DNA of 64,000 nucleotides from Obrimoposthia wandeli (taxonomy: Eukaryota). Location: contig CDROCS010000335.1 in NCBI GenBank assembly GCA_977020255.1, positions 248,001-312,000 of the forward strand. The letters are read 5' to 3'. Each line of letters starts with the position of its first letter. The stretch's first letter is position 1. Shown in pieces: positions 1 to 64,000 of the stretch. A model generated the notes under the pieces. That model made no database searches and was not told where the DNA came from. It saw nothing but the letters and a program-made list of their open reading frames with translations. The position numbers and the translations under genes were made by a program.

Positions 1-767
1 CCAGTTTTTTCGGAATACATAACCATATTAGATGGCATTTTAACAGACCTTTTATGTGTCTCAGTATTTGGAGATAATACCTTTCAATGAGGCGAAAATC
101 ATTTCTACAACCAAATTTAGTCCTTTTTTATGGAGTTGCTGTTTTAATGAAACGTTCAAATTATGTGGCTATTATATACAGAATCATAATAAAGGGCATA
201 AGACGGTTCTGAGTATTAATCAGTTTTCTTTACTCAATTTAGACCACGACAGCAAAATCAGAATCTGTTTCGCCTGCAAGGCTCCTCAGGTTGTCAGTAA
301 TGTTCTAAAATGTACATTTATTTCAACACATGTATTTGCTACAAAATATCTTCACAGAAAACAAGTAAAACATTGATATTATCTTTAAGCTACATTATAC
401 TATAAGCATTATTTATATAATTAAAGTAAAATGGAAATATTAAAAATACTTTGATTACATATATTCAGCTTTGTTGAATAATTCAGCATTAAGATAAAAT
501 CAATTTTTACAAATTTTGTGCAAAGAGATTTTGATTTCACTGTTATTGTTTGAATTAAATGATAAGCACAAAGTAACGACATATATAACATTGATTTGTT
601 ACTACTTCTTTGATGAATGTTTCTAATAGCTACTTAAGGTTTAAAATTTTAATATATTAATTGTTTTTTCACAATAAATTTAACTTGTATCTAAATATAT
701 ATTTAAATTACTTCTAAGTAATTGTAAATGGTATATAATCGTAAATCATTACTAAAAACCAAGCTAC

Positions 768-3700
768 CTTGATTTGTTTCTGGACTTGCAGTGAAACGTT
801 GTCAGGAAAGCCAGATAGATAGAGAATCTTTGGTCTGTTGTCGAGCCTCATTTCCATTTGTGTTGGGATACGAGTTTGGGCTGGTTTTCCAAACTTCTGA
901 GGAGCACTCTGTAGGCTTAGTTGCTGCGAGTAGGATAGATTTTGGTGTTATGAGTCGTATCTTATGACAATGAGTTAAAGATAAAGGGATACCGGTTCCC
1001 ACCTTGCTTAGTATAGGATAGTGTTTTAATGAATCATAATATAAAGCTTCCATAAGAACTGGCTTTAAATAGAAGTATAGGCTTCTTTATTATACTGTTA
1101 AATGTGGATTATTGAGATTTTTACATTTATTTCTCCAACCTTTTATAACAGTTACTGATTAATTCACACGAAGCTTACTCGTGCTTGTAACAATAAAAAT
1201 ATTATTAAAAAACTTGTAAATCTTTCAAAATTTCTAAAATAGTATTCAATCTCGACGATATTATCCAGTTCAGCCCTATATGAAGGGACATTAAGTAATG
1301 AAGAAATGCGACTGTACCTTTCGCTTAAGTTCAATTATACATTTCAGCTGCTGTCTGTATGAGTCATCTTCACGATCCATTGTAGGCAGTTTAGATTGGG
1401 CCTCTTGAATCTTCAGTTTGATCTAATGAATAAAGTATAGATAAATTCTAAACATAGAGATACTTCAAAATTGTTATAAAAAATGTAATAAATATCTATA
1501 GGTTTCAAAAAACTGTTACTCAAAAGAGTAATTTTTTTTCTTATTGCTTTGTGTTTTAAATTTTAAAGTGGGATATAGATTTGGATGAAACGTCCTCAAA
1601 TTATACCTTTGCTTTAAACGGATACGAAATGTAGCTTTCTTCATAAAAGTCACATTATTTAATATGAAATCCAACCGGCGTTGTTGTATGATGAATCACT
1701 CTTTAAGACAAGAATTCACGATTTGAACTAAACATATTTTCTGAAATTCCTATACCATTTAGTTTGATATCGACAACAATACTTTGTAGGTTCTGGTAGT
1801 TAGGGATTAGGAATCATTCGGACTATATGATAAATTATCTTTTTCTTTTCGAGTACGACTATCTTCTTCTTTTGACGATTTGACTGGTAAATTCACAGAT
1901 TATTTGAAAACTTTCCTAAAAAATCGTATGCAAATGTTCTATAAAAATCTGAATTAGTCGTTCGATTCATTTGCATATCTATAGCTTTTGCTGATCAAAT
2001 ATATATTTTCATGTTTAAAGCATGTTTTTTTTCATGTTTTGTACGAAATTCAAAAAATACGATATTCTAAGACATTTCCTTTTTAATATAATTATAAAAA
2101 ACATTATTTTAACCTGATATTTAATATATATTTTGTTTAATATTATACATATTTTATTAGATAGATTGACCAGCATGCCTTGATTTATAATACAGTTCAT
2201 TGATAAGTATTATAAATCAGGCTTGCTGGTCACTAATGGGTTTGTTGTCGAATAAAAACGAATAATAATGCGCTATCATTAAATATTTGCTATCTTACCA
2301 TTAATTCTGAAATGCCGTTTGATTAACAGTACCGGTTGGGTTGACTTACCCTTTAGTCTATTATTAGTCCGAATGAATATATTTAGAAATACTTTTGTTG
2401 TTGTTCAGGGACATTGACATAACTTTAATTGGATGAAATAAAATAAAAATATGTCAGTAATCCAAGTAGTCTGTCTATCCATACACTATTACTCACCTTA
2501 TCTAATTCACTGAGCTGTGGCTTTGCAGACTGCTTTTTCCGGACGTTTTCGAGGGTGTCCTTGAGCTCCTTGTAGTAATTGTAAGATTCAACTAACTGGC
2601 GTTTGATAAGGTCCATATCACATTCCGGCTGCTTCTGCTGGTCGAGTAAGAAGTGTAGTCGCTTCTTAGAGGATTCAATTGAGGCCACCAGCCGCTGAGC
2701 TAGTTCAGCCCCGGTAACCTCTTTCTCAACAGGTGTCGGTTCAGGAGCTGACACAACAGATTTTGTGATGGTTGGTTTGATAACAACTGCAATAGTTGAA
2801 GGATTTCCTAGAGCCGTTATTTCAGTTTTGTTGCGACGATCCAACTTCAGCTCATTGGGATTGGGCCACCGCTTGTGTTGTTGGTAGTGTTGCGGTTGGT
2901 GGTCGATGCTGTTGTTGCTACAGGCACTCAGCAGCCGCTTACGAGAGAATGTATCCGGGCGCTTGGGTTCCTAGCGAGGATCATTATGATATACAAGTTG
3001 AAAAATAAACTAGCTCTAATAATTGTCTAAGTAAAAAATTATAAATGCGATTAATCGTCTACCCTTCAATAATAGTAAAGTGCAAAACGTACATTGAATT
3101 TTCTTTTATTAACTATGGCAATCACGTGTTTCAATGCATATATAATTCTATAATAAAATGCCGAATAGAAGATTATGTTGAGTCAAACTGAACTGTTAAT
3201 AATTGATTTAAATGTTGGTTTATATTTTTTGCAGACAGGCAAATTCTTTTAGGGAAGGACCACTTTTTTGGATTTGTGGGTCAAGTTAACTATTTTAAAG
3301 CAATTTTTAAAGGTTTGAAAAATTCAATTTTTTTCGCTTTAATTATTTCTATTTTTAATATTAATTAAAAACTAATCTATTGTAATTAATGACTTTTTAT
3401 ATTAATTATTGACCAGTCACATGCTCAGTAAATATGAGATATATATTGATTGCGCATGAAAACCCCAGATGAGCTGTATCTTAACCGTTTATATTCAAAG
3501 TTTTCTTATGATTAATTTTTCAATTAATTTTTAAAACCATTGACATTTGAAAAAAATGAATCATATTAAATCACAAGAAAATGCTGGTGCTTATCATACA
3601 TGTCAGTTAAATTTTTTGTAAAGAATCCTGTGATATTTAAAATATTTTACTGACTGCATTTTTAAAGAATGTTAATAGAGAATCCAGAGAGAATCTCACC

Positions 3701-6700
3701 ATATTGCTAGAGTCTGTATCCATAAGAACGGGTCTAGGACGGTTCTGTGTTTGTTGTTGCGGCTGTTGTGAGAAGTTTTTTGGCTCTCGTCGCCTGTCAC
3801 CGTCGCTGGCAGGGCGATTATAGAGACTAGTTCTGATGAAACGGTTGTCAAGAATTGGTGCCGGGGAACGAAATGCTGATTTGGCCTGTTCTGTTGTAGC
3901 GAATTCCACAAGTGAATTGTGCGGTTCATCTTGGAATCCAACCTGAATGATTTTTAAAGTTAACTGAAGTTTTAGGCCTGTAAGTGATTTACATGGTCTT
4001 GTTCCATTTGTTTCCAAAATTTTATATAGTGTTATTTTTGACTAAATTTGAGCTGACCTAATTATGTTTTAGTGAGTTATTTATCAATTGAATGGACAAG
4101 AACCTAATTTATCCCTTGCTATTTAAAAAACATAATACCTCAAATAATTAATGATTTCACAATTATAGGAAAAAGGCAAAGTTACAAAAATGTATCAGGA
4201 TAATCGATGTTCAGCGAGAGTTTAATTTACAATATCCAACAAATGCAAAAGTCAAAATTAGAAAAACGTACCACAACATCCGTGACATTTCCAAACTTGA
4301 GAAAATGTTGTCGCAATTGGATTTCATTATTACACTCAGTAGGAATATGTGTCAGTAAGAGACATTTTCCGTTGTTTGGTCGACGATTGTTGTTGCTGTT
4401 GTTATTATTCCGATTTTCGTTGTGATTATGAAACTTTTTCCGGTTCGGTTGAGGAATATCATTTTTGTCCATCAAGCGACTGTTGGTGATGTGACTTACG
4501 GAATCTCCTAAATCGCCGGTTTCAGTACTGTTTGCGTCTACTTCCTTCCACCAAGCCGATTCTTTGTTTCCGCTGTTCTCGACCTCCGATGGTACATATA
4601 CCGGGGCACTCACTTCCATGTTTTGACTAGTCATCGCGGTGATCTGCAGACAAGGGAGTTAAGTTATATAATGTTTAAAGATTTACTTTATGAATACACA
4701 ACGGTGAATAGAAAATAAGTCATACCGCATTTATTTCCGGGTGGCTCGGATCGTATACATCAGTTTTTTTCCTGCGTTTCCTGTAATCAGTATCGACTTC
4801 AAACGGTTTCAAGGGAGCATATGGCTTATCAGCGTTGAAATTGTCGATCCAGTCTGGAAACACACAGAACAAGTAAATTATGTAGTGAAAATTGACTAAC
4901 TTTTGGGAAATAGTATAAAGTATTTCAAAATTCATTACAATGACTTTGAGTTTCACATATGATTGAGTTAAAATAAAATTCATTTGTATATTTTTATAAT
5001 TCCAAATATAAGCGTTATAATATAAAGGCGATATTGTATAAATGGTAAATTCAAAAGATATCTTGCTACATTTTTCATCTTAAATCTTTTAAACATAAAA
5101 ATAAAAAATAGCTGAGTACTGTTTGTTTTGTAAATTACTAGAACTGTTACTCAAGGGCAAGAATATTACTTGGAGCTGTGTTATTGGTCGGCCAGGCAGA
5201 CGCGATGGTATTCTGAATCATGTTAACTCCAGAGTAGATACACTTGATGTCCGATATGACCTGGACAGCAATTTGTAAATGAATGGTAATTCACGTTCAA
5301 TTCACTTACGATCTGATTGCCGTGATCGTATTCACATGAGTCTCCTTTCAAACAAACTCCTTTCTCCACAAAATCGACACATGATACTTTGACGTCACCA
5401 TAGGGCCTGCCATTGTTCTGCTTCTTGTACTTATTATCATCTTTGCGACCATGATCTGTGTGAAAAATAAGTATGTAAACATATACGAACATACATATAT
5501 AGGGTTTTCAAAAAGTAATTTAAAAAGGGGAAATTTAAGTTTGGTGTGAAAAACGAAGTTTAATTTAAAAATTCGATATAAACAATAAAATAAAATTTCA
5601 GATTGATTCGACTTTTTTTCTTGACAGTTTCTTTAATTTTTTTAACTTAATCTTCCAATAAGGTCTGCCATTTAATTATTAACAGTCATATAACTTATTA
5701 ACTATACCAAAATTAATAAATAAAAAGTTGGTATTGATTAATGAAAACAAATATATTCAATTAATCTTTGAAGTTACTTTATTTTTTTTGAAAACGATTA
5801 GAATTATTTCTGAATTGGTGACATATACATATGTCAAGGATTTAGTAAAATACGATTTTTTTTAAAAAAACTATAATTTTTGTATGTTTTCTGAATGTTC
5901 ATGATGTGCTAGCGCAATATTTTTATATATTGATTGAAGTAATGTATCAACAGTAGAAATAAATAGTATAATTATATCCTGGGTGTCGATAAAGCGCCTA
6001 ACAGATTTTTATGAAATATTGACACGAATGTTTTTGTTACAGATATACAATGTTTAATCAGATTACATGGCGTATATAAATCTAAGATGTGTTTTTATGC
6101 ACAGATCAATGAAACTACGGTAGTTTGCGTTTAAATTAATATTAATACATATAGAAGCTAATATTTAAAAAATCTTTTTATCATTAAAAAACACTACTTA
6201 CTGGATCGTTCGTAGGAATGCCGAATTTTGTTACTTCTATTTCGACTGTCGGGTCTGTGTCTACTGTTGTGTTCCTGTGAGAAATCACTTCTTTTTCGTT
6301 TCCTGGTTTCAAATCTGTGTCGAGAGTTGTCTCCTGACCGATGTTGTCGTAGATGTGGATTGGGACTTTTGTTGTGCCAGTGTTCATCGTCACTGCTGAC
6401 GTCATTTGATGACTTGGTTTTAATATGTGTACTAGATTCTACCTTTATAATATTTCCTGTAGGCAGATTGTCAATTGTTAATTGGTGCGATTTAAAAACC
6501 AACTTTACAATAAAGTACATAGGTATATAGTATAAATAGAAATTCTAGTACTAAAACATTAAATAGTTAAATAATTATAATTGAATTAATAATATTATTT
6601 TTTCATTTATTCAATTTAAGAATATGATACAATGTAAAAATTTTAAATGACATTTTTTATAGATTTTAAAATGAATCGTTTGTGTATTATTTAAAATTAA

Positions 6701-8052
6701 AGTATATTTTTAGGATGTTTTAAACAGTAGGGGAACTTGCAGCTATAGAGTTGAACAATTTTGGAAATGCCGGAACACTGATAATTGCTTCAGCTACGAC
6801 TATATTTTTCTAATTTTGGAAATTTATTTTGTTAGTTAAAATTAGTAATATTAGCATAGCTGGTCTTCAGCGTGAATCAACGTAGCTAGAATACTGCCTC
6901 AACAAGCAAGGCATTTACCCGAATGTTAAATAAATCAATACGATACAAGACAAAAACCTTGCATCAAAGAAAGCATTTCTTATCGTATAGCATGTATATA
7001 CATTGATTTCAAAAAATATAATCATTCGAAAATTAAAATCTTTAATTGACTTTTTTTATACACATAGTTACTTATAGTATTAAAAAGTTGCATAAAAGCG
7101 TACACAGTAACAGTATTACCATCATCTTAATCCAGTGTTTGGTTTTCAAAATCAACCATTATATTTTGTTTTAATTAAACAATTGATAGTTAGTGGGGCA
7201 GTTAAGTTTTGTGTTAACATAAGTTTCTACATCTAACGATGATTGACTAAGAATATGCATTACAGGAGTTAAAAGATCAAGTATTTTACAAAACACATAA
7301 GACTACATAAGGAATACGTGATTTGACTTCATTTGAGTGCATGTGTTAAATAGAGAGTATTTAAGAAATGTATGAGCTAGCATAGTATGAAACTACATGT
7401 AATATCAGCAGCGTATAACCGACAGTCTAAGCAATGTAGCTTATATAGTGTTAACATTATATTAAAATGAGTTTCGATTAAAAAGATATAAAGAAATGTT
7501 ATATATCTTATTTTATAACACAGAACATTGCATTAATAGCAATAACATTACTAATTGTTTGCCTACTTCCCATGATAAGATAAGATTGTGCAATCACTTT
7601 AAAATATTAAAATAAAAAATATAAACGAAAATATTTACCTTTAGAATTTTCTAATTCCACGGAAGAAAGAACAATTTCATTCTCCTTTATTTTATTCGGA
7701 GAACTTACAATGTACTTTTTATTTTTAACAGAATCGTATAAGCCTTCAACAAACACCTCGGTTTCTAAGTTTCATAGTTACATAATATATATATATAAAG
7801 TTACTTTCTCCAAGAAAAGCTACTAAAGCTTCATTACAAATGGCTATGAAATTATTTTCTGATTTCGCTTTATTAATTAAAGCAATTATATAATCTGACA
7901 ATGTGTCTGGGTCCGCAGCACAGCTATAAAAATATTAGTAAATTAAGCATTAAAATAAATTGTTGAGCTAATCATTATTTGTAAATTACTAACAAGCTGG
8001 GTAAGAGATTCATTAACCATTTTGAAAATTCAGGGACATTATCAATAATCAT
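768..8052 (-). CDS. RBM26: RNA-binding protein 26/27 orthologue (PWI, CCCH zinc finger, RRM1, coiled coil, start of RRM2); 3' end not resolved
   Basis: Hand-spliced GT-AG exons with compatible phases: 7994-8052, 7805-7923, 7639-7764, 6202-6456, 5310-5455, 5170-5260, 4726-4853, 4272-4643, 3700-3942, 2497-2970, 1318-1422, 768-908. The N-terminus MIIDNVPEFSKWLMNLLPSFCAADPDTLSDYIIALINK resembles the RBM26 PWI domain. CVDFVEKGVCLKGDSCEYDHG is a CCCH finger; LLLTHIPTECNNEIQLRQHFLKFGNV and SLVEFATTEQAKSAFRSPAPILDNRFI are RRM1; LDNRPKILYLSGF starts RRM2. A terminal exon may lie near 259-324. Confidence 0.9.
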
Positions 8053-9929
8053 TATAAGTTTATTCCAGAAATATTTCACAATTTGTGATAAAAATGATTA
8101 ACTTAATCAAATATATAAACAAAATGGATGCAACTTTCAAATATGCGAATTTTAATAATGTCAAGGTAGTTGAATTTAAATTCATATAATTTATCATCAT
8201 ATGTGATTTCTAAATGGGAAAAGTTCGTAATGTCAAGAATACATTTTACTATTTTTTCATTTAAATTGACCGACTATTTTTTTTATCTAATTATTTTCTG
8301 TTATAAAAATTATTTTATTCTTAAGAATTTATTAAATTTTAAATTATTTTATATTTAGCATATCAATAAAAATCTTTCTTATATTGGAAATTGAAATAAA
8401 AAAATTGTATATTAATGACAGTAAATTGAAATAAAAAAAGGAAAATCCAAGAAATCTGTCATAATTAGTATTGTCAGTTATGTAAACTCATATTTCATTT
8501 CAGCCCAAAAACGTCTTCTGAAAATTTTAACTTTTTTAATGACAAGATGTCACAAGCCAAATATTTAAAGAGAAAGAAAATTATAATTGTAGCTGTTAAA
8601 CTCGAACTTAGGATGTCAAGGTTAATGTAAAAATTATCAATGCGATAAAAGATTAATTTCACCATTAGAGATGGGGTGAGAACGACATTCGTTGATACTG
8701 ATAATGCCAATGAGGTTTAAATAAAGCTAATGAAAAAAAAGAACTGCCATTGGAAGATTTATATGTTCCGAGACAGTGTAGAATCTAAAATTGCTGACCC
8801 ACATTATTTGAATTGAAAAAATAATTAACATTTTTTAAACTTATTTCTTCAAATAATTACGAAATGAGAAAGTTTAATGTATAGAATAATTATGATTATT
8901 TATTTAAACTAAATTATAAATTCCAATTGAAACAGTTGATTGAATATCATTTAATATTGAATGGTATACTGAAAACTCAAAGTTTAAAATTCGATTCTTT
9001 ATTATATTTGTTTAATGAAAATATTAAGGACTCATATGATATTTTAATGTCAAAGTAACACTTTTCATAAAGTCCTGAAATTGTTTACGTTACAAGGTTA
9101 TCGAAATTTAAATCAAATTTCATCAAATTCTTTTCTGTAACATTTTATTTGTTACAACAAACTTTATGTTTTGATTACACTTTTTGCTCATAATTAAAAA
9201 CTATTAATTTACAAAGTCAAATAACAATGAAAGTTTAAATTTAATTTTTAATATTCTGTTTATTAAAAAAATCATATATTTTATTATTTTTAAAAAATAT
9301 AATAGATTGTGCGTTATAAACCAAATTAACATATTTAACAAATTCCATAAATACATAATTATAGAACATTTTGACATTGTAAATAATCATACCATAAAAA
9401 AATTTAATTTACAGAATTAAATCATTTTATTTACTCAAAATGTTCTGTTTACTTATTTCATTTGTAAATGTATTAAATATCTTGAATAAAACCATTACAG
9501 AGTTTGAATCTACCACAAATATATCGTCTTGTTAAAATATCTTAAAAGGCAGTGCAAATGATCATAAAATTTAATTTACATCAATATCAGAGAAAATTTG
9601 TCAAAGAAAAAGTTATGTCGATTATTTATTACAAACAGAAGATGGCGATGCAACAGTAAAAGAAAGTTTCGTCTCATTCAATAACCTTCTGAAGAACTAA
9701 CAAAAAATGAATCCCTGTAAATTATTAACAAGGCAAAGTTGAAGCTGCACATAGCCAAAGAAGTAATCCTAGTTGACAAATCAGCAAGTAAATTATAAAG
9801 TATACTTCAATAGTCCCCATATGTGAAGGATTGTATAAACTATCTCATTGAAGGGATTATGCTACAATAATATCAATTACAGAGAGATCAGTATGATTAA
9901 TATATGAAAAACCAATAAAGTTCGCAGAT

Positions 9930-10300
9930 ATATTCATGATATACTTCTTTGGTTTAGAAGAGATGTAAATTCACTCATTAATTCTTCTGTCGCCAAGCAA
10001 CTGTTTATCAATGGTTAGTGTTGCTCCTGGAAAACGCCATAAATTTAGCTTCATCATCTCCTCTAAATTTCACTAACTTTGATTAGGCTCTGGGGATGTG
10101 TTTGATAATTATCGAATTTTATCATTCTTTAAAAGTATTTGAAATGACAGACTGCCACAAAAGCTTGATAAAAAGATATCCATCGATTTTGATCTACATA
10201 TTTGCAAAAGAATATTTGTTGTTGCAAACACTTTATGCATGAATTAAAATTCCAATACAAGTCATTATTTCATCAAAACTAACAATATCCGCTGGTACAT
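9930..10300 (-). pseudogene. piggyBac-family transposase relic (N-terminal half)
   Basis: Minus-strand frames with stops and frameshifts give DIVSFDEIMTCIGILIHA and PGATLTIDKQLLGDRRINE*IYISSKPKKY, matching the piggyBac LTIDEQL...YIPSKPxKYG motif. Confidence 0.6.
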
Positions 10301-11339
10301 ATACAACTGCTTCATTTCCAACATTGAGTTCTGCTACAGCTTGTAAAAATGTTAGTAATCTGGATAGTAGTTGAATACATGTTAGAAACGATAAATTGTT
10401 TGTAATTTTAATACAACCATATAAATATATTTATTACTGTTTACATATACTATTTTTGATAAGTTTACATTGACAAATACTATACGAGCATATTAACTTT
10501 ATTATAATACTACTAAAATTTAAAAACAAAATTAATCAAGGCATTTTCTGAAATTTGATACACACAATAAAGTGTAAAATTTTGTTTTAAATTATTTATT
10601 TTTAATTATTTTTCCATTTTCAATATATAATATCGCATACCAATAAGAATTAAAAGGAAATTTAAAAAAAGTTTCATATCAAATTTTTAATTCGGCCACA
10701 GAGATTTAGAGATATAAGCTCTGGTTCCGGCTTTGGTTAAAAATGACACTTGATCTTTAATACCCTGTTTTTAGTTATTTTGAATTTTGTCAATGTAGAT
10801 AGCTATCTATCGACATGCCAAATAACTTTTTGCCCAATGAGATTATTTTATGATATCATTGTGCCACCATGTTACGATAATCAGACGCAAATAGTAAGAG
10901 ACAAGCGTTATCCATTTTGGTGTAGCCACGTATTAAAGGACTAGTATCTAACAAAATAAACTATTGCATTCAAACTGTATTAAGTTGTAAGCTCAAATTT
11001 TGATGGTAAAGAGGGTTGGTGCTCCGAATAAAAATGGTATGAATGGACACTTATTTTTTATATTTAATGTTAAACATTCACAGTATTCTAACTGATATTG
11101 TAGGTAAAAAAAAACTAGATTTTTGGGTAATTTTATATGCTCTTTCTAAATACGAAAGAAAGTTTTTACTAGATCTTACACACATAGTTGATTTAGAATC
11201 ATCAAAAGCCACTTGTACTACTTTATCCTTGAAATAATTTTGTTTTCAGTTGCATAATAGTATAACATGCTTTGATTAAAAATATGAGTTGTATCTTTTC
11301 ATGAATAAATAACAAAAACATTTGAAGTTGTTGAATTTT

Positions 11340-11650
11340 ATATGCTTTGCTAATTCTTTCGCTTTCAGACGAATTCCAGTCGTCGAGATTATTCTATTTG
11401 CATCGCGTGTGGAAATATTCCATGCCTTCAATTGTGACTCGATTTCACGTCAAAACTCTTTTCGGAACCGTCAACTGCGCTTCTTTTGATCCATTGTTTG
11501 TAAAACATTATTTTCTTTTTTTCATCATTGGATATTCTTCTTGTATGTTTGAAACTGTATAGCAGCCGCGGCATTGCCATATGTTTCAGAGTAATCCATC
11601 TCTTCTAGTTTTCGGTAATTGGGATACGATTTTTGAGTTCTCTTTAGATC
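11340..11650 (-). pseudogene. pogo/Tigger-like transposase N-terminal HTH relic
   Basis: DYSETYGNAAAAIQFQTYKKNIQ* followed by REIESQLKAW resembles the Brinker/CENP-B-type HTH of pogo transposases; several stops. Confidence 0.4.
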
Positions 11651-12316
11651 ATTTTGAACAAAATCAAATTCAAAAACTTTATTTAGTTAAACAAATAATT
11701 GTGGCATTAAAAAAGCAATTACATAATTTTTTTAATATAATTTTTTAATATTAGTCCGGCTTATCTAATATAAAATTGTATTTTAGAAATTTGTAAGTTT
11801 TTAACGACAAAAAAATTAGGGTAGTTATAAAACTGTTGGTGTTGACAGAGGCTTCATAACTTCTGATTGTATATGCTTTCTATGAATAACTTCTACTGTA
11901 GTTTATGGCTCAGTAAATCTAACTCAAAGTTTAATTTCTATAAAGTATATGAAGAATAAGCTATCTCCTTTGAACATAAAATATTCTGTTTGAAATAGCT
12001 ACATTTTAAAGAGTAGGCTGCAAATTAAAAGAAATCTATGAATAACCTATTTGTAATTTACAAAATGTTGTCTATTTGTTTCAGAGATATTAAAAATTTA
12101 AAAGTGGGATGGATATCTAATTTATATTTTGCAATTTTTTTTTAGCAATTTTCCCAATAAACACTACAGTAAATTTTATATTTCTAGTTTTAAATTTTTT
12201 ATAAAAAATGCAATTACCAAATTATATTGTTTAAATACGACAATATCATAAAAATGTATTATTTAAAACCGCATTTTTAAATAACAGAGAAGATCTACAA
12301 GATACCGTGTTTTACG

Positions 12317-13980
12317 AGGGGTATCACTGTACATTAAAATCGTGCATCTGTATAGAGTGAAATTTCGTGCTAGTGTGTCCAATCTAATACACCGACACCC
12401 CGAAGGGGAGTACCCCCACAAATATTTTTGAGTGTTACATGGAATGCAATTTTACAGCCTATCTCAAAAGTTATTAAAGAAGACTACAGGAATCCATATT
12501 GACCCCATCGACTTATCGTAGACGAGATTTCAGATAATACTTTTATATGAATGTGACTACTAAAAGGACATATAATAACATATTTTAGATAATTTAATTA
12601 CTACATGTATGTTAAAAGGACAAAATATGTAGGTCAGATTTTTACAATTTATAGAAGAAAAAATACAAGACAAAATTCCTTTTAATATATTTATTAAATT
12701 AATCAAATATAAAACACCATATTAGCTTCACTCAAAGTCCAAAGAAGCTGTATTTTCCCGTCATCAGCATAATATCCATTGAGACGTATTGAAATATATT
12801 AAAACTAGAGGAGTTCTTCATCTAAAATTGGAGCAATCAAATAACCTCAGTTATCTCTAAAAGCCAGACTGGGATCAGTTTCCAGCTGGAAAGAATTTCT
12901 TTCTTATACATAATCAGGTATGTAAAATCCCAAAATATTTTTCAATTGATCAATATTAGATGTTGTTAAAATTTCAATTAGATATTTATTTTTCACTTTC
13001 AATATTTTCACAGGATTCATAATTCGTATAATTTGATACCTCTTTAATGTATTATATGGTTTTTCTTTTGAATTTTTTTCCAGATAATGACACTTTTCTA
13101 CATTTCTCAGAAGAGGATCCATTTTAAAATAAAGAAATGGAAAATAAATGTTTATGAAAAAGGCATATTTAGATAAGATACAAATATTATGAATTAAAAA
13201 TAAATAAAACTGATTGCAATTTATTACATGCAAAATGAAAGAAACAAGGTTAAAGAAAACAAAATAGTTAAATCATATGGATATGGATCGTTCAATTTTC
13301 CCCATAAGTAGTTTTGTTATAATTTCATCTTTCTTGTAACCATAACGCCGAATTGTAACAGTCCATAGCTTCTTTTTTGGAAACGCACCAGCATAAATTT
13401 ATCTTCCATAGTCATCTAAAAATGCTGTATCAAATGCTCGGAATTAAAATTCAGTCTTATTGAATGTAAAACTTGGAACTTCCCTTTAAACTTTCTGTTT
13501 AAGATATTGAAAATCTGGTTTTTAAATATTTGATAGATAATAGCTGAACTTTATTCTTTCAATTGTCACAGGATTTACTAAAGCAATCAGCTGAGCCTTC
13601 TTCAAGAACATGACTTTGTTTTTGAAATATTGTTTCACTTTGGCATACATATTCTTATCCGAATCTTCAAACAATTCTAAATCTTCATAATCGCTTCATA
13701 TCTTTTGGCTATCTTCCATAATTGATAACTATCCTTGATATTAATGCATTTATTATGATTTGTTCTCCAATGACACATTTTCTTATACTAATTTGTAACA
13801 AAGACATAAATCTCATTGGTTTTGATTGAACTAAACCCATATTTAAAATTGAAATAGATTGGAAGAAATATATTAGACTTCAATCATCCAATTATAATAG
13901 GTTTGCAAAATATTTACAAGAAATGTGCAATAAAAGGGAAAGTTCAAACATATATAAAGAAGAATTTACAGAAAAAATAT
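12317..13980 (+). mobile_element. Polinton copy C: truncated left-end fragment, same orientation as copy A
   Basis: Collinear similarity to about 23190-24850: partial TIR with GAGTGAAATTTCGTGC at 12355, GAATCCATATTG...AGACGAGATTTCA, and ORF 12904-13233 (MDPLLRNV...LGFYIPDYV) paralogous to ORF 23626-23874. Confidence 0.85.
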
Positions 13981-14570
13981 TTAGAAAACATCCGGCAGAT
14001 CTAACCAAGTACTAAAACTCGAAACGGAGGATCACAATAGCTAGCACAGATCAGAACCGGACGAATATATCGTGATAAATTGAGAACAAGTAAACTAGTA
14101 AATAATAGTCATACAATATTGTAATAATCCATTGTAAACCGAAATTAAACAGTAATCATATAAACGCTGATTGATATTAATCAGTAATCATACTCTATTG
14201 TAATATTCTATTGTAACCTGAAATTAAACAGTAATCATATTCTAGGATAAATTGAACAAAAGGAATTTAACACGAATCATTAATAAATTGATACTCTTAA
14301 ACCACAATTGTTAAAAAAATCATATGTGAAAATAAGTTTTAAAAGTTAAGAAGTGTCGGCGTTAAAGAGGTAACCACCATAGTATTTGTAAATTCTCCAT
14401 CAGATAATTAGTAGTCAATTTTGATAGAACTTGTATATTCTAAAGTGTCACCTCTTGTTGAAGTCAAATATATTAAACCCAAATTACTCGAAAATAACAT
14501 ATATGTTTTAAGTAATTACACTTGATTTCAGACAGGTTACGAATACCTTTAAAACACTTTACAAGCCGAG

Positions 14571-14925
14571 AATTAACCAGTGTGACATATTAACATATTA
14601 ACCTAAGTCCTGACATATTCAGAGGGTTATCGTTGACACTGATTGATCCCAGCTTTATTTGCCCTTTTGTGGTCTTCACTTTACCAGACTATTTTTGAAT
14701 CAAAAGATCAAATTTTGCCTAACTGTCTTATTGATTCAGCCCTACATCACTCAACAATGGTTTTAGGAACTTTTACATTATTCTGTAAATAACTCTTAAA
14801 AACATCACAAAAACCTTCAGAAACTAGAACAGGTAGGCCATCCCATCTGTAAGCCCTATCACCACAGAACTCACGTTGGGGTCCTCCATACGAGGAATCT
14901 AAGTATAAAGAAAACCTCAACACTT
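14571..14925. repeat. Dispersed repeat, about 350 bp, homologous to 53363-53715; preceded by an LTR-like tract (about 13985-14570)
   Basis: Shared blocks GAATTAACCAGTGTGAC, TATTGATTCAGCCC and CATCACAAAAACCTTCAGA occur in the same order and orientation at both loci. Confidence 0.7.
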
Positions 14926-15880
14926 TAATAATAATAATAATAAATATTTTCAGCAATAGTTTCTGTTTTCTGTAATAACAGTAATAATTATGATCACACA
15001 CAGACAGAGGCAGTAAAGTGACAGATGTGTGTGGCACACTTGAAAATGGGCTGGCAAGAAAATCAGTAGAGGAGGCAGCCATTCCTTCTGTGTTATCTCT
15101 TACTTCACAGACAAAGCAGGAGTTAACAACCGACCGTCTTGGTTTTAATAATTGCTGCTCAACTGTGGGCACTTTGATTTATTAATTAAAAGTTTAAATT
15201 GGAATATTTCAATTCCTAACATATTTTGAGGTCCAGAAACGGACGAATTTTATAAAAAAATTTAAAATAATTGGATATATTTATTGTCCTGGCCAAGAAA
15301 ATTTTAAGGGCGTTGAGTTAAAAAAGAAATTAAATTAAAACTATTACATAAACAGAAAGTATAATTTTACTCTAAGGGTTACTGAACTAAATTACTAAAA
15401 ATGGGAATAGGGCCACCGAATATTACTACAAAATAGTCTTATTATTAGTGAAAAATGCAATGCAACACGACACATACAAAAAAACGAATGAGAGACTCGA
15501 CAACAAATAACTGCGATAGAACGAATAAGTTCTATAAAAGAGGACTTCTCCCCAGAAATTAGGCATAATTCTCTATGAAGAGATAAGACAAGAACATACA
15601 AACAATCCAGAGGAATCTCAGCAGAGAATTTCCTTTCCGACAGATATTGATCAAGGAGGGAAAGTCAATTCAACGAGGAACAAAGGAGAAAAGGACGTTC
15701 TGCAACATTAGACTCGGGGAGTATTTTAATTTGATTCCAATTGTTAAAATGATTTAAAATCACATTTTTGGTAATAAGATCTATCCTGTAAACATACAGT
15801 TTTTATTACATTCAGTAACAGTAGGGTAAAATCAAAGCAAGCCTGAACCAAGTCCATACCTTTCATAAACTTCATCCAAT

Positions 15881-17035
15881 TATATGATGTGGAAAAGTTG
15901 AATAAGTTGATGACATATTTGGCTACTGTTGATACAGTTTCATCAAATGTCGGCTATTTGGTTGAGGTCGATTTAAAAATCCCTCCAATGTACATGATAA
16001 ATTAGATGATCTTCTAGTAGCACCTGTTCATCAATGTCTACCTAATTCAAAGGTTAAGAAATTATTGTTAACACATGAAGACAAGTTGAATTATGTAGTG
16101 CATTGGCGGCTTCTTCAATTCTACTTAAAGTTGAGAGCGAAAGTCACTAGAATTCATCATGCTATAAGCTTTAGTCAAAACTTTGTGTTTAACGACTATA
16201 TTGAGAAGAATTCTAGAAAACGTAATTTGGCCACTAGCAAATTCGGTCGGGATTTTTACAAGTCAAAATGTAATAGTCTCTTTGTAAATACTGTATAGGA
16301 CTTGTAGAAACGCAGTTGTCTACGGTTTTGCAATGATGAGCGAAAACTAATAACATATACTAGCAAGTACAACTTAAAGCGTAGTTTTACAATTGCAGAT
16401 GACTTGGTAGCAGTGTTATTAGGAAAACAGAGTATTTGTCTCGATCGACCGAGTTATATAAATCAAACTGTTTTAGACATTTCCAAACTCAGAATGTACG
16501 AGCTTCAATATATAGAATTAGAGAAATATCGACAAAAATTCAATTGTGAGATCAAAATTGCAGCTGGGGACACTGACTCTTTCTTTTTAGAATGTAGAAA
16601 TGTAAGTTTAGAAAATCAATTGTTACCGGCAATATTTAGGGATAACTTACTTGATACCCATAAATATCCCGTAAATCATCCTCTACACTCTATGAGTTTA
16701 AAGGATATTATCGAGAAATTTAAGGACGAAAGCTAGGGAAAGGTTTCGTATGATGAATGCATTTTCTTACGCCCTAATGCTACAGTTTACATGCATCTAA
16801 TAATACATGTTCAATTAGGGCAAATGGTGTGGGAAGAAACAATCTTACACATGAGGCCTATCGGAAAGTTTATGATACTGGGTGTATTGAAAGCACTGAG
16901 CAAACTAGATTTATTTCAAGAACCCATCAACTGTATTCCAATAAGTCAACAAAAATCGCATTGAGTAGTAATGACGACAAGCGCTTTTGGGTAGAAAATA
17001 ACGCTAGCCTGGCTTATGGACACTTCCGAATTTAA
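15881..17035 (+). pseudogene. Protein-primed DNA polymerase B, C-terminal part (copy B)
   Basis: LLTHEDKLNYVVHWRLL, KSKCNSLF, motif C AAGDTDSFF, SSNDDKRFW; stops and frameshifts. Confidence 0.9.
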
Positions 17036-17289
17036 ACGGTTTTCATTTTTTCATTTTTTTGTTTAGTTTTTTAAAATTTTAGATCCTTATGGCACCTTGA
17101 CTATAACTTTTTGTTATTTCAATACATTTTTAGGTTGGGCCTTATCTTTGCTGACAGATCTCCATGGGATATTTGGCTGAATAAATTTATTGAAACACAC
17201 TTTTATTATTTTACCCGTATATTTTAATCTTGTATGATTTAATAAAATAATTCAAAATAAAACATGTTGTTAAAAAATATTTATTATTA

Positions 17290-17600
17290 TAACACATCAA
17301 TCATTTTGCAACGATTACCATAAAATACGTAAATGTCCACAGTTTCTCGTTACTGGATCCTGGTATTGTATCTTGTTGTAAAAAAAAGTTTGTTTGGATA
17401 ATACATTGCAAGTGGATCAAATACATGTATTGTCCAGTCTTTAACATAAATAGCTATCCAATGTTCTTCTGGTAAATTCGAAGTATGAGTATTGATAATG
17501 TAACCTCCAGATTGAAAAAATGGAATCATATCAATAGGATAAACTCCATTGAATTTATCACCCATGACCTTCTCTGCTGATTCTTGTACTTGTAGTAAAC
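17290..17600 (-). pseudogene. Adenain-like cysteine protease (copy B)
   Basis: YIINTHTSNLPEEHWIAIYV...HVFDPL contains the catalytic His and Asp; frameshifted before the Gln/Cys motif. Confidence 0.8.
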
Positions 17601-17647
17601 TAAATTAAAATTATAAATATACATTTAAAAAAATGACTTGATTCATT

Positions 17648-18880
17648 CTATAATATGACAGTTCTGTTTTTATTGATTCGTATTTGTGAATCAAATACTC
17701 CGCGAATAAGCATCGTAGTAGGATTTGTTAAATATGCATTAAACTTAATTTCTAGTCGTAAATTTCCATCCTTTGGTAGTTGGCATGGTTTATATTAAAG
17801 TCTGGTGCCAAAACAAATGTGAAGAACGGACAGCTGCTTTTAAACTCAGTTGAAGAAATACCATTGTTCATATTTTTATCTAGTTGGCCCAAATTCCGAA
17901 TAATAGATTGCATATAAGCCAAAGCATAAGCATTACCTTCAAAATCTGTTTTATATGTTTCGCGATAATCAGTATTTCTTGTAAGTGTTACTGAACCTAC
18001 ATTAAGATAGTCAAATTAAGTTACATCTGTCGTATAATTTCCTAGAAACTTTGCAGTTTTTTGAAAAGAAATTAAAACGAATTTTGGTAATCTTACATCA
18101 CCATAAATTTGATCCTTATTAAAAGCTTGCATACCCTTACCCAAAGAGTATGTTATAAGTTTAGTTTCTCTAATAGGATAACAAGCATTGTTTTTTTCCA
18201 ATACTATATTATGTGCCATTAAAACTGATTGCTCAGTTTTAACTCTTCGGACATATAGTTTTGCATCCAAAATATATCAAGTCTAGGTTTTAGAAAGTCT
18301 GTGATTATCAAAGAAAAATTTAATTTATTACGTTTCAAAGAAAGATGTACATTAACACCGAAACTTAAATATTTCAGTTGTTCAAAGAAATTCAATCTCA
18401 AAGACCCACACATTTCGTAAGCTTTAGATTCTGCAATCCATTATTTGTGAGTTGCAGCCGTTTTATTATAACCAATGGTTGCCAAAGTAGTATTTTGAGT
18501 ATCAGTACTATAATTCAATAGACTTTCGATCAAAGCTTTATGAGCATAGGAAGAATTTCCTCCTTCAATTTTAACATTATCAAGAGTAACAATGGCATCA
18601 TTAAATAAAAAATAAAAGAAGCAATTAACAGTTGTTTCATCTGGATTTTTTAAAATGAGTACTATCTCGATTTGTTACTTTTATTTGAACATAAAGCAAA
18701 GTATCATTCAAATCTAAATACTCACTATTGGAACCATTAATATTAAATTCTAAATCGGTTAAAGTGGTTCCTGAAACTGAGTTAACTAGAAATATTTATT
18801 CAAATGAAGCATTATGTACAACTACTTGCGGAAGAGGTTTATCAAAAATTCACAATTCGATTTTGGCACAACTAAATTTT
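17648..18880 (-). pseudogene. Major capsid protein, double jelly-roll type (copy B)
   Basis: Homologous to 28933-30161; ORF pieces 18016-18270 and 18219-18413 (LRLNFFEQLKYLSFGVNVHLSLKRN; DAKLYVRRVK). Confidence 0.85.
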
Positions 18881-20442
18881 CAAACATAGTTCCTTCAACT
18901 TTCATACGTTTGTATATATTAATTTTTAGCTTATTTTTACGTTTAAATCCACTACCTTCTTGGCTTTTATTCGATTTACCTTTTCTAATCAAATTAGCAA
19001 CGTCAGGTAAAACATTATCAAGTTCATTAAGTGCATGCTTCTTAGAAGTTGGTATTAGTTTATTGTCATTAGATGAAAGGAAGTCCTTTCCTAATTTTGA
19101 TACAAACCGCCTGAGTCTCTTTAAAAGAGGAAAGGCAAATCTACCTAATGTTCTAAGCCAGCTGGATCCATATTGCTTACCAACAAAATATGGTAATTCT
19201 CCACCTTGTTGACTTTGACTATAAGCTTCAATTATTGCTGGATTCGCCAGTTTTGTTTTCTTAAATGTATTGTTAAACTTGTCTTAGCTCCGTACGTGAA
19301 ATCTATTAGTTGTCTGGAATCATCTCTAATTTACTTCAATATTATTTATAGAAAAGAGAGCAACTGAAAGATAAATTGGTTGATCTATACGAATACCGAT
19401 AACTTTCCCAATTTTATTTTGAGTTTGAGATATCCATATTGATCTCAAAAGTGGAACTCGTAGTCCTCCTACAAGCGTTGGTTCTATTAAACTAGTATAA
19501 ATATATAACTGATTAATTGTAATAAAAGGTTTTGCCTTATTTTTAGCTTTTAAAGTTTTTATTGTATGGGTTTCAAAGGTATTTCTGGTTAAACCGAGAT
19601 TTTTAGCGAGTTTATCATCAAAAAAACTCGTTTTATATTGCTCTTTACTGTAGACGTCAATTTACCATTTTTTCATGTTTCACATTTATCCAAATAGTCA
19701 CTAAATTCCTTCATTATAAATTTACATAAATTCGCATCACTATCTATTTTATAATCTTTTGAAAACATTTTGAAAACATTTTCAGTTCCAGTACATATTT
19801 AGATCTAGTTTCAGCTAACAGTTTTGCTACTCTATCAGGAACATTTCTAACTGATTTAGATGAGACAATATCCCGTTTCTTAGTACCTACTGCATGTTAT
19901 CAAAACCAAATTGAAGAGCTTCTTATTTAGATTCTAAACTCAATTGAATAAAGTGTAATCAATTTTTAATTATGACTTTGTTATTTTCATATAATACTTT
20001 CACTTCTTTATCTATACAATTGTAATATAATTTTCATTTTTTTCCTACAATATTATTTTTTTTTCATATATATTTTCTTTTGTAAATGAAACATGTGAGT
20101 TTTTTCTGATAGTAATTGGATAATAATAAAAAGAAAATTATGTTTAAGCTGCTTCCCATTCTTATTGGATATTTATAGAACTTTCTTAATCGATAATAAA
20201 GCTACTAGCATCATTATCCAGCTGAGTCTGAGCATACGTTACTAGTAAAACTATATATAAAGATTTCATATATTATTAGACGCTAATATCCAAGTTAGAT
20301 CTGAAAAACCATGCCATTTAACAAAGTACTGTTTATCTTTACCAGGTTCCTTAGATTTTATTATTTTTTGAAAAAGAAAAACGTTAGATTTCTTTGATAT
20401 GACTTGTAATTCTTGTTTGCAAAATTTGCCCTGAATGATATT

Positions 20443-20547
20443 AGTTATGTTTTCTATCGCAGACTTAATTCAAAACTTAGATTTTACAACACAATTTAAA
20501 ATTTGTTCATTAAAGATCAGTTCTTAAACAAATTAATGAAGGTATGA
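20443..20547 (-). repeat. 3' LTR of the Gypsy element (truncated; U3 end and PPT deleted)
   Basis: 10 mismatches in 105 nt versus 39769-39873; integrase codons (NATVNSYSKHSP) run almost directly into it. Confidence 0.85.
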
Positions 20548-20690
20548 ATGGTGAATCAACGGTGAATGTTTTGAATAACTATTTACTGTTGCATTTATAG
20601 CAAATTCAATTTGGGGCAATAAATCGTGCCGACATTTTCCTGTTTTGGTAGACACTATAGTTGTTACAATCATATCTCTTACCGTACGTA

Positions 20691-21608
20691 TGTAATATAA
20701 TTTGTTAATATATTGATTCCAAACAAGATAATATTTCAAACAAACGATCGATCAACGGTATTTGTATATGTATTTGTATTTGAATACTTCCAAATAATAA
20801 ATGAATCAAATGTATTTATCCAAATTGGTTTTACACTTTATCAAAATATTGTCAAATTGTTAAAGGCTGAAAGAATTGACGTTTGAGGTTTCAGTAAATG
20901 TAAAAATCAATAATATTTGTCTTCTGTGAAAATCTCCACTATATTTAATACACTTCCAATTAATAGAGCTTGTACTGCAAATCTTCTGCCCCTGCATTAA
21001 GCTGGCGGGTGCGATTGTGCTAGAAAGTTCATCTGAGTTTGGCACAGCGCACACGGTAGAGAAGGAGGAGATGCACACAAATACACAGTGTCCATTGAGT
21101 CAGGACATCTTGCTAGCTCGCAGGGGTGTAGAGTCGAGGGAGATTCCTGCTGCATGCAGTTGTGCTGTTGCCGTTGCTGCTGGCGGTGTTGTTGTCACAT
21201 ATCAGCAGGAGAAATGGCAGCGGCAGAAGATAACACCACTCTCTTGATCAAGCCAACATCAGGATAGTGGAGGGCGGCTCTGCACAATCTGGATGACTTT
21301 GTGCAGGTAAGTGCCCTTTATTTATTTTTTCCCTTATTTATCTCTGACTTCGCGGGCATTTTGCCCACTGTGAAGCCAGAAATAAATCTGCCGTCCCCAT
21401 GACGAGACCGGCAGGGCGAAACCGGTTAAGCCGGTCGGGGACTGAAGGACAAGATGCCAAAGTACATCAAGATATAAAACCAAAAATTCCTTTAATCGCT
21501 TTTTTCTTTAATTAAGAAAACAATTAACCAACACTCTCTCACAAAAACGACCCAATATAACAATTCAACAATCCAAATTATCCAAAATATACCTTCTCAT
21601 TCTCGACA
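20691..21608 (+). mobile_element. 918-bp solo-LTR-like insertion with TGT...ACA termini and 4-bp TSD CGTA
   Basis: CGTA at 20687-20690 and 21609-21612; excision restores integrase codons AIRTVR. Alternative reading: 6-bp TSD ACGTAT without TG/CA ends. Strand assigned from the hammerhead only. Confidence 0.8.
21393..21442 (+). ncRNA. Type I hammerhead ribozyme fold (degenerate: C3A substitution, one stem II mismatch)
   Basis: Stem I GTCCCC/GGGGAC; core ATGACGA (consensus CUGANGA); stem II GACC-GGCA-GGGC; GAAA; stem III ACCGG-TTAAG-CCGGT; GTC cleavage triplet at 21434-21436. Confidence 0.75.
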
Positions 21609-22489
21609 CGTATAGCTAATTCTGCTAGACTGTTAGCTTGGTGTTGACAAGGTGCTGTAAGCTCTTGTTCAATACCAAATTTTCCTAGCTAATTCTGAAA
21701 ATAATTTCCAGTAAATATTCGTCCTCTATCTGTTAAAATACTCTTAGGTTTTCCAAATTTATATATCCAATTTGTCTCGAGGGCTTTAGTAATTGTTATT
21801 TCATCTTCTTTTGAGGTTGCTGATAGTGATACCAGTTTACTAAATCGATCGATTACTATCAACATATATATTTTTTAGATCTTCCTTCCTTCATGTGGGC
21901 CATATCGACAACTATTTGATCTAAAAATTTTCTTTGATTATAGGAATATATATTTCTTTTGTTCTGCTTGTTTCAATTTTTCTTTTGGAACAGTAAATGC
22001 ACTTTGATGTACATTATTTTATTTCTTGAAACATTTCTTTAAAATATAAGTTATCTTTCATATAGTTATAAACTTTTTGTATTCCTAGGTGACAAAGATA
22101 TTGATGAATTTTATTAAAAATTTCATTAGCGTTTTTTGGAGGTATGACAATTAAATCTGTAAAGTTTTGTTCAAAATAAAGGATATCATCACAGAGTTTA
22201 AGTTTCTCTCTTATCTGATAAATCCAACTTATTTTGCATTCTTCGGATAAATCCTTACTTTCCAGTTGGAGGAAAACTTTCATTTCTTGCACATGAATAT
22301 CTTCTTGTTGTATTTTCTTTATCTTACTCAAGAAGTTGTCTTCATTTAGTGAGTTAATATGTCGTATTTTAGATCTCTTCTCTTGTGCATCTATATGTTT
22401 AGTTTCACACTGAGCACATACTGTTTCATTTAATCTTGACATACCATCGGCATTACCATGGTCTATACCTTTACGATGTTCTAACTTAA

Positions 22490-23148
22490 AATTAAATTCT
22501 AAGAAATTTGCTAGCCATGTTTGAAATTGAGGACTGATTGGTTTTTTCGTCGTTCTTAAAAATACTAATGCTTTGATCTGTTCTTGCCAAAAATTCTGTT
22601 CTATATAAATATTGTTTGAAATGCATAGTAAATTCGTATACTGCTAAAAGTTCTTTTCTGGTAACACAATATTCTTTCTCATGGGAAATCAGATGTCTAG
22701 AAGCGTATGTAATCACATTTTCGTTTCTCATTTCATCAAGTTGGCTCAAAACTGCACCAATCGCACCAAAGCTTGCGGCTGTATCAATTATAAAATTTCT
22801 ATTTCGAATATAAGGAGCTGTTGATAATTTTTTTTCAGGATTGCAAAAATTGTTTTAAAATCTGGTGAGCATTGTATTGAATTCTTATCTCTGGATTAAA
22901 CTCTGGAATGTCGTCGGTGCTGTAACAAACCCAAATGGCATGCAATTAAAGCAAAATTGTCCTAATTTTGTACTGAAAGCCAATTTTGTCTGAGATTCAT
23001 TCTCTATATCTACCTGATAATAAGCTTATCCAATATCTAATGTCGTACATATTTTAGTATCACCTAGACAATCGAACAATAGTTGTGCATACAGTATGGG
23101 AAATGAAAACTTATTGGTTACAGTATTTAATTGTCTGTAGTCAACACA
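22490..23148 (-). pseudogene. Gypsy RT (middle) and RNase H; the YxDD half of RT is deleted
   Basis: CV|DYRQLNTVT, TLDIG*AYYQV, MPFGFVTAPTTFQ, then a jump to IDTAASFGAIGAVLSQ and YCVTRKELLAV. Confidence 0.9.
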
Positions 23149-23245
23149 AGTAGGTGGATGTGTCCGGTCTAATTCCCCCCCCACGGGGGGCTACCAATGT
23201 CCTTTAAAACCGTGTATGTAAGTGGAGTGAAATTTCGTGCATGTG
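23149..23245 (+). repeat. Left TIR of Polinton A
   Basis: AGTAGGTGGATGTGTCCGGTCTAAT...CTACCAATGTCCTTTAAAACCGTG...GGAGTGAAATTTCGTGCATGT is the inverted counterpart of the right end. Confidence 0.93.
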
Positions 23246-23625
23246 TTGAAAAATTGAAAAAACAACCCTCCACATTTTTAAAATTGTTACTTTGAAATTT
23301 ACCGCGAATCTCAAAAGAGGATAGAGAAGACCACGGGAATCCATATTGGCCCCGGCGGCTTATCGCAGACGAGATTTCAAATAATATGTGAATATATTAC
23401 CACTATTTTTTAATAAAGATTTTAGATTTTAGATTAATAAATTACTAAATGTTTTTGTTAAATATTTAGGTCAGATTTATAAGAGAAAAATTAGGTCAGA
23501 TCTATATAATTTAGAGGAGAAAAACAAAATACGAGTCAAAATTATTTTCAAAACATTTATTAAATCAAAAATAAAACACCATATTGGCTTCACTCAAAGT
23601 CCAAAGAGGCTGCATTTTCCTGTCA

Positions 23626-23976
23626 TCAGCAAAATATCCATTGAGACGTATTGATTTTTTTCCATAGTTCTTCATCTAGAATTGGAGCAATCACATATTC
23701 TAGATCATCTTTAAAAGCCAGACTGGGATCAGTTTCAAACTGGAAAGAATTTCCTTCATATACATAATCAGGAATGTAAAATCCCAAAATAATTTTCAAT
23801 TGATCAATATCAGATGTTGTTAAAATTTTGATGAGATATTTATTCTCCACTTTAGATATTTTCACAGGATTCATAACTCGTATAATTTGATGCCTCTTTA
23901 ATATATTACATAGGTTTCCTTTTGAAATTCTTTCTGTTGAATAAAAAATTCCTACACATCATAGAGGAGGATCCAT
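23626..23976 (-). CDS. Polinton hypothetical protein (left-end ORF1), one internal stop near its start
   Basis: ORF 23626-23874 plus upstream codons; a paralogue in copy C (12904-13129) conserves IMNPVKI.KV.NKYLI.ILTTS.IDQLK.ILGFYIPDYV. Confidence 0.6.
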
Positions 23977-24149
23977 TCTAAAATAAGGAAACTGATTAAA
24001 AAACAATGTTTTTAAAAAAATACATATAAGATACATATAAGATACAAATATTTAAAAATATAAAACTGATTATTAATTGCCAAATGAAAGAAACATAGTA
24101 AAACCGATTACAATTTATAACATGCAAAAGAAAAAAGTTAAAAAATAGA

Positions 24150-24680
24150 AATATGAGCACGTTCAATTTTCAACTTTGTTCCCATTTCATCTTTCTTGTA
24201 ACAATATAGTAGAATTGTTACAGTCCATTGCTTCTTTTTCGGAAACGCATAAACATCTATTTCTCTTCCATAGTCATCTAGAAAGGCTGCATCGGCTCCT
24301 CGGATATAAAATTCGTTCTTATTGAAAGTAAAATTTGGAACTGCCTTTTCAACTTTCTGTTTAAGATATTGAAAATCTGGTTTTTAAATATTTGATAGAT
24401 AATAGCTGAACTTTATTCTTTCAATTGTCACAGGATTTACTAAAGCAATCAGTTGAGCCTTCTTCAAGAATCTGACTTTGTATTTGAAATATTGTTTCAC
24501 TTCTTCATACATATCCTTATCCGATTTTTCAAACATTTCTAAATCTTCGTCACCTCTTAATATCCGTTGATTATCGTCCATCATTGATAATTGTCTTTGA
24601 TATGAATGCATTTACTGTGATTTGTTCTCCAATGGCGCATTCTTTTATACTAATTTCTAACAAAGAAATGAATCTCATTG
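24150..24680 (-). pseudogene. Polinton hypothetical protein (left-end ORF2)
   Basis: ORF 24384-24611 continues after a stop as KPDFQYLKQKVEKAVPNFTFNKNEFYIRGADAAFLDDYGRE; also present in copy C at about 13280-13830. Confidence 0.5.
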
Positions 24681-25299
24681 ATTAATATAACTAAAGCATT
24701 GAATTTGTTTGGACTAAATCCATATTAAAATCAAATTTGATTGGAAGAAATATATAATCCAATTATAATAGGTTTGCAAGATAATTACAAGAAACGTGCA
24801 ATAAAAAAACAGGTTCAGACATGTATAAAGAAGATTTTACAGAATACAATTTTAGTCTATTGAAACTCGTAAATATAAATGATAAAGGTAGAATAGAAAA
24901 TGAATAGAAACTGAGACAATATGTGAAAAAGTTTGACAATTTCACAGTTGTTATTTTTCTCACAGGTTAGTTTTTTCATTTTATTTTCATTTTGAATTCT
25001 TTTAGGAAATTGTCGTGTTATGGGATGCAAAATACCAATTTTTGAGTTCGAATTAACATTTAGAATTCGAATCACTGCAATACAATCAATCACGATTTCG
25101 GCTAATCTTGGGAAACAGATAAATCACACGTTATTCGAGAATTTAGAAATCGTACACAAATAAATAAAATTATAGCCAAATATTCATTAATTTATTTTTG
25201 TATTTCATCTACAATAGCTCTAACATTGTACATTTCAATAAGGAAACTTCTATGATAATATAAACAATATTAAAAATGAAAGAGTATATGTAATGGAGC

Positions 25300-25878
25300 T
25301 AAGTAAAAAATGCTGTATTTCAAATAGTTGGTCCCAGTGGAAGTGGAAAGACACATTTCGTATGTAAATTGTTGCAAAATGAATCTCTTTTCAAATCTAG
25401 TTTCAAAAATATTTATTGGCATCATGGTGGAGGAGGGGAAAGCGGATTAACCAAAACAGAAGTTTGGAAGTTGAAGGTAATAAAATTTATTGGCGGATTT
25501 GATGCAAATTGGTGTGAAAGATTGAAAAAATAAGATCTAATAATAATTGATGATTTGTATCAGGAGGCTAACAAGGAATCGGACTTTAATAATTTATTTA
25601 CAAAGATTGCAAGACATCGTGAAGTAACATTTATATTTATCACTCAAAATCATTTTCCCCAAGGAGGGCACCATAGAACAATAAATCTTAATGTACATTA
25701 CTTAGTTTTATTTAAAAATCCTAGAGATCAAAAAGTTGTAGATTTCGTGGCCAGACAGGCATTTCCTCAAAATAAGAACTTTCTAGTTGATTCATTCTAC
25801 GATGCTGCTAAACAAGCACATGGGTATATATATATATTGACTTTACACAAGCTTGCCCAGATGATTTACGTGTTTTAA
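25300..25878 (+). pseudogene. A32/FtsK-HerA-type genome packaging ATPase
   Basis: Walker A GPSGSGKT, Walker B LIIIDD, ARH, FIFITQN, HYLVLFKNPRD; in-frame TAA at 25531-25533. Confidence 0.93.
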
Positions 25879-26112
25879 CATACATATTTAATTCTAATGG
25901 AGTAACTGTTTATATAGAGAACAATTATAAAAAATAAATTTGCAATGCCTTTTAAGAAGTTGATAGTAAAACGTAAAGCAAAGCATAAGAAATCAATAAA
26001 AGAATCATTAAGAAAAAAGAAGTGAATAAATTAATCAAATCTGTAGTTAGAAATACAAGAAAACTTAAATGGCTTCGAATATAAACAATATTCAAATTGA
26101 ACCTTTTTTAAA

Positions 26113-26442
26113 ATGAAGAAAATACAAAGAAGCATATCCTATTTTAAAGCTTTGGTCAAAGCCTCTTCTCATAAGATAATGATTATTCTTAAAGCATTTC
26201 CATCTTTTGTTGTAGATGATTTATTGGAAGTTTTGTATAATATAGTTTTGGATCGAGTAAAAGTTGGAAAACGGAAAAATGTATTAAAGAAATATAGAAA
26301 AACTTTTCTAGGTATTGCTTATGTAAAAAGTAAAAAAATGAAACGAAATATTATTCTTAAACAGAATGGTGGTTTCATAGGGGCTGTTAATCCAGTTGTT
26401 GCTTCAATTATCAGTAGTATTATAGCTGCGACACGCTCATAA
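26113..26442 (+). CDS. Small basic virion-core-like protein with KQNGGF motif and hydrophobic C-terminus
   Basis: Lys-rich 109-aa ORF ending KQNGGFIGAVNPVVASIISSIIAA; this type of ORF is common in Polintons; also present in copy B at about 40845-41170. Confidence 0.65.
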   Translation: MKKIQRSISYFKALVKASSHKIMIILKAFPSFVVDDLLEVLYNIVLDRVKVGKRKNVLKKYRKTFLGIAYVKSKKMKRNIILKQNGGFIGAVNPVVASIISSIIAATRS

Positions 26443-26537
26443 ACAATTATTTCTAAAATCAGCTAAAGATAAGGGTGCTAACCCTACTTTACCTAAATTT
26501 AAATTTTCTATATATTCAAATTGTTGTAATGGAGAAG

Positions 26538-27556
26538 ATATGGTTCAATCCAAAAGATCCAATTGGCTACACAGGAGTTTCAAAATTATCAAAAAGAACA
26601 AAACAAAATTACAAGAAAACGCAGAAATGGCTGAGCAACCAGTTAGCCTACAGTCTGAACAAGCCGCTGAGAGGAAGGTTTCCAACTAGAGCTTACAAAA
26701 CCAGCGGTCCTAATAATTTATTGCAAATAGATTTGATGGAGATGATCCCATATTCTTCCATTAATAAGGGATATCGATATATTTTAACATGTATTGATGT
26801 ATTTAGCAGGTTTGCTCGTACAATTCCATTTAAAGCAAAGTCTTCAACAGCTATGCTTGAAGCCATAAAATAAATATTAAAAGAGGACATTCCACAAAAT
26901 GTGCAAACTGATTTTGGAAAAGAATTTTATAATAAACAAGTTCAATCATTATTTAAACAAAATAATATAAATCACTACTCTGTGTTTTTACAGTACAAAG
27001 CAGCAGTAGTAGAAAGATTTAATCGTACTTTAAGAAATCGAATAAAAAAGTATTTCACAAAAGAAGGAAATAAAAAATGGATCCAAGTTTTACCTAAAAT
27101 AATACATGCATATAATCACTCTGAACATAGAGGTCTCAAGGAAATGAGACCTGTTGATGTTAGTAATAAAAACTCTAGTGATATTAAGATAGACAGGAAT
27201 AAAAAAGAAAATATTAAAAAAGCTAAATATAAGAAAAATGAATATGTTCGAATTTCAAAAATTAGCTCTACTCCATTTATTAAAAAATTGATCAGAATTG
27301 GAGCGATGAAATATTTTGTATAAGTAAAGTTGTTCAAAAGAGTAATCCAATAATGTATACTATTAAAGATGCTGACAATAATATCGTTCACAGTAAATTT
27401 TACGAGCAAGAACTACAAGTAATATCAAATAAACCTAACGTTTTCCGTATTTAAAAAATATTAAAATCTAAGGGTACCGGTAAACATAAACAATACTTTG
27501 TTAAATGGCATGGTAATTCAGACCCAACTTGGATATCAGCATCTAATATAATATGA
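26538..27556 (+). pseudogene. Retroviral-like (rve) integrase with C-terminal chromodomain
   Basis: DDE triad in QIDLMEM, QTDFGKEF and VERFNRTL; tail QYFVKWHGNSDPTWISAS; internal stop at 26871-26873 and later frameshifts. Confidence 0.93.
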
Positions 27557-28565
27557 AGTCTATGTATATGGTGTTATCTAGTAACGGATGCCCGAAGACT
27601 CAACCAGATAATGACGCTAGTAGCTTTATTATCGATTGGCAAAATCCTATAAATCTCCAAGGAGAATGGGAAGCGGCTTTAACAGAATTTTCTTTTTATT
27701 ATTCTCCAATTACTATCAGAAAAAACTCACATATTTCGTTTACAAAAGAATTTGATCATGAAAAAACAACTGAAGTTGTGATCGGGTTTGATAGTAAAGG
27801 ACAATTCTATTACAATTGTATAGATAAAGAAGTGAAAGTTATATATGAAAATAACAAAGTCAGATTTAAAAATCGATTAAAATATCTTCAAGCTATTAAA
27901 ATTACATTTGAATCTAAAAAAGAAGCTCTTCAATTCAGTTTTGATAGTGAACAAACAGTAACTCGTAATAAATGGGATATTATCTCATCTAATTCGGTTA
28001 GAAATGTTCCTGGTAGAGTAGCAAAAGTGTTGTTACTTGAAACGAGACCAAAGACTGTAGTGGAACTGAAAAAGTTTTCAAAAGATTATAAAATAGATAA
28101 TGAAGTGAATTTATGTAAATTAATACAGAAGGAATGCAGTGAATATTTAACGTTTACAGTAAAGAGCAATATAAAACGGGTTTAATTTGATGATAAACTC
28201 GCTAAAAACCTCGGTTTAAACATAAATACCTTTGAAACCCATACAATAAAAACCATTAAAGCTAAAAAATAGAGCAAAACCTTATAATGCTGTTAATCCT
28301 TTATATATTTTTACTCATTTAATAGAACCAACGCTTGTAGAAGGACAACGAGTTCCACTTTTGAGAACAATATGGATATCTCAAAATCAAACTAATGATG
28401 GCAAAGTTATCGGTATTCGTATAGATCAACCAATTTATCTTTCAGTTGCTCTCTTTTCTATAAATAATATTGAAGTAAATTAGAGATGATTCCAGACAAC
28501 TAATAGATTTCACGTACGGAGCTAAGACAAGTTTAACAATACATTTAAGAAAACAAAACTGGTGA
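27553..28565 (+). pseudogene. Minor capsid (penton-like) protein
   Basis: MYMVLSSNGCPKTQPDNDASSFIIDWQNPINLQGEWEAALTEFSF (typical Polinton penton N-terminus); C-terminal LIEPTLVEGQRVPLLRTI and KTSLTIHLRK. Confidence 0.85.
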
Positions 28566-28936
28566 ATCCAGCAATAATTAAAGCTTATAGTCAAAGTCAA
28601 CAAGGTGGAGAATTACCATATTTGGTTGGTAAACAATATGGATCTGGCTGGCTTAGAAAATTAGGTAGATTTGCCTTTCCTCTTTTAAAGAAACTCGGGT
28701 GGTTTGTATCAAAATTAGGAAAGGACTTCCTTTCATCTAATGACAATAAACTAATACCAACTTCTAAGAAGCATGCACTTAATGAACTTGATAATGTTTT
28801 ACCTGACTTTGCTAATTTGATTAGAAAAGGTAAATCGAATAAAAGCCAAGAAGGTAGTGGATTTAAACGTAAAAAGAAGCAAAAAATTAATATAAACAAA
28901 CGTAAGAAAGTTGAAGGAACAATATTTGCAAAATGA
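28562..28936 (+). CDS. Small basic/amphipathic virion protein (QGG and GSG motifs)
   Basis: QQGGELPYLVGKQYGSGWLRKLGRFAFPLLKKLGWFVSKLGKDFL...GSGFKRKKK; GTG start overlaps the penton stop. Confidence 0.65.
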   Translation: MNPAIIKAYSQSQQGGELPYLVGKQYGSGWLRKLGRFAFPLLKKLGWFVSKLGKDFLSSNDNKLIPTSKKHALNELDNVLPDFANLIRKGKSNKSQEGSGFKRKKKQKININKRKKVEGTIFAK

Positions 28937-30161
28937 GTTGCGCCAAAACTGAATTGTGTATTTTTGATAAATCGCTTCCACAAGTAGTTGTAGATAGCTT
29001 TCTTTGAATAAATATTTCTAGTTAACTCAGTTTCAGGAACCACTTTAACCAATTTAGAATTTAATATTAATGGTTTCAATAGCGAGTATTTAGATTTGAA
29101 TGATACTTTGCTTTATGTTCAAATAAAAGTATTAAATCGGGATGGTACTAATTTAGAAAATAATGCCGATGTAACTGCTGTAAATTATCTCTTTAATTCT
29201 TTATTTAGTGATGCCATTTTTACTCTTAATCATGTCAAAATTGAAGGTAGAAATTCTTCCTATGCTTATAAAGCTTTGATTGAAAGTCTTTTGAATTATA
29301 GTACTGATACTTAAAATATTAATTTGGCAACCATTGGTTGTGATAAAACGGTTGCAACTCGCAAAGAATGGATTGCAGGTTCTAAAGCTTACGAAATGTG
29401 TGGGTCTTTGAGATTGAATTTCTTTGAACAACTGAAATATTTAAGTTTCGGTGTTAATGTACATCTTTCTTTGAAACGTAATAAATTAAATTTTTCTTTG
29501 ATAATCACAGACTTTCTAAAACCTAGACTTGATATTTTGGATGCAAAACTATATGTCCGAAGAGTTAAAACTGAGCAATCAGTTTTAATGGCACATAATA
29601 TAGGAATTGAAAAAAAACAATGCTTGTTATCCTATTAGAGAAATTAAACTTATAGCATACTCTTTGGGTAAGGGTACACAATCTTTTAATAAGTATCAAA
29701 TTTTTGGTGATGTAAGATTACCGAAATTCGTTTTAATTTCTTTTCAAAAAACTGCAAAGTTTCTAGGAAATTCTACAACAGATGTAACTTAATTTGACAA
29801 TCTTAATGTAGGTTCAGTGAAACTTTCAAGAAATACTGATTATCGTGAAACATATAAATCAGGTTTCGAAAGTAATGCTTATTCTTTGGCTTATACGCAA
29901 TCTATTATTCGGAATTAGGGTCAACTAGATAAAAATATAAACAATGATATTTCTTTCACTGAGTTTAAAAGCAACTGCCCGTTATTCACATTTGTTTTGG
30001 CACCAGACTTTGATATAAACCAATGCCAACTACCAAAGGATGGAAATTTACGAATAGATATTAAGTTCAATGCAGTTTTAACACATTCTACTACGGTGAT
30101 TATTTACGGAGTATTTGATTCGTAAATACAAATCAATAAAAACAGAACTGTCATATTATAG
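28933..30161 (+). pseudogene. Major capsid protein (double jelly-roll, PY/hexon-like)
   Basis: MSCAKTELCIFD, YLDLNDTLLYVQIKV, YAYKALIESLLNY, RLPKFVLISFQ, LFTFVLAPD, GNLRIDIKF; several TAA stops and frameshifts. Confidence 0.9.
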
Positions 30162-30199
30162 AATGTAGTAAGACATTTTTTAAATTTATATTTATTAAT

Positions 30200-30561
30200 T
30201 TTTAATTAGTTCAGTACAAGTACAAGAATCAGCAGAGAAGGTCCTGGGTGATAAATTCAATGGAGTTTATCTTATTGATATGATACCATTTTTTCAATCT
30301 GGAGATTACATTATCAATACTCATACTTCGAATTTAAAAGGAGAACATTGGATAGCTATTTATGTTAGAGAGTGGAAAATACATGATCCACTTGCAATGC
30401 ATTATCCACACAAACATGTTTCGATTATTCAAAAAGGACGAAGAAGAGTATTTTACAGCAAGATACAATATCAGGATCCTGCGACGAGAAATTGTGGATA
30501 TTTATGTATTTATGGTTATCGTTGCAAAACGAATAATGTGTTTTATTTTGAAATTTTTTAA
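30200..30561 (+). CDS. Adenain/Ulp1-like cysteine maturation protease
   Basis: IINT...GEHWIAI (His), HDPL (Asp), QYQD (Gln), NCGYLC (Cys). Confidence 0.88.
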
Positions 30562-30779
30562 ATCCCTACAAAATATAAGAGTAAAATAATAAAAGGCATA
30601 TGACGAAATTTTTTTAATACATTTATTAAACAACACATCACAACGAGATCTGTCAGCAAAAATAAGGCACAACCTAAAAAAGTATTGAAATAACAAAAAG
30701 TTAGAGTCAAGGTGCCATAAGGATCTAAAATTTTAATAAACTAAAAAAAAAAGAAAAAAAAGAAAACCGTTTAAATTGG

Positions 30780-33700
30780 AAGTGTCCATAAGACAGGCTA
30801 GCGTTCTTTTCTACCCAAAAGCGCTTGTCGTCATTACTACTCAAATCGATTTTTGTTGATTTATGGGAATACATTTGATGGGCTCTTGAAATAAATCTAG
30901 TTTGCTCAACGCTTTCAATACACCCAGTATCATAAACTTTCCGGTATGCCTCATGTGTAAGATTGTTTCTTCCCACACCCTTTGCTCTCATTGAACATGT
31001 AAAATTAGATGCATGTAAACTGTAGCATTTAGGGCGTAGGAAAATACAATCATCGTACGAAACCTGTACCTTGCTTCCCTCCTTAAATTTCTCGATAATA
31101 TCCTTTAAACTCATAGAGTGTAGAGGATGGTTAACGGGATATTTATGGGTATCACATAAGTTGTCCCTAAACATTGCCGGTAATAATTGATTTTCTAAAC
31201 TGACATTTTTAGATTCTACAAAGAAAGAGTCAGTATTCCCAGCTGCGATTTTGATCTCACAATTAAATTCTTGTCGATATTTCTCTAATTCTATGTATTG
31301 AAGTTCGTACATTCTGAGTTTAGAAATGTCTAAAACCGTTTGACCTATATAACTCGGTCGATCGAGACAAATACTCTGTTTTCCTAATGACACTGCTACC
31401 AAGCCATCTGCAATTGTAAAACTACACTTGAAGTTGTACTTGTTAGTATTAGTTATTAGTTTACGCTCATCACTGCAAAACCGTAGACAAATGCGTTTCC
31501 ACAAGTACTCTACAGTTTTTCCAAAGATACTATTACTTTTTAACTTGTAAAAATCCCGATCGAATTTGCTAGTGGCCAAATTACGTTTTCTAGAATTCTT
31601 CTCAATGTAGTCTTTAAACACAAAGCTTTGATTGAAACGTATAGCTTATGCTTATAGCACGATGAATTCGAGTAACTTTCGCTCCCAAATTTAAGTACAA
31701 TTGAAGAAGCCGCCAATGCACCACATAATTCAATTTGTCTTCATGTGTTAACAATAATTTCTTAATCTTTGAATTAGGTGAGGATTGATGAAGTGGTGCT
31801 ACTGGAAGATCCTCTAATTTATCATGCACATTAGGAGGGATTTTTAAGTCAACCTCAACCAAATAGCCGACGTTTGATGAAACTGTATCAAAAGTAGCCA
31901 AATCTGTCATCAACTTATTCATTTCTTCCTCATCATAAACCCACTTAAAGTTGGCATGAGGTAGAGGTTGAGTAAGCGCCCACCCATACAAATTATTAAT
32001 GTCGATGTACAGAATCTCCGTGGATTGATTTTTGACAACATGATGTTTGTTGACAAAAGTCAATCCACCGCGTATGCCATAATCATATATTTGATACATC
32101 GCGGGATCTTGCAGTAACTCGATATTAATTTTAAGAGATTTTATTGCTGTTACCCAAGGTAAACTAAAGAAATGCATGGGATCTAGCCCATCTTCTGCTA
32201 AAGATTTTACACGAAAGGACTCAAAAACATCAGCAAAAAGATAAATGTCTAAGTTCATATAATAAAGCATATAATCTAGAAGATTTCGACAATTATTCGC
32301 CCAAAATGAACGGGCCTCATTATAGTCTTGGAAACTTACACCCTCGAATTTAGTTATGGGTGGGATTTCTGTACTAGTTTCTAAATCTGCAAAGGTTTTT
32401 GCAAATTTATACGGAAAAATCCCCTTCTCATTAACCGAAGCTGGGAACACTGACTGTGTAATTGGCCATGCATTTAAAGATGCCGTTAATTTTTTTAAGA
32501 ACCCCCTCAAAAACTGCAGAGAATCTATGAATCTTAAACTGCAGAATTCAGTATATGCAGTTAAAGATAAATATTTCTCTGAAGTTTGAAATATACATGG
32601 AATTTTCCAAGAGCTTAATGTACCCAACGCATATTTAAGTATATGATGCAAGTCATATCCTTTGAGATTATGAAACACAATGGGAATGCGTGGTTTTTTA
32701 GGGAGTCGACGGCCAAGGTTACAGAGGTTGCACGCTGCTCCCAATTATCGCCCGTAACATGATCGTGATCTCTGACTAACTTAGACTGGGTTCCACACAA
32801 ATAACATAATCTACAAAAATTAAAATTAACCCAGTCTATGCCTGTCATGATCATTGCTTGATGAGCATTAAGATCATACCACGGTTGGACAATTGTAGTT
32901 CTTAATTCTTCTAATTTTAACATAAAATCTAAAATACAATTTGGAGCGGAAAATTTATGATACTGTGTAATATTGGGGCCTAAGAATAGTAGTCCTGTCG
33001 AAGCCGGTAGGTGAATACTCTCATATTGGTAATGCAATGCTAGAATTGACTCAAAATCAGCATACACCCTGAATTCCACGGGTATGCATTTTGCCCAATC
33101 CCTGATTTTTAAATCCTTATCCTTAGGCATCAGGATTCAGTGTACATAATGTCAGATGTTTTCTGTAAGAGAGCTTGGATCAGAATCCATGCAAACATCT
33201 GTGACACCACTTAAACCTTATCCTAACCGGTAAGGCTCCATTATCTAAATTTAGAAGACGATCTAAATTGGGAATTGCAGCATAATGGAATTTTTTATTA
33301 TGTTCGAGCAAAAGTAAGTTGACCGGAGTCCCCTCATTATTGCTCCTATAAATTACATCTACAAAAGGATTTTAAAAAATTTCTTCATCTGTTACATTAA
33401 CTGGGATATCAGTATTATATTTGAATACATTAATACTCAAGTTATTAAGATGTTCAAATCTTGATATCGCAGTTAATTTAACAGGAAAATATATTCCATG
33501 ATACGGCAATTCATTTAAAAAGGGGTATATTTACTGACACGCGCTCTGTGCTCAGTAATTACATCCCTTTTGAGGATGGCCAACACGCTATACAGGAAGC
33601 AAAGGTTGTCACTGTTTTGTACGTTAACAATGGAACGTGAAAGTTGAAAAGATCTAGGTGAAGGAATGTATGAACTCTCCGAAAGATATATCATGTCAGT

Positions 33701-34129
33701 GAACTTTATTAAAAGAAAGCTAACATCGTGAATTCTAACTAGAGTCCATCCACTACTTAACTCGCTATAATTAGCAATTTTTTCATCTAGGTTTCTTCCA
33801 ATTTCAGTTATAAAATTATTGTAGAAAACAGTTGCTTTATGTGAAATTACCCAAGTTTTAGTCTACTCGTTGACATTTTTAAACTGCACTGTTGCGCAAA
33901 ATTGAACCTTAGCCTGTCCTAATTTAGTCACTTCTGATTTTAAAAGACTTTCAATATTTGAATCTACACCTACATTTAATAAAATTTCCTTTTCTAATGA
34001 CACTTTAACTATAACATATTTATTATTTAGGTGATACTCTTTAGTAGCACTGTTTTCTCTACGTTTTTTTGGTGGGACCTTATTAAGAAATTGGCCTCGC
34101 CTCTTTCTTCCTACAGTTGCTGACAAACC
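30780..34129 (-). pseudogene. Protein-primed DNA polymerase B with N-terminal domain and embedded endonuclease VII-like zinc domain
   Basis: Exo motifs VYADFES, FHNLKGYD, FIDS, KGIFPY; Pol motifs YIDINNLYG, KLKSNSIFGKT, AGNTDSF (D to N), RPKCY, RAKGV; CYLC...RDHDHVTG...GAACNLCNL; upstream SGW and NVQNSDNLCFLYSV. Broken by stops and frameshifts. Confidence 0.95.
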
Positions 34130-35282
34130 TCACCCTAATTGAACGGGAAGACAACTATTTATATTAAATGTTTGTGCTGCCGATGTTAAGGCAATGGTAG
34201 CTGATGTGAAAGGGGCTGCTGAGACAACTAATGGTGGTGCTGCCGACGTTGAGGCAATCGTAGCTGATGTAGACGGTGCTGCTGTAGTAGATGCTGCCGC
34301 AGATGTTGAGACAATTGCAGTTGTAGATGCTGCATTTGAGGTTGGAGAAGATGAGGTAGTAGATGACATTGCCGACGAAGAAGCGGCTGTTGTAGAGGTT
34401 GATGTTGCATCTGCTGAAATAAATATATTAAAAAAAATTATTACCTCTAAGGCGTGAAAACATCGATGTAAGCACTCGCGATGGGGAGGCATAGATGTCG
34501 TAGCGGATGACGGGTGTATCAAGGTATTTCCTGAATAAAAAAAAAATATATATATATATATAATTACAATTTTAAAAAAATAATCAGAAAAATAATAATA
34601 AAAAATACCTAATGAAGGCAATCCAACTGTAGCTGGTTGAAAGTCCTCTTCATTGACGGAATTCCATCCAGCTATCGCCCGTTAACTCGACGAAATCGGA
34701 TTCCTCGATGGTCTCCAACCAGCTGTTGTCGCTCGTCTGAGGCTGCTCCATCTCGAAATCTGACTGGGTGATATTTTCCATCCAGTCATTGTTCGAGAAT
34801 TGGGTTGCTGGCACCAATTCCTCAAAATCTTCTTGGGAGATATCGTCCATCCACTCATTGTTAGTCATTTGAGTGGCTGAGGCAGCTGTAGAATTAGGAG
34901 ACAGGAGAGAAGGACCAATCGCAGGACCGTAAACGGGTTGAACGACTGCAACTGGAATAGGAGCAGGAGCTGGAGCAGCCTGCGAATCGTGCACCAATTG
35001 CACGATAGCCATCTTCTTGTTGTTGGCTGTGAAACAGGATAAGGAATCTCGATGTTCACCGAAGAAGTCTCGAAACTCCTTCTCCTCCATTGTTCTGCAG
35101 AAGGGGCAGACGAAGAATTGAAGCCCATGAGACTTTGTCTGATAGTAGGCGGACATTATCTCCATGCAGGACTCTCCTCCATGCGGAGCCGAAGCACCAC
35201 AATATGCTGGAAACAGGTTACACGTAATCTAAAAATATATATTAATAAAGAAATAAAAAATATAGTTTCTTACCATAGTCAT
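34130..35282 (-). CDS. Spliced Polinton coding region: Cys/His cluster, acidic WxxxIxxxDF repeats, Ser/Thr/Ala-rich tract; possibly the 5' exons of pPolB
   Basis: GT-AG introns at 35229-35273 (45 nt), 34531-34608 (78 nt) and 34414-34444 (31 nt); ATG at 35280-35282; TATATAA-like box upstream at about 35325-35331. Confidence 0.6.
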
Positions 35283-35499
35283 TATTTCAAATAGTTGGGA
35301 ATTAAAATGAAGAAAGAGTTTGCTTATATACTAAATTTTATGCACACATGCTCTTTTCTTATTGGATGAAAAAATTGAATTTATTCTACCACTGAGAAGG
35401 ATTGTTTATCTGTTATTGGTTGATAATATTATTTTTAAATATTTTTTATTCCTCCAATTAAAAAGATTGTACATTTGTAATTGTAATGGATGGAAATTT

Positions 35500-36030
35500 T
35501 ATTTTGTAAATAATGAATTTCTCCAATTAGAAGAATTGTTTATCCACATTTCAACCAATAATAAGATAGACTTAAACATTTTCTTATATGTGCAATGGTC
35601 ACCATGATCACGATATGGATAGGAAATATTTTGTGGAATTTTTAATAGATGATCACGTGAAATATTTAAAGTATTCAACCTCAAAATTGGAAAATATTTT
35701 TTTAAAGTCTTATACTTTTTGCCATCCATTTCATCTAAAACATAAAAAATTCCATTTTCAATATCAAAATTAGATTTTATTGTATCGAAAATACATATTT
35801 CACAAAAGCCTTATGTCCTTCTTTCCATTTTAATAACTGAAAATAATTAGTTAGATATAAATTAGTAAATGTTTTCTTATAATCTATACTCCTAAACGGA
35901 ATATCTATATGACATATGAAATGCAAAGGATGAAAACGTCGCATACATCCATAATACATAATTCTTTTATAATATAATCTTCATTTTTGTTAATGAAAGC
36001 CTCAAAATCTATAATATATTCTTGTATAAT
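35500..36030 (-). pseudogene. DEDD-exonuclease-like Polinton accessory protein
   Basis: YIIDFEAF...YIIKELCIMD, then after a frameshift NLYLTNYFQLLKWKEG, and a C-terminal H...HC; resembles a conserved Polinton ORF family. Confidence 0.55.
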
Positions 36031-36429
36031 TACCCAAATTTGTAGCAAATCCCTTTGTTTATAACGAATAAAAAAGCCATTAATCAAAAATTTATTAAAA
36101 TAACAAAGTACTCAGGATTCATTTTTTCATGTTAAGATTGGTATATATTGTCAATTCTCCTTTGAATATTAAAATAAATCATATTAAATGTAAACATACC
36201 TAAATATTTCGAAATTAAATTACATTTTTTTTTCCGGAGTATCATTTTTTGAGAAGTAATTTTTTTTATAATCTTCCATTAAATCTGGAGATAATTTAAT
36301 GTATAATTTATTCCAATTTATTTTATTATCCATTTTACAAAAAAACATTATATCTAAAATTGTTTATATTTAAACAATTATGTAACATAAAATTAATCAA
36401 TAACGACAAAAGAAAAAATAATATTTAAA

Positions 36430-36739
36430 AATTAATTTTTTTGTAGAAGGACCCTCTTCCAGTTTAATCCGGAGGATTTTCTTTCTTGCAGCTCACCGAT
36501 CTACCTCCATCTCCTCTCTTCTTTTTTCAATCAGTTTCTTTTTTTCCAATTCCATCTTTTTGTTCCACTCCACGATCTGTTGTCGTTCTGCTAGCCGCCT
36601 GTCCTGAATCTCCACCCGACGATTTCACTCGGTCGCGACAGCTGTGTAGAGATTCTGATTGAGGACCCTCTTTCTTAAATCTCCTTTCTTCTCATTTCTC
36701 CTGATGTTTTCTTCTATATTCGTCACGAGACTTTTCATT
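36430..36739 (-). pseudogene. Charged coiled-coil accessory ORF
   Basis: MKSLVTNIEENIRRNEKKGDLRKRV...ERQQIVEWNKKMELEKKKLIEKKREEME with two in-frame TGA stops; TATATATA upstream near 36790. Confidence 0.45.
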
Positions 36740-37032
36740 TAAATGAATTCCATTTTTTAATTATGAAGAGGTTAATAAATTTGAACCTATATATATAAAT
36801 TTAAGATATTTTTAATCCAATCACATTCAATTAAATGATATATTTTTATTTATCAAATGACAGTTTAATAAATCTATAACTAATCACATTCGAATAAGTT
36901 AACTACTTTTTTCATCTTGATATTTTAATAAACTTAAAGATAGTATTTTAATATTACTAAATTTGTAAAAGAAATTTAAAATTTATAAAGTTTTTTTAAA
37001 TAAATATAAAGAAGAAAACGAAACACATGAAA

Positions 37033-37510
37033 TTATTTTTTATAAATTATATTATTAAAAATCTTTACAAAGTCATCATTGGGATCATCCTCATCGAAAT
37101 CCCTCCGACTGCGTTTTATTAGAGAAAGCGGTACTGGCTCCTTCTTCTTTTGCCATCCAGGTTTCTTTTTCGGCTTCACCGGTTGTTGTGCAGTAATTGC
37201 CGTTCCCTGAGGTTTTGGCAATAGTTGCCGCAACGTTTTGGGAGGAGGTGCAGCCGATGTTGATGGCCCCGACATATAAGTAGTTGCCTTCCTCTTCCGA
37301 GAGCTTTCTTCAGTTTCTACTCCTTCTCACGCCGAAGCTTCTCACGGCATCCTGCTGCCCTCGAGAATCTGGAAGCATAGCCAGTGTATCCAGTTCCGCC
37401 AGGAAATCGTCCATTTCAGCTTCATCCCAGGCCCTCTTCAAGTTCTGGCTGGTTGTTGGACGAGGAGAAGCAGTCTTCCAAGCCCTGGCCAAATTTTGGT
37501 TTATACTCAT
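37033..37510 (-). CDS. Two small Pro/Lys-rich and acidic accessory ORFs next to the right TIR
   Basis: ORFs 37310-37510 and 37033-37275 are GC-richer than their flanks; TATATA boxes at about 37588-37613 upstream. Confidence 0.4.
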
Positions 37511-37818
37511 GAAGCCGGTGATGTCTCCTGCAGGCGTCGTTGACTCGGTGGCGGACTAATCTCAATCGGAGAGACTAGGATCCTCTCGTATATATTTTTG
37601 CGACCCTATATATATGTATTGCTCGTCAGGCCACTGCGGGCCCGAAGGGCGCGCGTTGGCCTTTAGATGGCCTCTCAGGCACTTCCTCACTCTGAGGGAG
37701 TACTATGAGATTTTCAATTTTAAAGGGTGTTATATGGGGTTTATTAGATTTTTGGATGTTGGGCGGCGGGGGGGTAGAAAATTTCACTCTACACACATAC
37801 ATGAAATTTCACTCTACA

Positions 37819-37924
37819 TACATGCACGAAATTTCACTCCACACACATGCACGGTTTTAAAGGACAATGGTAGCCCCCTGGGGGAAGGGGGAGGGGTGGA
37901 TTATACCGGACACACCTACCTACT
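37819..37924 (-). repeat. Right TIR of Polinton A
   Basis: Ends CCGGACACACCTACCTACT; followed by TSD AACACA. Confidence 0.93.
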
Positions 37925-38170
37925 AACACACATTCGAATAGTATTGTCTGGCTTTTTCACAATGACTAATGGCGAGTTCCAAGGACTTTCACAACGCCTA
38001 ATTACGTTTACTTTGAGTACCTTTTAAATCATTTCATCAACTTGGTTTTCTAAAGGCATCGGTTGTCGTCTAGGATTTTGGCTCATATGATCAGCAATAG
38101 TCTCAATCTTATGATAGACAATTTTGGTATATCCTAGATTAAATTTAGAACTCATAAATATTTTTCAAAA
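37925..38170 (-). pseudogene. Gypsy RT N-terminus
   Basis: VIRRCESPWNSPLVIVKKPDNTIRMCV joins DYRQLN at 23142 across the Polinton insertion. Confidence 0.92.
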
Positions 38171-38174
38171 TTCC

Positions 38175-38615
38175 TCAATATAATGTCCTAGAATTGAGTC
38201 TCTCTCGCATTTTAAAATAATTAAATATTTTATCTGTTCTTTCTTTCGAGGAAAACATTTTCATCATGCAAGACGAGTTCAAATTACATTCTTCCTGCAG
38301 CTTTATCCCAAATGTTTTCATTGTATCAATTCCACCAATAAATTCTGGTTTAATTTTTTCTACAACAATTATTTCCAAAACATTTTCCTTTCCATTCCGT
38401 ATTAACGTATTAAACCTACCTAAGGTCTGTTGATGATTATTCGAAAAAACTCCACTCAGATAGAAATTACTCTTTCTCATTTTGTGACATTCTACTTTCT
38501 TCCAACAATCCTTACTCATTACAATAACTGATGCTCCGGAGTCCCACAGCATTACCACATCTACATCCTTAATCTTCATTATACTCCATTCACGACCATC
38601 ATTCTTCATATACAT
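38175..38615 (-). pseudogene. Gypsy aspartic protease
   Basis: VVMLWDSGASVIVMSK and EFIGGIDTMKTFGI. Confidence 0.85.
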
Positions 38616-38799
38616 ATTTTCATTCCGATTTGGTTCTATATGCTCAATCCCACCGACGAAATGTGAGCAATGGGATCGCTCACGTTTCCCTGATTAACAT
38701 TATGTATTATCATGTTGTCCTTATTACAATCTTCTAAATCTTGATTATTTCCTTTCACTTCTTCTGTTATACAAAGTACTCTTGACGTTTTATGTGGGT

Positions 38800-39760
38800 T
38801 CTTTAAAATATAGCAGCGGTTGAAATTGTGACCTTCTTTTCCGCAAATCAAACATTTGTGATTGAGAGGACATTGATTTCGGAAATGACCTTTTTCACCA
38901 CAACAAAAACATGCTCCAGGCTGAAGTTCTTCACTTTTTGTGACATGCAGTCCCTTAGCTAAGTTATATTTTCTTTTAGCTATTTGTTTTAAGGAAAACC
39001 TTGGTATTGGTCTCCTTTTATTTTGATTTTGGGTATCTCTATTTATGTATATTTTTTCTTCATTAACATAGTTTCTTTGTTCCTGATGTAATGATACTGG
39101 TTTCTTCGTATTGCTTGCGAAATGACGGTTGTCAGGACGGTTGAATTCTCTTTTACTGTATTCGCATACGTATTATGAATTTGTGCAATCACGATATTCT
39201 TTATCTCGATTTCGCTGTACACCTTTACCAACGCCTCTATTTCATCTTTTGGCATATTTGGTTTTAATAAGAACTGCTCCTTTAGTTTTTCACTTCTTAT
39301 TCTATCTTTAATGAAAGCGTCAGTCAGCTCATATTTGCTAACATTATTTTCCACCATAGCCTCAACGAGTTTTTTCACTCTACTAGAGAACGCTGAGAAA
39401 TGCTCGCCTTCTACTTGCTTTACTTTTGCAAGTTCGAAAACATTGTCAACTATGGATTTCCTTTCTAGGAAATTTTCTTCAAACCATTTTTTGACTTTGT
39501 TATCTGCATTTAACCTTTCACTGGCATCTTTCCATAATAATCCAGCGTCTTCAGTCAACAGCAACTCAAATGCATCCCCAATATTACTCTGACTTGCGTC
39601 AACCCATTCTCCTATATCCTTTAACCATTGTTCACCTTCCTTTGAACTCATTCCGTCGTATCTTCTTATGTTATACTGGAACATCATTCTTTGTTCTTTA
39701 GGCATAATCTCGAGGATATTCTTCTTTGATTGACTTCTCGTCACTACATTTATTTCGGCG
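38800..39760 (-). pseudogene. Gypsy Gag with two CCHC zinc knuckles
   Basis: ORF 39043-39792 (IRRYDG...EQWL...VKQVEGEHFSAFSSRV); CFCCGEKGHFRNQC and CLICGKEGHNFNRC at about 38815-38915. Confidence 0.85.
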
Positions 39761-39769
39761 TGGTCGCCA
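39754..39769 (-). promoter_or_regulatory. Primer-binding site of the Gypsy element
   Basis: TGGCGACCACGCCGAA directly follows the 5' LTR and shares its last T. Confidence 0.7.
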
Positions 39770-39899
39770 GTTATGTTTTCTATCGCAGACATAATTCAAG
39801 ACTTAGATTTCACAAAACAATTTATAGTTAGTTCATTAAATATCAGTTCTTAAACACATTAATGAAAGTATGATAATTCTGGTTTCCGATTACATAACT
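39769..39899 (-). repeat. 5' LTR of the Gypsy element (131 bp)
   Basis: 8-bp inverted ends AGTTATGT...ACATAACT; matches 20443-20547. Confidence 0.88.
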
Positions 39900-42800
39900 A
39901 TATTATTGTCAGCTTCTTTAATAGTATACATTGTTAAATTACTCTTTTGATCAATTTTATTCATATAAAATATTTCATCGCTCCAATTCTGATCAAAATT
40001 TTTAATAAATAAAGTAGAGCTAATTTTAGAAATTTGAACATATTTCTTTTTTTATATTTTGTCTTTTTAACATTTTCTTTTTTATTCTTGTCTATCCAAA
40101 TATCCAAAGAGTTTTTATCAGTAACATCTACTGGTCTCATTCACGTGAGACTTCTATGTTTAGAGTGACTATAAGCATGTATTATTTTAGGCAATACTTG
40201 AATCCACTTTTTATTTCCTTATTTTGTGAAATACCTTTTTTATTCGATCTCTTAAAGTACGATTAAATCTTTCTACTACTGCTGCTTTGTACTGTAAAAA
40301 TACAGAGTAGTGATTTATATTATTTTGTTTAAATAATGATTGAACTTGCTTATTATAAAATTATTTTCCAAAATCAGTTTGCACATTTTGTGGAATGTCC
40401 TCTTTTAATATTTATTTTATGGCTTCAAGCATAGCTGTTGAAGACTTTGCTTTAAATGGAATTGTACGAGCAAACCTGCTAAATACATCAATACATGTTA
40501 AAATATATCGATATCCCTTATTAATGGAAGAATATGGGATCATCTCCATCAAATCCATTTGCCATAAATTATTAGGACCGCTGGTTTTGTAAGCTCTAGT
40601 TGGAAACCTTCTTCTCATCGGCTTGGTCAGACTGTAGGCTAACTGGTTGCTCAGCCATTTCTGCGTTTTCTTGTATTTTTGTTTTGTTCTTTTTGATAAT
40701 TTTGAAACTCCGGTGTAGCCAATTGGATCTTTTGGGTTGAACCATATCTTCTCCATTACAACCATTTAAATAGAAAGATAATTTAAATTTAGGTAAAGAA
40801 GGGTTAGCACCCATATCTTTAGCTGATTTTAGAAATAATTGTTTATGTACGTGTTGCAGCTATAATACTACTGATAATTGAAGCAACAACTAGAATAACA
40901 TCCTCTATGAAATCGCAATTATGTTTAAGAATAATATTTCGTTTCATTTTTTTAACTCTTTACATTAGTAATATCTAGAAGAGTTTTTCTATATATTTTT
41001 GTAATACATTTTTCTGTTTTCCAATTTTTAATCGACTCAAAACTATATTATATAAAACTTCCAATAAATCATCTACAACAATGCTTCGAGAATACTCATT
41101 CTCTTATGAGAAGAGGCTTTGATCAAAGCTTTAAAATAGGGTATGCTTCTATGGATTTTCTTTATTAAAAAAGTTAGAGTTTTATATTGTATATATTTGA
41201 AGCCATTTAAGTTTTCTTTTACTTTGAATTACAGACTTGATTAATTTATTTACTTCTTTTTTCTTAATGATTCTTATTTTGATTTCTTAGGCTTTGCTTT
41301 TACTTTACGTTTACGTTTTACTATCAACTTCTTAAAAGGCATTGAACATATATTTTTTTATAATTGTTCTCTATTTGTTTATAAACAGTTACGCCCTTAG
41401 AATTAAATATGTATGTTAAAACTCGTAAATCAGCTGGGCAAGCTTGTGTAAAGCGAATAAATATATACCCATGTGCTTGTTTAGCAGCATCATGGAATGA
41501 ATCAACTAGAAAGTTCTTATTTTGGGGAAATGCCTGTCTGGCAACGAAATCTACAACTGTTTGATCTCTAGAATTTTTAAATAAAACTAAGTAATGTACA
41601 TACAGATTTCTTGTTCTATGATGAAATCCTTAGTGAAAAAGATTTTGAGTGATAATATAACTGCTACTTCATGATGTCTTGCATTTTTGTAAATAAATTA
41701 TTAAAGTCCGAATCCTTGTTAGCTTCCTGATACAAATCATCAATAATTATGTCTTCTTTTATCAATATTTCACACCAATTCGCATCAAATCCTTCAATAA
41801 AATTTATTTCCTTCAACTTGCAAACTTATGTTTGGGTTAGTCTACTTTCTTCTCCTCTAAGATAATTTCAATAAATATTTTTGAAACTGGAATTGAACAG
41901 AGTTTCATTTTGTAACAATCTACATACGAAATGTGTTTTTCCACTTCTACTGGGACTAACTATTTGAAATACGGCATTATTTAGCTCCATTACATATACT
42001 CTTTCATTTTAATATTGTTTATATTATCATAGAATTTTCCTTGTTTAAAAGTATAATGCCAGAGCTACTGTAGATGAAATACAAAAATTAATTAATGAAT
42101 ATTTGGCAATAATTTTATTTATTTGTGTTCGATTTCTAAATTCTCCAATAACATGTTATCTAACCAATAGTTCAATATTATCTATTGTTGTCTCATTATT
42201 TTTTAATTCTAATAAAATTTGTTTACCCTTAATTTTTCAAAAAAAAAATTCGTCAACAAGACGATCCACTTCATTTTCTGTATTCATAGTATTATTCATT
42301 TGAAACAATAGCTTTAAACGGTTCGTTTATAAAAAAGATAACAAAATGTAATAAATTATATTTTCTATAATCGATTCAACAGTGTTTTGATAATAAAAAT
42401 TTCTCAATCCCAATTTCATAACTTTACCAATCGAAAATAAGTTTACACATAGCGGTTTCAACTTAAAATATCTGAGAGCAGGAAAAATTTTCGGTTCAAA
42501 CATGCATTCTTATTTCATTTTCTCTGCAATTTTATAAAGATTCATTGCTTTACGAGATTAGCTGAATTGTGATTGATTGTATGCCACTAATTTAAATTAC
42601 AAATGTTAAATTAATCTCATTAAATGGTGTTTTTATTTAATTTTTAACACAACTTCCTAAAAAATTCAATATGAAAATAAAATAAAAAGGAAATGAGGGA
42701 AAAATAACAACTGTGAAATTATCAAACTTTTTCACATATTGTCTCGGCTTACAATCATTGAATGGTAAGTATGAAATATTATCTTCTATTCTTCCTTTTT

Positions 42801-43000
42801 AATTTATATTTACGAGTTTTATTAGACTAAAATTGTTTTCTGTAAATTATTCTTTATATGTCTGAACCTGCTTTTTTATTGCATACTTCTTGTAAGTATT
42901 TTGCAAACTTATTATAATTGAATGATATATTTCTTCCAATCAATTTCAAATTTTAATATGGATTTAGTCCAATAAAATTCAATGCTTTAGTTAAGTATGA
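39900..43000 (-). mobile_element. Polinton copy B, right segment (integrase, basic ORF, ATPase, flank)
   Basis: Reverse-complement similarity to about 24680-27385; integrase ORF 40412-40765 (GPNNLWQMDLMEM...CIDVFSR); ATPase remnants at about 41415-41995. Confidence 0.92.
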
Positions 43001-43029
43001 TGTTTTTCAAAACGAATAAGTAGAACCAT

Positions 43030-43410
43030 GCCCGAAAAAATGTTCTGCAATTATTCACCATTTCAAACGCACTATGAGCGAAGTTGATAGACTTAATTTT
43101 TGATTTAGTTCTTACAATATGAAAATTCATGGGAAAATGGTATTTACAGATCATTAATCATTTCCTGGATGTATCTGTTACGAATGCTTGACAATTGTTC
43201 AATGTGCTAAGAAAATCGATCTAAATTCATTTCAAACTTCTATAGTTGACGCACTGTTGAGCGGAGCGAAACTAACATGGCTGACTACAAAGAGGTATGA
43301 ACACGTTAGTAATTTTGTTCAAAGCATTGAAAAAGAGAGCTGTAGAGTTTGCCAAAAGACGAAATATAATTTCATCAAATATGAAACGGCTCTGCTTAAT
43401 GAGCCATAAT
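43030..43410 (+). pseudogene. piggyBac transposase relic (C-terminal)
   Basis: HFKRTMSEVDRL (from YNxxMGGVD), WYLQIINHFLDVSVTNA*, SCRVCQK. Confidence 0.7.
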
Positions 43411-43614
43411 TTTTGTTTTTCATGAACCGATTTTCTAAAATTAGTGCAAACTGAATATATATGTTCCATCAAAGTGAATGAGTAATTTTGGTATTAATTA
43501 TAACTATTTGAAGGATATTTAAATTTTGTTTTGATTTATTCAAGTTATTCCATGGAATGGGCATAAATGAGTAAAAAAACTGTTGTTGATTAGTGTAATC
43601 TATTTTCAGCTTTA

Positions 43615-44061
43615 CTATTTCAATCTATTAAAATCGTATCTCAGACTTTTCTCGGCCACTTTTCGTCGTTTCCCTTTAACTTCTTCAGAAGATTGTAAAC
43701 TAACAATCCCGTAACTCGATCTTCGATGTGAATTCCCAATTTTCTTAGTCAAAATGTTGTCTGCGTTCTTTTTATCATCGAGTTTTGCTACTTTGTTCTG
43801 TTTTGTGTTCTTAGTATTTGAAGGCTCTGATGCTAAAAGTTTATTAGGTTTCACGACGAACTTTGCATTATGTTTAGGTACATCAACTTTCAAGATGTCG
43901 CGTAGGTTTGGATTGATATTTTCAGACTTGACCCTTGATTCGTTTATTGGTTTTTTGGGTGCGTTTTGACAGTCAGAAATCGGTTTAGACGGCGTTCTAC
44001 ATAAATCGGCTTCTTTCAGTACACTTTCAATGAATTCTCTCCTTTTCTTTCGATTTGTCAT
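43615..44061 (-). CDS. Lys/Asn/Ser-rich ORF or host exon, unknown product
   Basis: 148-codon open frame in AT-rich DNA with a possible GTAAAG donor at its end; no recognisable motif. Confidence 0.4.
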   Translation of the reverse strand: MTNRKKRREFIESVLKEADLCRTPSKPISDCQNAPKKPINESRVKSENINPNLRDILKVDVPKHNAKFVVKPNKLLASEPSNTKNTKQNKVAKLDDKKNADNILTKKIGNSHRRSSYGIVSLQSSEEVKGKRRKVAEKSLRYDFNRLK

Positions 44062-46702
44062 GAATGAATTCTCAGAATCGATTAGTCAACATATAGATGG
44101 GAATTGATGAAGTTAATTCCTCACTTGAATAGATAAGATATACAGAGGATTAACATTGGAGAGATATCAAACTAGAAATTGAATTGGAATTGTATTAATG
44201 GAAATATCTTATAGCACTAAAAATTCCTTTCACATAATGTGCATGGTTGACCTTTTCATTATGGATAGCTACAATGATAATTATTCAACATAAATTTGGG
44301 AATAAATATAAATAAAGCTTTAGATAACAAACAACTCAAAACAGCAACAAATTACGTAAATTGAGACATTTTTAATTCCTTTCGTGGAATGTTCAAAATG
44401 GTATGGTTGGTGTGTTAAGTTATAATACATTCTGAAAACAGCCATAGTAAAACGATATAAATTCAGTTATTCGTTTTCAAATCAAGTCAGTTAAAATTAT
44501 AAATATTTTATATTAAAATACAGTATAGAGATGACAATTGGCGTTCAGTGTTATAACTAGTATCTATAAATAATAAATCCAACTTTCATGAATATAATGA
44601 ATTATCTTCAGAACAAATTTGAAATTGATAAACTAAAAGAAATTTCGATGTAACATTAAGTTAAACGCCATTTTCCATATCAAATTATTAAATATTTAAA
44701 AAAAAATCAATTTACCTTTCAGCTAATTTAATATGATAAAGTTACATACATCATAAGTAGAATTAATGGGCTTAAATACATAGAAAAGAGAAAATTTGAT
44801 TAAAATAACATTTTTAGAAATAACGACTTACCAATTTTTGGCTACCGATATCTTCACAGACATATTTTTTGCTAACTGATTTTGAATTTTTCAAAGTGTT
44901 CTAATCCTATTTATTAAGGTTTATTCAATTGTTTTGCTAAGGCTGATACTGCCGATTGTTTAATTTATGGTCATGTTGAGTTTAAGAAATGAAAATCAGA
45001 CTTTGACGCTCAGCATTGGGTCTATATGGGCTCGTCAGGTGTTCGATAGATTAATTTATCTCTAGCTTAGCGGTGAGCGAATGCCCGAGTAGTCAGAGAT
45101 AATTATGTTGGGTGTGGAGATAATCAGCAGGGAGATTTGATCGTAGATCGAATGGTCCATTTCCTGCCAGTTCGATATGTGATCGAGACGAAAGTTGAAG
45201 GTTTAATAACATTTGGTTCTTTGAAATGGCACAGGTGAAGTGAAATCGAACTCATCGCTGCCTGTGCAGCTCGGTTTGACCACAGTGGATTCTCCCTCTC
45301 GCTAAATCACTACCAGTGACTCCCAGTTCCTGGCATCTCATTCCAGTGTGTGTCTCTCTTCTATCCCGAGCTGCTGTCAATCTCTCGCTATTGCAATCTC
45401 CATCTGACCAGTTCAATCGACTTAAATATATGATCAATTAAATTTATAATCATATTCTCGTTTTAAAAAAATACTTTATGAAAAATATTTAAAGAAATTA
45501 TAGATTTATTAATCAAAAGTTTATTCTTTGTAATATTTTCTTCAGCTGTTTATTGAATTTTTCAACATTGTAACAGTTCTTTATATTCATCGATAAATGC
45601 AAAGATTCGGAGAACAAATTTCAAAACATTATACAACTGTTTATTATTTGAGAATTTCTTAAGTAGTCTACATGCTCACTGCACCACTCGAAAATATCAT
45701 ATAAATATTTGAGTTTATGTGAGAGAATAAATTGTTGATAATCTTTTGGATCTTGAATTCAATTCTGTCATTGATCGGTAGCAAGTGGAGTTTCAAAATA
45801 TGTTCCCTTGTACTAGGACTTTTATTTAATTTGAATATAATCGTGATAGATTTTCGTATTCTCTTTGCAAAAGTTTTAATTGATAATCTGGAATAATAAA
45901 CAGTAAAGAATTTTTAAAATAAAGTCTTGATGTAAAAATCGCATGAGTTAGCATTTTAGTTATCTTAATAGTTACGCATTTTCTTATTATATAAATCTTT
46001 TTAATATTACTGTTGCAGGTTGTTATCACTTTATTAATTTGACAATTTACTGTAATGTTTTATTGACCTTGAAAATTATATTTATTTGAATTTTTAAATG
46101 AATGATATTTTCACCAACATATATGAAGCTATTTTTCTTTCATACGCTTATACTATTCTTAAATATAAAAAATTAGGTTGAGTTTTATTTTCATTCATCT
46201 TCAATTTTCTTGATCTATTCATAAAGCTATTTGATTAATAAGATTTTTCATCATAGAAAGTGTGATTTATAGTTATTAGAATCAAAATCAACATAAAGTT
46301 GTGTATCATCAACTTACTTTTGATCAAATAAAAATCAAAATTAGGATTGAACCTAGAATGTTACAATTCCATATTTATTTGGTTTTTAATGACGTAAATT
46401 TAACATATATTGAAGGAAAATGCAACCCTTAAAAATGACAATGCATTTTTTTCAAAATATTCAAAAACACTAAAATTAATTTTAACACAGTTTACACTAT
46501 TTGATGATCTGGAGTAATTTGGTAAGGGTATCTTCGTCAAAACGCATGACATTCGCAAGAGTTCGGAGATACAATTTCTTCTCTTCTTTTGATTTAGTAA
46601 TCAAATAATGGTAGTAACAATCTCGAGAGGCACTGAATAGAAATTGTTCAAATGTTAATACAATCACAAATCGTTTATTTAATAAAAACATAAGTAGAAT
46701 AT

Positions 46703-47020
46703 TTATAACTCATATTCAAACTGATCTCCGTTATTTTCCAAACATTTATAACAACGCTTCAAAATGTTCTTAAAACACAGTTTCAGCATGTTAACATCAA
46801 TTTTTGTTAACGATGTCACCACTCGTTGAGATAGCGTTTGAAGAGGAACACATTTTGGCTCGATATAAACTTTCTCTCTTATGTAGCCCCCCACTAGTCA
46901 GCGTTTGCAGTATTGTCTGGAATGCATGGAGGTCAAGCTATTACCACTGCAACGATTCAGAAATTCTCTATTCAATGTTTCAAGGACATCTAAAGAAAAG
47001 TGCACAGCTGCTCCATCGTG
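46703..47020 (-). pseudogene. Tc1/mariner-superfamily transposase relic
   Basis: YQHDGAAVHFSLDV...GGYIREKVY...KRCYKCLENNGDQFEYEL*. Confidence 0.8.
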
Positions 47021-47932
47021 CTGATATAAATGAAGAATGTACTTCATGGACTGCAATACCTTATTGAGCGAGCCAGTGGAGCTTTCATAGCAAACTCATC
47101 CTCAAATTGTCTTTGAGCTTTTTCACAATCTTGTGTGACTATCTTAACAATATTTTCTCAAGTTATCTAATTTTTATATTATTCAAATCTATATGAACAT
47201 TTCAGTATGAAACAATGTAGCAAAATTTTAAACCCACTTTAAAATACGTAGAAATACCTGTAGAATGGAAAGGATATAAAATTTAAGTTTATCATAAAAT
47301 ATTAGCTTTTTCTAATAAAGCTAAACTCACATCACTATTAAATTAAGGGCAGAATGTAATGTATTTAATTTTGGCTTCAACTAGCATTGGAAATATATTT
47401 CCCAAACTCTAAAGGATTAATTATAAAACTTCATACAACGCTGATTTAAGACCATTTTGGAAGCTCCATCAAAGTTTTCGTTAATCAAAGATTGTCTTGT
47501 CTTCATGTTCTTCTAAATATGTTCTTTTTTGGCATTTGATTATTCGAATATTAAATTATACTAAAATATAATAAATATTAAATTTATCGATTTGTAATAC
47601 ATAAAATTGTTACTAGTTTGGTTAATAAAAAATAATTATTTAACAAATATTCCAATTGTTTAATATCAAATAGTTATTAATATCATATAAAGTTATACGT
47701 AAATAAAGATGTATTCTAATTTAATTTATCATTTTCATAAAATCTTCTCAACATCATGTAGTTTTCCAAATATTTTACTGGGTTCAACATTTTGCAATAG
47801 TGTATTTGGTTTATATTTTAGTACAAATCTTGTAATCCAGGATCTTACACATCGTAGGCACATAAGACATTAGTTTGTATATATCTTCAAACAACTTGTG
47901 TTTCCCACATATTATCTATGATTGTGTCTTAC

Positions 47933-50900
47933 TGGAATCTTCAAAAAAGACTTTCTATATCTTTTCCTGATTTCTCGATCTGAATTCCGGACATTTTGGC
48001 CCCTAATCAGCTAACTGCACAAAGAACTGTGGACTTTTCCACCTCATTTTGCATGTTTTAAAACAGCTGCCGACTCGTATCGAGACAGAATATTAACCGG
48101 GTTCTCTTTTGTTAGGACCTATTTTCAATTACAAATATTAGTTTAACTCTGATGACAGAGAGATTGAACAATTTTCCTTGTTGTCGTTACCACCAGAAAA
48201 CGTTTATACAATTAGACCCAAATTATATAACACATATAATTCTAAAGTCCCATCAGCTCTAACCTCGGTGAGCTTATAACTCATTTCTGTATTCAGTATT
48301 TCTACATTATATATTATCAAAATATCCTTCGCATACAGATCTTTACGTACATAACTTTAAATTACAAAAATGTTTCAGGGTAGTAGAATTATGCTACAAA
48401 AATAAGATAGGATTATACTGAAATTTTGACTTCACAAAACATATGAAGTGGCCCATATATGAAACAAATTTTTATACGCAAGACTTACCGGTAAATGATG
48501 CTGGATCGATCATAAGGGAGTTGAGACATGGCATTGCTGTATATATCGGATGCCTCTTTTTTACCGGAGTCTTCCTCCTGTTTCTTGGTTTCTTCTAGAA
48601 CCTCTTCAAGAAATCGTAAATCCGACATAGAACTTCGACGTTTTTCTGTACCAATATCATAAAGAATCTACAATAACATAAAAGTGTTATATGAGCTTCT
48701 TTTTATGAAAATTTAATTGTGAAGAATGCATATTTCCAATAATGTCATTATCTTATTATTTACGCTTAAATCAAAGTATTTATTCTGATTTGGTGTATTA
48801 CATTCGATAATAATTATAACTTCAAAATATTCTAATTAATCTGTTCAAATCATTTAAGTCATTTTAATTTGTTTATAAGTAAACCTATAACACTTTAAAT
48901 ACAGAATGTTCGATAAGTAGCTTTAGATATTCAAATTAATATAATTCCAAATTGCAATCTTTATTGAACCGAAATTCACAATAAAAAGAAGTATATGTAT
49001 ACGATATATTTATTGTAAAGCATAGTACAATGCGAACCCTAAAAGAAATACACACATGGTTGCACATTTCTTTAAATATCATATAAAAAGCACTCGTAAT
49101 TTCGTTTTTTAATTGATCGAGAGATTTAATTTTGTGTTTGTACACTTTTAGCTTTAAACAAAATAAAATCCAAATTGAAGTGAGGTCATGCGATCTTGAT
49201 AGGTAGTTCCCCGTCCCACACCATTCGGATTATTAAAAAATTCTGGTTTCATCATGAAAATACGAAAATACAACACATCTCGACTAGTGAAAGATTGCTT
49301 CGAATAAAATGACTTTCAAAATGTGGAAAACCTATTTAAAATATTTTCGGATATGGTTTATTATTGCCCATTTTTCAAAGAAAATTAAATTAAACAAAAG
49401 TGCTGTATAAGCTTCAATGAAGACTTTAAATGCTAAATGAAGCATATACCTAATGCTACTTTATGGATCAATACAGAGTAGATTTGTTATAGTTTTTCAT
49501 TTAATTTAGTTTTCATTTTTAGTTAATCAATTTAATTATTTTTATCAACTTGCACTATCGGCAAACAGATTTTAGAACACTACAAATACATATATTTCAA
49601 TGATCTGCTCAATATATCTACGAGACAATCTAGTAAAACAAACAGCAATAAAATCTAATTCCCACATCAGATTACTTCGTTGACATAACATAGAAAATTT
49701 ACCTGGGACTTTTTATTGAATTGGAACGACTGGCGGCCTTTTTGATAGAGTTGAAAATAGCTCTCTCGTTTCTTAACTTCCTTTAATTTTGTCATTTCCT
49801 GTCAAAATAAATAAGGAGTATGAGAGTAGTCTCGAATTTCAGACTATTGACTGAAGATCAATATGCGTGTGTACGGGTGTAATGGTCATTGGACTGCTTT
49901 CCACGGGGAAGTGAACAACGAAAACATTATGTTCCCAGTGTTTCTGATGTAATCGTAGAAATTCCTCGTAAAATGATGACTTAGAAGTGCTACAACTATA
50001 TATACATCATAAACTACCATTATTCGGCAAAAATCTAATCCATACGTCATGTTTTTCAGCTGATATTTTAAAAAGTTAGAAATATACAATTTTTATCTCG
50101 CCATTCGATTTCCAATGATAAAAAAATGGTTTTATTTTTGAAACAGGTAACCCATTGGTAACATGACGAATAGAATTTTGTTGTGATTACTTTTACAAAG
50201 ACCATTAAAAGTAAGTAATGTTATTTTAAAATGTTGTTCATCTTTAAAAGAATGTTTAGATATTAGTATCAGAAAACTTTAATTGGATTATAAAGTGCAA
50301 AATTTACTGTAATTGCTATACAGAATTAATTTGAAACTAAAATATTTGCAAAAATTTATTTTATTTTTTCCCAAATCTTTACAACTTTACTGACAATAAT
50401 CAAGTGCAAATACAACTTCAAAATATGCTAAAGAATCTAGGAAGATTACCTACTTGGAGTTCCGATATTCTATGTTCCAGTACCCGGATATCACTTTTGA
50501 GCTCCGTTCGCTTCTTGTCCATCTCGTAAATTTTCTGTGAAGCAATTGAACTCTTGGCTGTGATTGTTTGAAGTGTCTTTTGCTTTTGGTGATGTATCAA
50601 GAGAATTTTCTGTTCTAGAAAGCCTTCCAATTTTTGGATATCATTCTTAGTTGTTTCTTTTTCCTGAAAGAAAGTAGAATTTTATTGAACTTTATAATAC
50701 TTTTAATTTAAAATAGCATAATTTAGTAAAATATAAATGATAGTTTAAACAAATATTTATGATTTTAAAATTTCATTTTTCACTTAAATATAAGTTTATT
50801 GTAATTCAACAAAAAGTGTTACAGTCAACTAATGGTACAGCTGGTACAATTTAACATCTTTGGCCTTCGTGACCTAATCAAAAACTTGTCCTCATCATCT

Positions 50901-53900
50901 TGACTACCTGAAAATTTATATTGTTCTTTAATCAATATTTTATACGTGTTTTTAGTTTTTAGTTTGTTGAAAGTTGTGGGTTTCCATCCACCATGATGAA
51001 TTTCATGCTATAGAATATCAAAAATAATATATTGATCTGGTTTGAGGGACACTAGGGAGTTTTTCTTCTTTCTTCCCAACATTGAGATCAATCTTCTTGA
51101 AACGTTCCACAGTGGCATCAGTTGTGGGACGAAGCTAAATCCGTAGATTCATATTCTGAATATTTTTATCTTACAAATAGTTTAAAAATAGGAGTATTAA
51201 ATCCATTATCTACCAAAAGGAACATAATCCAATCGATACTGATAGCAATGCAGGTTCAGTATCATAGTATACTATATTTATGTGGAGAAATGTCTTTGTA
51301 AAACCTGGGAGTGTACTATACAGTAAAATACAGTAAATACAGGCAAATACAGTATATAAAAATAAAAAATGTGAAAATGGAAATTTGTAATTATAGGAAA
51401 ATAAGTACCCCTAAAAACCAACTACATTCTTATTTTTTAATACTTATCTAAAGAGATTCACAACTGAATACTTTAAAATGTGGGAACGATCAATAAAACG
51501 AAAACATTTTCAGTTTTAAACAACTTATAAAAATTTAAGTTTTCGAGTTTTACATGTAAACATATAAAAATGTCAATTACAAGCCAGTTCGTTTTTGATC
51601 GATAGTGTAGTTAGGTTTTTAGATTTCCATGATCTATAAAAGATCGGTATTATGTGTATGGCAAATACAGTATATAAAAATGAAAAATGTGAAAATGGAA
51701 ATTTGTAATTATAGGAAAATAAGTACCCCTAAAACCAAATACATTCTTCTTTTTTAATACTTATCTAAAGAGATTCACAACTGAATCATTTAAAATGTGG
51801 GAACGATCGATAAAACGAAAACATTTTCAGTTTTAAACAACTTATAAAAATTTAAGTTTTCGAGTTTTACATGTAAACATATAAAAATGTCAATTACAAG
51901 CCAGTTCGTTTTTGATCGATAGTGTAGTTAGGTTTTTAGATTTCCATGATCTATAAAAGATCGGTATTATGTGTATGTTTTCTTGTTTGTTTTACAGTAG
52001 CTATTATGTTTGTGATTTAGAGGTACATACATTATATAGGATCGCACACAAGAAATACAGTTTAACATCTGCATGAACAAAACATTTTACGTGAACAACT
52101 AAATTTAATTGGTTGACCTAATAATTAAAATATGGAAAAATATGTATGCCTATTTAGATATGCTCTTAAAATAAAGCATTATTTTGCAAACCATCCATTT
52201 TAAGGTAAATTTTAAAAAATGCAATAAAAATTCAATTAAAATAAATATTTTAAACTTAAAAAACTAAGTAAATTAAGACCTTGAAAGGTCATGAAAATGT
52301 GTTTCTAATCTAAGAAAAATGTAAAAAATACCGTGGAAGAATAAGAGACAAGTGAATTATCAACGAAAATCAGTCAACAAAAATCGTGAAAAGTTATATA
52401 TATATGGATATCGCAGCGACTGGAGTCAGTGACAGGAAGTCACCAATAATCCGGCATTGCTAGAGGACCAACACGCATTTAACCTCGTCTATTTCATATA
52501 ATTAGGAATTATTTAGTCGTGGTTTTGCAGCACAGCGGAATACGAGGTTGACGCGATATCTGGCACCATAAACATCCGGACTGAGGTAATTATTATAAAA
52601 GTCAAGTTATTATCGGTTTCCGTGGAATTGAAACACCGACAGCGACGAGAATCAGTGACAGGAAATCCCCGTCACTTATCGGATCAATTATACAAGCATC
52701 TAGCATCGGGATTTAATCAGCGGATAAGACAAGTATAAAAGGCGTTTCTTAGTCATTTCATCGCACAATATTTCAGAAACGTAATCAGAAATCGATCACG
52801 AGAGCGTTGTTACGCGTGAATCACAAATTTAGGTAGTTGCTGAGACTCGAAGGACCAATTGTTATATCACACAATTTTATTTAAACGAACGTTATCAGTA
52901 GAAGAACCCGGACAACTGAGGATATTGCGTATCAAGGCTTGACGAATTGGGGTGAATTTTCTTCAGACGAGAGAACCGCCAAAAAGAAGCAATTCGTATT
53001 TAGAGCAGAAAATCGGTGGGTTAACAAAGTAATTTGAAGTATTGTTTTGAACAACAATTAAGATAAGTATAAAGTAATTCGAGGAATTGTTTCGAAGTAA
53101 TAAGTAATTTGGAACAATAAGTATTATTTCTGAACTGTAAAGTATTGCAGTAAATAAGAACTAGGAATAAATAGTTAAGGTTTCGTAAGAACTAAATCAG
53201 GTCTGTAATATAGTGTTAAGGTTTTGGGAATTAAAATGTTAGATTCTGTATCGTTAATCATAAATTAACTCTCAATTCAAACCTTGTGTATACTATTTCT
53301 AGTATTGTCCCTTATTAAGTTTAGTGTTGATTTAGAGTAACTAGGATCAACTTACCGGTTGCGAATTAACCAGTGTGACGCTAGCCTATGTCCTGATATA
53401 TTCAGAGAGTTACCGTCGGCACTGATTGAGTCCAGCTTAATTTTGCCTATTTCGGGTCTTGGCTTTGCCAAACTATTTTTAAATTAAATTCAAATTTGGC
53501 CTAGTAGGCTTATTGATTCAGCCCCACACAACATTACAATAGTTTTATGGGATTTTACGTTTTCATGTACACAACTCTTTAACACATCACAAAAACCTTC
53601 AGACAAAAACAGATAGGCTACATCAATATGTAAGCTCTATCGCAACAAAAATCAAGTTGGGGGCCTCTGTACGAGATTTCTAAGAGTTTAAAAGAAAACC
53701 CCAACACATCTAATCCATATATTAATTTAAATTTACGGTACTTAGGAAGTAATTTTCCAAAATATATTGATAATATCAACTAACAAAATAAAATCACAAT
53801 CGGTATTCTTCAATTTAAACTTTTTATGACTAATATTTGCTAAATATATATGTTAGTAAACCCATAAAGTAAACCCGAGAACATCAAAACACGACGGGTG

Positions 53901-56900
53901 AAATATTATAAGAAATAGGCCGAATTTTGAGTCAATTTTTTCATAAATAGGAAGGTCTCAAAAATGGAAGTGGGCATCCGAACTCCCCCTTTCTGGAATT
54001 GAGTAATTCCTAAGATATTTTAAGTTGAATTTATTTTCAAAATTTCGCACGAAATAGTTCATTAAAGACGCTATATTTTGCAAGGTCACGTTTAATATCT
54101 AAAAAAGGTTAGGTATTTCAAAAACTGTTAGTTAAAAATCATATGAAAATATTTTCAAATTTAGGTATATTACGTTTTGTAAATATTGAGCACTCTATAA
54201 ATTTGTTTTTTTATTATATAATTTACATGTATACAAAAGAAATAACAATATAAATTAAAAAAAAAATTAAATTAAAAAAGTATGAAAAATATTATAAAAG
54301 AATAAAAAAAATCAAAATGCCAATATTGTGTAAATGCACAAGTAAACCGCAGAAAACGAGTTAGGCTGAATGATATTGAAACACGTTGCAGAAAATGTCA
54401 CAGATTCATTTGCAAAGAACATAGATATGACTTTTCAGTTTGTAAAACTTGTGGTTTTCAATAAATAATTGAATTCGTCTTTCGTCGTTTTTTGTATCGG
54501 TTTATTTCTCGATTTATCAACATTTTTTATTATGATATATTTTAATAATTTTTCTCAGTATACTTTTTATATTAACAAAAAAATGTTTTTTTTAATTTTG
54601 ACAAAATCACATGATCATTTTTGTAATTTGAATTATATTCATTCTAATGTTCTTTGTCCAGAAATTCATTTGTTTTACTAAAACTTAAAAACGAATTTTC
54701 TACTTTTTGAATAAGGATAATTTTCCGTTTAGTCCCGGAATCTATTACATGTAAGTTTATTTTTACGTAAATAAAGTTTAATTTCTTTATAGATTTATTT
54801 TCAAATTTGCACGATTCTCGGGTAATAAACGTTTTATTTAATTTCAAAAGTTTGCATATTTCAATTTAAATATTTATCTAAGTAATTTTAAACTAAGATT
54901 TGAAATAAGTTAAAAATAATGTTGAGATTTCCATAAATGAGCCATTTTAAAAGTTACGAATTTTCTTCTATAAACCAATGTTGAAAAAATGAATTTTATC
55001 TTCAAAATAATTTTAAAGTATTCATATTACTAATTGTAGTTTTATTTATATGAAATTATAAGTATAACTTATTTAATAATATAATATGTAAACATAATTG
55101 TAAAAAAATAATTATTTCGAAACCAGTTTCGTTTGAAATTTTGATTATTCACGAGTATTTAAACAAAGTTAATTCTACCAATTAATATGAAATGTTTTTA
55201 TAGGTATTTAGCAGTTTTAAATATTAAAAATTATATCTTTAAATATTTACTTTTATTTTAAATTGATTAGTTTAATATTCAGAGATGCCTGGTTGGGTTT
55301 ATTCCCTTGTAATAGATTTTATCCATAAATAAAATAAAACTCTAAGGAAGTGAATTTATTTTAATAAAAAATACTTACGTAGTTATAATTTATTTTATAA
55401 TTTTAAATTGTGATATTAAATTAATAAAATATGTTTTAGTATATTATCTTTTAATAAAATTTGAATAATCTATTAATTTTGAATAAATAATATCATAAAT
55501 ATTTAATTCTATTTAATTTAATTGACAACTCCTGGCAATATTTTTTTGGAGAACATTCACTCAGAACGTTTATTATTTTTGTAATATAATTTTTAATGTA
55601 GTTTTGAAAGGGATTTTGTTCAAATTTAACTATACTTCACAATATACGAGCTGAATATAAACATCAAAGTATAATCAAATAATAATTGCATGGCTGTTTT
55701 ATGTACACAAATTTCTAATTAAAATTAGAAAATTACAAAAATATCTGCTTTAAATAGTTCTACTTAAAATATTTCATCATTTTAAAATAGTAAATTATAT
55801 AATTTATCTTTATGAAACTATAATCAGATTCCAGTTACATTTCTTCTAAGATTCATTCACAAGTAAAACTAAACCACTAACTAATTCCGTTATTCTAATT
55901 TACAATATAATATTCGATCTTTATTATTTCATTAAGTACTAACAAAATTGATAAAAAAAATAGTTCACATATGCAATTTGACTAATGATAAAAAGCAATA
56001 AATTTTGTGTTTTAATAAATTTATCAAAAATATTGTCAGAAAAGTAAATCTTACTTGCTTTAAGTCTTTCAGTTTATTGATGAGCTTCATCTTCTGTTTA
56101 ATTAGCTTCTGTTGAGGAGTCATGTAACCGGAAGAATATTCTGGATTTGAGCATGCTTTGCTTATGATTGACTCAGTAATGCTTCCTGTATTTAGGAACG
56201 GACTATTGATTAATTAGTCAATGTCTGTCTCATTAAATTGGCAAACAATTCAGAGCCATTTACATTTGCTTCAAATAAATAAAAATATAAATAAAAATTT
56301 TCGGCTTTCCGTAAATCATAAAAATAATACCACTTCTTGTCTAAGTCATCAAATACTATAAAATTAAATTACAAATAATGGATTTCATTTTGTTTATAAA
56401 TTTTTCATTATTGAGTTAAACGCTAATTTTAAATTTTATATATAATATATTTTCATTCTCATATACTTTTAGTTAAAGTAAAATTCTTTGTCCTTTAATT
56501 TCGGAAATTAATAAATACTGCTTGTTTAAATTCATCATTAATTGATTATCCATTAATTTGAGCAGTTTTCAAATTACGATTTATGCAAATTATTAGACTA
56601 AATCAAGTTGAATTTTAAATGCCTTAACCAACAGTCAAATGAAATATCCATTTAGATAATTAATTGTCTTTCAATCGTAGATTTTACCACAAAACTAAAT
56701 GAGAATGTGAATAGTAACTTTATTTAATAGTTTTAAGTAAGAGTTGACGTCCGAAATGTTACTAATCATTTCTCTATTCAAATCGTATCTATATCGTCTG
56801 TTTATTTAATCAACTTAATTTATCTCTATGGATTGATTATAATTATATAAAAACTTATTTTAAAAATTAAATAATACCATTTTGATTATTTTCTGGCTTT

Positions 56901-57200
56901 GGTGGTATCAAATCTTCCGATTGCAGATTGTTGAAATCACCATTTTCGACTGAAGCAATTCTTGAAATATCACAGTGAAATTCTTTATCGTCAAAAAATA
57001 ATGAATCGTTAGATACATGAGTGGATTTAAGAACGTGTATGTCATCTGCGGAGAAACATGACTTCATTGAGCTAGCTGATTCGTCGTGGGTAAATAAACC
57101 AACTGATAATAGGCTTTTCCATTTCATTTGCGTTTTAGTGGGGATTATGAAGACTTCGTCAGGACCACAGTTGTCAATATCGACAGCTTGACTATTGATT
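47933..57200 (-). CDS. Unidentified multi-exon host gene encoding a coiled-coil protein (partial)
   Basis: Phase-compatible GT-AG exons: about 57200-56878, 56185-56055, 50663-50454, 48667-48489, 48002-47933 (KLIKQKMKLINKLKDLKQ|EKETTKNDIQKLEGFLEQK...ISELQ|ILYDIGTEKRRSSMSDLRFLEEV). Both ends unresolved. Confidence 0.65.
48990..49235 (-). pseudogene. Second Tc1/mariner relic (intronic)
   Basis: PSRSHDLTSIWILFCLKLKVYKHKIKSLDQLKNEITSAF, derived from the WPxRSPDLT...KVY motif. Confidence 0.7.
51342..51977. repeat. Tandem duplication, 2 x about 318 bp
   Basis: GGCAAATACAGTATATAAAAAT...GGTATTATGTGTATG starts at 51342 and 51660; near-identical. Confidence 0.9.
52320..53530 (+). mobile_element. LTR-like tract (possible solo LTR)
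   Basis: Internal direct repeat GCGAC...TCAGTGACAGGAA at about 52416 and 52642; TATAAAA at 52734; the end region is shared with 14571-14750. No TSD found. Confidence 0.35.
54315..54464 (+). pseudogene. piggyBac C-terminal cysteine-rich domain
   Basis: KCQYC...RCRKCHRFICKEHRYDFSVCKTCGFQ* has the CxxC...CxxC...CxxH...CxxC spacing of the piggyBac CRD. Confidence 0.75.
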
Positions 57201-57206
57201 TCTGTG

Positions 57207-58443
57207 TCTTGTTTGTAATTAATAGCAAGTTATTAATAGTTGATTTTGATTACAGAAAACAGTTGTAAATGACTACAAACTAGTTTTATTGATCGATTGA
57301 TTTGTCCTATGAAAATGTAAGAGCATATTTGACAATCACAGCACAATTTGTCGATCAACAAACTCAAAAATTAGCTTAAATGTGGAATTTTGGATTATTA
57401 AAAATCGAAGCAAATGTAACAATCTCATATTTTTATCCAATTAGATAAGTTTTGTCTCAAGTATAAATGTAAATTTCTAAAATTCACATCAAAATTGAAA
57501 TACTTAAATCTTGCTTGTCGTTAAGTATAGGACTTCTGAACTATATCCACATACCAATCTTCTAGAATTTCAAGGTAAGGATACACATTCTATCATATGA
57601 AGTGTTAAGGTTAGTATCTTGTTTGTAATTAATAGCAAGTTATTAATAGTTGATTTTGATTACAGAAAACAGTTGTAAATGACTACAAACTAGTTTTATT
57701 GATCGATTGATTTGTCCTATGAAAATGTAAGAGCATATTTGACAATCACAGCACAATTTGTCGATCAACAAACTCAAAAATTAGCTTAAATGTGGAATTT
57801 TGGATTATTAAAAATCGAAGCAAATGTAACAATCTCATATTTTTATCCAATTAGATAAGTTTTGTCTCAAGTATAAATGTAAATTTCTAAAATTCACATC
57901 AAAATTGAAATACTTAAATCTTGCTTGTCGTTAAGTATAGGACTTCTGAACTATATCCACATACCAATCTTCTAGAATTTCAAGGTAAGGATACACATTC
58001 TATCATATGAAGTGTTAAGGTTAGTATCTTGTTTGTAATTAATAGCAAGTTATTAATAGTTGATTTTGATTACAGAAAACAGTTGTAAATGACTACAAAC
58101 TAGTTTTATTGATCGATTGATTTGTCCTATGAAAATGTAAGAGCATATTTGACAATCACAGCACAATTTGTCGATCAACAAACTCAAAAATTAGCTTAAA
58201 TGTGGAATTTTGGATTATTAAAAATCGAAGCAAATGTAACAATCTCATATTTTTATCCAATTAGATAAGTTTTGTCTCAAGTATAAATGTAAATTTCTAA
58301 AATTCACATCAAAATTGAAATACTTAAATCTTGCTTGTCGTTAAGTATAGGACTTCTGAACTATATCCACATACCAATCTTCTAGAATTTCAAGGTAAGG
58401 ATACACATTCTATCATATGAAGTGTTAAGGTTAGTATCTTGTT
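57207..58443. repeat. Tandem triplication, 3 x 410 bp, apparently identical
   Basis: Units start at 57207, 57617 and 58027; a 7-nt TCTTGTT remnant at 58437. Confidence 0.95.
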
Positions 58444-58734
58444 AGTAGGTAGAAGAATGGAGTCTAGATCACTTGACCCCCCCCCCCTGTGTGCGCACAC
58501 AATGTTAAAGGATTTTTTTTTCAACATAAGGGTGTCTTGCCACACCATAAGGGTATATGTTGCCTCACCATAGAAATGTCACACCATGAAGGTATATGTT
58601 GACTCACCATAAGAATGTCACACCATAAGGGTATATGTTGCCTCGCCATAAGGGTCTGGCTCAGAAAAGTTAACATTGGGGGGAGGGGGGAAGGGTCAAG
58701 TGATCTAGTCTCCACCCTTCTTGTGTATACCACT
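58444..58734. repeat. Inverted-repeat-bounded 291-bp module with an internal minisatellite
   Basis: GGAGTCTAGATCACTTGACCC (58459-58479) versus GGGTCAAGTGATCTAGTCTCC (58693-58713); AGT...ACT outer ends; CCATAAGGGT-type repeats inside. Confidence 0.75.
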
Positions 58735-59600
58735 ATGGTCGTCCATAGATCAAAGGGTCAAGGTCAGTTTTGACTTGAAGGTTTTAAGGTATGGTCATGA
58801 CCGTCTATGGTTGGCCATCACATCTAAAGGATCATGGACGTCCATAATTCAAAGGGTCAAGGTCAGTTTTTACTTGAAACTTTGAAGGTATAATTAAGGT
58901 CAACTATGGTTGGCCATCACATCTAAAGGGTTGTGGTCGTCCATAGGTCAAAGGGTCGGACTCAGTTTTGACTTGAAACTTTGAAGGTATAATTAAGGTC
59001 AACTATGGTTGGCCATCACATCTAAAGGGTCATGGACGTCCATAATTCAAAGGGTCAAGGTCAAATTTGACTTGAAACTTTGAAGGTATAATTAAGGTCA
59101 ACTATGGTTGGCCATCACATCTAAAGGGTTGTGGTCGGTCATAAATCAAAGGGTCATGGTCAGTTTTGACTTGAAACTTTGAAGGTATAATTAAGGTCAA
59201 CTATGGTTGGCCGTCACATCTAAAGGGTCATGGACGTCCATAAATCAAAGGGTCAAGGTCAGTTTTGACTTGAAACTTTGAAGGTATAATTAAGGTCAAC
59301 TATGGTTGGCCATCACATCTAAAGGGTCATGGACGTCCATAGGTGAAAGGGTCGGGCTAAAAACAAAGTCAAGTTTAAAATATCAAGGTTTTAGTACATG
59401 GTTGGAATCATCTTTAGAAGACAAATTCAGTCATAAAGTATGGTCGGTCATATATGAAGGGTTCGGGATATAGACCAAATCAAGTTTTAAATGTCAAAGT
59501 TTTAATACATGATTGTATTCATCTTTAGAAGACGAATTCATCCATATATGTATGGTCGTCCATAGATGAAGGGTTAAAGAAAAGTTGGAATTTCATAGTT
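58735..59600. repeat. About 99-bp satellite (about 6 good copies, then degenerate copies)
   Basis: Units start at 58735, 58834, 58933 and onward; AAAGGGTCAAGGTCAGTTTTGACTTGAAAC...CTATGGTTGGCCATCACATCTAAAGGG. Confidence 0.92.
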
Positions 59601-60970
59601 TCAAGTACATGGTTGTATTCGTCAACATATTACGAGTTTAATCATGTAAAATTTTTATGGTCGTTCACAAGTTAAGGGTCAGATTTGGAACAAACATGAT
59701 AATTTTATTACATGGTTGTATTTGCATATGAAAATTGACTTCAAAGATACCCTTAAGGTCATGCATACTTTAAGAGGTCCTTGTGAAAAAAAAAAATAAA
59801 TAAAAATACTTGTAATTTTCTAAAATAAAAATATTTTTAAATTTAAATTTGTGCCAAATTATTTTGTTAGATATTAATAAAGTTAAACAAATTTTAATTT
59901 AACAAGTTTTTAAATATTAAAGTACCAACACATTTATCAATCAATTACGGTATGTGAAAGTTCACTCTTATCAGTTAAGGAATGTATTACGTAATAATAC
60001 ACACACTATTCTATGTGAAAATTTAGTACAAAGTTTTTCCCAGGCTTAGGCATCTAAAGAATTATGGTAAAAAAATTTTTAAATAACTTAAATTTCATGT
60101 CATAAGGGTCTTGGAGAAAAATACTTGTAATTTTCTAAAATAAAAATATTTTTAAAATTTAAATTTGTGCCAAATTTTTTATCGTTTCTTTGATTTAATT
60201 AAACAAATTTGATTTTAAACATAATGTTAATTATAAAATAATTAATAATTTGATAAAAATTCATCTTACCACAAGTTATTCATTGAATCCATTGATGTAT
60301 GTCCGTCAGCCTAATAGCATTATTCTATAATCTTACTGTAACTTTAGAAAAAATAACAAATTTATTACATTAAAATTTAAAAATTGCGCGTTTTTTTTTA
60401 TTGTTTACAATTAATGTATTTAAACAATGACGAAAATAGTTTCAAACGTAAAACAATTCATATTAATTATAACTAATTTATTAAAATAAACAAATTTACA
60501 AGTACTATTTGATATTTTTAAAATATAAATAATTTATTTAAAAAAATAATACTTCAAGTTCAAGTTAAATTTTGATAAAAGTCTGTAAAATGATAAATTC
60601 TAACATCTTTTTTGTTAAATTACCGCCATTTTTATATTATCCCTTTTGATGTATTTAAACAAATGTATATACAAACCTAATTATTATAACTATAAGTTAA
60701 ATATCTTAAATATTTATTAATTTTAAAATTGCATTATTTTATGATTGTAATTTATTCCTAAAATAATTTGTAATTTTCAAATTAATACTAGCAACCAATG
60801 AATAACATTAATAATATGTTTACATTATATTAATTAATATGTAAATTTTCATGTATGTGTTTTCTCTCACATAACTTTCACATGTTATAATGATCAATTA
60901 ACACTCACATAAATAATTAAAACATCCGTATAACATTCCTTAATTGATTTTTATTTAAACTGATAAAATT

Positions 60971-61205
60971 AACTTCATGTTATTCAAAGCTTACTGGTTA
61001 AAGAAATGTTTATTTATATAATTTGAGTATTAACTTTATTCAATTTTCACTATAAATATTCGAAAATATCTTTAACACATTCAAAATAATCATAACTTCA
61101 TGTTATTCAAAGCTTACTGGTTAAAGAAATGTTTATTTATATAATTTGAGTATTAACTTTATTCGATTTACACTATAAATATTCGAAAATATCTTTAACA
61201 CATTA
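60971..61205. repeat. Tandem duplication, period 123 bp
   Basis: AACTTCATGTTATTCAAAGCTTACTGG starts at 60971 and 61094. Confidence 0.85.
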
Positions 61206-61469
61206 AAAAAAAAAAATAACTTCAATTTTTTTTAAAAAATTTGTATCGAATATTGAAAATTCATTTGAAAACACATGTTAATCAAAGCTACTGAAAGCCT
61301 TGTCTATAAATTCGAATATCAAATCTTTAATAATATTGTTTTTTATGTAAATAAATCAAATTATGTATATATTCGATTATCAACTTAGTATTTATATTTA
61401 TTATTCGACTTTCTAAAATAATTAAAATGTCTTGTAAAAACACATAAAATTAATTATCGATTGTATGAA

Positions 61470-62430
61470 TTAGTACAAGTATGAATGCAAATATGAAGGC
61501 AAATACTAGTAAGAGCCTTAGCAAGTGAATGTAATTGAAAAAAAAATAAGAGTGTCGAGAGTTTGATTGAATGCAAGTGTAATTTAGACTATAAGTAAAT
61601 TAAAATAGAGTTTTCGTTGAATAAATTATAGTTAGATTGAATGCAAGTATGAATGTAAGTGAATGCTAGTATGAATTTCAATACAAGTAAGTGTCAAGTG
61701 CAAGTGAATGTAATTTAAAAATAAGAGTGTCAATAGTTTGATTGAATTCGAGTGTAAGTTAGACTATAAGTAAATTAAAATAGAGTTTTCGTTGAATAAA
61801 TTATAGTTAGATTGAATGTAAAATGAATGCAAGTATGAATTCAAGTGAATGCAAATACAAGCAAGAGTCTTAGCAAGTGAATGTAATTGAAAAAAATAAA
61901 AATAAGAGTGTCGATAGTTTGATTGAATGCGAGTGTAATTTAGACTATAAGTAAATTAAAATAGAGTTTTCGTATGAATAAAGTTATGTTAAGTTACAGT
62001 AAATTAATAACAAGTAAGCAACTATAAGAAGCAGTGATATTGAAGTATGTTAAAAATTAGAACGACTAAGTTATGGCAAGATTAATAGAAAACAACACTA
62101 AGTTTGACAGTATGAATGAAAATTAGTAAAATATTAATGTATTTGAATGTATTTGAATGATAGTTTGAATAAATTACAGTTAGATTGAATGTAAATGAAT
62201 GCAAGTATGATTGAATGCAGGGTCAAGTACAAGTAAGAAAGAATACGCAATATGCAAGTACAAATGTAAATTATGAATGAAAATTAGTAAATATATTAAT
62301 GAATTTGAATGCTAGTTTAAATATATGAGAGTTAGAATGAATGTAAGTGAATGCAAGTATGAATGTAAGTGAATGCAAATATGAATGCAAATACAAGTAA
62401 GAATCTTTTGCAAGTGAATCTTAAACTGCA
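61470..62430. repeat. GAATGCAAGT-rich complex satellite with about 175-180 bp higher-order units
   Basis: ATAAGAGTGTC...GTTTGATTGAAT...TAGACTATAAGTAAATTAAAATAGAGTTTTCG occurs three times among many GAATG(C/T)AA motifs. Confidence 0.8.
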
Positions 62431-63089
62431 AGTGAGTACTAGCTAATTATTAAATTAATACTATCAATTAATGAAAATGATGTTACAACCTGATTAAGTT
62501 ATAATAATCAAGATGTGATCTTTCAAATTTACACATGATTTACCTCCATGTTAGAGTTAATCTTTCATACATATTATTGCAATTAAATTTTAAAAATGGC
62601 TTATCTTATTTGATAAAATTTCTTGTTTGTAATATTTTTAAATAATTAGTTTAATTTAAATTCTTTTATTTTTAAATAACTTGATTATACAATTATATTC
62701 GTAAATATAATTGAAATTATCATTATTCGTTTCTCTTTCTTTTAACTATTCGAAAATATATTTAAATACAAATTTAGTAAATTAACTCAACAAACAATTT
62801 TATTTTTTAATTACTTGATATTTTGCCATTGTCCGTTTAATATAATATGAATATTCAATTTATTTCTTCAAAAATTCATTTTTATATGTTAAATAATATT
62901 CTTTATCACATTATTGTGGTTTTTATCAAGTGATTTTAACATTAAACTATAAAAAAAAAATATTTTAATTATAAAGTTAGTAGCTGTACCGCGCGTACTG
63001 CATATAATATAAATTTCAAATATAAAGTATTATTAAATGTATTCTTTCAAATAGTAAAAGTTCTTTAGATTTATTTAGTTTTGTTTACT

Positions 63090-64000
63090 AGACATTCGAA
63101 AAATTGACTTGTAAACTAAATATATTTTCGCATATATTCACTTTAATATGCTGTAAGTTATTACTTTAATATAATTTACAACCTAAACTTCAAGTAATTT
63201 ACTTAATAATCATAATATTAATGATTTGTATTTTTTGATAAAATTGACTTGTAAACATAAAATATTTACAACAAACCTCAAGTAGTTTACTTATTAATGA
63301 TAATTTAAGGATTTGTACAATAAATTGACTTGTAAACATAATTTATTTTGCATATTCATTTAATATATTGTAAGTTAATACTGTAATATTTCATTACATA
63401 AAAAGTAATTCATAGTTTACTGTCGTTTACAATAAATTGACTTGTAAACATAATTTATTTTGCATATATTTAGTTTAATACGTTGTAAATTATTACTGTA
63501 ATATTCCATTACATAAAAAGTAATTGATATTTTACTGTCGTTTACTATAAATTTACTTTGTAAACATAATATATTTATGCATATATATAACTTTAATATG
63601 TTGTAACTTATTACTTTAATATAATTTTCAACAAAAAACTTCAAGTAGTTTACTTATTAATCATAAGTTTAATGTTTAACTTGTCAATAAATTGACTTGT
63701 AAACATAATATATTTATGCACATATTCACTTTAATATGTTGTAAAGTTATTACTTTAATATAATTTTCAACAAAACCTTCAAGTAGTTTACTTATTAATC
63801 ATAAGTTTAATGTTTTGTACCATAAACTGACTTGTAAACATAATTTATTTTGGTATATATATTCAGTTTAATATGTTATAAGTTATTACTTTAATATTCC
63901 ATTACATAAAAATTAATTGATATTTTACTGTCGTTTACTATAAATTTACTTGTAAACATAATATATTTATGCATATATTAACTTTAATATGTTGTAACTT
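63090..64000. repeat. AT-rich satellite (AATTGACTTGTAAACATAA family), running off the window
   Basis: The motif and associated TTACTTTAATAT blocks recur roughly ten times. Confidence 0.85.

Follow-up and report, generated by a model that had tools for sequence, protein, structure and literature searches.

Which elements lie nested at this locus, in what order did they arrive, and what has happened to them since? The DNA analysed is a stretch of 64,000 nt, here called the window, from Obrimoposthia wandeli (assembly GCA_977020255.1, contig CDROCS010000335.1, positions 248,001-312,000, forward strand). All coordinates are positions in this 64-kb window, and the nest was examined between about 12 and 43 kb. 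Intact relatives served as references, namely the Polinton loci L005 and L006 and five Gypsy pol proteins including P0002. Read data came from four runs of one sample in the form of short contigs, which contain only 0.39-0.43 of the sequence words. The locus holds a three-level nest, in which a Gypsy element interrupts Polinton copy B and is itself interrupted both by a second Polinton, copy A, and by a 918-bp element. All elements of the nest are dead. An Rfam scan of 12000-44000 returned no matches. As to the host clade, a search with the RRM-like exon supported none of 151 candidates, Atlas comparison yielded no more than leads (best score 0.81, an RBM27 cluster at 0.75), and cluster names were uninformative.

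The Polinton copies

Copy A is outlined in full at 23149..37924 on the plus strand (14,776 bp, ends AGTAGG..CCTACT). Its terminal inverted repeats (TIRs; 23149-23244 and 37820-37924) align over 96 bases with 9 differences and 2 gaps, and both ends read AGTAGG, which matches (AGT)2 at five of six positions. The plus strand carries the 5' half of a TBP-like gene (24908..25139), whose 3' half is gone here and retained in B, followed at 25303..30558 by an ATPase, a 113-aa ORF, an rve integrase with chromodomain, a minor capsid gene, a PW-like ORF, a putative major capsid gene and a putative protease. A fragmented, protein-primed B-family DNA polymerase (PolB) lies on the minus strand (30779..35228). 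The inverted ends, the 6-bp target duplication, the protein-primed PolB, the retrovirus-like integrase and the A32/FtsK-like ATPase together place copy A among the Mavericks/Polintons. Every core gene is broken: stops and frameshifts interrupt PolB, the integrase, the ATPase and the two capsid genes, and copy A is not an active element.

The gene assignments differ in strength. PolB matches PF03175 (E 3e-17) and has 2,589 homologues at E<=1e-20, the closest being metagenome proteins (50-55%), with named proteins at 35-38%; a scan of viral contigs confirmed none of 17 candidates with a PolB piece as query and gave one distant locus with an alignment query. The broken integrase piece matches rve at E 4e-4, which is below the cut-off, and is 60% identical to the integrase of L005, itself an rve match at E 1e-12. 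The ATPase is 69-71% identical to the L005 and L006 proteins, the former of which matches Pox_A32 above the cut-off. The protease is 36-43% identical to ORFs of five loci; two tested ORFs match Peptidase_C5 below the cut-off, and the piece from the window gave no Peptidase_C5 match. For the major capsid gene, the position fits the Polinton layout and the protein scores 0.97 in the Atlas to clusters with DJR-like_dom on 11-12% of their members, a recognition below threshold. The same domain occurs in 2 of 88 relatives, no informative PDB sequence match was obtained, and a single-sequence structure model was unusable (pLDDT 30.7).

Copy B is inverted relative to A and split in two, both pieces lying on the minus strand. 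The left piece (15841..20442) comprises the last third of PolB, which is all that is kept of the polymerase, the protease, the major capsid gene, the PW-like ORF, the minor capsid gene and the chromodomain tail of the integrase; the right piece (39900..42993) comprises the integrase, the 113-aa ORF, the ATPase and the TBP-like gene (42345-42816). Neither piece has a terminal repeat, and no match to the ends of A was found nearby. A third copy, C (12314..13984), is a left-end fragment in the orientation of A, differing from it by about 15% substitutions, and its end has only a decayed likeness to the left end of A. Three Polinton copies thus lie within 31 kb. Neither B nor C has inverted ends and a target duplication of its own, and their assignment to the Polintons rests on 85-91% base identity to A. 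B and C are not halves of one element, since they overlap by 158 bases at 14% difference.

An altered genetic code with stop read-through was rejected, because the AT-rich DNA still has open frames of 250-376 codons in PolB of A and in the Gypsy gag, and because the majority of stops occur in one copy only.

The Gypsy element and the 918-bp element

The Gypsy element spans 20443-39899 on the minus strand. Its 5' LTR (39769..39899, 131 bp, ends AGTTATGT..ACATAACT) adjoins the primer-binding site of a piece that continues through gag with zinc knuckles and protease to the start of the reverse transcriptase (RT; 37925..39768). A second piece (21609..23148) holds the RT start, RNase H, zinc finger and integrase core, and the last surviving piece of integrase (20548..20690) corresponds to residues 873-916 of 1037 of a relative. 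An internal deletion near 22870 has cost the RT the stretch that corresponds to residues 320-452 of the relatives and includes the YxDD motif. The 3' LTR (20443..20547) keeps 105 of 131 bp because a deletion took about 120 residues of the integrase tail, 26 bp of the LTR and the stretch between; the polypurine tract and the completeness of the 3' LTR were lost in this deletion at 20547-20560, a lesion of this copy. The PR-RT-RH-IN order, the upstream gag, the LTRs and a target duplication within 4-6 bp identify a Ty3/Gypsy element, and its pol is 39-48% identical to the five intact pol proteins of 1023-1048 aa. It shares with other Ty3/Gypsy elements the order gag, protease, RT, RNase H, zinc finger and integrase, the LTRs, the primer-binding site and the 5-bp target duplication. 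It differs in that its LTRs measure only 131 bp and end in AGT..ACT instead of TG..CA, and in that this copy lacks the RT core and the 3' end. Ends of the AGT..ACT type are known from insect gypsy-group elements.

The 918-bp element (20691..21608) lies within the Gypsy integrase. It has TG..CA ends and a 4-bp target duplication, is repeated according to read depth, and has no second copy within the 64-kb window. With no terminal inverted repeat it is not a TIR transposon; the ends, the short duplication and the missing inverted repeat make it a likely, still putative, solo LTR.

Junctions and order of insertion

Each insertion is flanked by an exact target duplication, namely ATATT (5 bp, 20438..20442 and 39900..39904) for Gypsy, AACACA (6 bp, 23143..23148 and 37925..37930) for copy A, and CGTA (4 bp, 20687-90 and 21609-12) for the 918-bp element. 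Given the base frequencies of the window, the chance of such a repeat at a given place is 0.0055, 0.0003 and 0.0027, respectively. The base-exact junctions described in an earlier note are all found at their positions, and the host genes run on across them when each flank is aligned separately to intact relatives. Across the Gypsy insertion (20442/39900), the integrase of B continues in the residue numbering of L005 (294|293) and L006 (327|326). Across copy A (23148/37925), the alignments to four of the five pol relatives break off at 37925 and continue from 23148, with two residues of overlap (P0002 234|233) that equal the 6-bp duplication; for the fifth, the RT alignment continued into the end of copy A. 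Across the 918-bp element, P0002 reads 874|873 and four of the five relatives agree, the remaining one giving no match on the small flank. The same note held that removing the inserts restores the host reading frame; this is so at the junction codons, but the phase is kept only locally, and additional stops and frameshifts occur elsewhere in every host gene.

Nesting and target duplications together imply the order proposed earlier, in which B arrived first, Gypsy second, and A and the 918-bp element after it. The heavier decay of B supports this order. That earlier reading overlooked the truncation of the 3' LTR, the deletion within RT, the third copy and the homogenised patches that A shares with B and C.

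Divergence between the copies

The three divergences suggested for comparison were computed and overlap: the LTRs differ at 10 of 105 sites (95% range 4.7-16.8%), reproducing the earlier count, the TIRs of A at 9 of 96, and A and B at 8.7-9.5%. These values are alike, so the events cannot be separated by divergence. The earlier note concluded that the Polinton family was active before and after the LTR insertion. Polintons of this family did insert here both earlier and later than Gypsy, but the LTR difference is a measure of the time since Gypsy landed and not of the interval between B and A. As the 95% range of the LTRs covers the TIR and A-B values, the data are equally compatible with a short burst and with prolonged activity.

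Outside the homogenised patches described below, B has 68 derived changes and A 34 (p=0.001); the counts are 70 and 37 at 918 conserved codons, and private stops number 14 in B and 5 in A. This roughly twofold load in B fits the order of insertion. The excess is, however, limited to the stretch from ATPase to minor capsid (40:9) and is missing from PW to PolB (28:25, p=0.003), which a simple model of an older B and a younger A leaves unexplained; to account for it, one would have to assume older exchanges or a mosaic source. All three codon positions are affected by A-B differences (142/118/165 in 1,650 codons), so most of these arose without selection. A dN/dS of 0.59 shows that part of the distance predates insertion and that A and B came from slightly different source elements.

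Patches of near-identity

The A-B distance, which had been proposed as a clock, is distorted by the homogenisation of A, in patches, with its neighbours B and C. Five patches stand out between A and B. The first (A 26523..27035, B 40250-40762) has 11 differences in 513 bp and a 192-bp identical run that includes an integrase stop common to the two copies (A 26871, B 40414). The second (A 28403..28623, B 19186-19406) contains a 160-bp identical run in which both copies have the same frameshift where the minor capsid gene ends (near A 28479, B 19330). The third (A 28701..28875, B 18934-19108) has 1 difference in 175 bp, the fourth (A 29003..29131, B 18676-18804) has 3 in 129 bp and a shared capsid stop (A 29009, B 18798), and the fifth (A 29381..29602, B 18205-18428) has 1 gap in 223 bp. 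A and C share a 102-bp identical run (C 13489..13590, A 24351-24452) with a stop common to both. Patch lengths are close to those of short reads, as an assembly-polishing artefact would give.

The five patches cover about 19% of the shared A-B length and differ at 17 of 1,260 sites (1.3%), compared with 599 of 5,435 outside (11%); the patchiness is pronounced (chi2 125, df 33). None of 5,000 permutations matched the 192-bp run, the longest between A and B (maximum 132), and none of 3,000 matched the 102-bp A-C run. Four other repeat pairs (LTR, TIR, the far end of B, 14570/53363) had no excess of identity (P 0.49-0.75). Selection was rejected as the cause of the patches, which are no more conserved between L005 and L006 (229/373) than the rest (766/1249, p=1.0). 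Positions at which A and B depart together from residues that intact relatives conserve are enriched inside the patches (34/195, against 45/591 outside, p=2e-4; within-gene test, OR 2.6, p=0.001), which is what copying from a decayed donor should produce. From these patterns, the A-B and A-C patches are best read as the likely product of gene conversion between neighbours 9-14 kb apart.

The strongest competing explanation, which we regard as unlikely, accepts the nest and assigns the patches to read correction or polishing that overwrote one copy with the letters of the other. At 100-500 bp, the patches have the size of short reads and of correction or polishing windows, and reads of a huge family are easily mis-mapped. 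Polishing towards the family majority should nevertheless erase lesions, whereas the patches are enriched for them, and the shared frameshift near 28479 differs from 39-48% of the read depth in all four runs (the indel at 28478 has one of the two highest shares among the 12 listed). Mis-mapped reads would, moreover, come from any of very many copies and not from the neighbour, and differences of about 1% remain inside the patches.

It is less probable still that the patches were inherited, with A, B and C stemming from mosaic, already defective sources that shared recent segments and were mobilised in trans. The dN/dS of 0.59 and the uneven polarity along the element do show source differences, and a 21-bp identical run beyond the patches contains a further shared stop (A 29790). 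However, the many private stops and gaps that A and B gained after insertion imply a decay that should have reached the patches as well, which still differ by 1.3% against 11%.

Assembly and choice of target

The 20690|20691 junction is bridged with 0 differences by one contig (X3, record 17, 20617-20762). The remaining 30 listed contig records bridge no junction, some 320,000 further pieces lying outside those listed. Empty-site joints 20442-39900 and 23148-37925 were absent among the 15 listed of 3,251 joints, an absence that is no evidence; the contig joint 23168-37828 arises because one inverted end of copy A matches the other. That the whole nest is a mis-assembly of joined repeat copies is very improbable: the repeat load is very high and five of the six junctions have no listed bridging contig, but assemblers do not create target duplications, of which three exact ones lie at three codon-continuous sites, and the bridged junction is free of differences.

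In each run, 5.0-6.6% of all contigs map to 20170-40169. With so abundant a Polinton family such landings are expected, and no targeting between elements is needed. A mutual preference of Gypsy for Polinton DNA and of Polinton for Gypsy DNA could be suspected from three Polinton copies in 31 kb, with a precedent in the Ngaro types said to prefer endogenous virophages in the part of the Cafeteria study consulted (PMC8547959), but it is highly improbable given a single locus, an abundance that makes chance landings likely and three target sites with no motif in common.

We consider it probable that three elements were nested by successive integrase-driven insertions in one period of family activity, and that neighbouring copies have since swapped 100-500-bp patches by gene conversion. 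In this reconstruction of insertions, deletions and conversions, B would have integrated first and begun to decay, and Gypsy cDNA would then have entered its integrase tail. The Gypsy RT would next have received a second Polinton, A, derived from a closely related source element, and the Gypsy integrase a further LTR element that was afterwards reduced to one LTR. Through deletions, B would have lost its ends, and Gypsy its RT core and its 3' end. A and B now form an inverted repeat 9-14 kb apart and A and C a direct repeat 11 kb apart, and double-strand-break repair using the neighbour as template could have copied private mutations of the donor.

Relation to known systems

Within the sections consulted of two studies of animal Mavericks/Polintons, or adintoviruses (PMC8097293, PMC8502044), these elements resemble copy A in its 14.8 kb, inverted ends, 6-bp target duplication, protein-primed PolB, rve integrase and packaging ATPase, in a gene order that runs from integrase through minor capsid and PW to the putative major capsid and protease genes, and in that most genomic copies are degraded. 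Copy A differs in its AGTAGG ends instead of (AGT)2, an ATPase on the capsid strand and the TBP-like gene, and its family looks far more abundant than the vertebrate Polintons covered there (median 8 copies, maximum 287). Adintovirus PolB is described in the second source as bearing an N-terminal OTU domain (PMC8502044, consulted in part), which Pfam did not find on PolB of L005. A literature search on TBP in Polintons found nothing relevant.

Nesting of viruses with retrotransposons and conversion between neighbours are both already known. In the portions used of the respective accounts, Cafeteria burkhardae EMALE03 holds two Ngaro1 and lies itself inside Ngaro4 (Hackl et al. 2021, PMC8547959), and cryptophyte PLVs contain nested retrotransposons (PMC12220804). 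These are likewise multi-level nests of an integrating dsDNA virus with retrotransposons; the present nest differs from what is described there by its succession of virus, LTR retrotransposon and virus of the same family, by a Gypsy with rve integrase and by the death of all layers. Conversion between transposable element copies (Alu, LTRs) shows the same patchwise identity about 10 kb apart, clustered shared derived changes and distorted divergence dating, and for Alu it acts on neighbours within about 10 kb, as far as the extracts used extend (PMC8230782, PMC6598467). Compared with those extracts, the copies here are 7-15-kb proviruses in both orientations, with about 19% of the shared length affected. 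Our literature search found no report of gene conversion between Polinton copies.

Concluding remarks

The nest fixes the insertion order of three elements; nests of this sort are common, and one equally deep, built of virus and retrotransposon, has already been published. If the homogenisation is real, neither the distance between neighbouring Polinton copies nor the stops they share can be taken to indicate age or descent, and patterns that look intact or commonly broken in such families may stem from conversion. More tentatively, the host may carry a massively amplified, TBP-bearing adintovirus family in which frequent neighbour conversion, over about one fifth of the shared length and with two partners, spreads inactivating mutations. 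Proximity would then hasten the death of clustered proviruses and scramble divergence-based Polinton dating, and such nests would offer a natural ruler for distance-dependent ectopic conversion. The locus itself points to a host with an unusually abundant Polinton family, and also to a clade of relatives that carry a TBP-like gene.

Structure of the nest

Self-comparison of the window places Polinton copy A (23149-37924) inside a Gypsy element with LTRs at 20443 and 39769, which splits a related Polinton, copy B, into two pieces (15883-20443 and 39896-42993) that are inverted relative to A. The earlier note had described this nest from the sequence alone and is confirmed as an observation: a 5-bp duplication surrounds the Gypsy, a 6-bp duplication surrounds copy A, and the 918-bp insert in the Gypsy integrase (20691-21608), likely a solo LTR, has TG..CA ends and is flanked by a 4-bp duplication. 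The probability of such an exact repeat arising by chance at a fixed place is 0.0055 for the Gypsy, 0.0003 for copy A and 0.0027 for the 918-bp element. Continuity was assessed by aligning each flank separately against intact relatives. Across copy A, the Gypsy RT alignment to four of five pol proteins ends at 37925 and restarts at 23148 with a two-residue overlap, and four of five are uninterrupted across the 918-bp element. Two metagenome contigs, L005 and L006, encode intact Polinton integrases, to which the integrase of copy B aligns continuously across the Gypsy (residues 294|293 and 327|326, respectively).

The junction 20690|20691 is spanned without any difference by one contig from four public DNA runs, which stem from a single sample and are possibly not independent of the assembly. 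No contig spanning the remaining junctions was present among the records listed, a small share of all pieces. Within the 918-bp element, one contig (X3 record 17) carries 20 different letters in place of the 72 window bases at 20763-20834 and matches exactly on the junction side; this variant is possibly an allele.

The Gypsy comprises a 131-bp LTR, a primer-binding site, gag, protease, RT, RNase H and integrase. It has lost the stretch corresponding to residues 320-452 of a relative, including YxDD, and at its 3' end about 120 residues of the integrase tail and 26 bp of the 3' LTR.

The window has a GC content of 29%. The sole host gene noticed is a candidate RBM26/27 homologue, with exons at the window start (717-6544, minus strand) containing a CCCH finger (E 1e-5, below cut-off) and RRM-like pieces. 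Adjoining the right end of B, a plus-strand piece (43158-43409) without a Pfam match resembles by eye the cysteine-rich terminus of piggyBac-type transposases. A dispersed 350-bp repeat occurs twice (14570-14923 and 53363-53707, about 76% alike), and tandem arrays lie at 51342-51977 (period 317 bp), 57207-58447 (410 bp), 58735-59353 (99 bp), 61476-61991 (175 bp) and 63101-64000 (115-138 bp).

The Polinton copies and their genes

Copy A is a Maverick/Polinton of 14,776 bp with inverted ends that differ at 9 of 96 positions. PolB (PF03175) lies on the minus strand, and the plus strand encodes, in order, an ATPase, a 113-aa ORF, an integrase with chromodomain, a minor capsid protein, a PW-like ORF, a putative major capsid protein and a candidate protease, each matching L005/L006 at about 30-71%. 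The integrase-to-protease block has the same order as described for vertebrate Mavericks (PMC8097293). A capsid fold of the putative major capsid protein is weakly supported. The closest relatives of PolB are unnamed proteins (50-55% identity), followed by named insect, mollusc and adintovirus proteins (35-38%); adintovirus virion genes are seemingly confined to animals (PMC8502044), which points to an animal host.

Copy B retains the last third of PolB and neither end, and the third copy, C (12314-13984), has the same orientation as A and keeps the left end alone. A TBP-like gene, recognized by Pfam in L005 (11333-11779; E 5e-18) and L006 (10321-10764; E 2e-17), retains both halves in B (42345-42816) and has lost its 3' half in A (24908-25139); our literature search found no report of TBP in Polintons. 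A small rearrangement inside the clade concerns a conserved 154-aa gene, which is found upstream of PolB in A (35580-36027) and between protease and PolB in L005 (4147-4608). L005 also carries two minor-capsid-like genes in tandem and, at its end (13480-13974), a ubiquitin-conjugating enzyme gene (UQ_con E 2e-12).

Probably homogenised patches

The divergence between A and B is uneven along their length (chi2 125, df 33). Five patches contain 17 differences in 1,260 of about 6,700 aligned sites; the rest of the alignment has 599 in 5,435. None of 5,000 permutations produced an identical run as long as the observed maximum of 192 bp (maximum in permutations, 132), and none produced four runs of 100 or more. 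The patches are also enriched in shared decay: where intact relatives conserve a residue, A and B deviate from it together at 34 of 195 codons inside the patches and at 45 of 591 elsewhere (p=2e-4; with stratification by gene, OR 2.6 and p=0.001). Three lesions in the patches are common to A and B: an integrase stop, a capsid stop at a codon that is sense in five of five relatives, and a terminal frameshift in the minor capsid gene. One further common stop lies outside the patches, within a 21-bp identical run. At the minor capsid frameshift, 39-48% of read depth disagrees with the window in the four runs, a share that ranks first or second among the 12 indels listed (4-51% at the remaining frameshifts of A). 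By this rough measure, the lesion therefore looks private and held by both neighbours. A run of 102 bp, with a common stop inside it, is identical between copies A and C (0/3,000 permutations), and four further repeat pairs in the window show no excess identity.

The main rival to exchange between the copies is an assembly artefact, which the patch lengths would fit; yet neither the enrichment of lesions nor the fact that the partners are neighbours, 9.2-13.7 kb apart, fits it, and we consider it improbable. Selection is excluded, because the patches are no better conserved between L005 and L006 than the remainder (61.4% vs 61.3%).

Order and timing of insertion

The LTR-LTR difference reported in the earlier note holds (10/105; 95% range 4.7-16.8%). 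Comparing it, as proposed there, with the inverted ends of copy A (9/96; 4.4-17.1%) and with A-B differences (422/4462 and 195/2243) does not tell the events apart. A-B differences number 142, 118 and 165 at codon positions 1, 2 and 3 (1,650 codons), and outside the patches dS is 0.17 and dN 0.10; the ratio of 0.59 is likely too low, because codons were picked by the likeness of A to relatives and transitions were not corrected for. The A-B distance thus reflects mostly neutral decay and, in smaller part, different source elements.

Polarised by relatives, derived changes outside the patches number 68 in B vs 34 in A (p=0.001), and private stops 14 vs 5. If the 11% A-B distance is divided 2:1, B has diverged by at most about 7% and A by at most about 4%, and the Gypsy falls between them at about 5%; this agrees with the nesting order, though the ranges overlap. 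However, the excess in B is uneven between the halves of the shared block, at 40:9 in ATPase-minor capsid (25300-28400) vs 28:25 in PW-PolB (28560-31940; p=0.003). This counts against a simple timing reading and may stem from older exchanges.

Formation of the nest and comparison with known systems

The nest was likely built by successive integrations, in the order shown by the nesting; how rve integrases are known to act, together with the lengths of the duplications, suggests that integrases drove them. In each run, 5.0-6.6% of all contigs fall on the region 20170-40169, and read depth over A is 10-43 times the Gypsy depth, which is not a copy number. The Polinton family seems extremely abundant in the source organism, and mutual landings are thus explicable without targeting. 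Later break repair likely took the nearest homologue as template, whereby stretches of a decayed donor would have been copied.

Retrotransposons are reported to sit nested within integrated dsDNA viruses of cryptophytes (PMC12220804), and Cafeteria harbours a three-level nest of an EMALE with two Ngaro elements, itself inside another (PMC8547959). LTR elements are described as often nested in one another (PMC6911290), and Alu neighbours within about 10 kb are reported to undergo conversion, with an effect on dating (PMC8230782, PMC6598467). Our search, which covered literature outside subscription journals, found neither a Polinton-Gypsy-Polinton nest nor conversion among Polinton copies. The interpretation in the earlier note stands for the nesting order; it missed the likely overprint. 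The nest is a clean instance of an already known kind, probably overprinted by gene conversion.

Follow-up and report, generated by a model that had tools for sequence, protein, structure and literature searches.

The window, by which we mean the whole 64,000-nucleotide stretch of DNA analysed, is AT-rich eukaryotic DNA, probably from an animal to judge by its intron style and element types, and carries a decayed 14.8-kb Polinton/Maverick element at 23149-37924. The element ends in AGTAGG, its terminal inverted repeats (TIRs; 23149-23244 and 37820-37924) are 83% alike, and it is flanked by a 6-bp target-site duplication (TSD; 23143-23148 and 37925-37930). Its DNA polymerase (pPolB) matches PF03175 with an E-value of 3e-17, above the cut-off, and a fragment of an rve integrase was found at E 4e-4, below the Pfam cut-off; both the terminal repeats with their TSD and the pPolB-integrase pair of a Polinton/Maverick are thus present. 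Broken ORFs with recognisable motifs and without a Pfam match are candidates for the packaging ATPase, the protease and both capsid proteins, major and minor.

Three levels of nesting span 15883-42993 of the window: the Polinton at 23149-37924 sits inside a gypsy-type LTR element (direct repeat 20443-20547 and 39769-39873; RT-RNase H, integrase zinc domain, protease and zinc knuckle), which itself sits inside an older inverted Polinton copy. This older copy is 87-89% identical to the Polinton at 23149-37924 and covers only 27379-31937 and 25120-27388, not the region upstream of pPolB discussed here; a third Polinton fragment, at 12448-13984, matches the left end of the element. By the right TIR lie GC-rich broken ORFs with basic and acidic low-complexity content (37033-37555 and about 36450-36750, minus strand), two of which were tested and gave no Pfam match; they are possible further accessory genes. 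A 103-aa ORF fragment, also without a Pfam match, is found at 35499-35810 on the minus strand, directly upstream of the TATA-like box described below. Elsewhere in the window, a host gene (2400-7950, minus strand) has frame-keeping introns of 40 and 82 nt; by eye we take it to resemble an RBM26/27-type RNA-binding protein, and four of its fragments gave no Pfam family. Tandem arrays at 57204-59600 and 61500-64000 comprise AT-rich satellites, a set of 99-nt units repeated six to seven times, and three units of 410 nt that are the same over 300 nt or more.

The pPolB gene lies on the minus strand and is dead, with four frame switches and four in-frame stops, or about eight breaks in 3.35 kb, when compared with intact relatives (given P numbers below). 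Its terminal-protein (TP, or D1) domain at 33692-34024 (minus strand), which contains the stop 33865-33863, was identified by a structural model and fold matches. Residues 56-142 of the model have a pLDDT of 70-86, and the best solved-structure match is the little-finger domain of Pol IV (4ir1; Z 8.1, rmsd 2.6, 93 aligned), with Y-family polymerases in nine of the top 12 structure rows. Ser126 is invariant in six of six sequences. The domain thus has the PRD1-like TP fold, the match to the LF/PAD of Y-family polymerases and the Ser/Tyr in the helix 2-strand 4 loop that define D1. Among viral proteins, the best structural match of the TP piece is A0A7D4VFN9 (E 1.7e-6). In the vOTU-like domain (33285-33610, minus strand), alignment to P0003 places a Cys motif near 33610-33596, a His near 33287 and a frameshift at about 33516; this part of the model is of low confidence, and the Cys and His motifs are known from the alignment, their putative catalytic roles being taken from the accessible part of Krupovic et al. 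2024 (bioRxiv 10.1101/2024.03.18.585575). An imperfect 96-nt palindrome, 75% self-complementary, lies within the vOTU coding region at 33389-33484. The rest of pPolB, comprising the exonuclease and polymerase (30782-33130, minus strand), was traced by PF03175 and by tblastn with P0003 and P0022 and has further frame switches.

Predicted exons upstream of pPolB

An ATG at 35282 on the minus strand opens a frame that runs in register into the TP domain of pPolB once three segments are removed. The initial annotation had described ATG ACT ATG followed by introns of 45, 78 and 31 nt, and we indeed observed GT-AG segments of these sizes, their splicing being predicted. A TATA-like box at 35324-35330 (minus strand), 48 nt upstream of the ATG and the only TATA[AT]A match in 35500-35283, would serve as the promoter. 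The coding part of exon 1 (35274-35282, minus strand) has the three codons ATG ACT ATG and supplies the sole Met before the first Cys of the module described below. The predicted introns, all GT-AG and on the minus strand, are intron 1 (35229-35273, 45 nt, phase 0, AT 0.89), in which an in-frame stop prevents read-through; intron 2 (34531-34608, 78 nt, AT 0.92), whose length is divisible by 3 and which, in the window copy, has one frame free of stops; and intron 3 (34414-34444, 31 nt, or 34 nt using a second AG at 34411; AT 0.90). Between the latter two lies exon 3 (34445-34530, minus strand, 86 nt), and the exons around the GT-AG segments have a GC content of 0.47-0.50.

GT and AG stand at the edges of all three AT troughs with P ~0.0002 when letters are shuffled within each trough; taken singly, the 78-nt and 31-nt segments give P values of 0.04 and 0.11. 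Applied to the other strand of this region, the same GT-AG/AT filter retained two segments, as against three here, so that the filter is not unique, and the GT-AG pattern by itself is no proof of introns. Intron 1 is the best supported of the three by the sequences compared, because of its in-frame stop, the late position of the next Met and the position of Met in homologs. If it were not spliced, the first Met would be residue 22, past the first Cys/His cluster; in all eight homologs with a complete first module, a Met precedes the first Cys by 2-7 residues, as exon 1 would supply. Two further candidates were discarded: a 47-nt intron before the protease ORF (30168-30214), of which the GT is missing in the window's second copy, and a GTGAG overlapping the TGA at 34133 as a donor, for which the listed downstream acceptors (34009, 33970 and 33934) are, by eye, out of phase.

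To other copies the region was compared through contigs aligned on 33450-35420, which came from three runs of one sample of organism A, possibly the source of the window itself (36,724-58,673 contigs per run), together with seven marine metagenome contigs. The alignment under-counts gaps, a clear pPolB frameshift at 33516 appearing in only 6-17%, so that its shares are unreadable. Length variants were found within intron 1. As weak evidence, no splice-dinucleotide variant was among the best 40 of the 192 variant rows, and no intron-skipping joint was among the 15 listed of 334 joints, in contigs of unstated library type. The ends of P0008, P0010, P0015 and P0017, which are rich in F/I/L/Y, may hint at introns in relatives.

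Behind the Cys/His module, the translation continues into a Pro/Ala/Val-rich spacer (34866-34982, minus strand), and P0019 has a similar spacer after its own module. There follow four acidic repeats of the pattern W-x3-(I/V)-x4-F (34636-34859, minus strand), with 20 D/E against one K/R in 72 residues. Of the four to five repeats first noted, the translation bears out four, three of them whole, with I-x4-F in each, and the fourth split over two frames near 34662; a fifth was not seen. Other copies show skips across this region in the aligned contigs. The pattern was found in 0 of 21 relatives, and on this comparison the repeats are lineage-specific. The kinesin W-acidic motif was tried on them and does not match.

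Exon 4 encodes a Ser/Thr/Ala linker (34172-34413, minus strand) with internal duplications of 63 and 36 nt. Its NCN codons, previously called near-invariant, are strongly favoured (67 of 80 codons in 34411-34172, and 69 of 93 up to the TGA) without being invariant. In this frame GC3 is 0.25, compared with 0.32 in pPolB, third positions being AT-biased in both. The offsets of the duplications are multiples of 3 and their copies differ mainly at third positions; a 6-nt deletion at 34405 occurs in other copies, in 19-20% of the aligned depth, a share subject to the reservation above. It is likely that the NCN frame is the coding frame of exon 4, because of the pPolB-like GC3, the in-frame duplications and the 6-nt deletion. 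That this frame is open says little, since a C at each third base keeps three frames largely stop-free. Downstream of the linker lie a Q-x-G-x-G motif that includes a TGA (34127-34141, minus strand), a candidate protease site, and two NLS-like basic clusters, RKRR and KKRR (34058-34108, minus strand); a basic cluster precedes the TP in all five TP-bearing relatives listed.

The Cys/His module and its relatives

The module, of about 70 residues, occupies 35004-35228 (minus strand) and is supported by homolog clusters, a leave-out profile, conserved columns and a model. It is predicted to contain two zinc sites, C-C-H-C followed by CPxC...H-x2-H, the copy in the window being without the last conserved His. 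When exon 2 was run in a full HMMER scan, 16 homolog clusters came up (E 4e-14 to 4e-4); none matches outside residues 1-108, and between them they have 26 module instances. CPxC, F, H-x2-H and F are kept in 24-26 of these 26, and the upstream Cys and Tyr in 20-23. The window module scores 72 bits against a profile made without it. Two or three modules each are present in P0007, P0010, P0014 and P0018, and P0010 and P0014 also have ordinary C2H2 fingers, so that module copy number and partners vary.

Database searches returned little for the module. Pfam gave no family for window exon 2 and only sub-threshold ribbon or finger matches for the modules of relatives, and the classical C2H2 zinc finger of Pfam (PF00096) was not recognised in it. 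Searches of PDB sequences and PHROGs gave nothing useful, the ESM Atlas held no usable match for exon 2 or the P0003 N-terminus, exon 2 found no match among longer proteins, and residues 1-330 of P0003 retrieved only P0003 itself. All 18 clusters looked up are unnamed. The module model (pLDDT 77) consists of a helix, a hairpin, a finger-like half and a second helix. Fold searches with it yielded nothing at E<=0.001, whether in PDB or BFVD, and a best Z of 2.8; its second half, which may fold like a C2H2 finger, aligned weakly with Kaiso (33 columns at rmsd 2.6, E above 4). Blank fold searches do not make the fold of the module new. The module family appears, from these sequence searches, to be undescribed.

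In four relative clusters (P0003/P0021, P0009/P0022, P0011 and P0020), the module shares one ORF with TP or pPolB, and two of the four include full-length pPolBs. When the TP/vOTU piece of the window was used as the query, two proteins were returned, P0003 and P0004, so that P0003 was found through TP/vOTU and not through the module. P0003 is an unbroken pPolB of 1369 aa whose polymerase core is 43% identical to that of the window, the closer of the two, and whose N-terminus has a basic cluster preceded by a run of Ser and, ahead of that, by two and a half modules. Compared directly by BLASTP, exon 2 and P0003 reached only E 0.04, and it was the leave-out profile that settled the relationship: with P0003 kept out of the profile, its two full modules reach 28 and 39 bits, the shuffled maximum being 11 in 2000. 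P0004 scores negatively on the module profile and has ordinary C2H2 fingers at that place before TP. Among the 16 module homologs, TP follows the module in the same ORF in three, P0009, P0011 and P0020 (62, 48 and 44 bits), and P0022, a cluster mate of P0009, is a pPolB of 1286 aa. The other 13 have no TP in the ORF; many of them are on short contigs or end in intron-like residues. P0019, with 559 aa of module, spacer and acidic region and no TP, counts against a universal module-TP fusion as far as these sequences go. No related locus was found in the viral or metagenome contigs searched.

Stops, frame breaks and rival readings

The spliced frame is interrupted by stops at 34652-34650, 34132-34130, 33865-33863 and 33517-33515, of which 33865-33863 is absent from ~99% of the aligned depth. 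Each of the three organism A runs has loose ends that pile up at 34662/34663 from either side (31-54 contigs per row) and mark a one-base length difference. We take this frameshift and the TGA that follows it as one feature (34650-34663, minus strand), the TGA at 34650 being most likely a by-product of decay in the window copy, because the fourth acidic repeat splits over two frames at 34662/34663. Given this frameshift, a single family-wide frame requires a second, compensating break, and the NCN bias does change frame in the middle of exon 3, near 34490; codon bias alone points to that break, which none of the contig rows listed shows.

The TGA at 34132-34130 occupies the second variable slot of Q-x-G-x-G. 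As first noted, the frame continues past it into the NLS-like clusters and the N-terminal region of pPolB, which the spliced translation bears out. The pPolB frame lacks a Met all the way from 34129 to 33694, past the TP; since the TP has no Met of its own, it must be translated from upstream. The evidence at this TGA is mixed. A contig from a second study spans 34066-34167 ungapped; 46 contigs of run X3 differ by one base in length at ~34132, which puts the linker and pPolB out of register there, and two divergent records cross the site with net length offsets of 2 and 5 bases. A substitution at 34130-34132 was not among the best 40 of the 192 variant rows. Conservation of this TGA in all copies, which the initial annotation had named as an observation that would speak against a fusion, was in no case seen in the aligned contigs. 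An AATAAA found 106 nt beyond the TGA, at 34024, could count against a continuous gene, but the pPolB coding DNA contains four. The break rate of pPolB predicts about 2-3 breaks in the 1.0 kb of upstream exons, and three are seen or inferred. Both stops, at 34130 and 34650, are most likely decay of the window copy.

Taken together, we consider it probable that the region is the spliced 5' end of the Polinton DNA polymerase gene, encoding an N-terminal arm fused to TP-vOTU-pPolB, with the stops arising from decay. The GT-AG segments, their common frame, the module family, the fusions in relatives and the TP fold are the basis of this reading. The frame-keeping introns of 40 and 82 nt in the host gene speak for it too. 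The suggestion that pPolB may be a spliced fusion with a zinc-binding module is thereby upheld as regards the fusion, since relatives have the module in one ORF with TP or pPolB; the splicing is predicted.

A separate spliced regulatory gene, which had been thought equally possible, is in our view unlikely, the stop at 34650 following a frameshift at which other copies differ. Such a gene would end before the NLS, with the start of pPolB supplied by alternative splicing, for example from exon 1 to the AG at 34156-34155, where an AT trough does end in an AG at 34155. It would account for the one-base offset of the 46 X3 contigs, although the second-study contig crosses the 34130 site ungapped, and for P0019 and P0023, which have the module and an acidic region without TP, whereas four relative clusters have the module fused to TP. 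The offset at 34662, taken alone, would set exon 4 in a Gln/His/Leu frame with a stop at 34230; however, it is the NCN frame that shows an element-like third-position bias and in-frame duplications, and Q-x-G-x-G arises only in the linker frame. Coding just 9 nt, exon 1 resembles the adenovirus leader as presented in the accessible portions of PMC5744146 and PMC2794291, which would suit a shared leader. No LxCxE or CR1 motif was found in any frame of the exons, which speaks against the separate gene.

Still less probable than a separate gene is that, of the three introns, only the first is real. The segments of 78 and 31 nt would then be stretches of AT-rich, low-complexity DNA inserted into a disordered linker and either read through or otherwise skipped. 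In favour of this, the length of the 78-nt segment is divisible by 3, a genomic frame stays open over both segments from 34681 up to the TGA at 34130, AT-rich GT-AG segments exist at places without support for an intron, and the 31-nt segment is smaller than either of the host introns found (40 and 82 nt). Against this stand the sharp GT and AG edges of both troughs (AT 0.90-0.92), at the single P values given above, and the composition of the read-through of intron 2, which is 84% F/I/L/Y/N/K, unlike the linkers of relatives. A captured host gene, that is, intron-bearing cargo as in nematode Mavericks that is in frame with pPolB by chance, would fit the exon GC of ~0.49 (0.33 in pPolB) and the high-GC, intron-bearing Maverick cargo published in the accessible part of Widen et al. 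(bioRxiv 10.1101/2022.07.12.499685), but it is highly improbable, being largely refuted by P0003 and P0022. Also against it, the only identified context of the module is pPolB or TP (four clusters), all 18 clusters looked up are unnamed and the TP lacks its own Met.

Proposed mechanism and comparison with known systems

If the region is the spliced 5' end of the pPolB gene, transcription from the TATA box at 35330 and host-type splicing would give one precursor of ~1,450 residues, made up of the 3-codon start exon, the double-zinc module, the four acidic repeats, the Ser/Thr/Ala linker and TP-vOTU-polymerase. Krupovic et al. 2024 (bioRxiv 10.1101/2024.03.18.585575), in the part accessible, hypothesised that vOTU cuts between TP and vOTU. 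After such a cut, the arm would stay on the TP that primes replication and would be bound to the genome ends, where the zinc module could bind DNA or chromatin. The acidic aromatic repeats, in which the spacing of Trp, Ile and Phe is constant, might recruit a host factor with a basic cleft. By analogy, the lead candidate for this factor is RPA, a host ssDNA-binding protein whose recruitment would suit strand-displacement synthesis; a coactivator is the next candidate, and we put forward both only tentatively. An acidic activation domain fits the composition of the repeats equally well.

The adenovirus protease trims pTP to TP. In a similar manner, the maturation protease of the element might cut at Q-x-G-x-G and leave the NLS and TP on the packaged DNA. 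The motif has three matches in the six frames of the element (shuffled mean 0.49, maximum 3 in 200), and in P0004 and P0020 it stands 6-10 residues before the basic cluster, for which the chance is ~0.002 per 30 residues. A small basic ORF (28526-28936, plus strand) between the putative minor and major capsid genes has two Q-x-G-x-G, each followed by a basic or amphipathic stretch; from its sequence, this ORF is likely a protease-processed core protein, and the two motifs in it suggest a maturation-protease site. Cleavage at Q-x-G-x-G seems to us a serious possibility, if not quite an even one, because the motif does not fit the adenain consensus and is missing before TP in three of the five TP-bearing relatives. 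That consensus is (M/I/L)xGxG or L(L/R)GG in the accessible part of Welch et al.; the window motif has Gln in place of M/I/L, and we found no match to (M/I/L)xGxG or (M/I/L)xGG.

More speculatively, and on balance we doubt it, an animal Polinton lineage may have as its replication protein a spliced, protease-trimmed, pTP-like precursor, in which a hitherto undescribed double-zinc domain and tandem acidic repeats that bind a host factor ride on the genome-linked TP during replication and are cut off at Q-x-G-x-G at particle maturation, and alternative splicing from the shared three-codon leader can give an arm-less polymerase or a free regulator.

Polinton core genes have been described, and searched for, as intronless, and pPolB as starting with TP and vOTU. 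With a spliced N-terminal arm, annotation from ORFs would cut such polymerases short and overlook elements, and this Polinton lineage would need the host spliceosome. The module is a compact family, tied to protein-primed replication, that has no counterpart in Pfam, among PDB sequences or in the fold libraries consulted. Through it and Q-x-G-x-G one can test what a Polinton TP takes along to the ends of the genome, and how far back the logic of adenovirus pTP extends. The weight of these points is tempered by the database precedent for zinc fingers before TP and by the dead state of the window copy. In searches of the literature, mainly of openly accessible articles, no description turned up of a Polinton pPolB that is spliced or armed with a zinc module, nor of a Polinton GxG cleavage site.

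The pPolB domains D1 and D2 described in the accessible text of Krupovic et al. 2024 agree with those found here, with a TP fold close to the Pol IV little finger, a Ser preceding Gly in the loop that joins helix 2 to strand 4, a vOTU-like region with Cys and His, and the polymerase; in contrast to them, the window adds ~330 residues before D1, from four predicted exons. The words 'zinc', 'intron' and 'splic' have 0 occurrences in the text of that paper (bioRxiv 10.1101/2024.03.18.585575). A fusion of pPolB to a helicase is known, as given in the accessible part of Haro et al.

Alpha-class adintoviruses are similar in having a PolB with PF03175 and an N-terminal OTU-like region, the latter a candidate in the window, and an rve integrase in the element (Starrett et al. 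2021, PMC8502044, accessible sections), and the window element is consistent with the Alpha class. A0A7D4VFN9, the protein of Drosophila-associated adintovirus 2 that matches the window TP piece structurally, is named C2H2-type. With the C2H2 fingers of P0004, it shows that zinc domains ahead of TP have precedent; unlike that protein, the window module has no Pfam C2H2 finger and comes with acidic repeats and predicted introns. The adintovirus 'Oncoid' genes, as far as the same sections of PMC8502044 describe them, also lie upstream of PolB and have CxxC, acidic stretches and CK2-type sites, as the window exons do, whereas the latter have one CxxC only and are fused to pPolB in relatives. Oncoids are defined by LxCxE, CR1 or both next to paired CxxC. 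We found neither LxCxE nor CR1 in the three frames of exons 2-4, and 21 relatives lack LxCxE in their first 330 residues; by these defining motifs the region is not an Oncoid.

Intact vertebrate and nematode Mavericks share with this element the TIRs, the 6-bp TSD and core genes in two oppositely oriented blocks, as far as the accessible descriptions go. Genes of intact vertebrate Mavericks have no introns according to the accessible portion of Barreat and Katzourakis 2021 (PMC8097293), and the available part of Widen et al. (bioRxiv 10.1101/2022.07.12.499685) places introns in cargo and describes core genes as intronless; in contrast, the predicted introns here sit in the polymerase gene. Introner insertions in dinoflagellate elements are mostly post-integration in the account of Gozashti and Corbett-Detig, in its accessible part.

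For the acidic repeats, the nearest parallel is in RPA70N-binding motifs, which are likewise short and acidic, come in more than one copy and space Ile and Phe by five residues; in the RBM-A of PrimPol these are I517 and F522 (Guilliam et al. 2017, PMC5457501, accessible part). In the window the repeats do not preserve the Asp that RBM-A has two positions behind Ile, and this is a resemblance only.

Adenovirus offers a parallel to the start of the gene. Its pol and pTP share a spliced 9-bp ATG leader (PMC5744146, PMC2794291, accessible portions), so that in E2B, as is predicted here, the start codon of a replication protein lies on a 9-nt coding exon. The likeness to pTP would extend to a precursor arm before the priming domain and, in the window, to a Gly-rich candidate protease site. 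In contrast to adenovirus as those sources present it, the TP and polymerase of the Polinton are one chain, and the predicted introns measure 31-78 nt, not kilobases.
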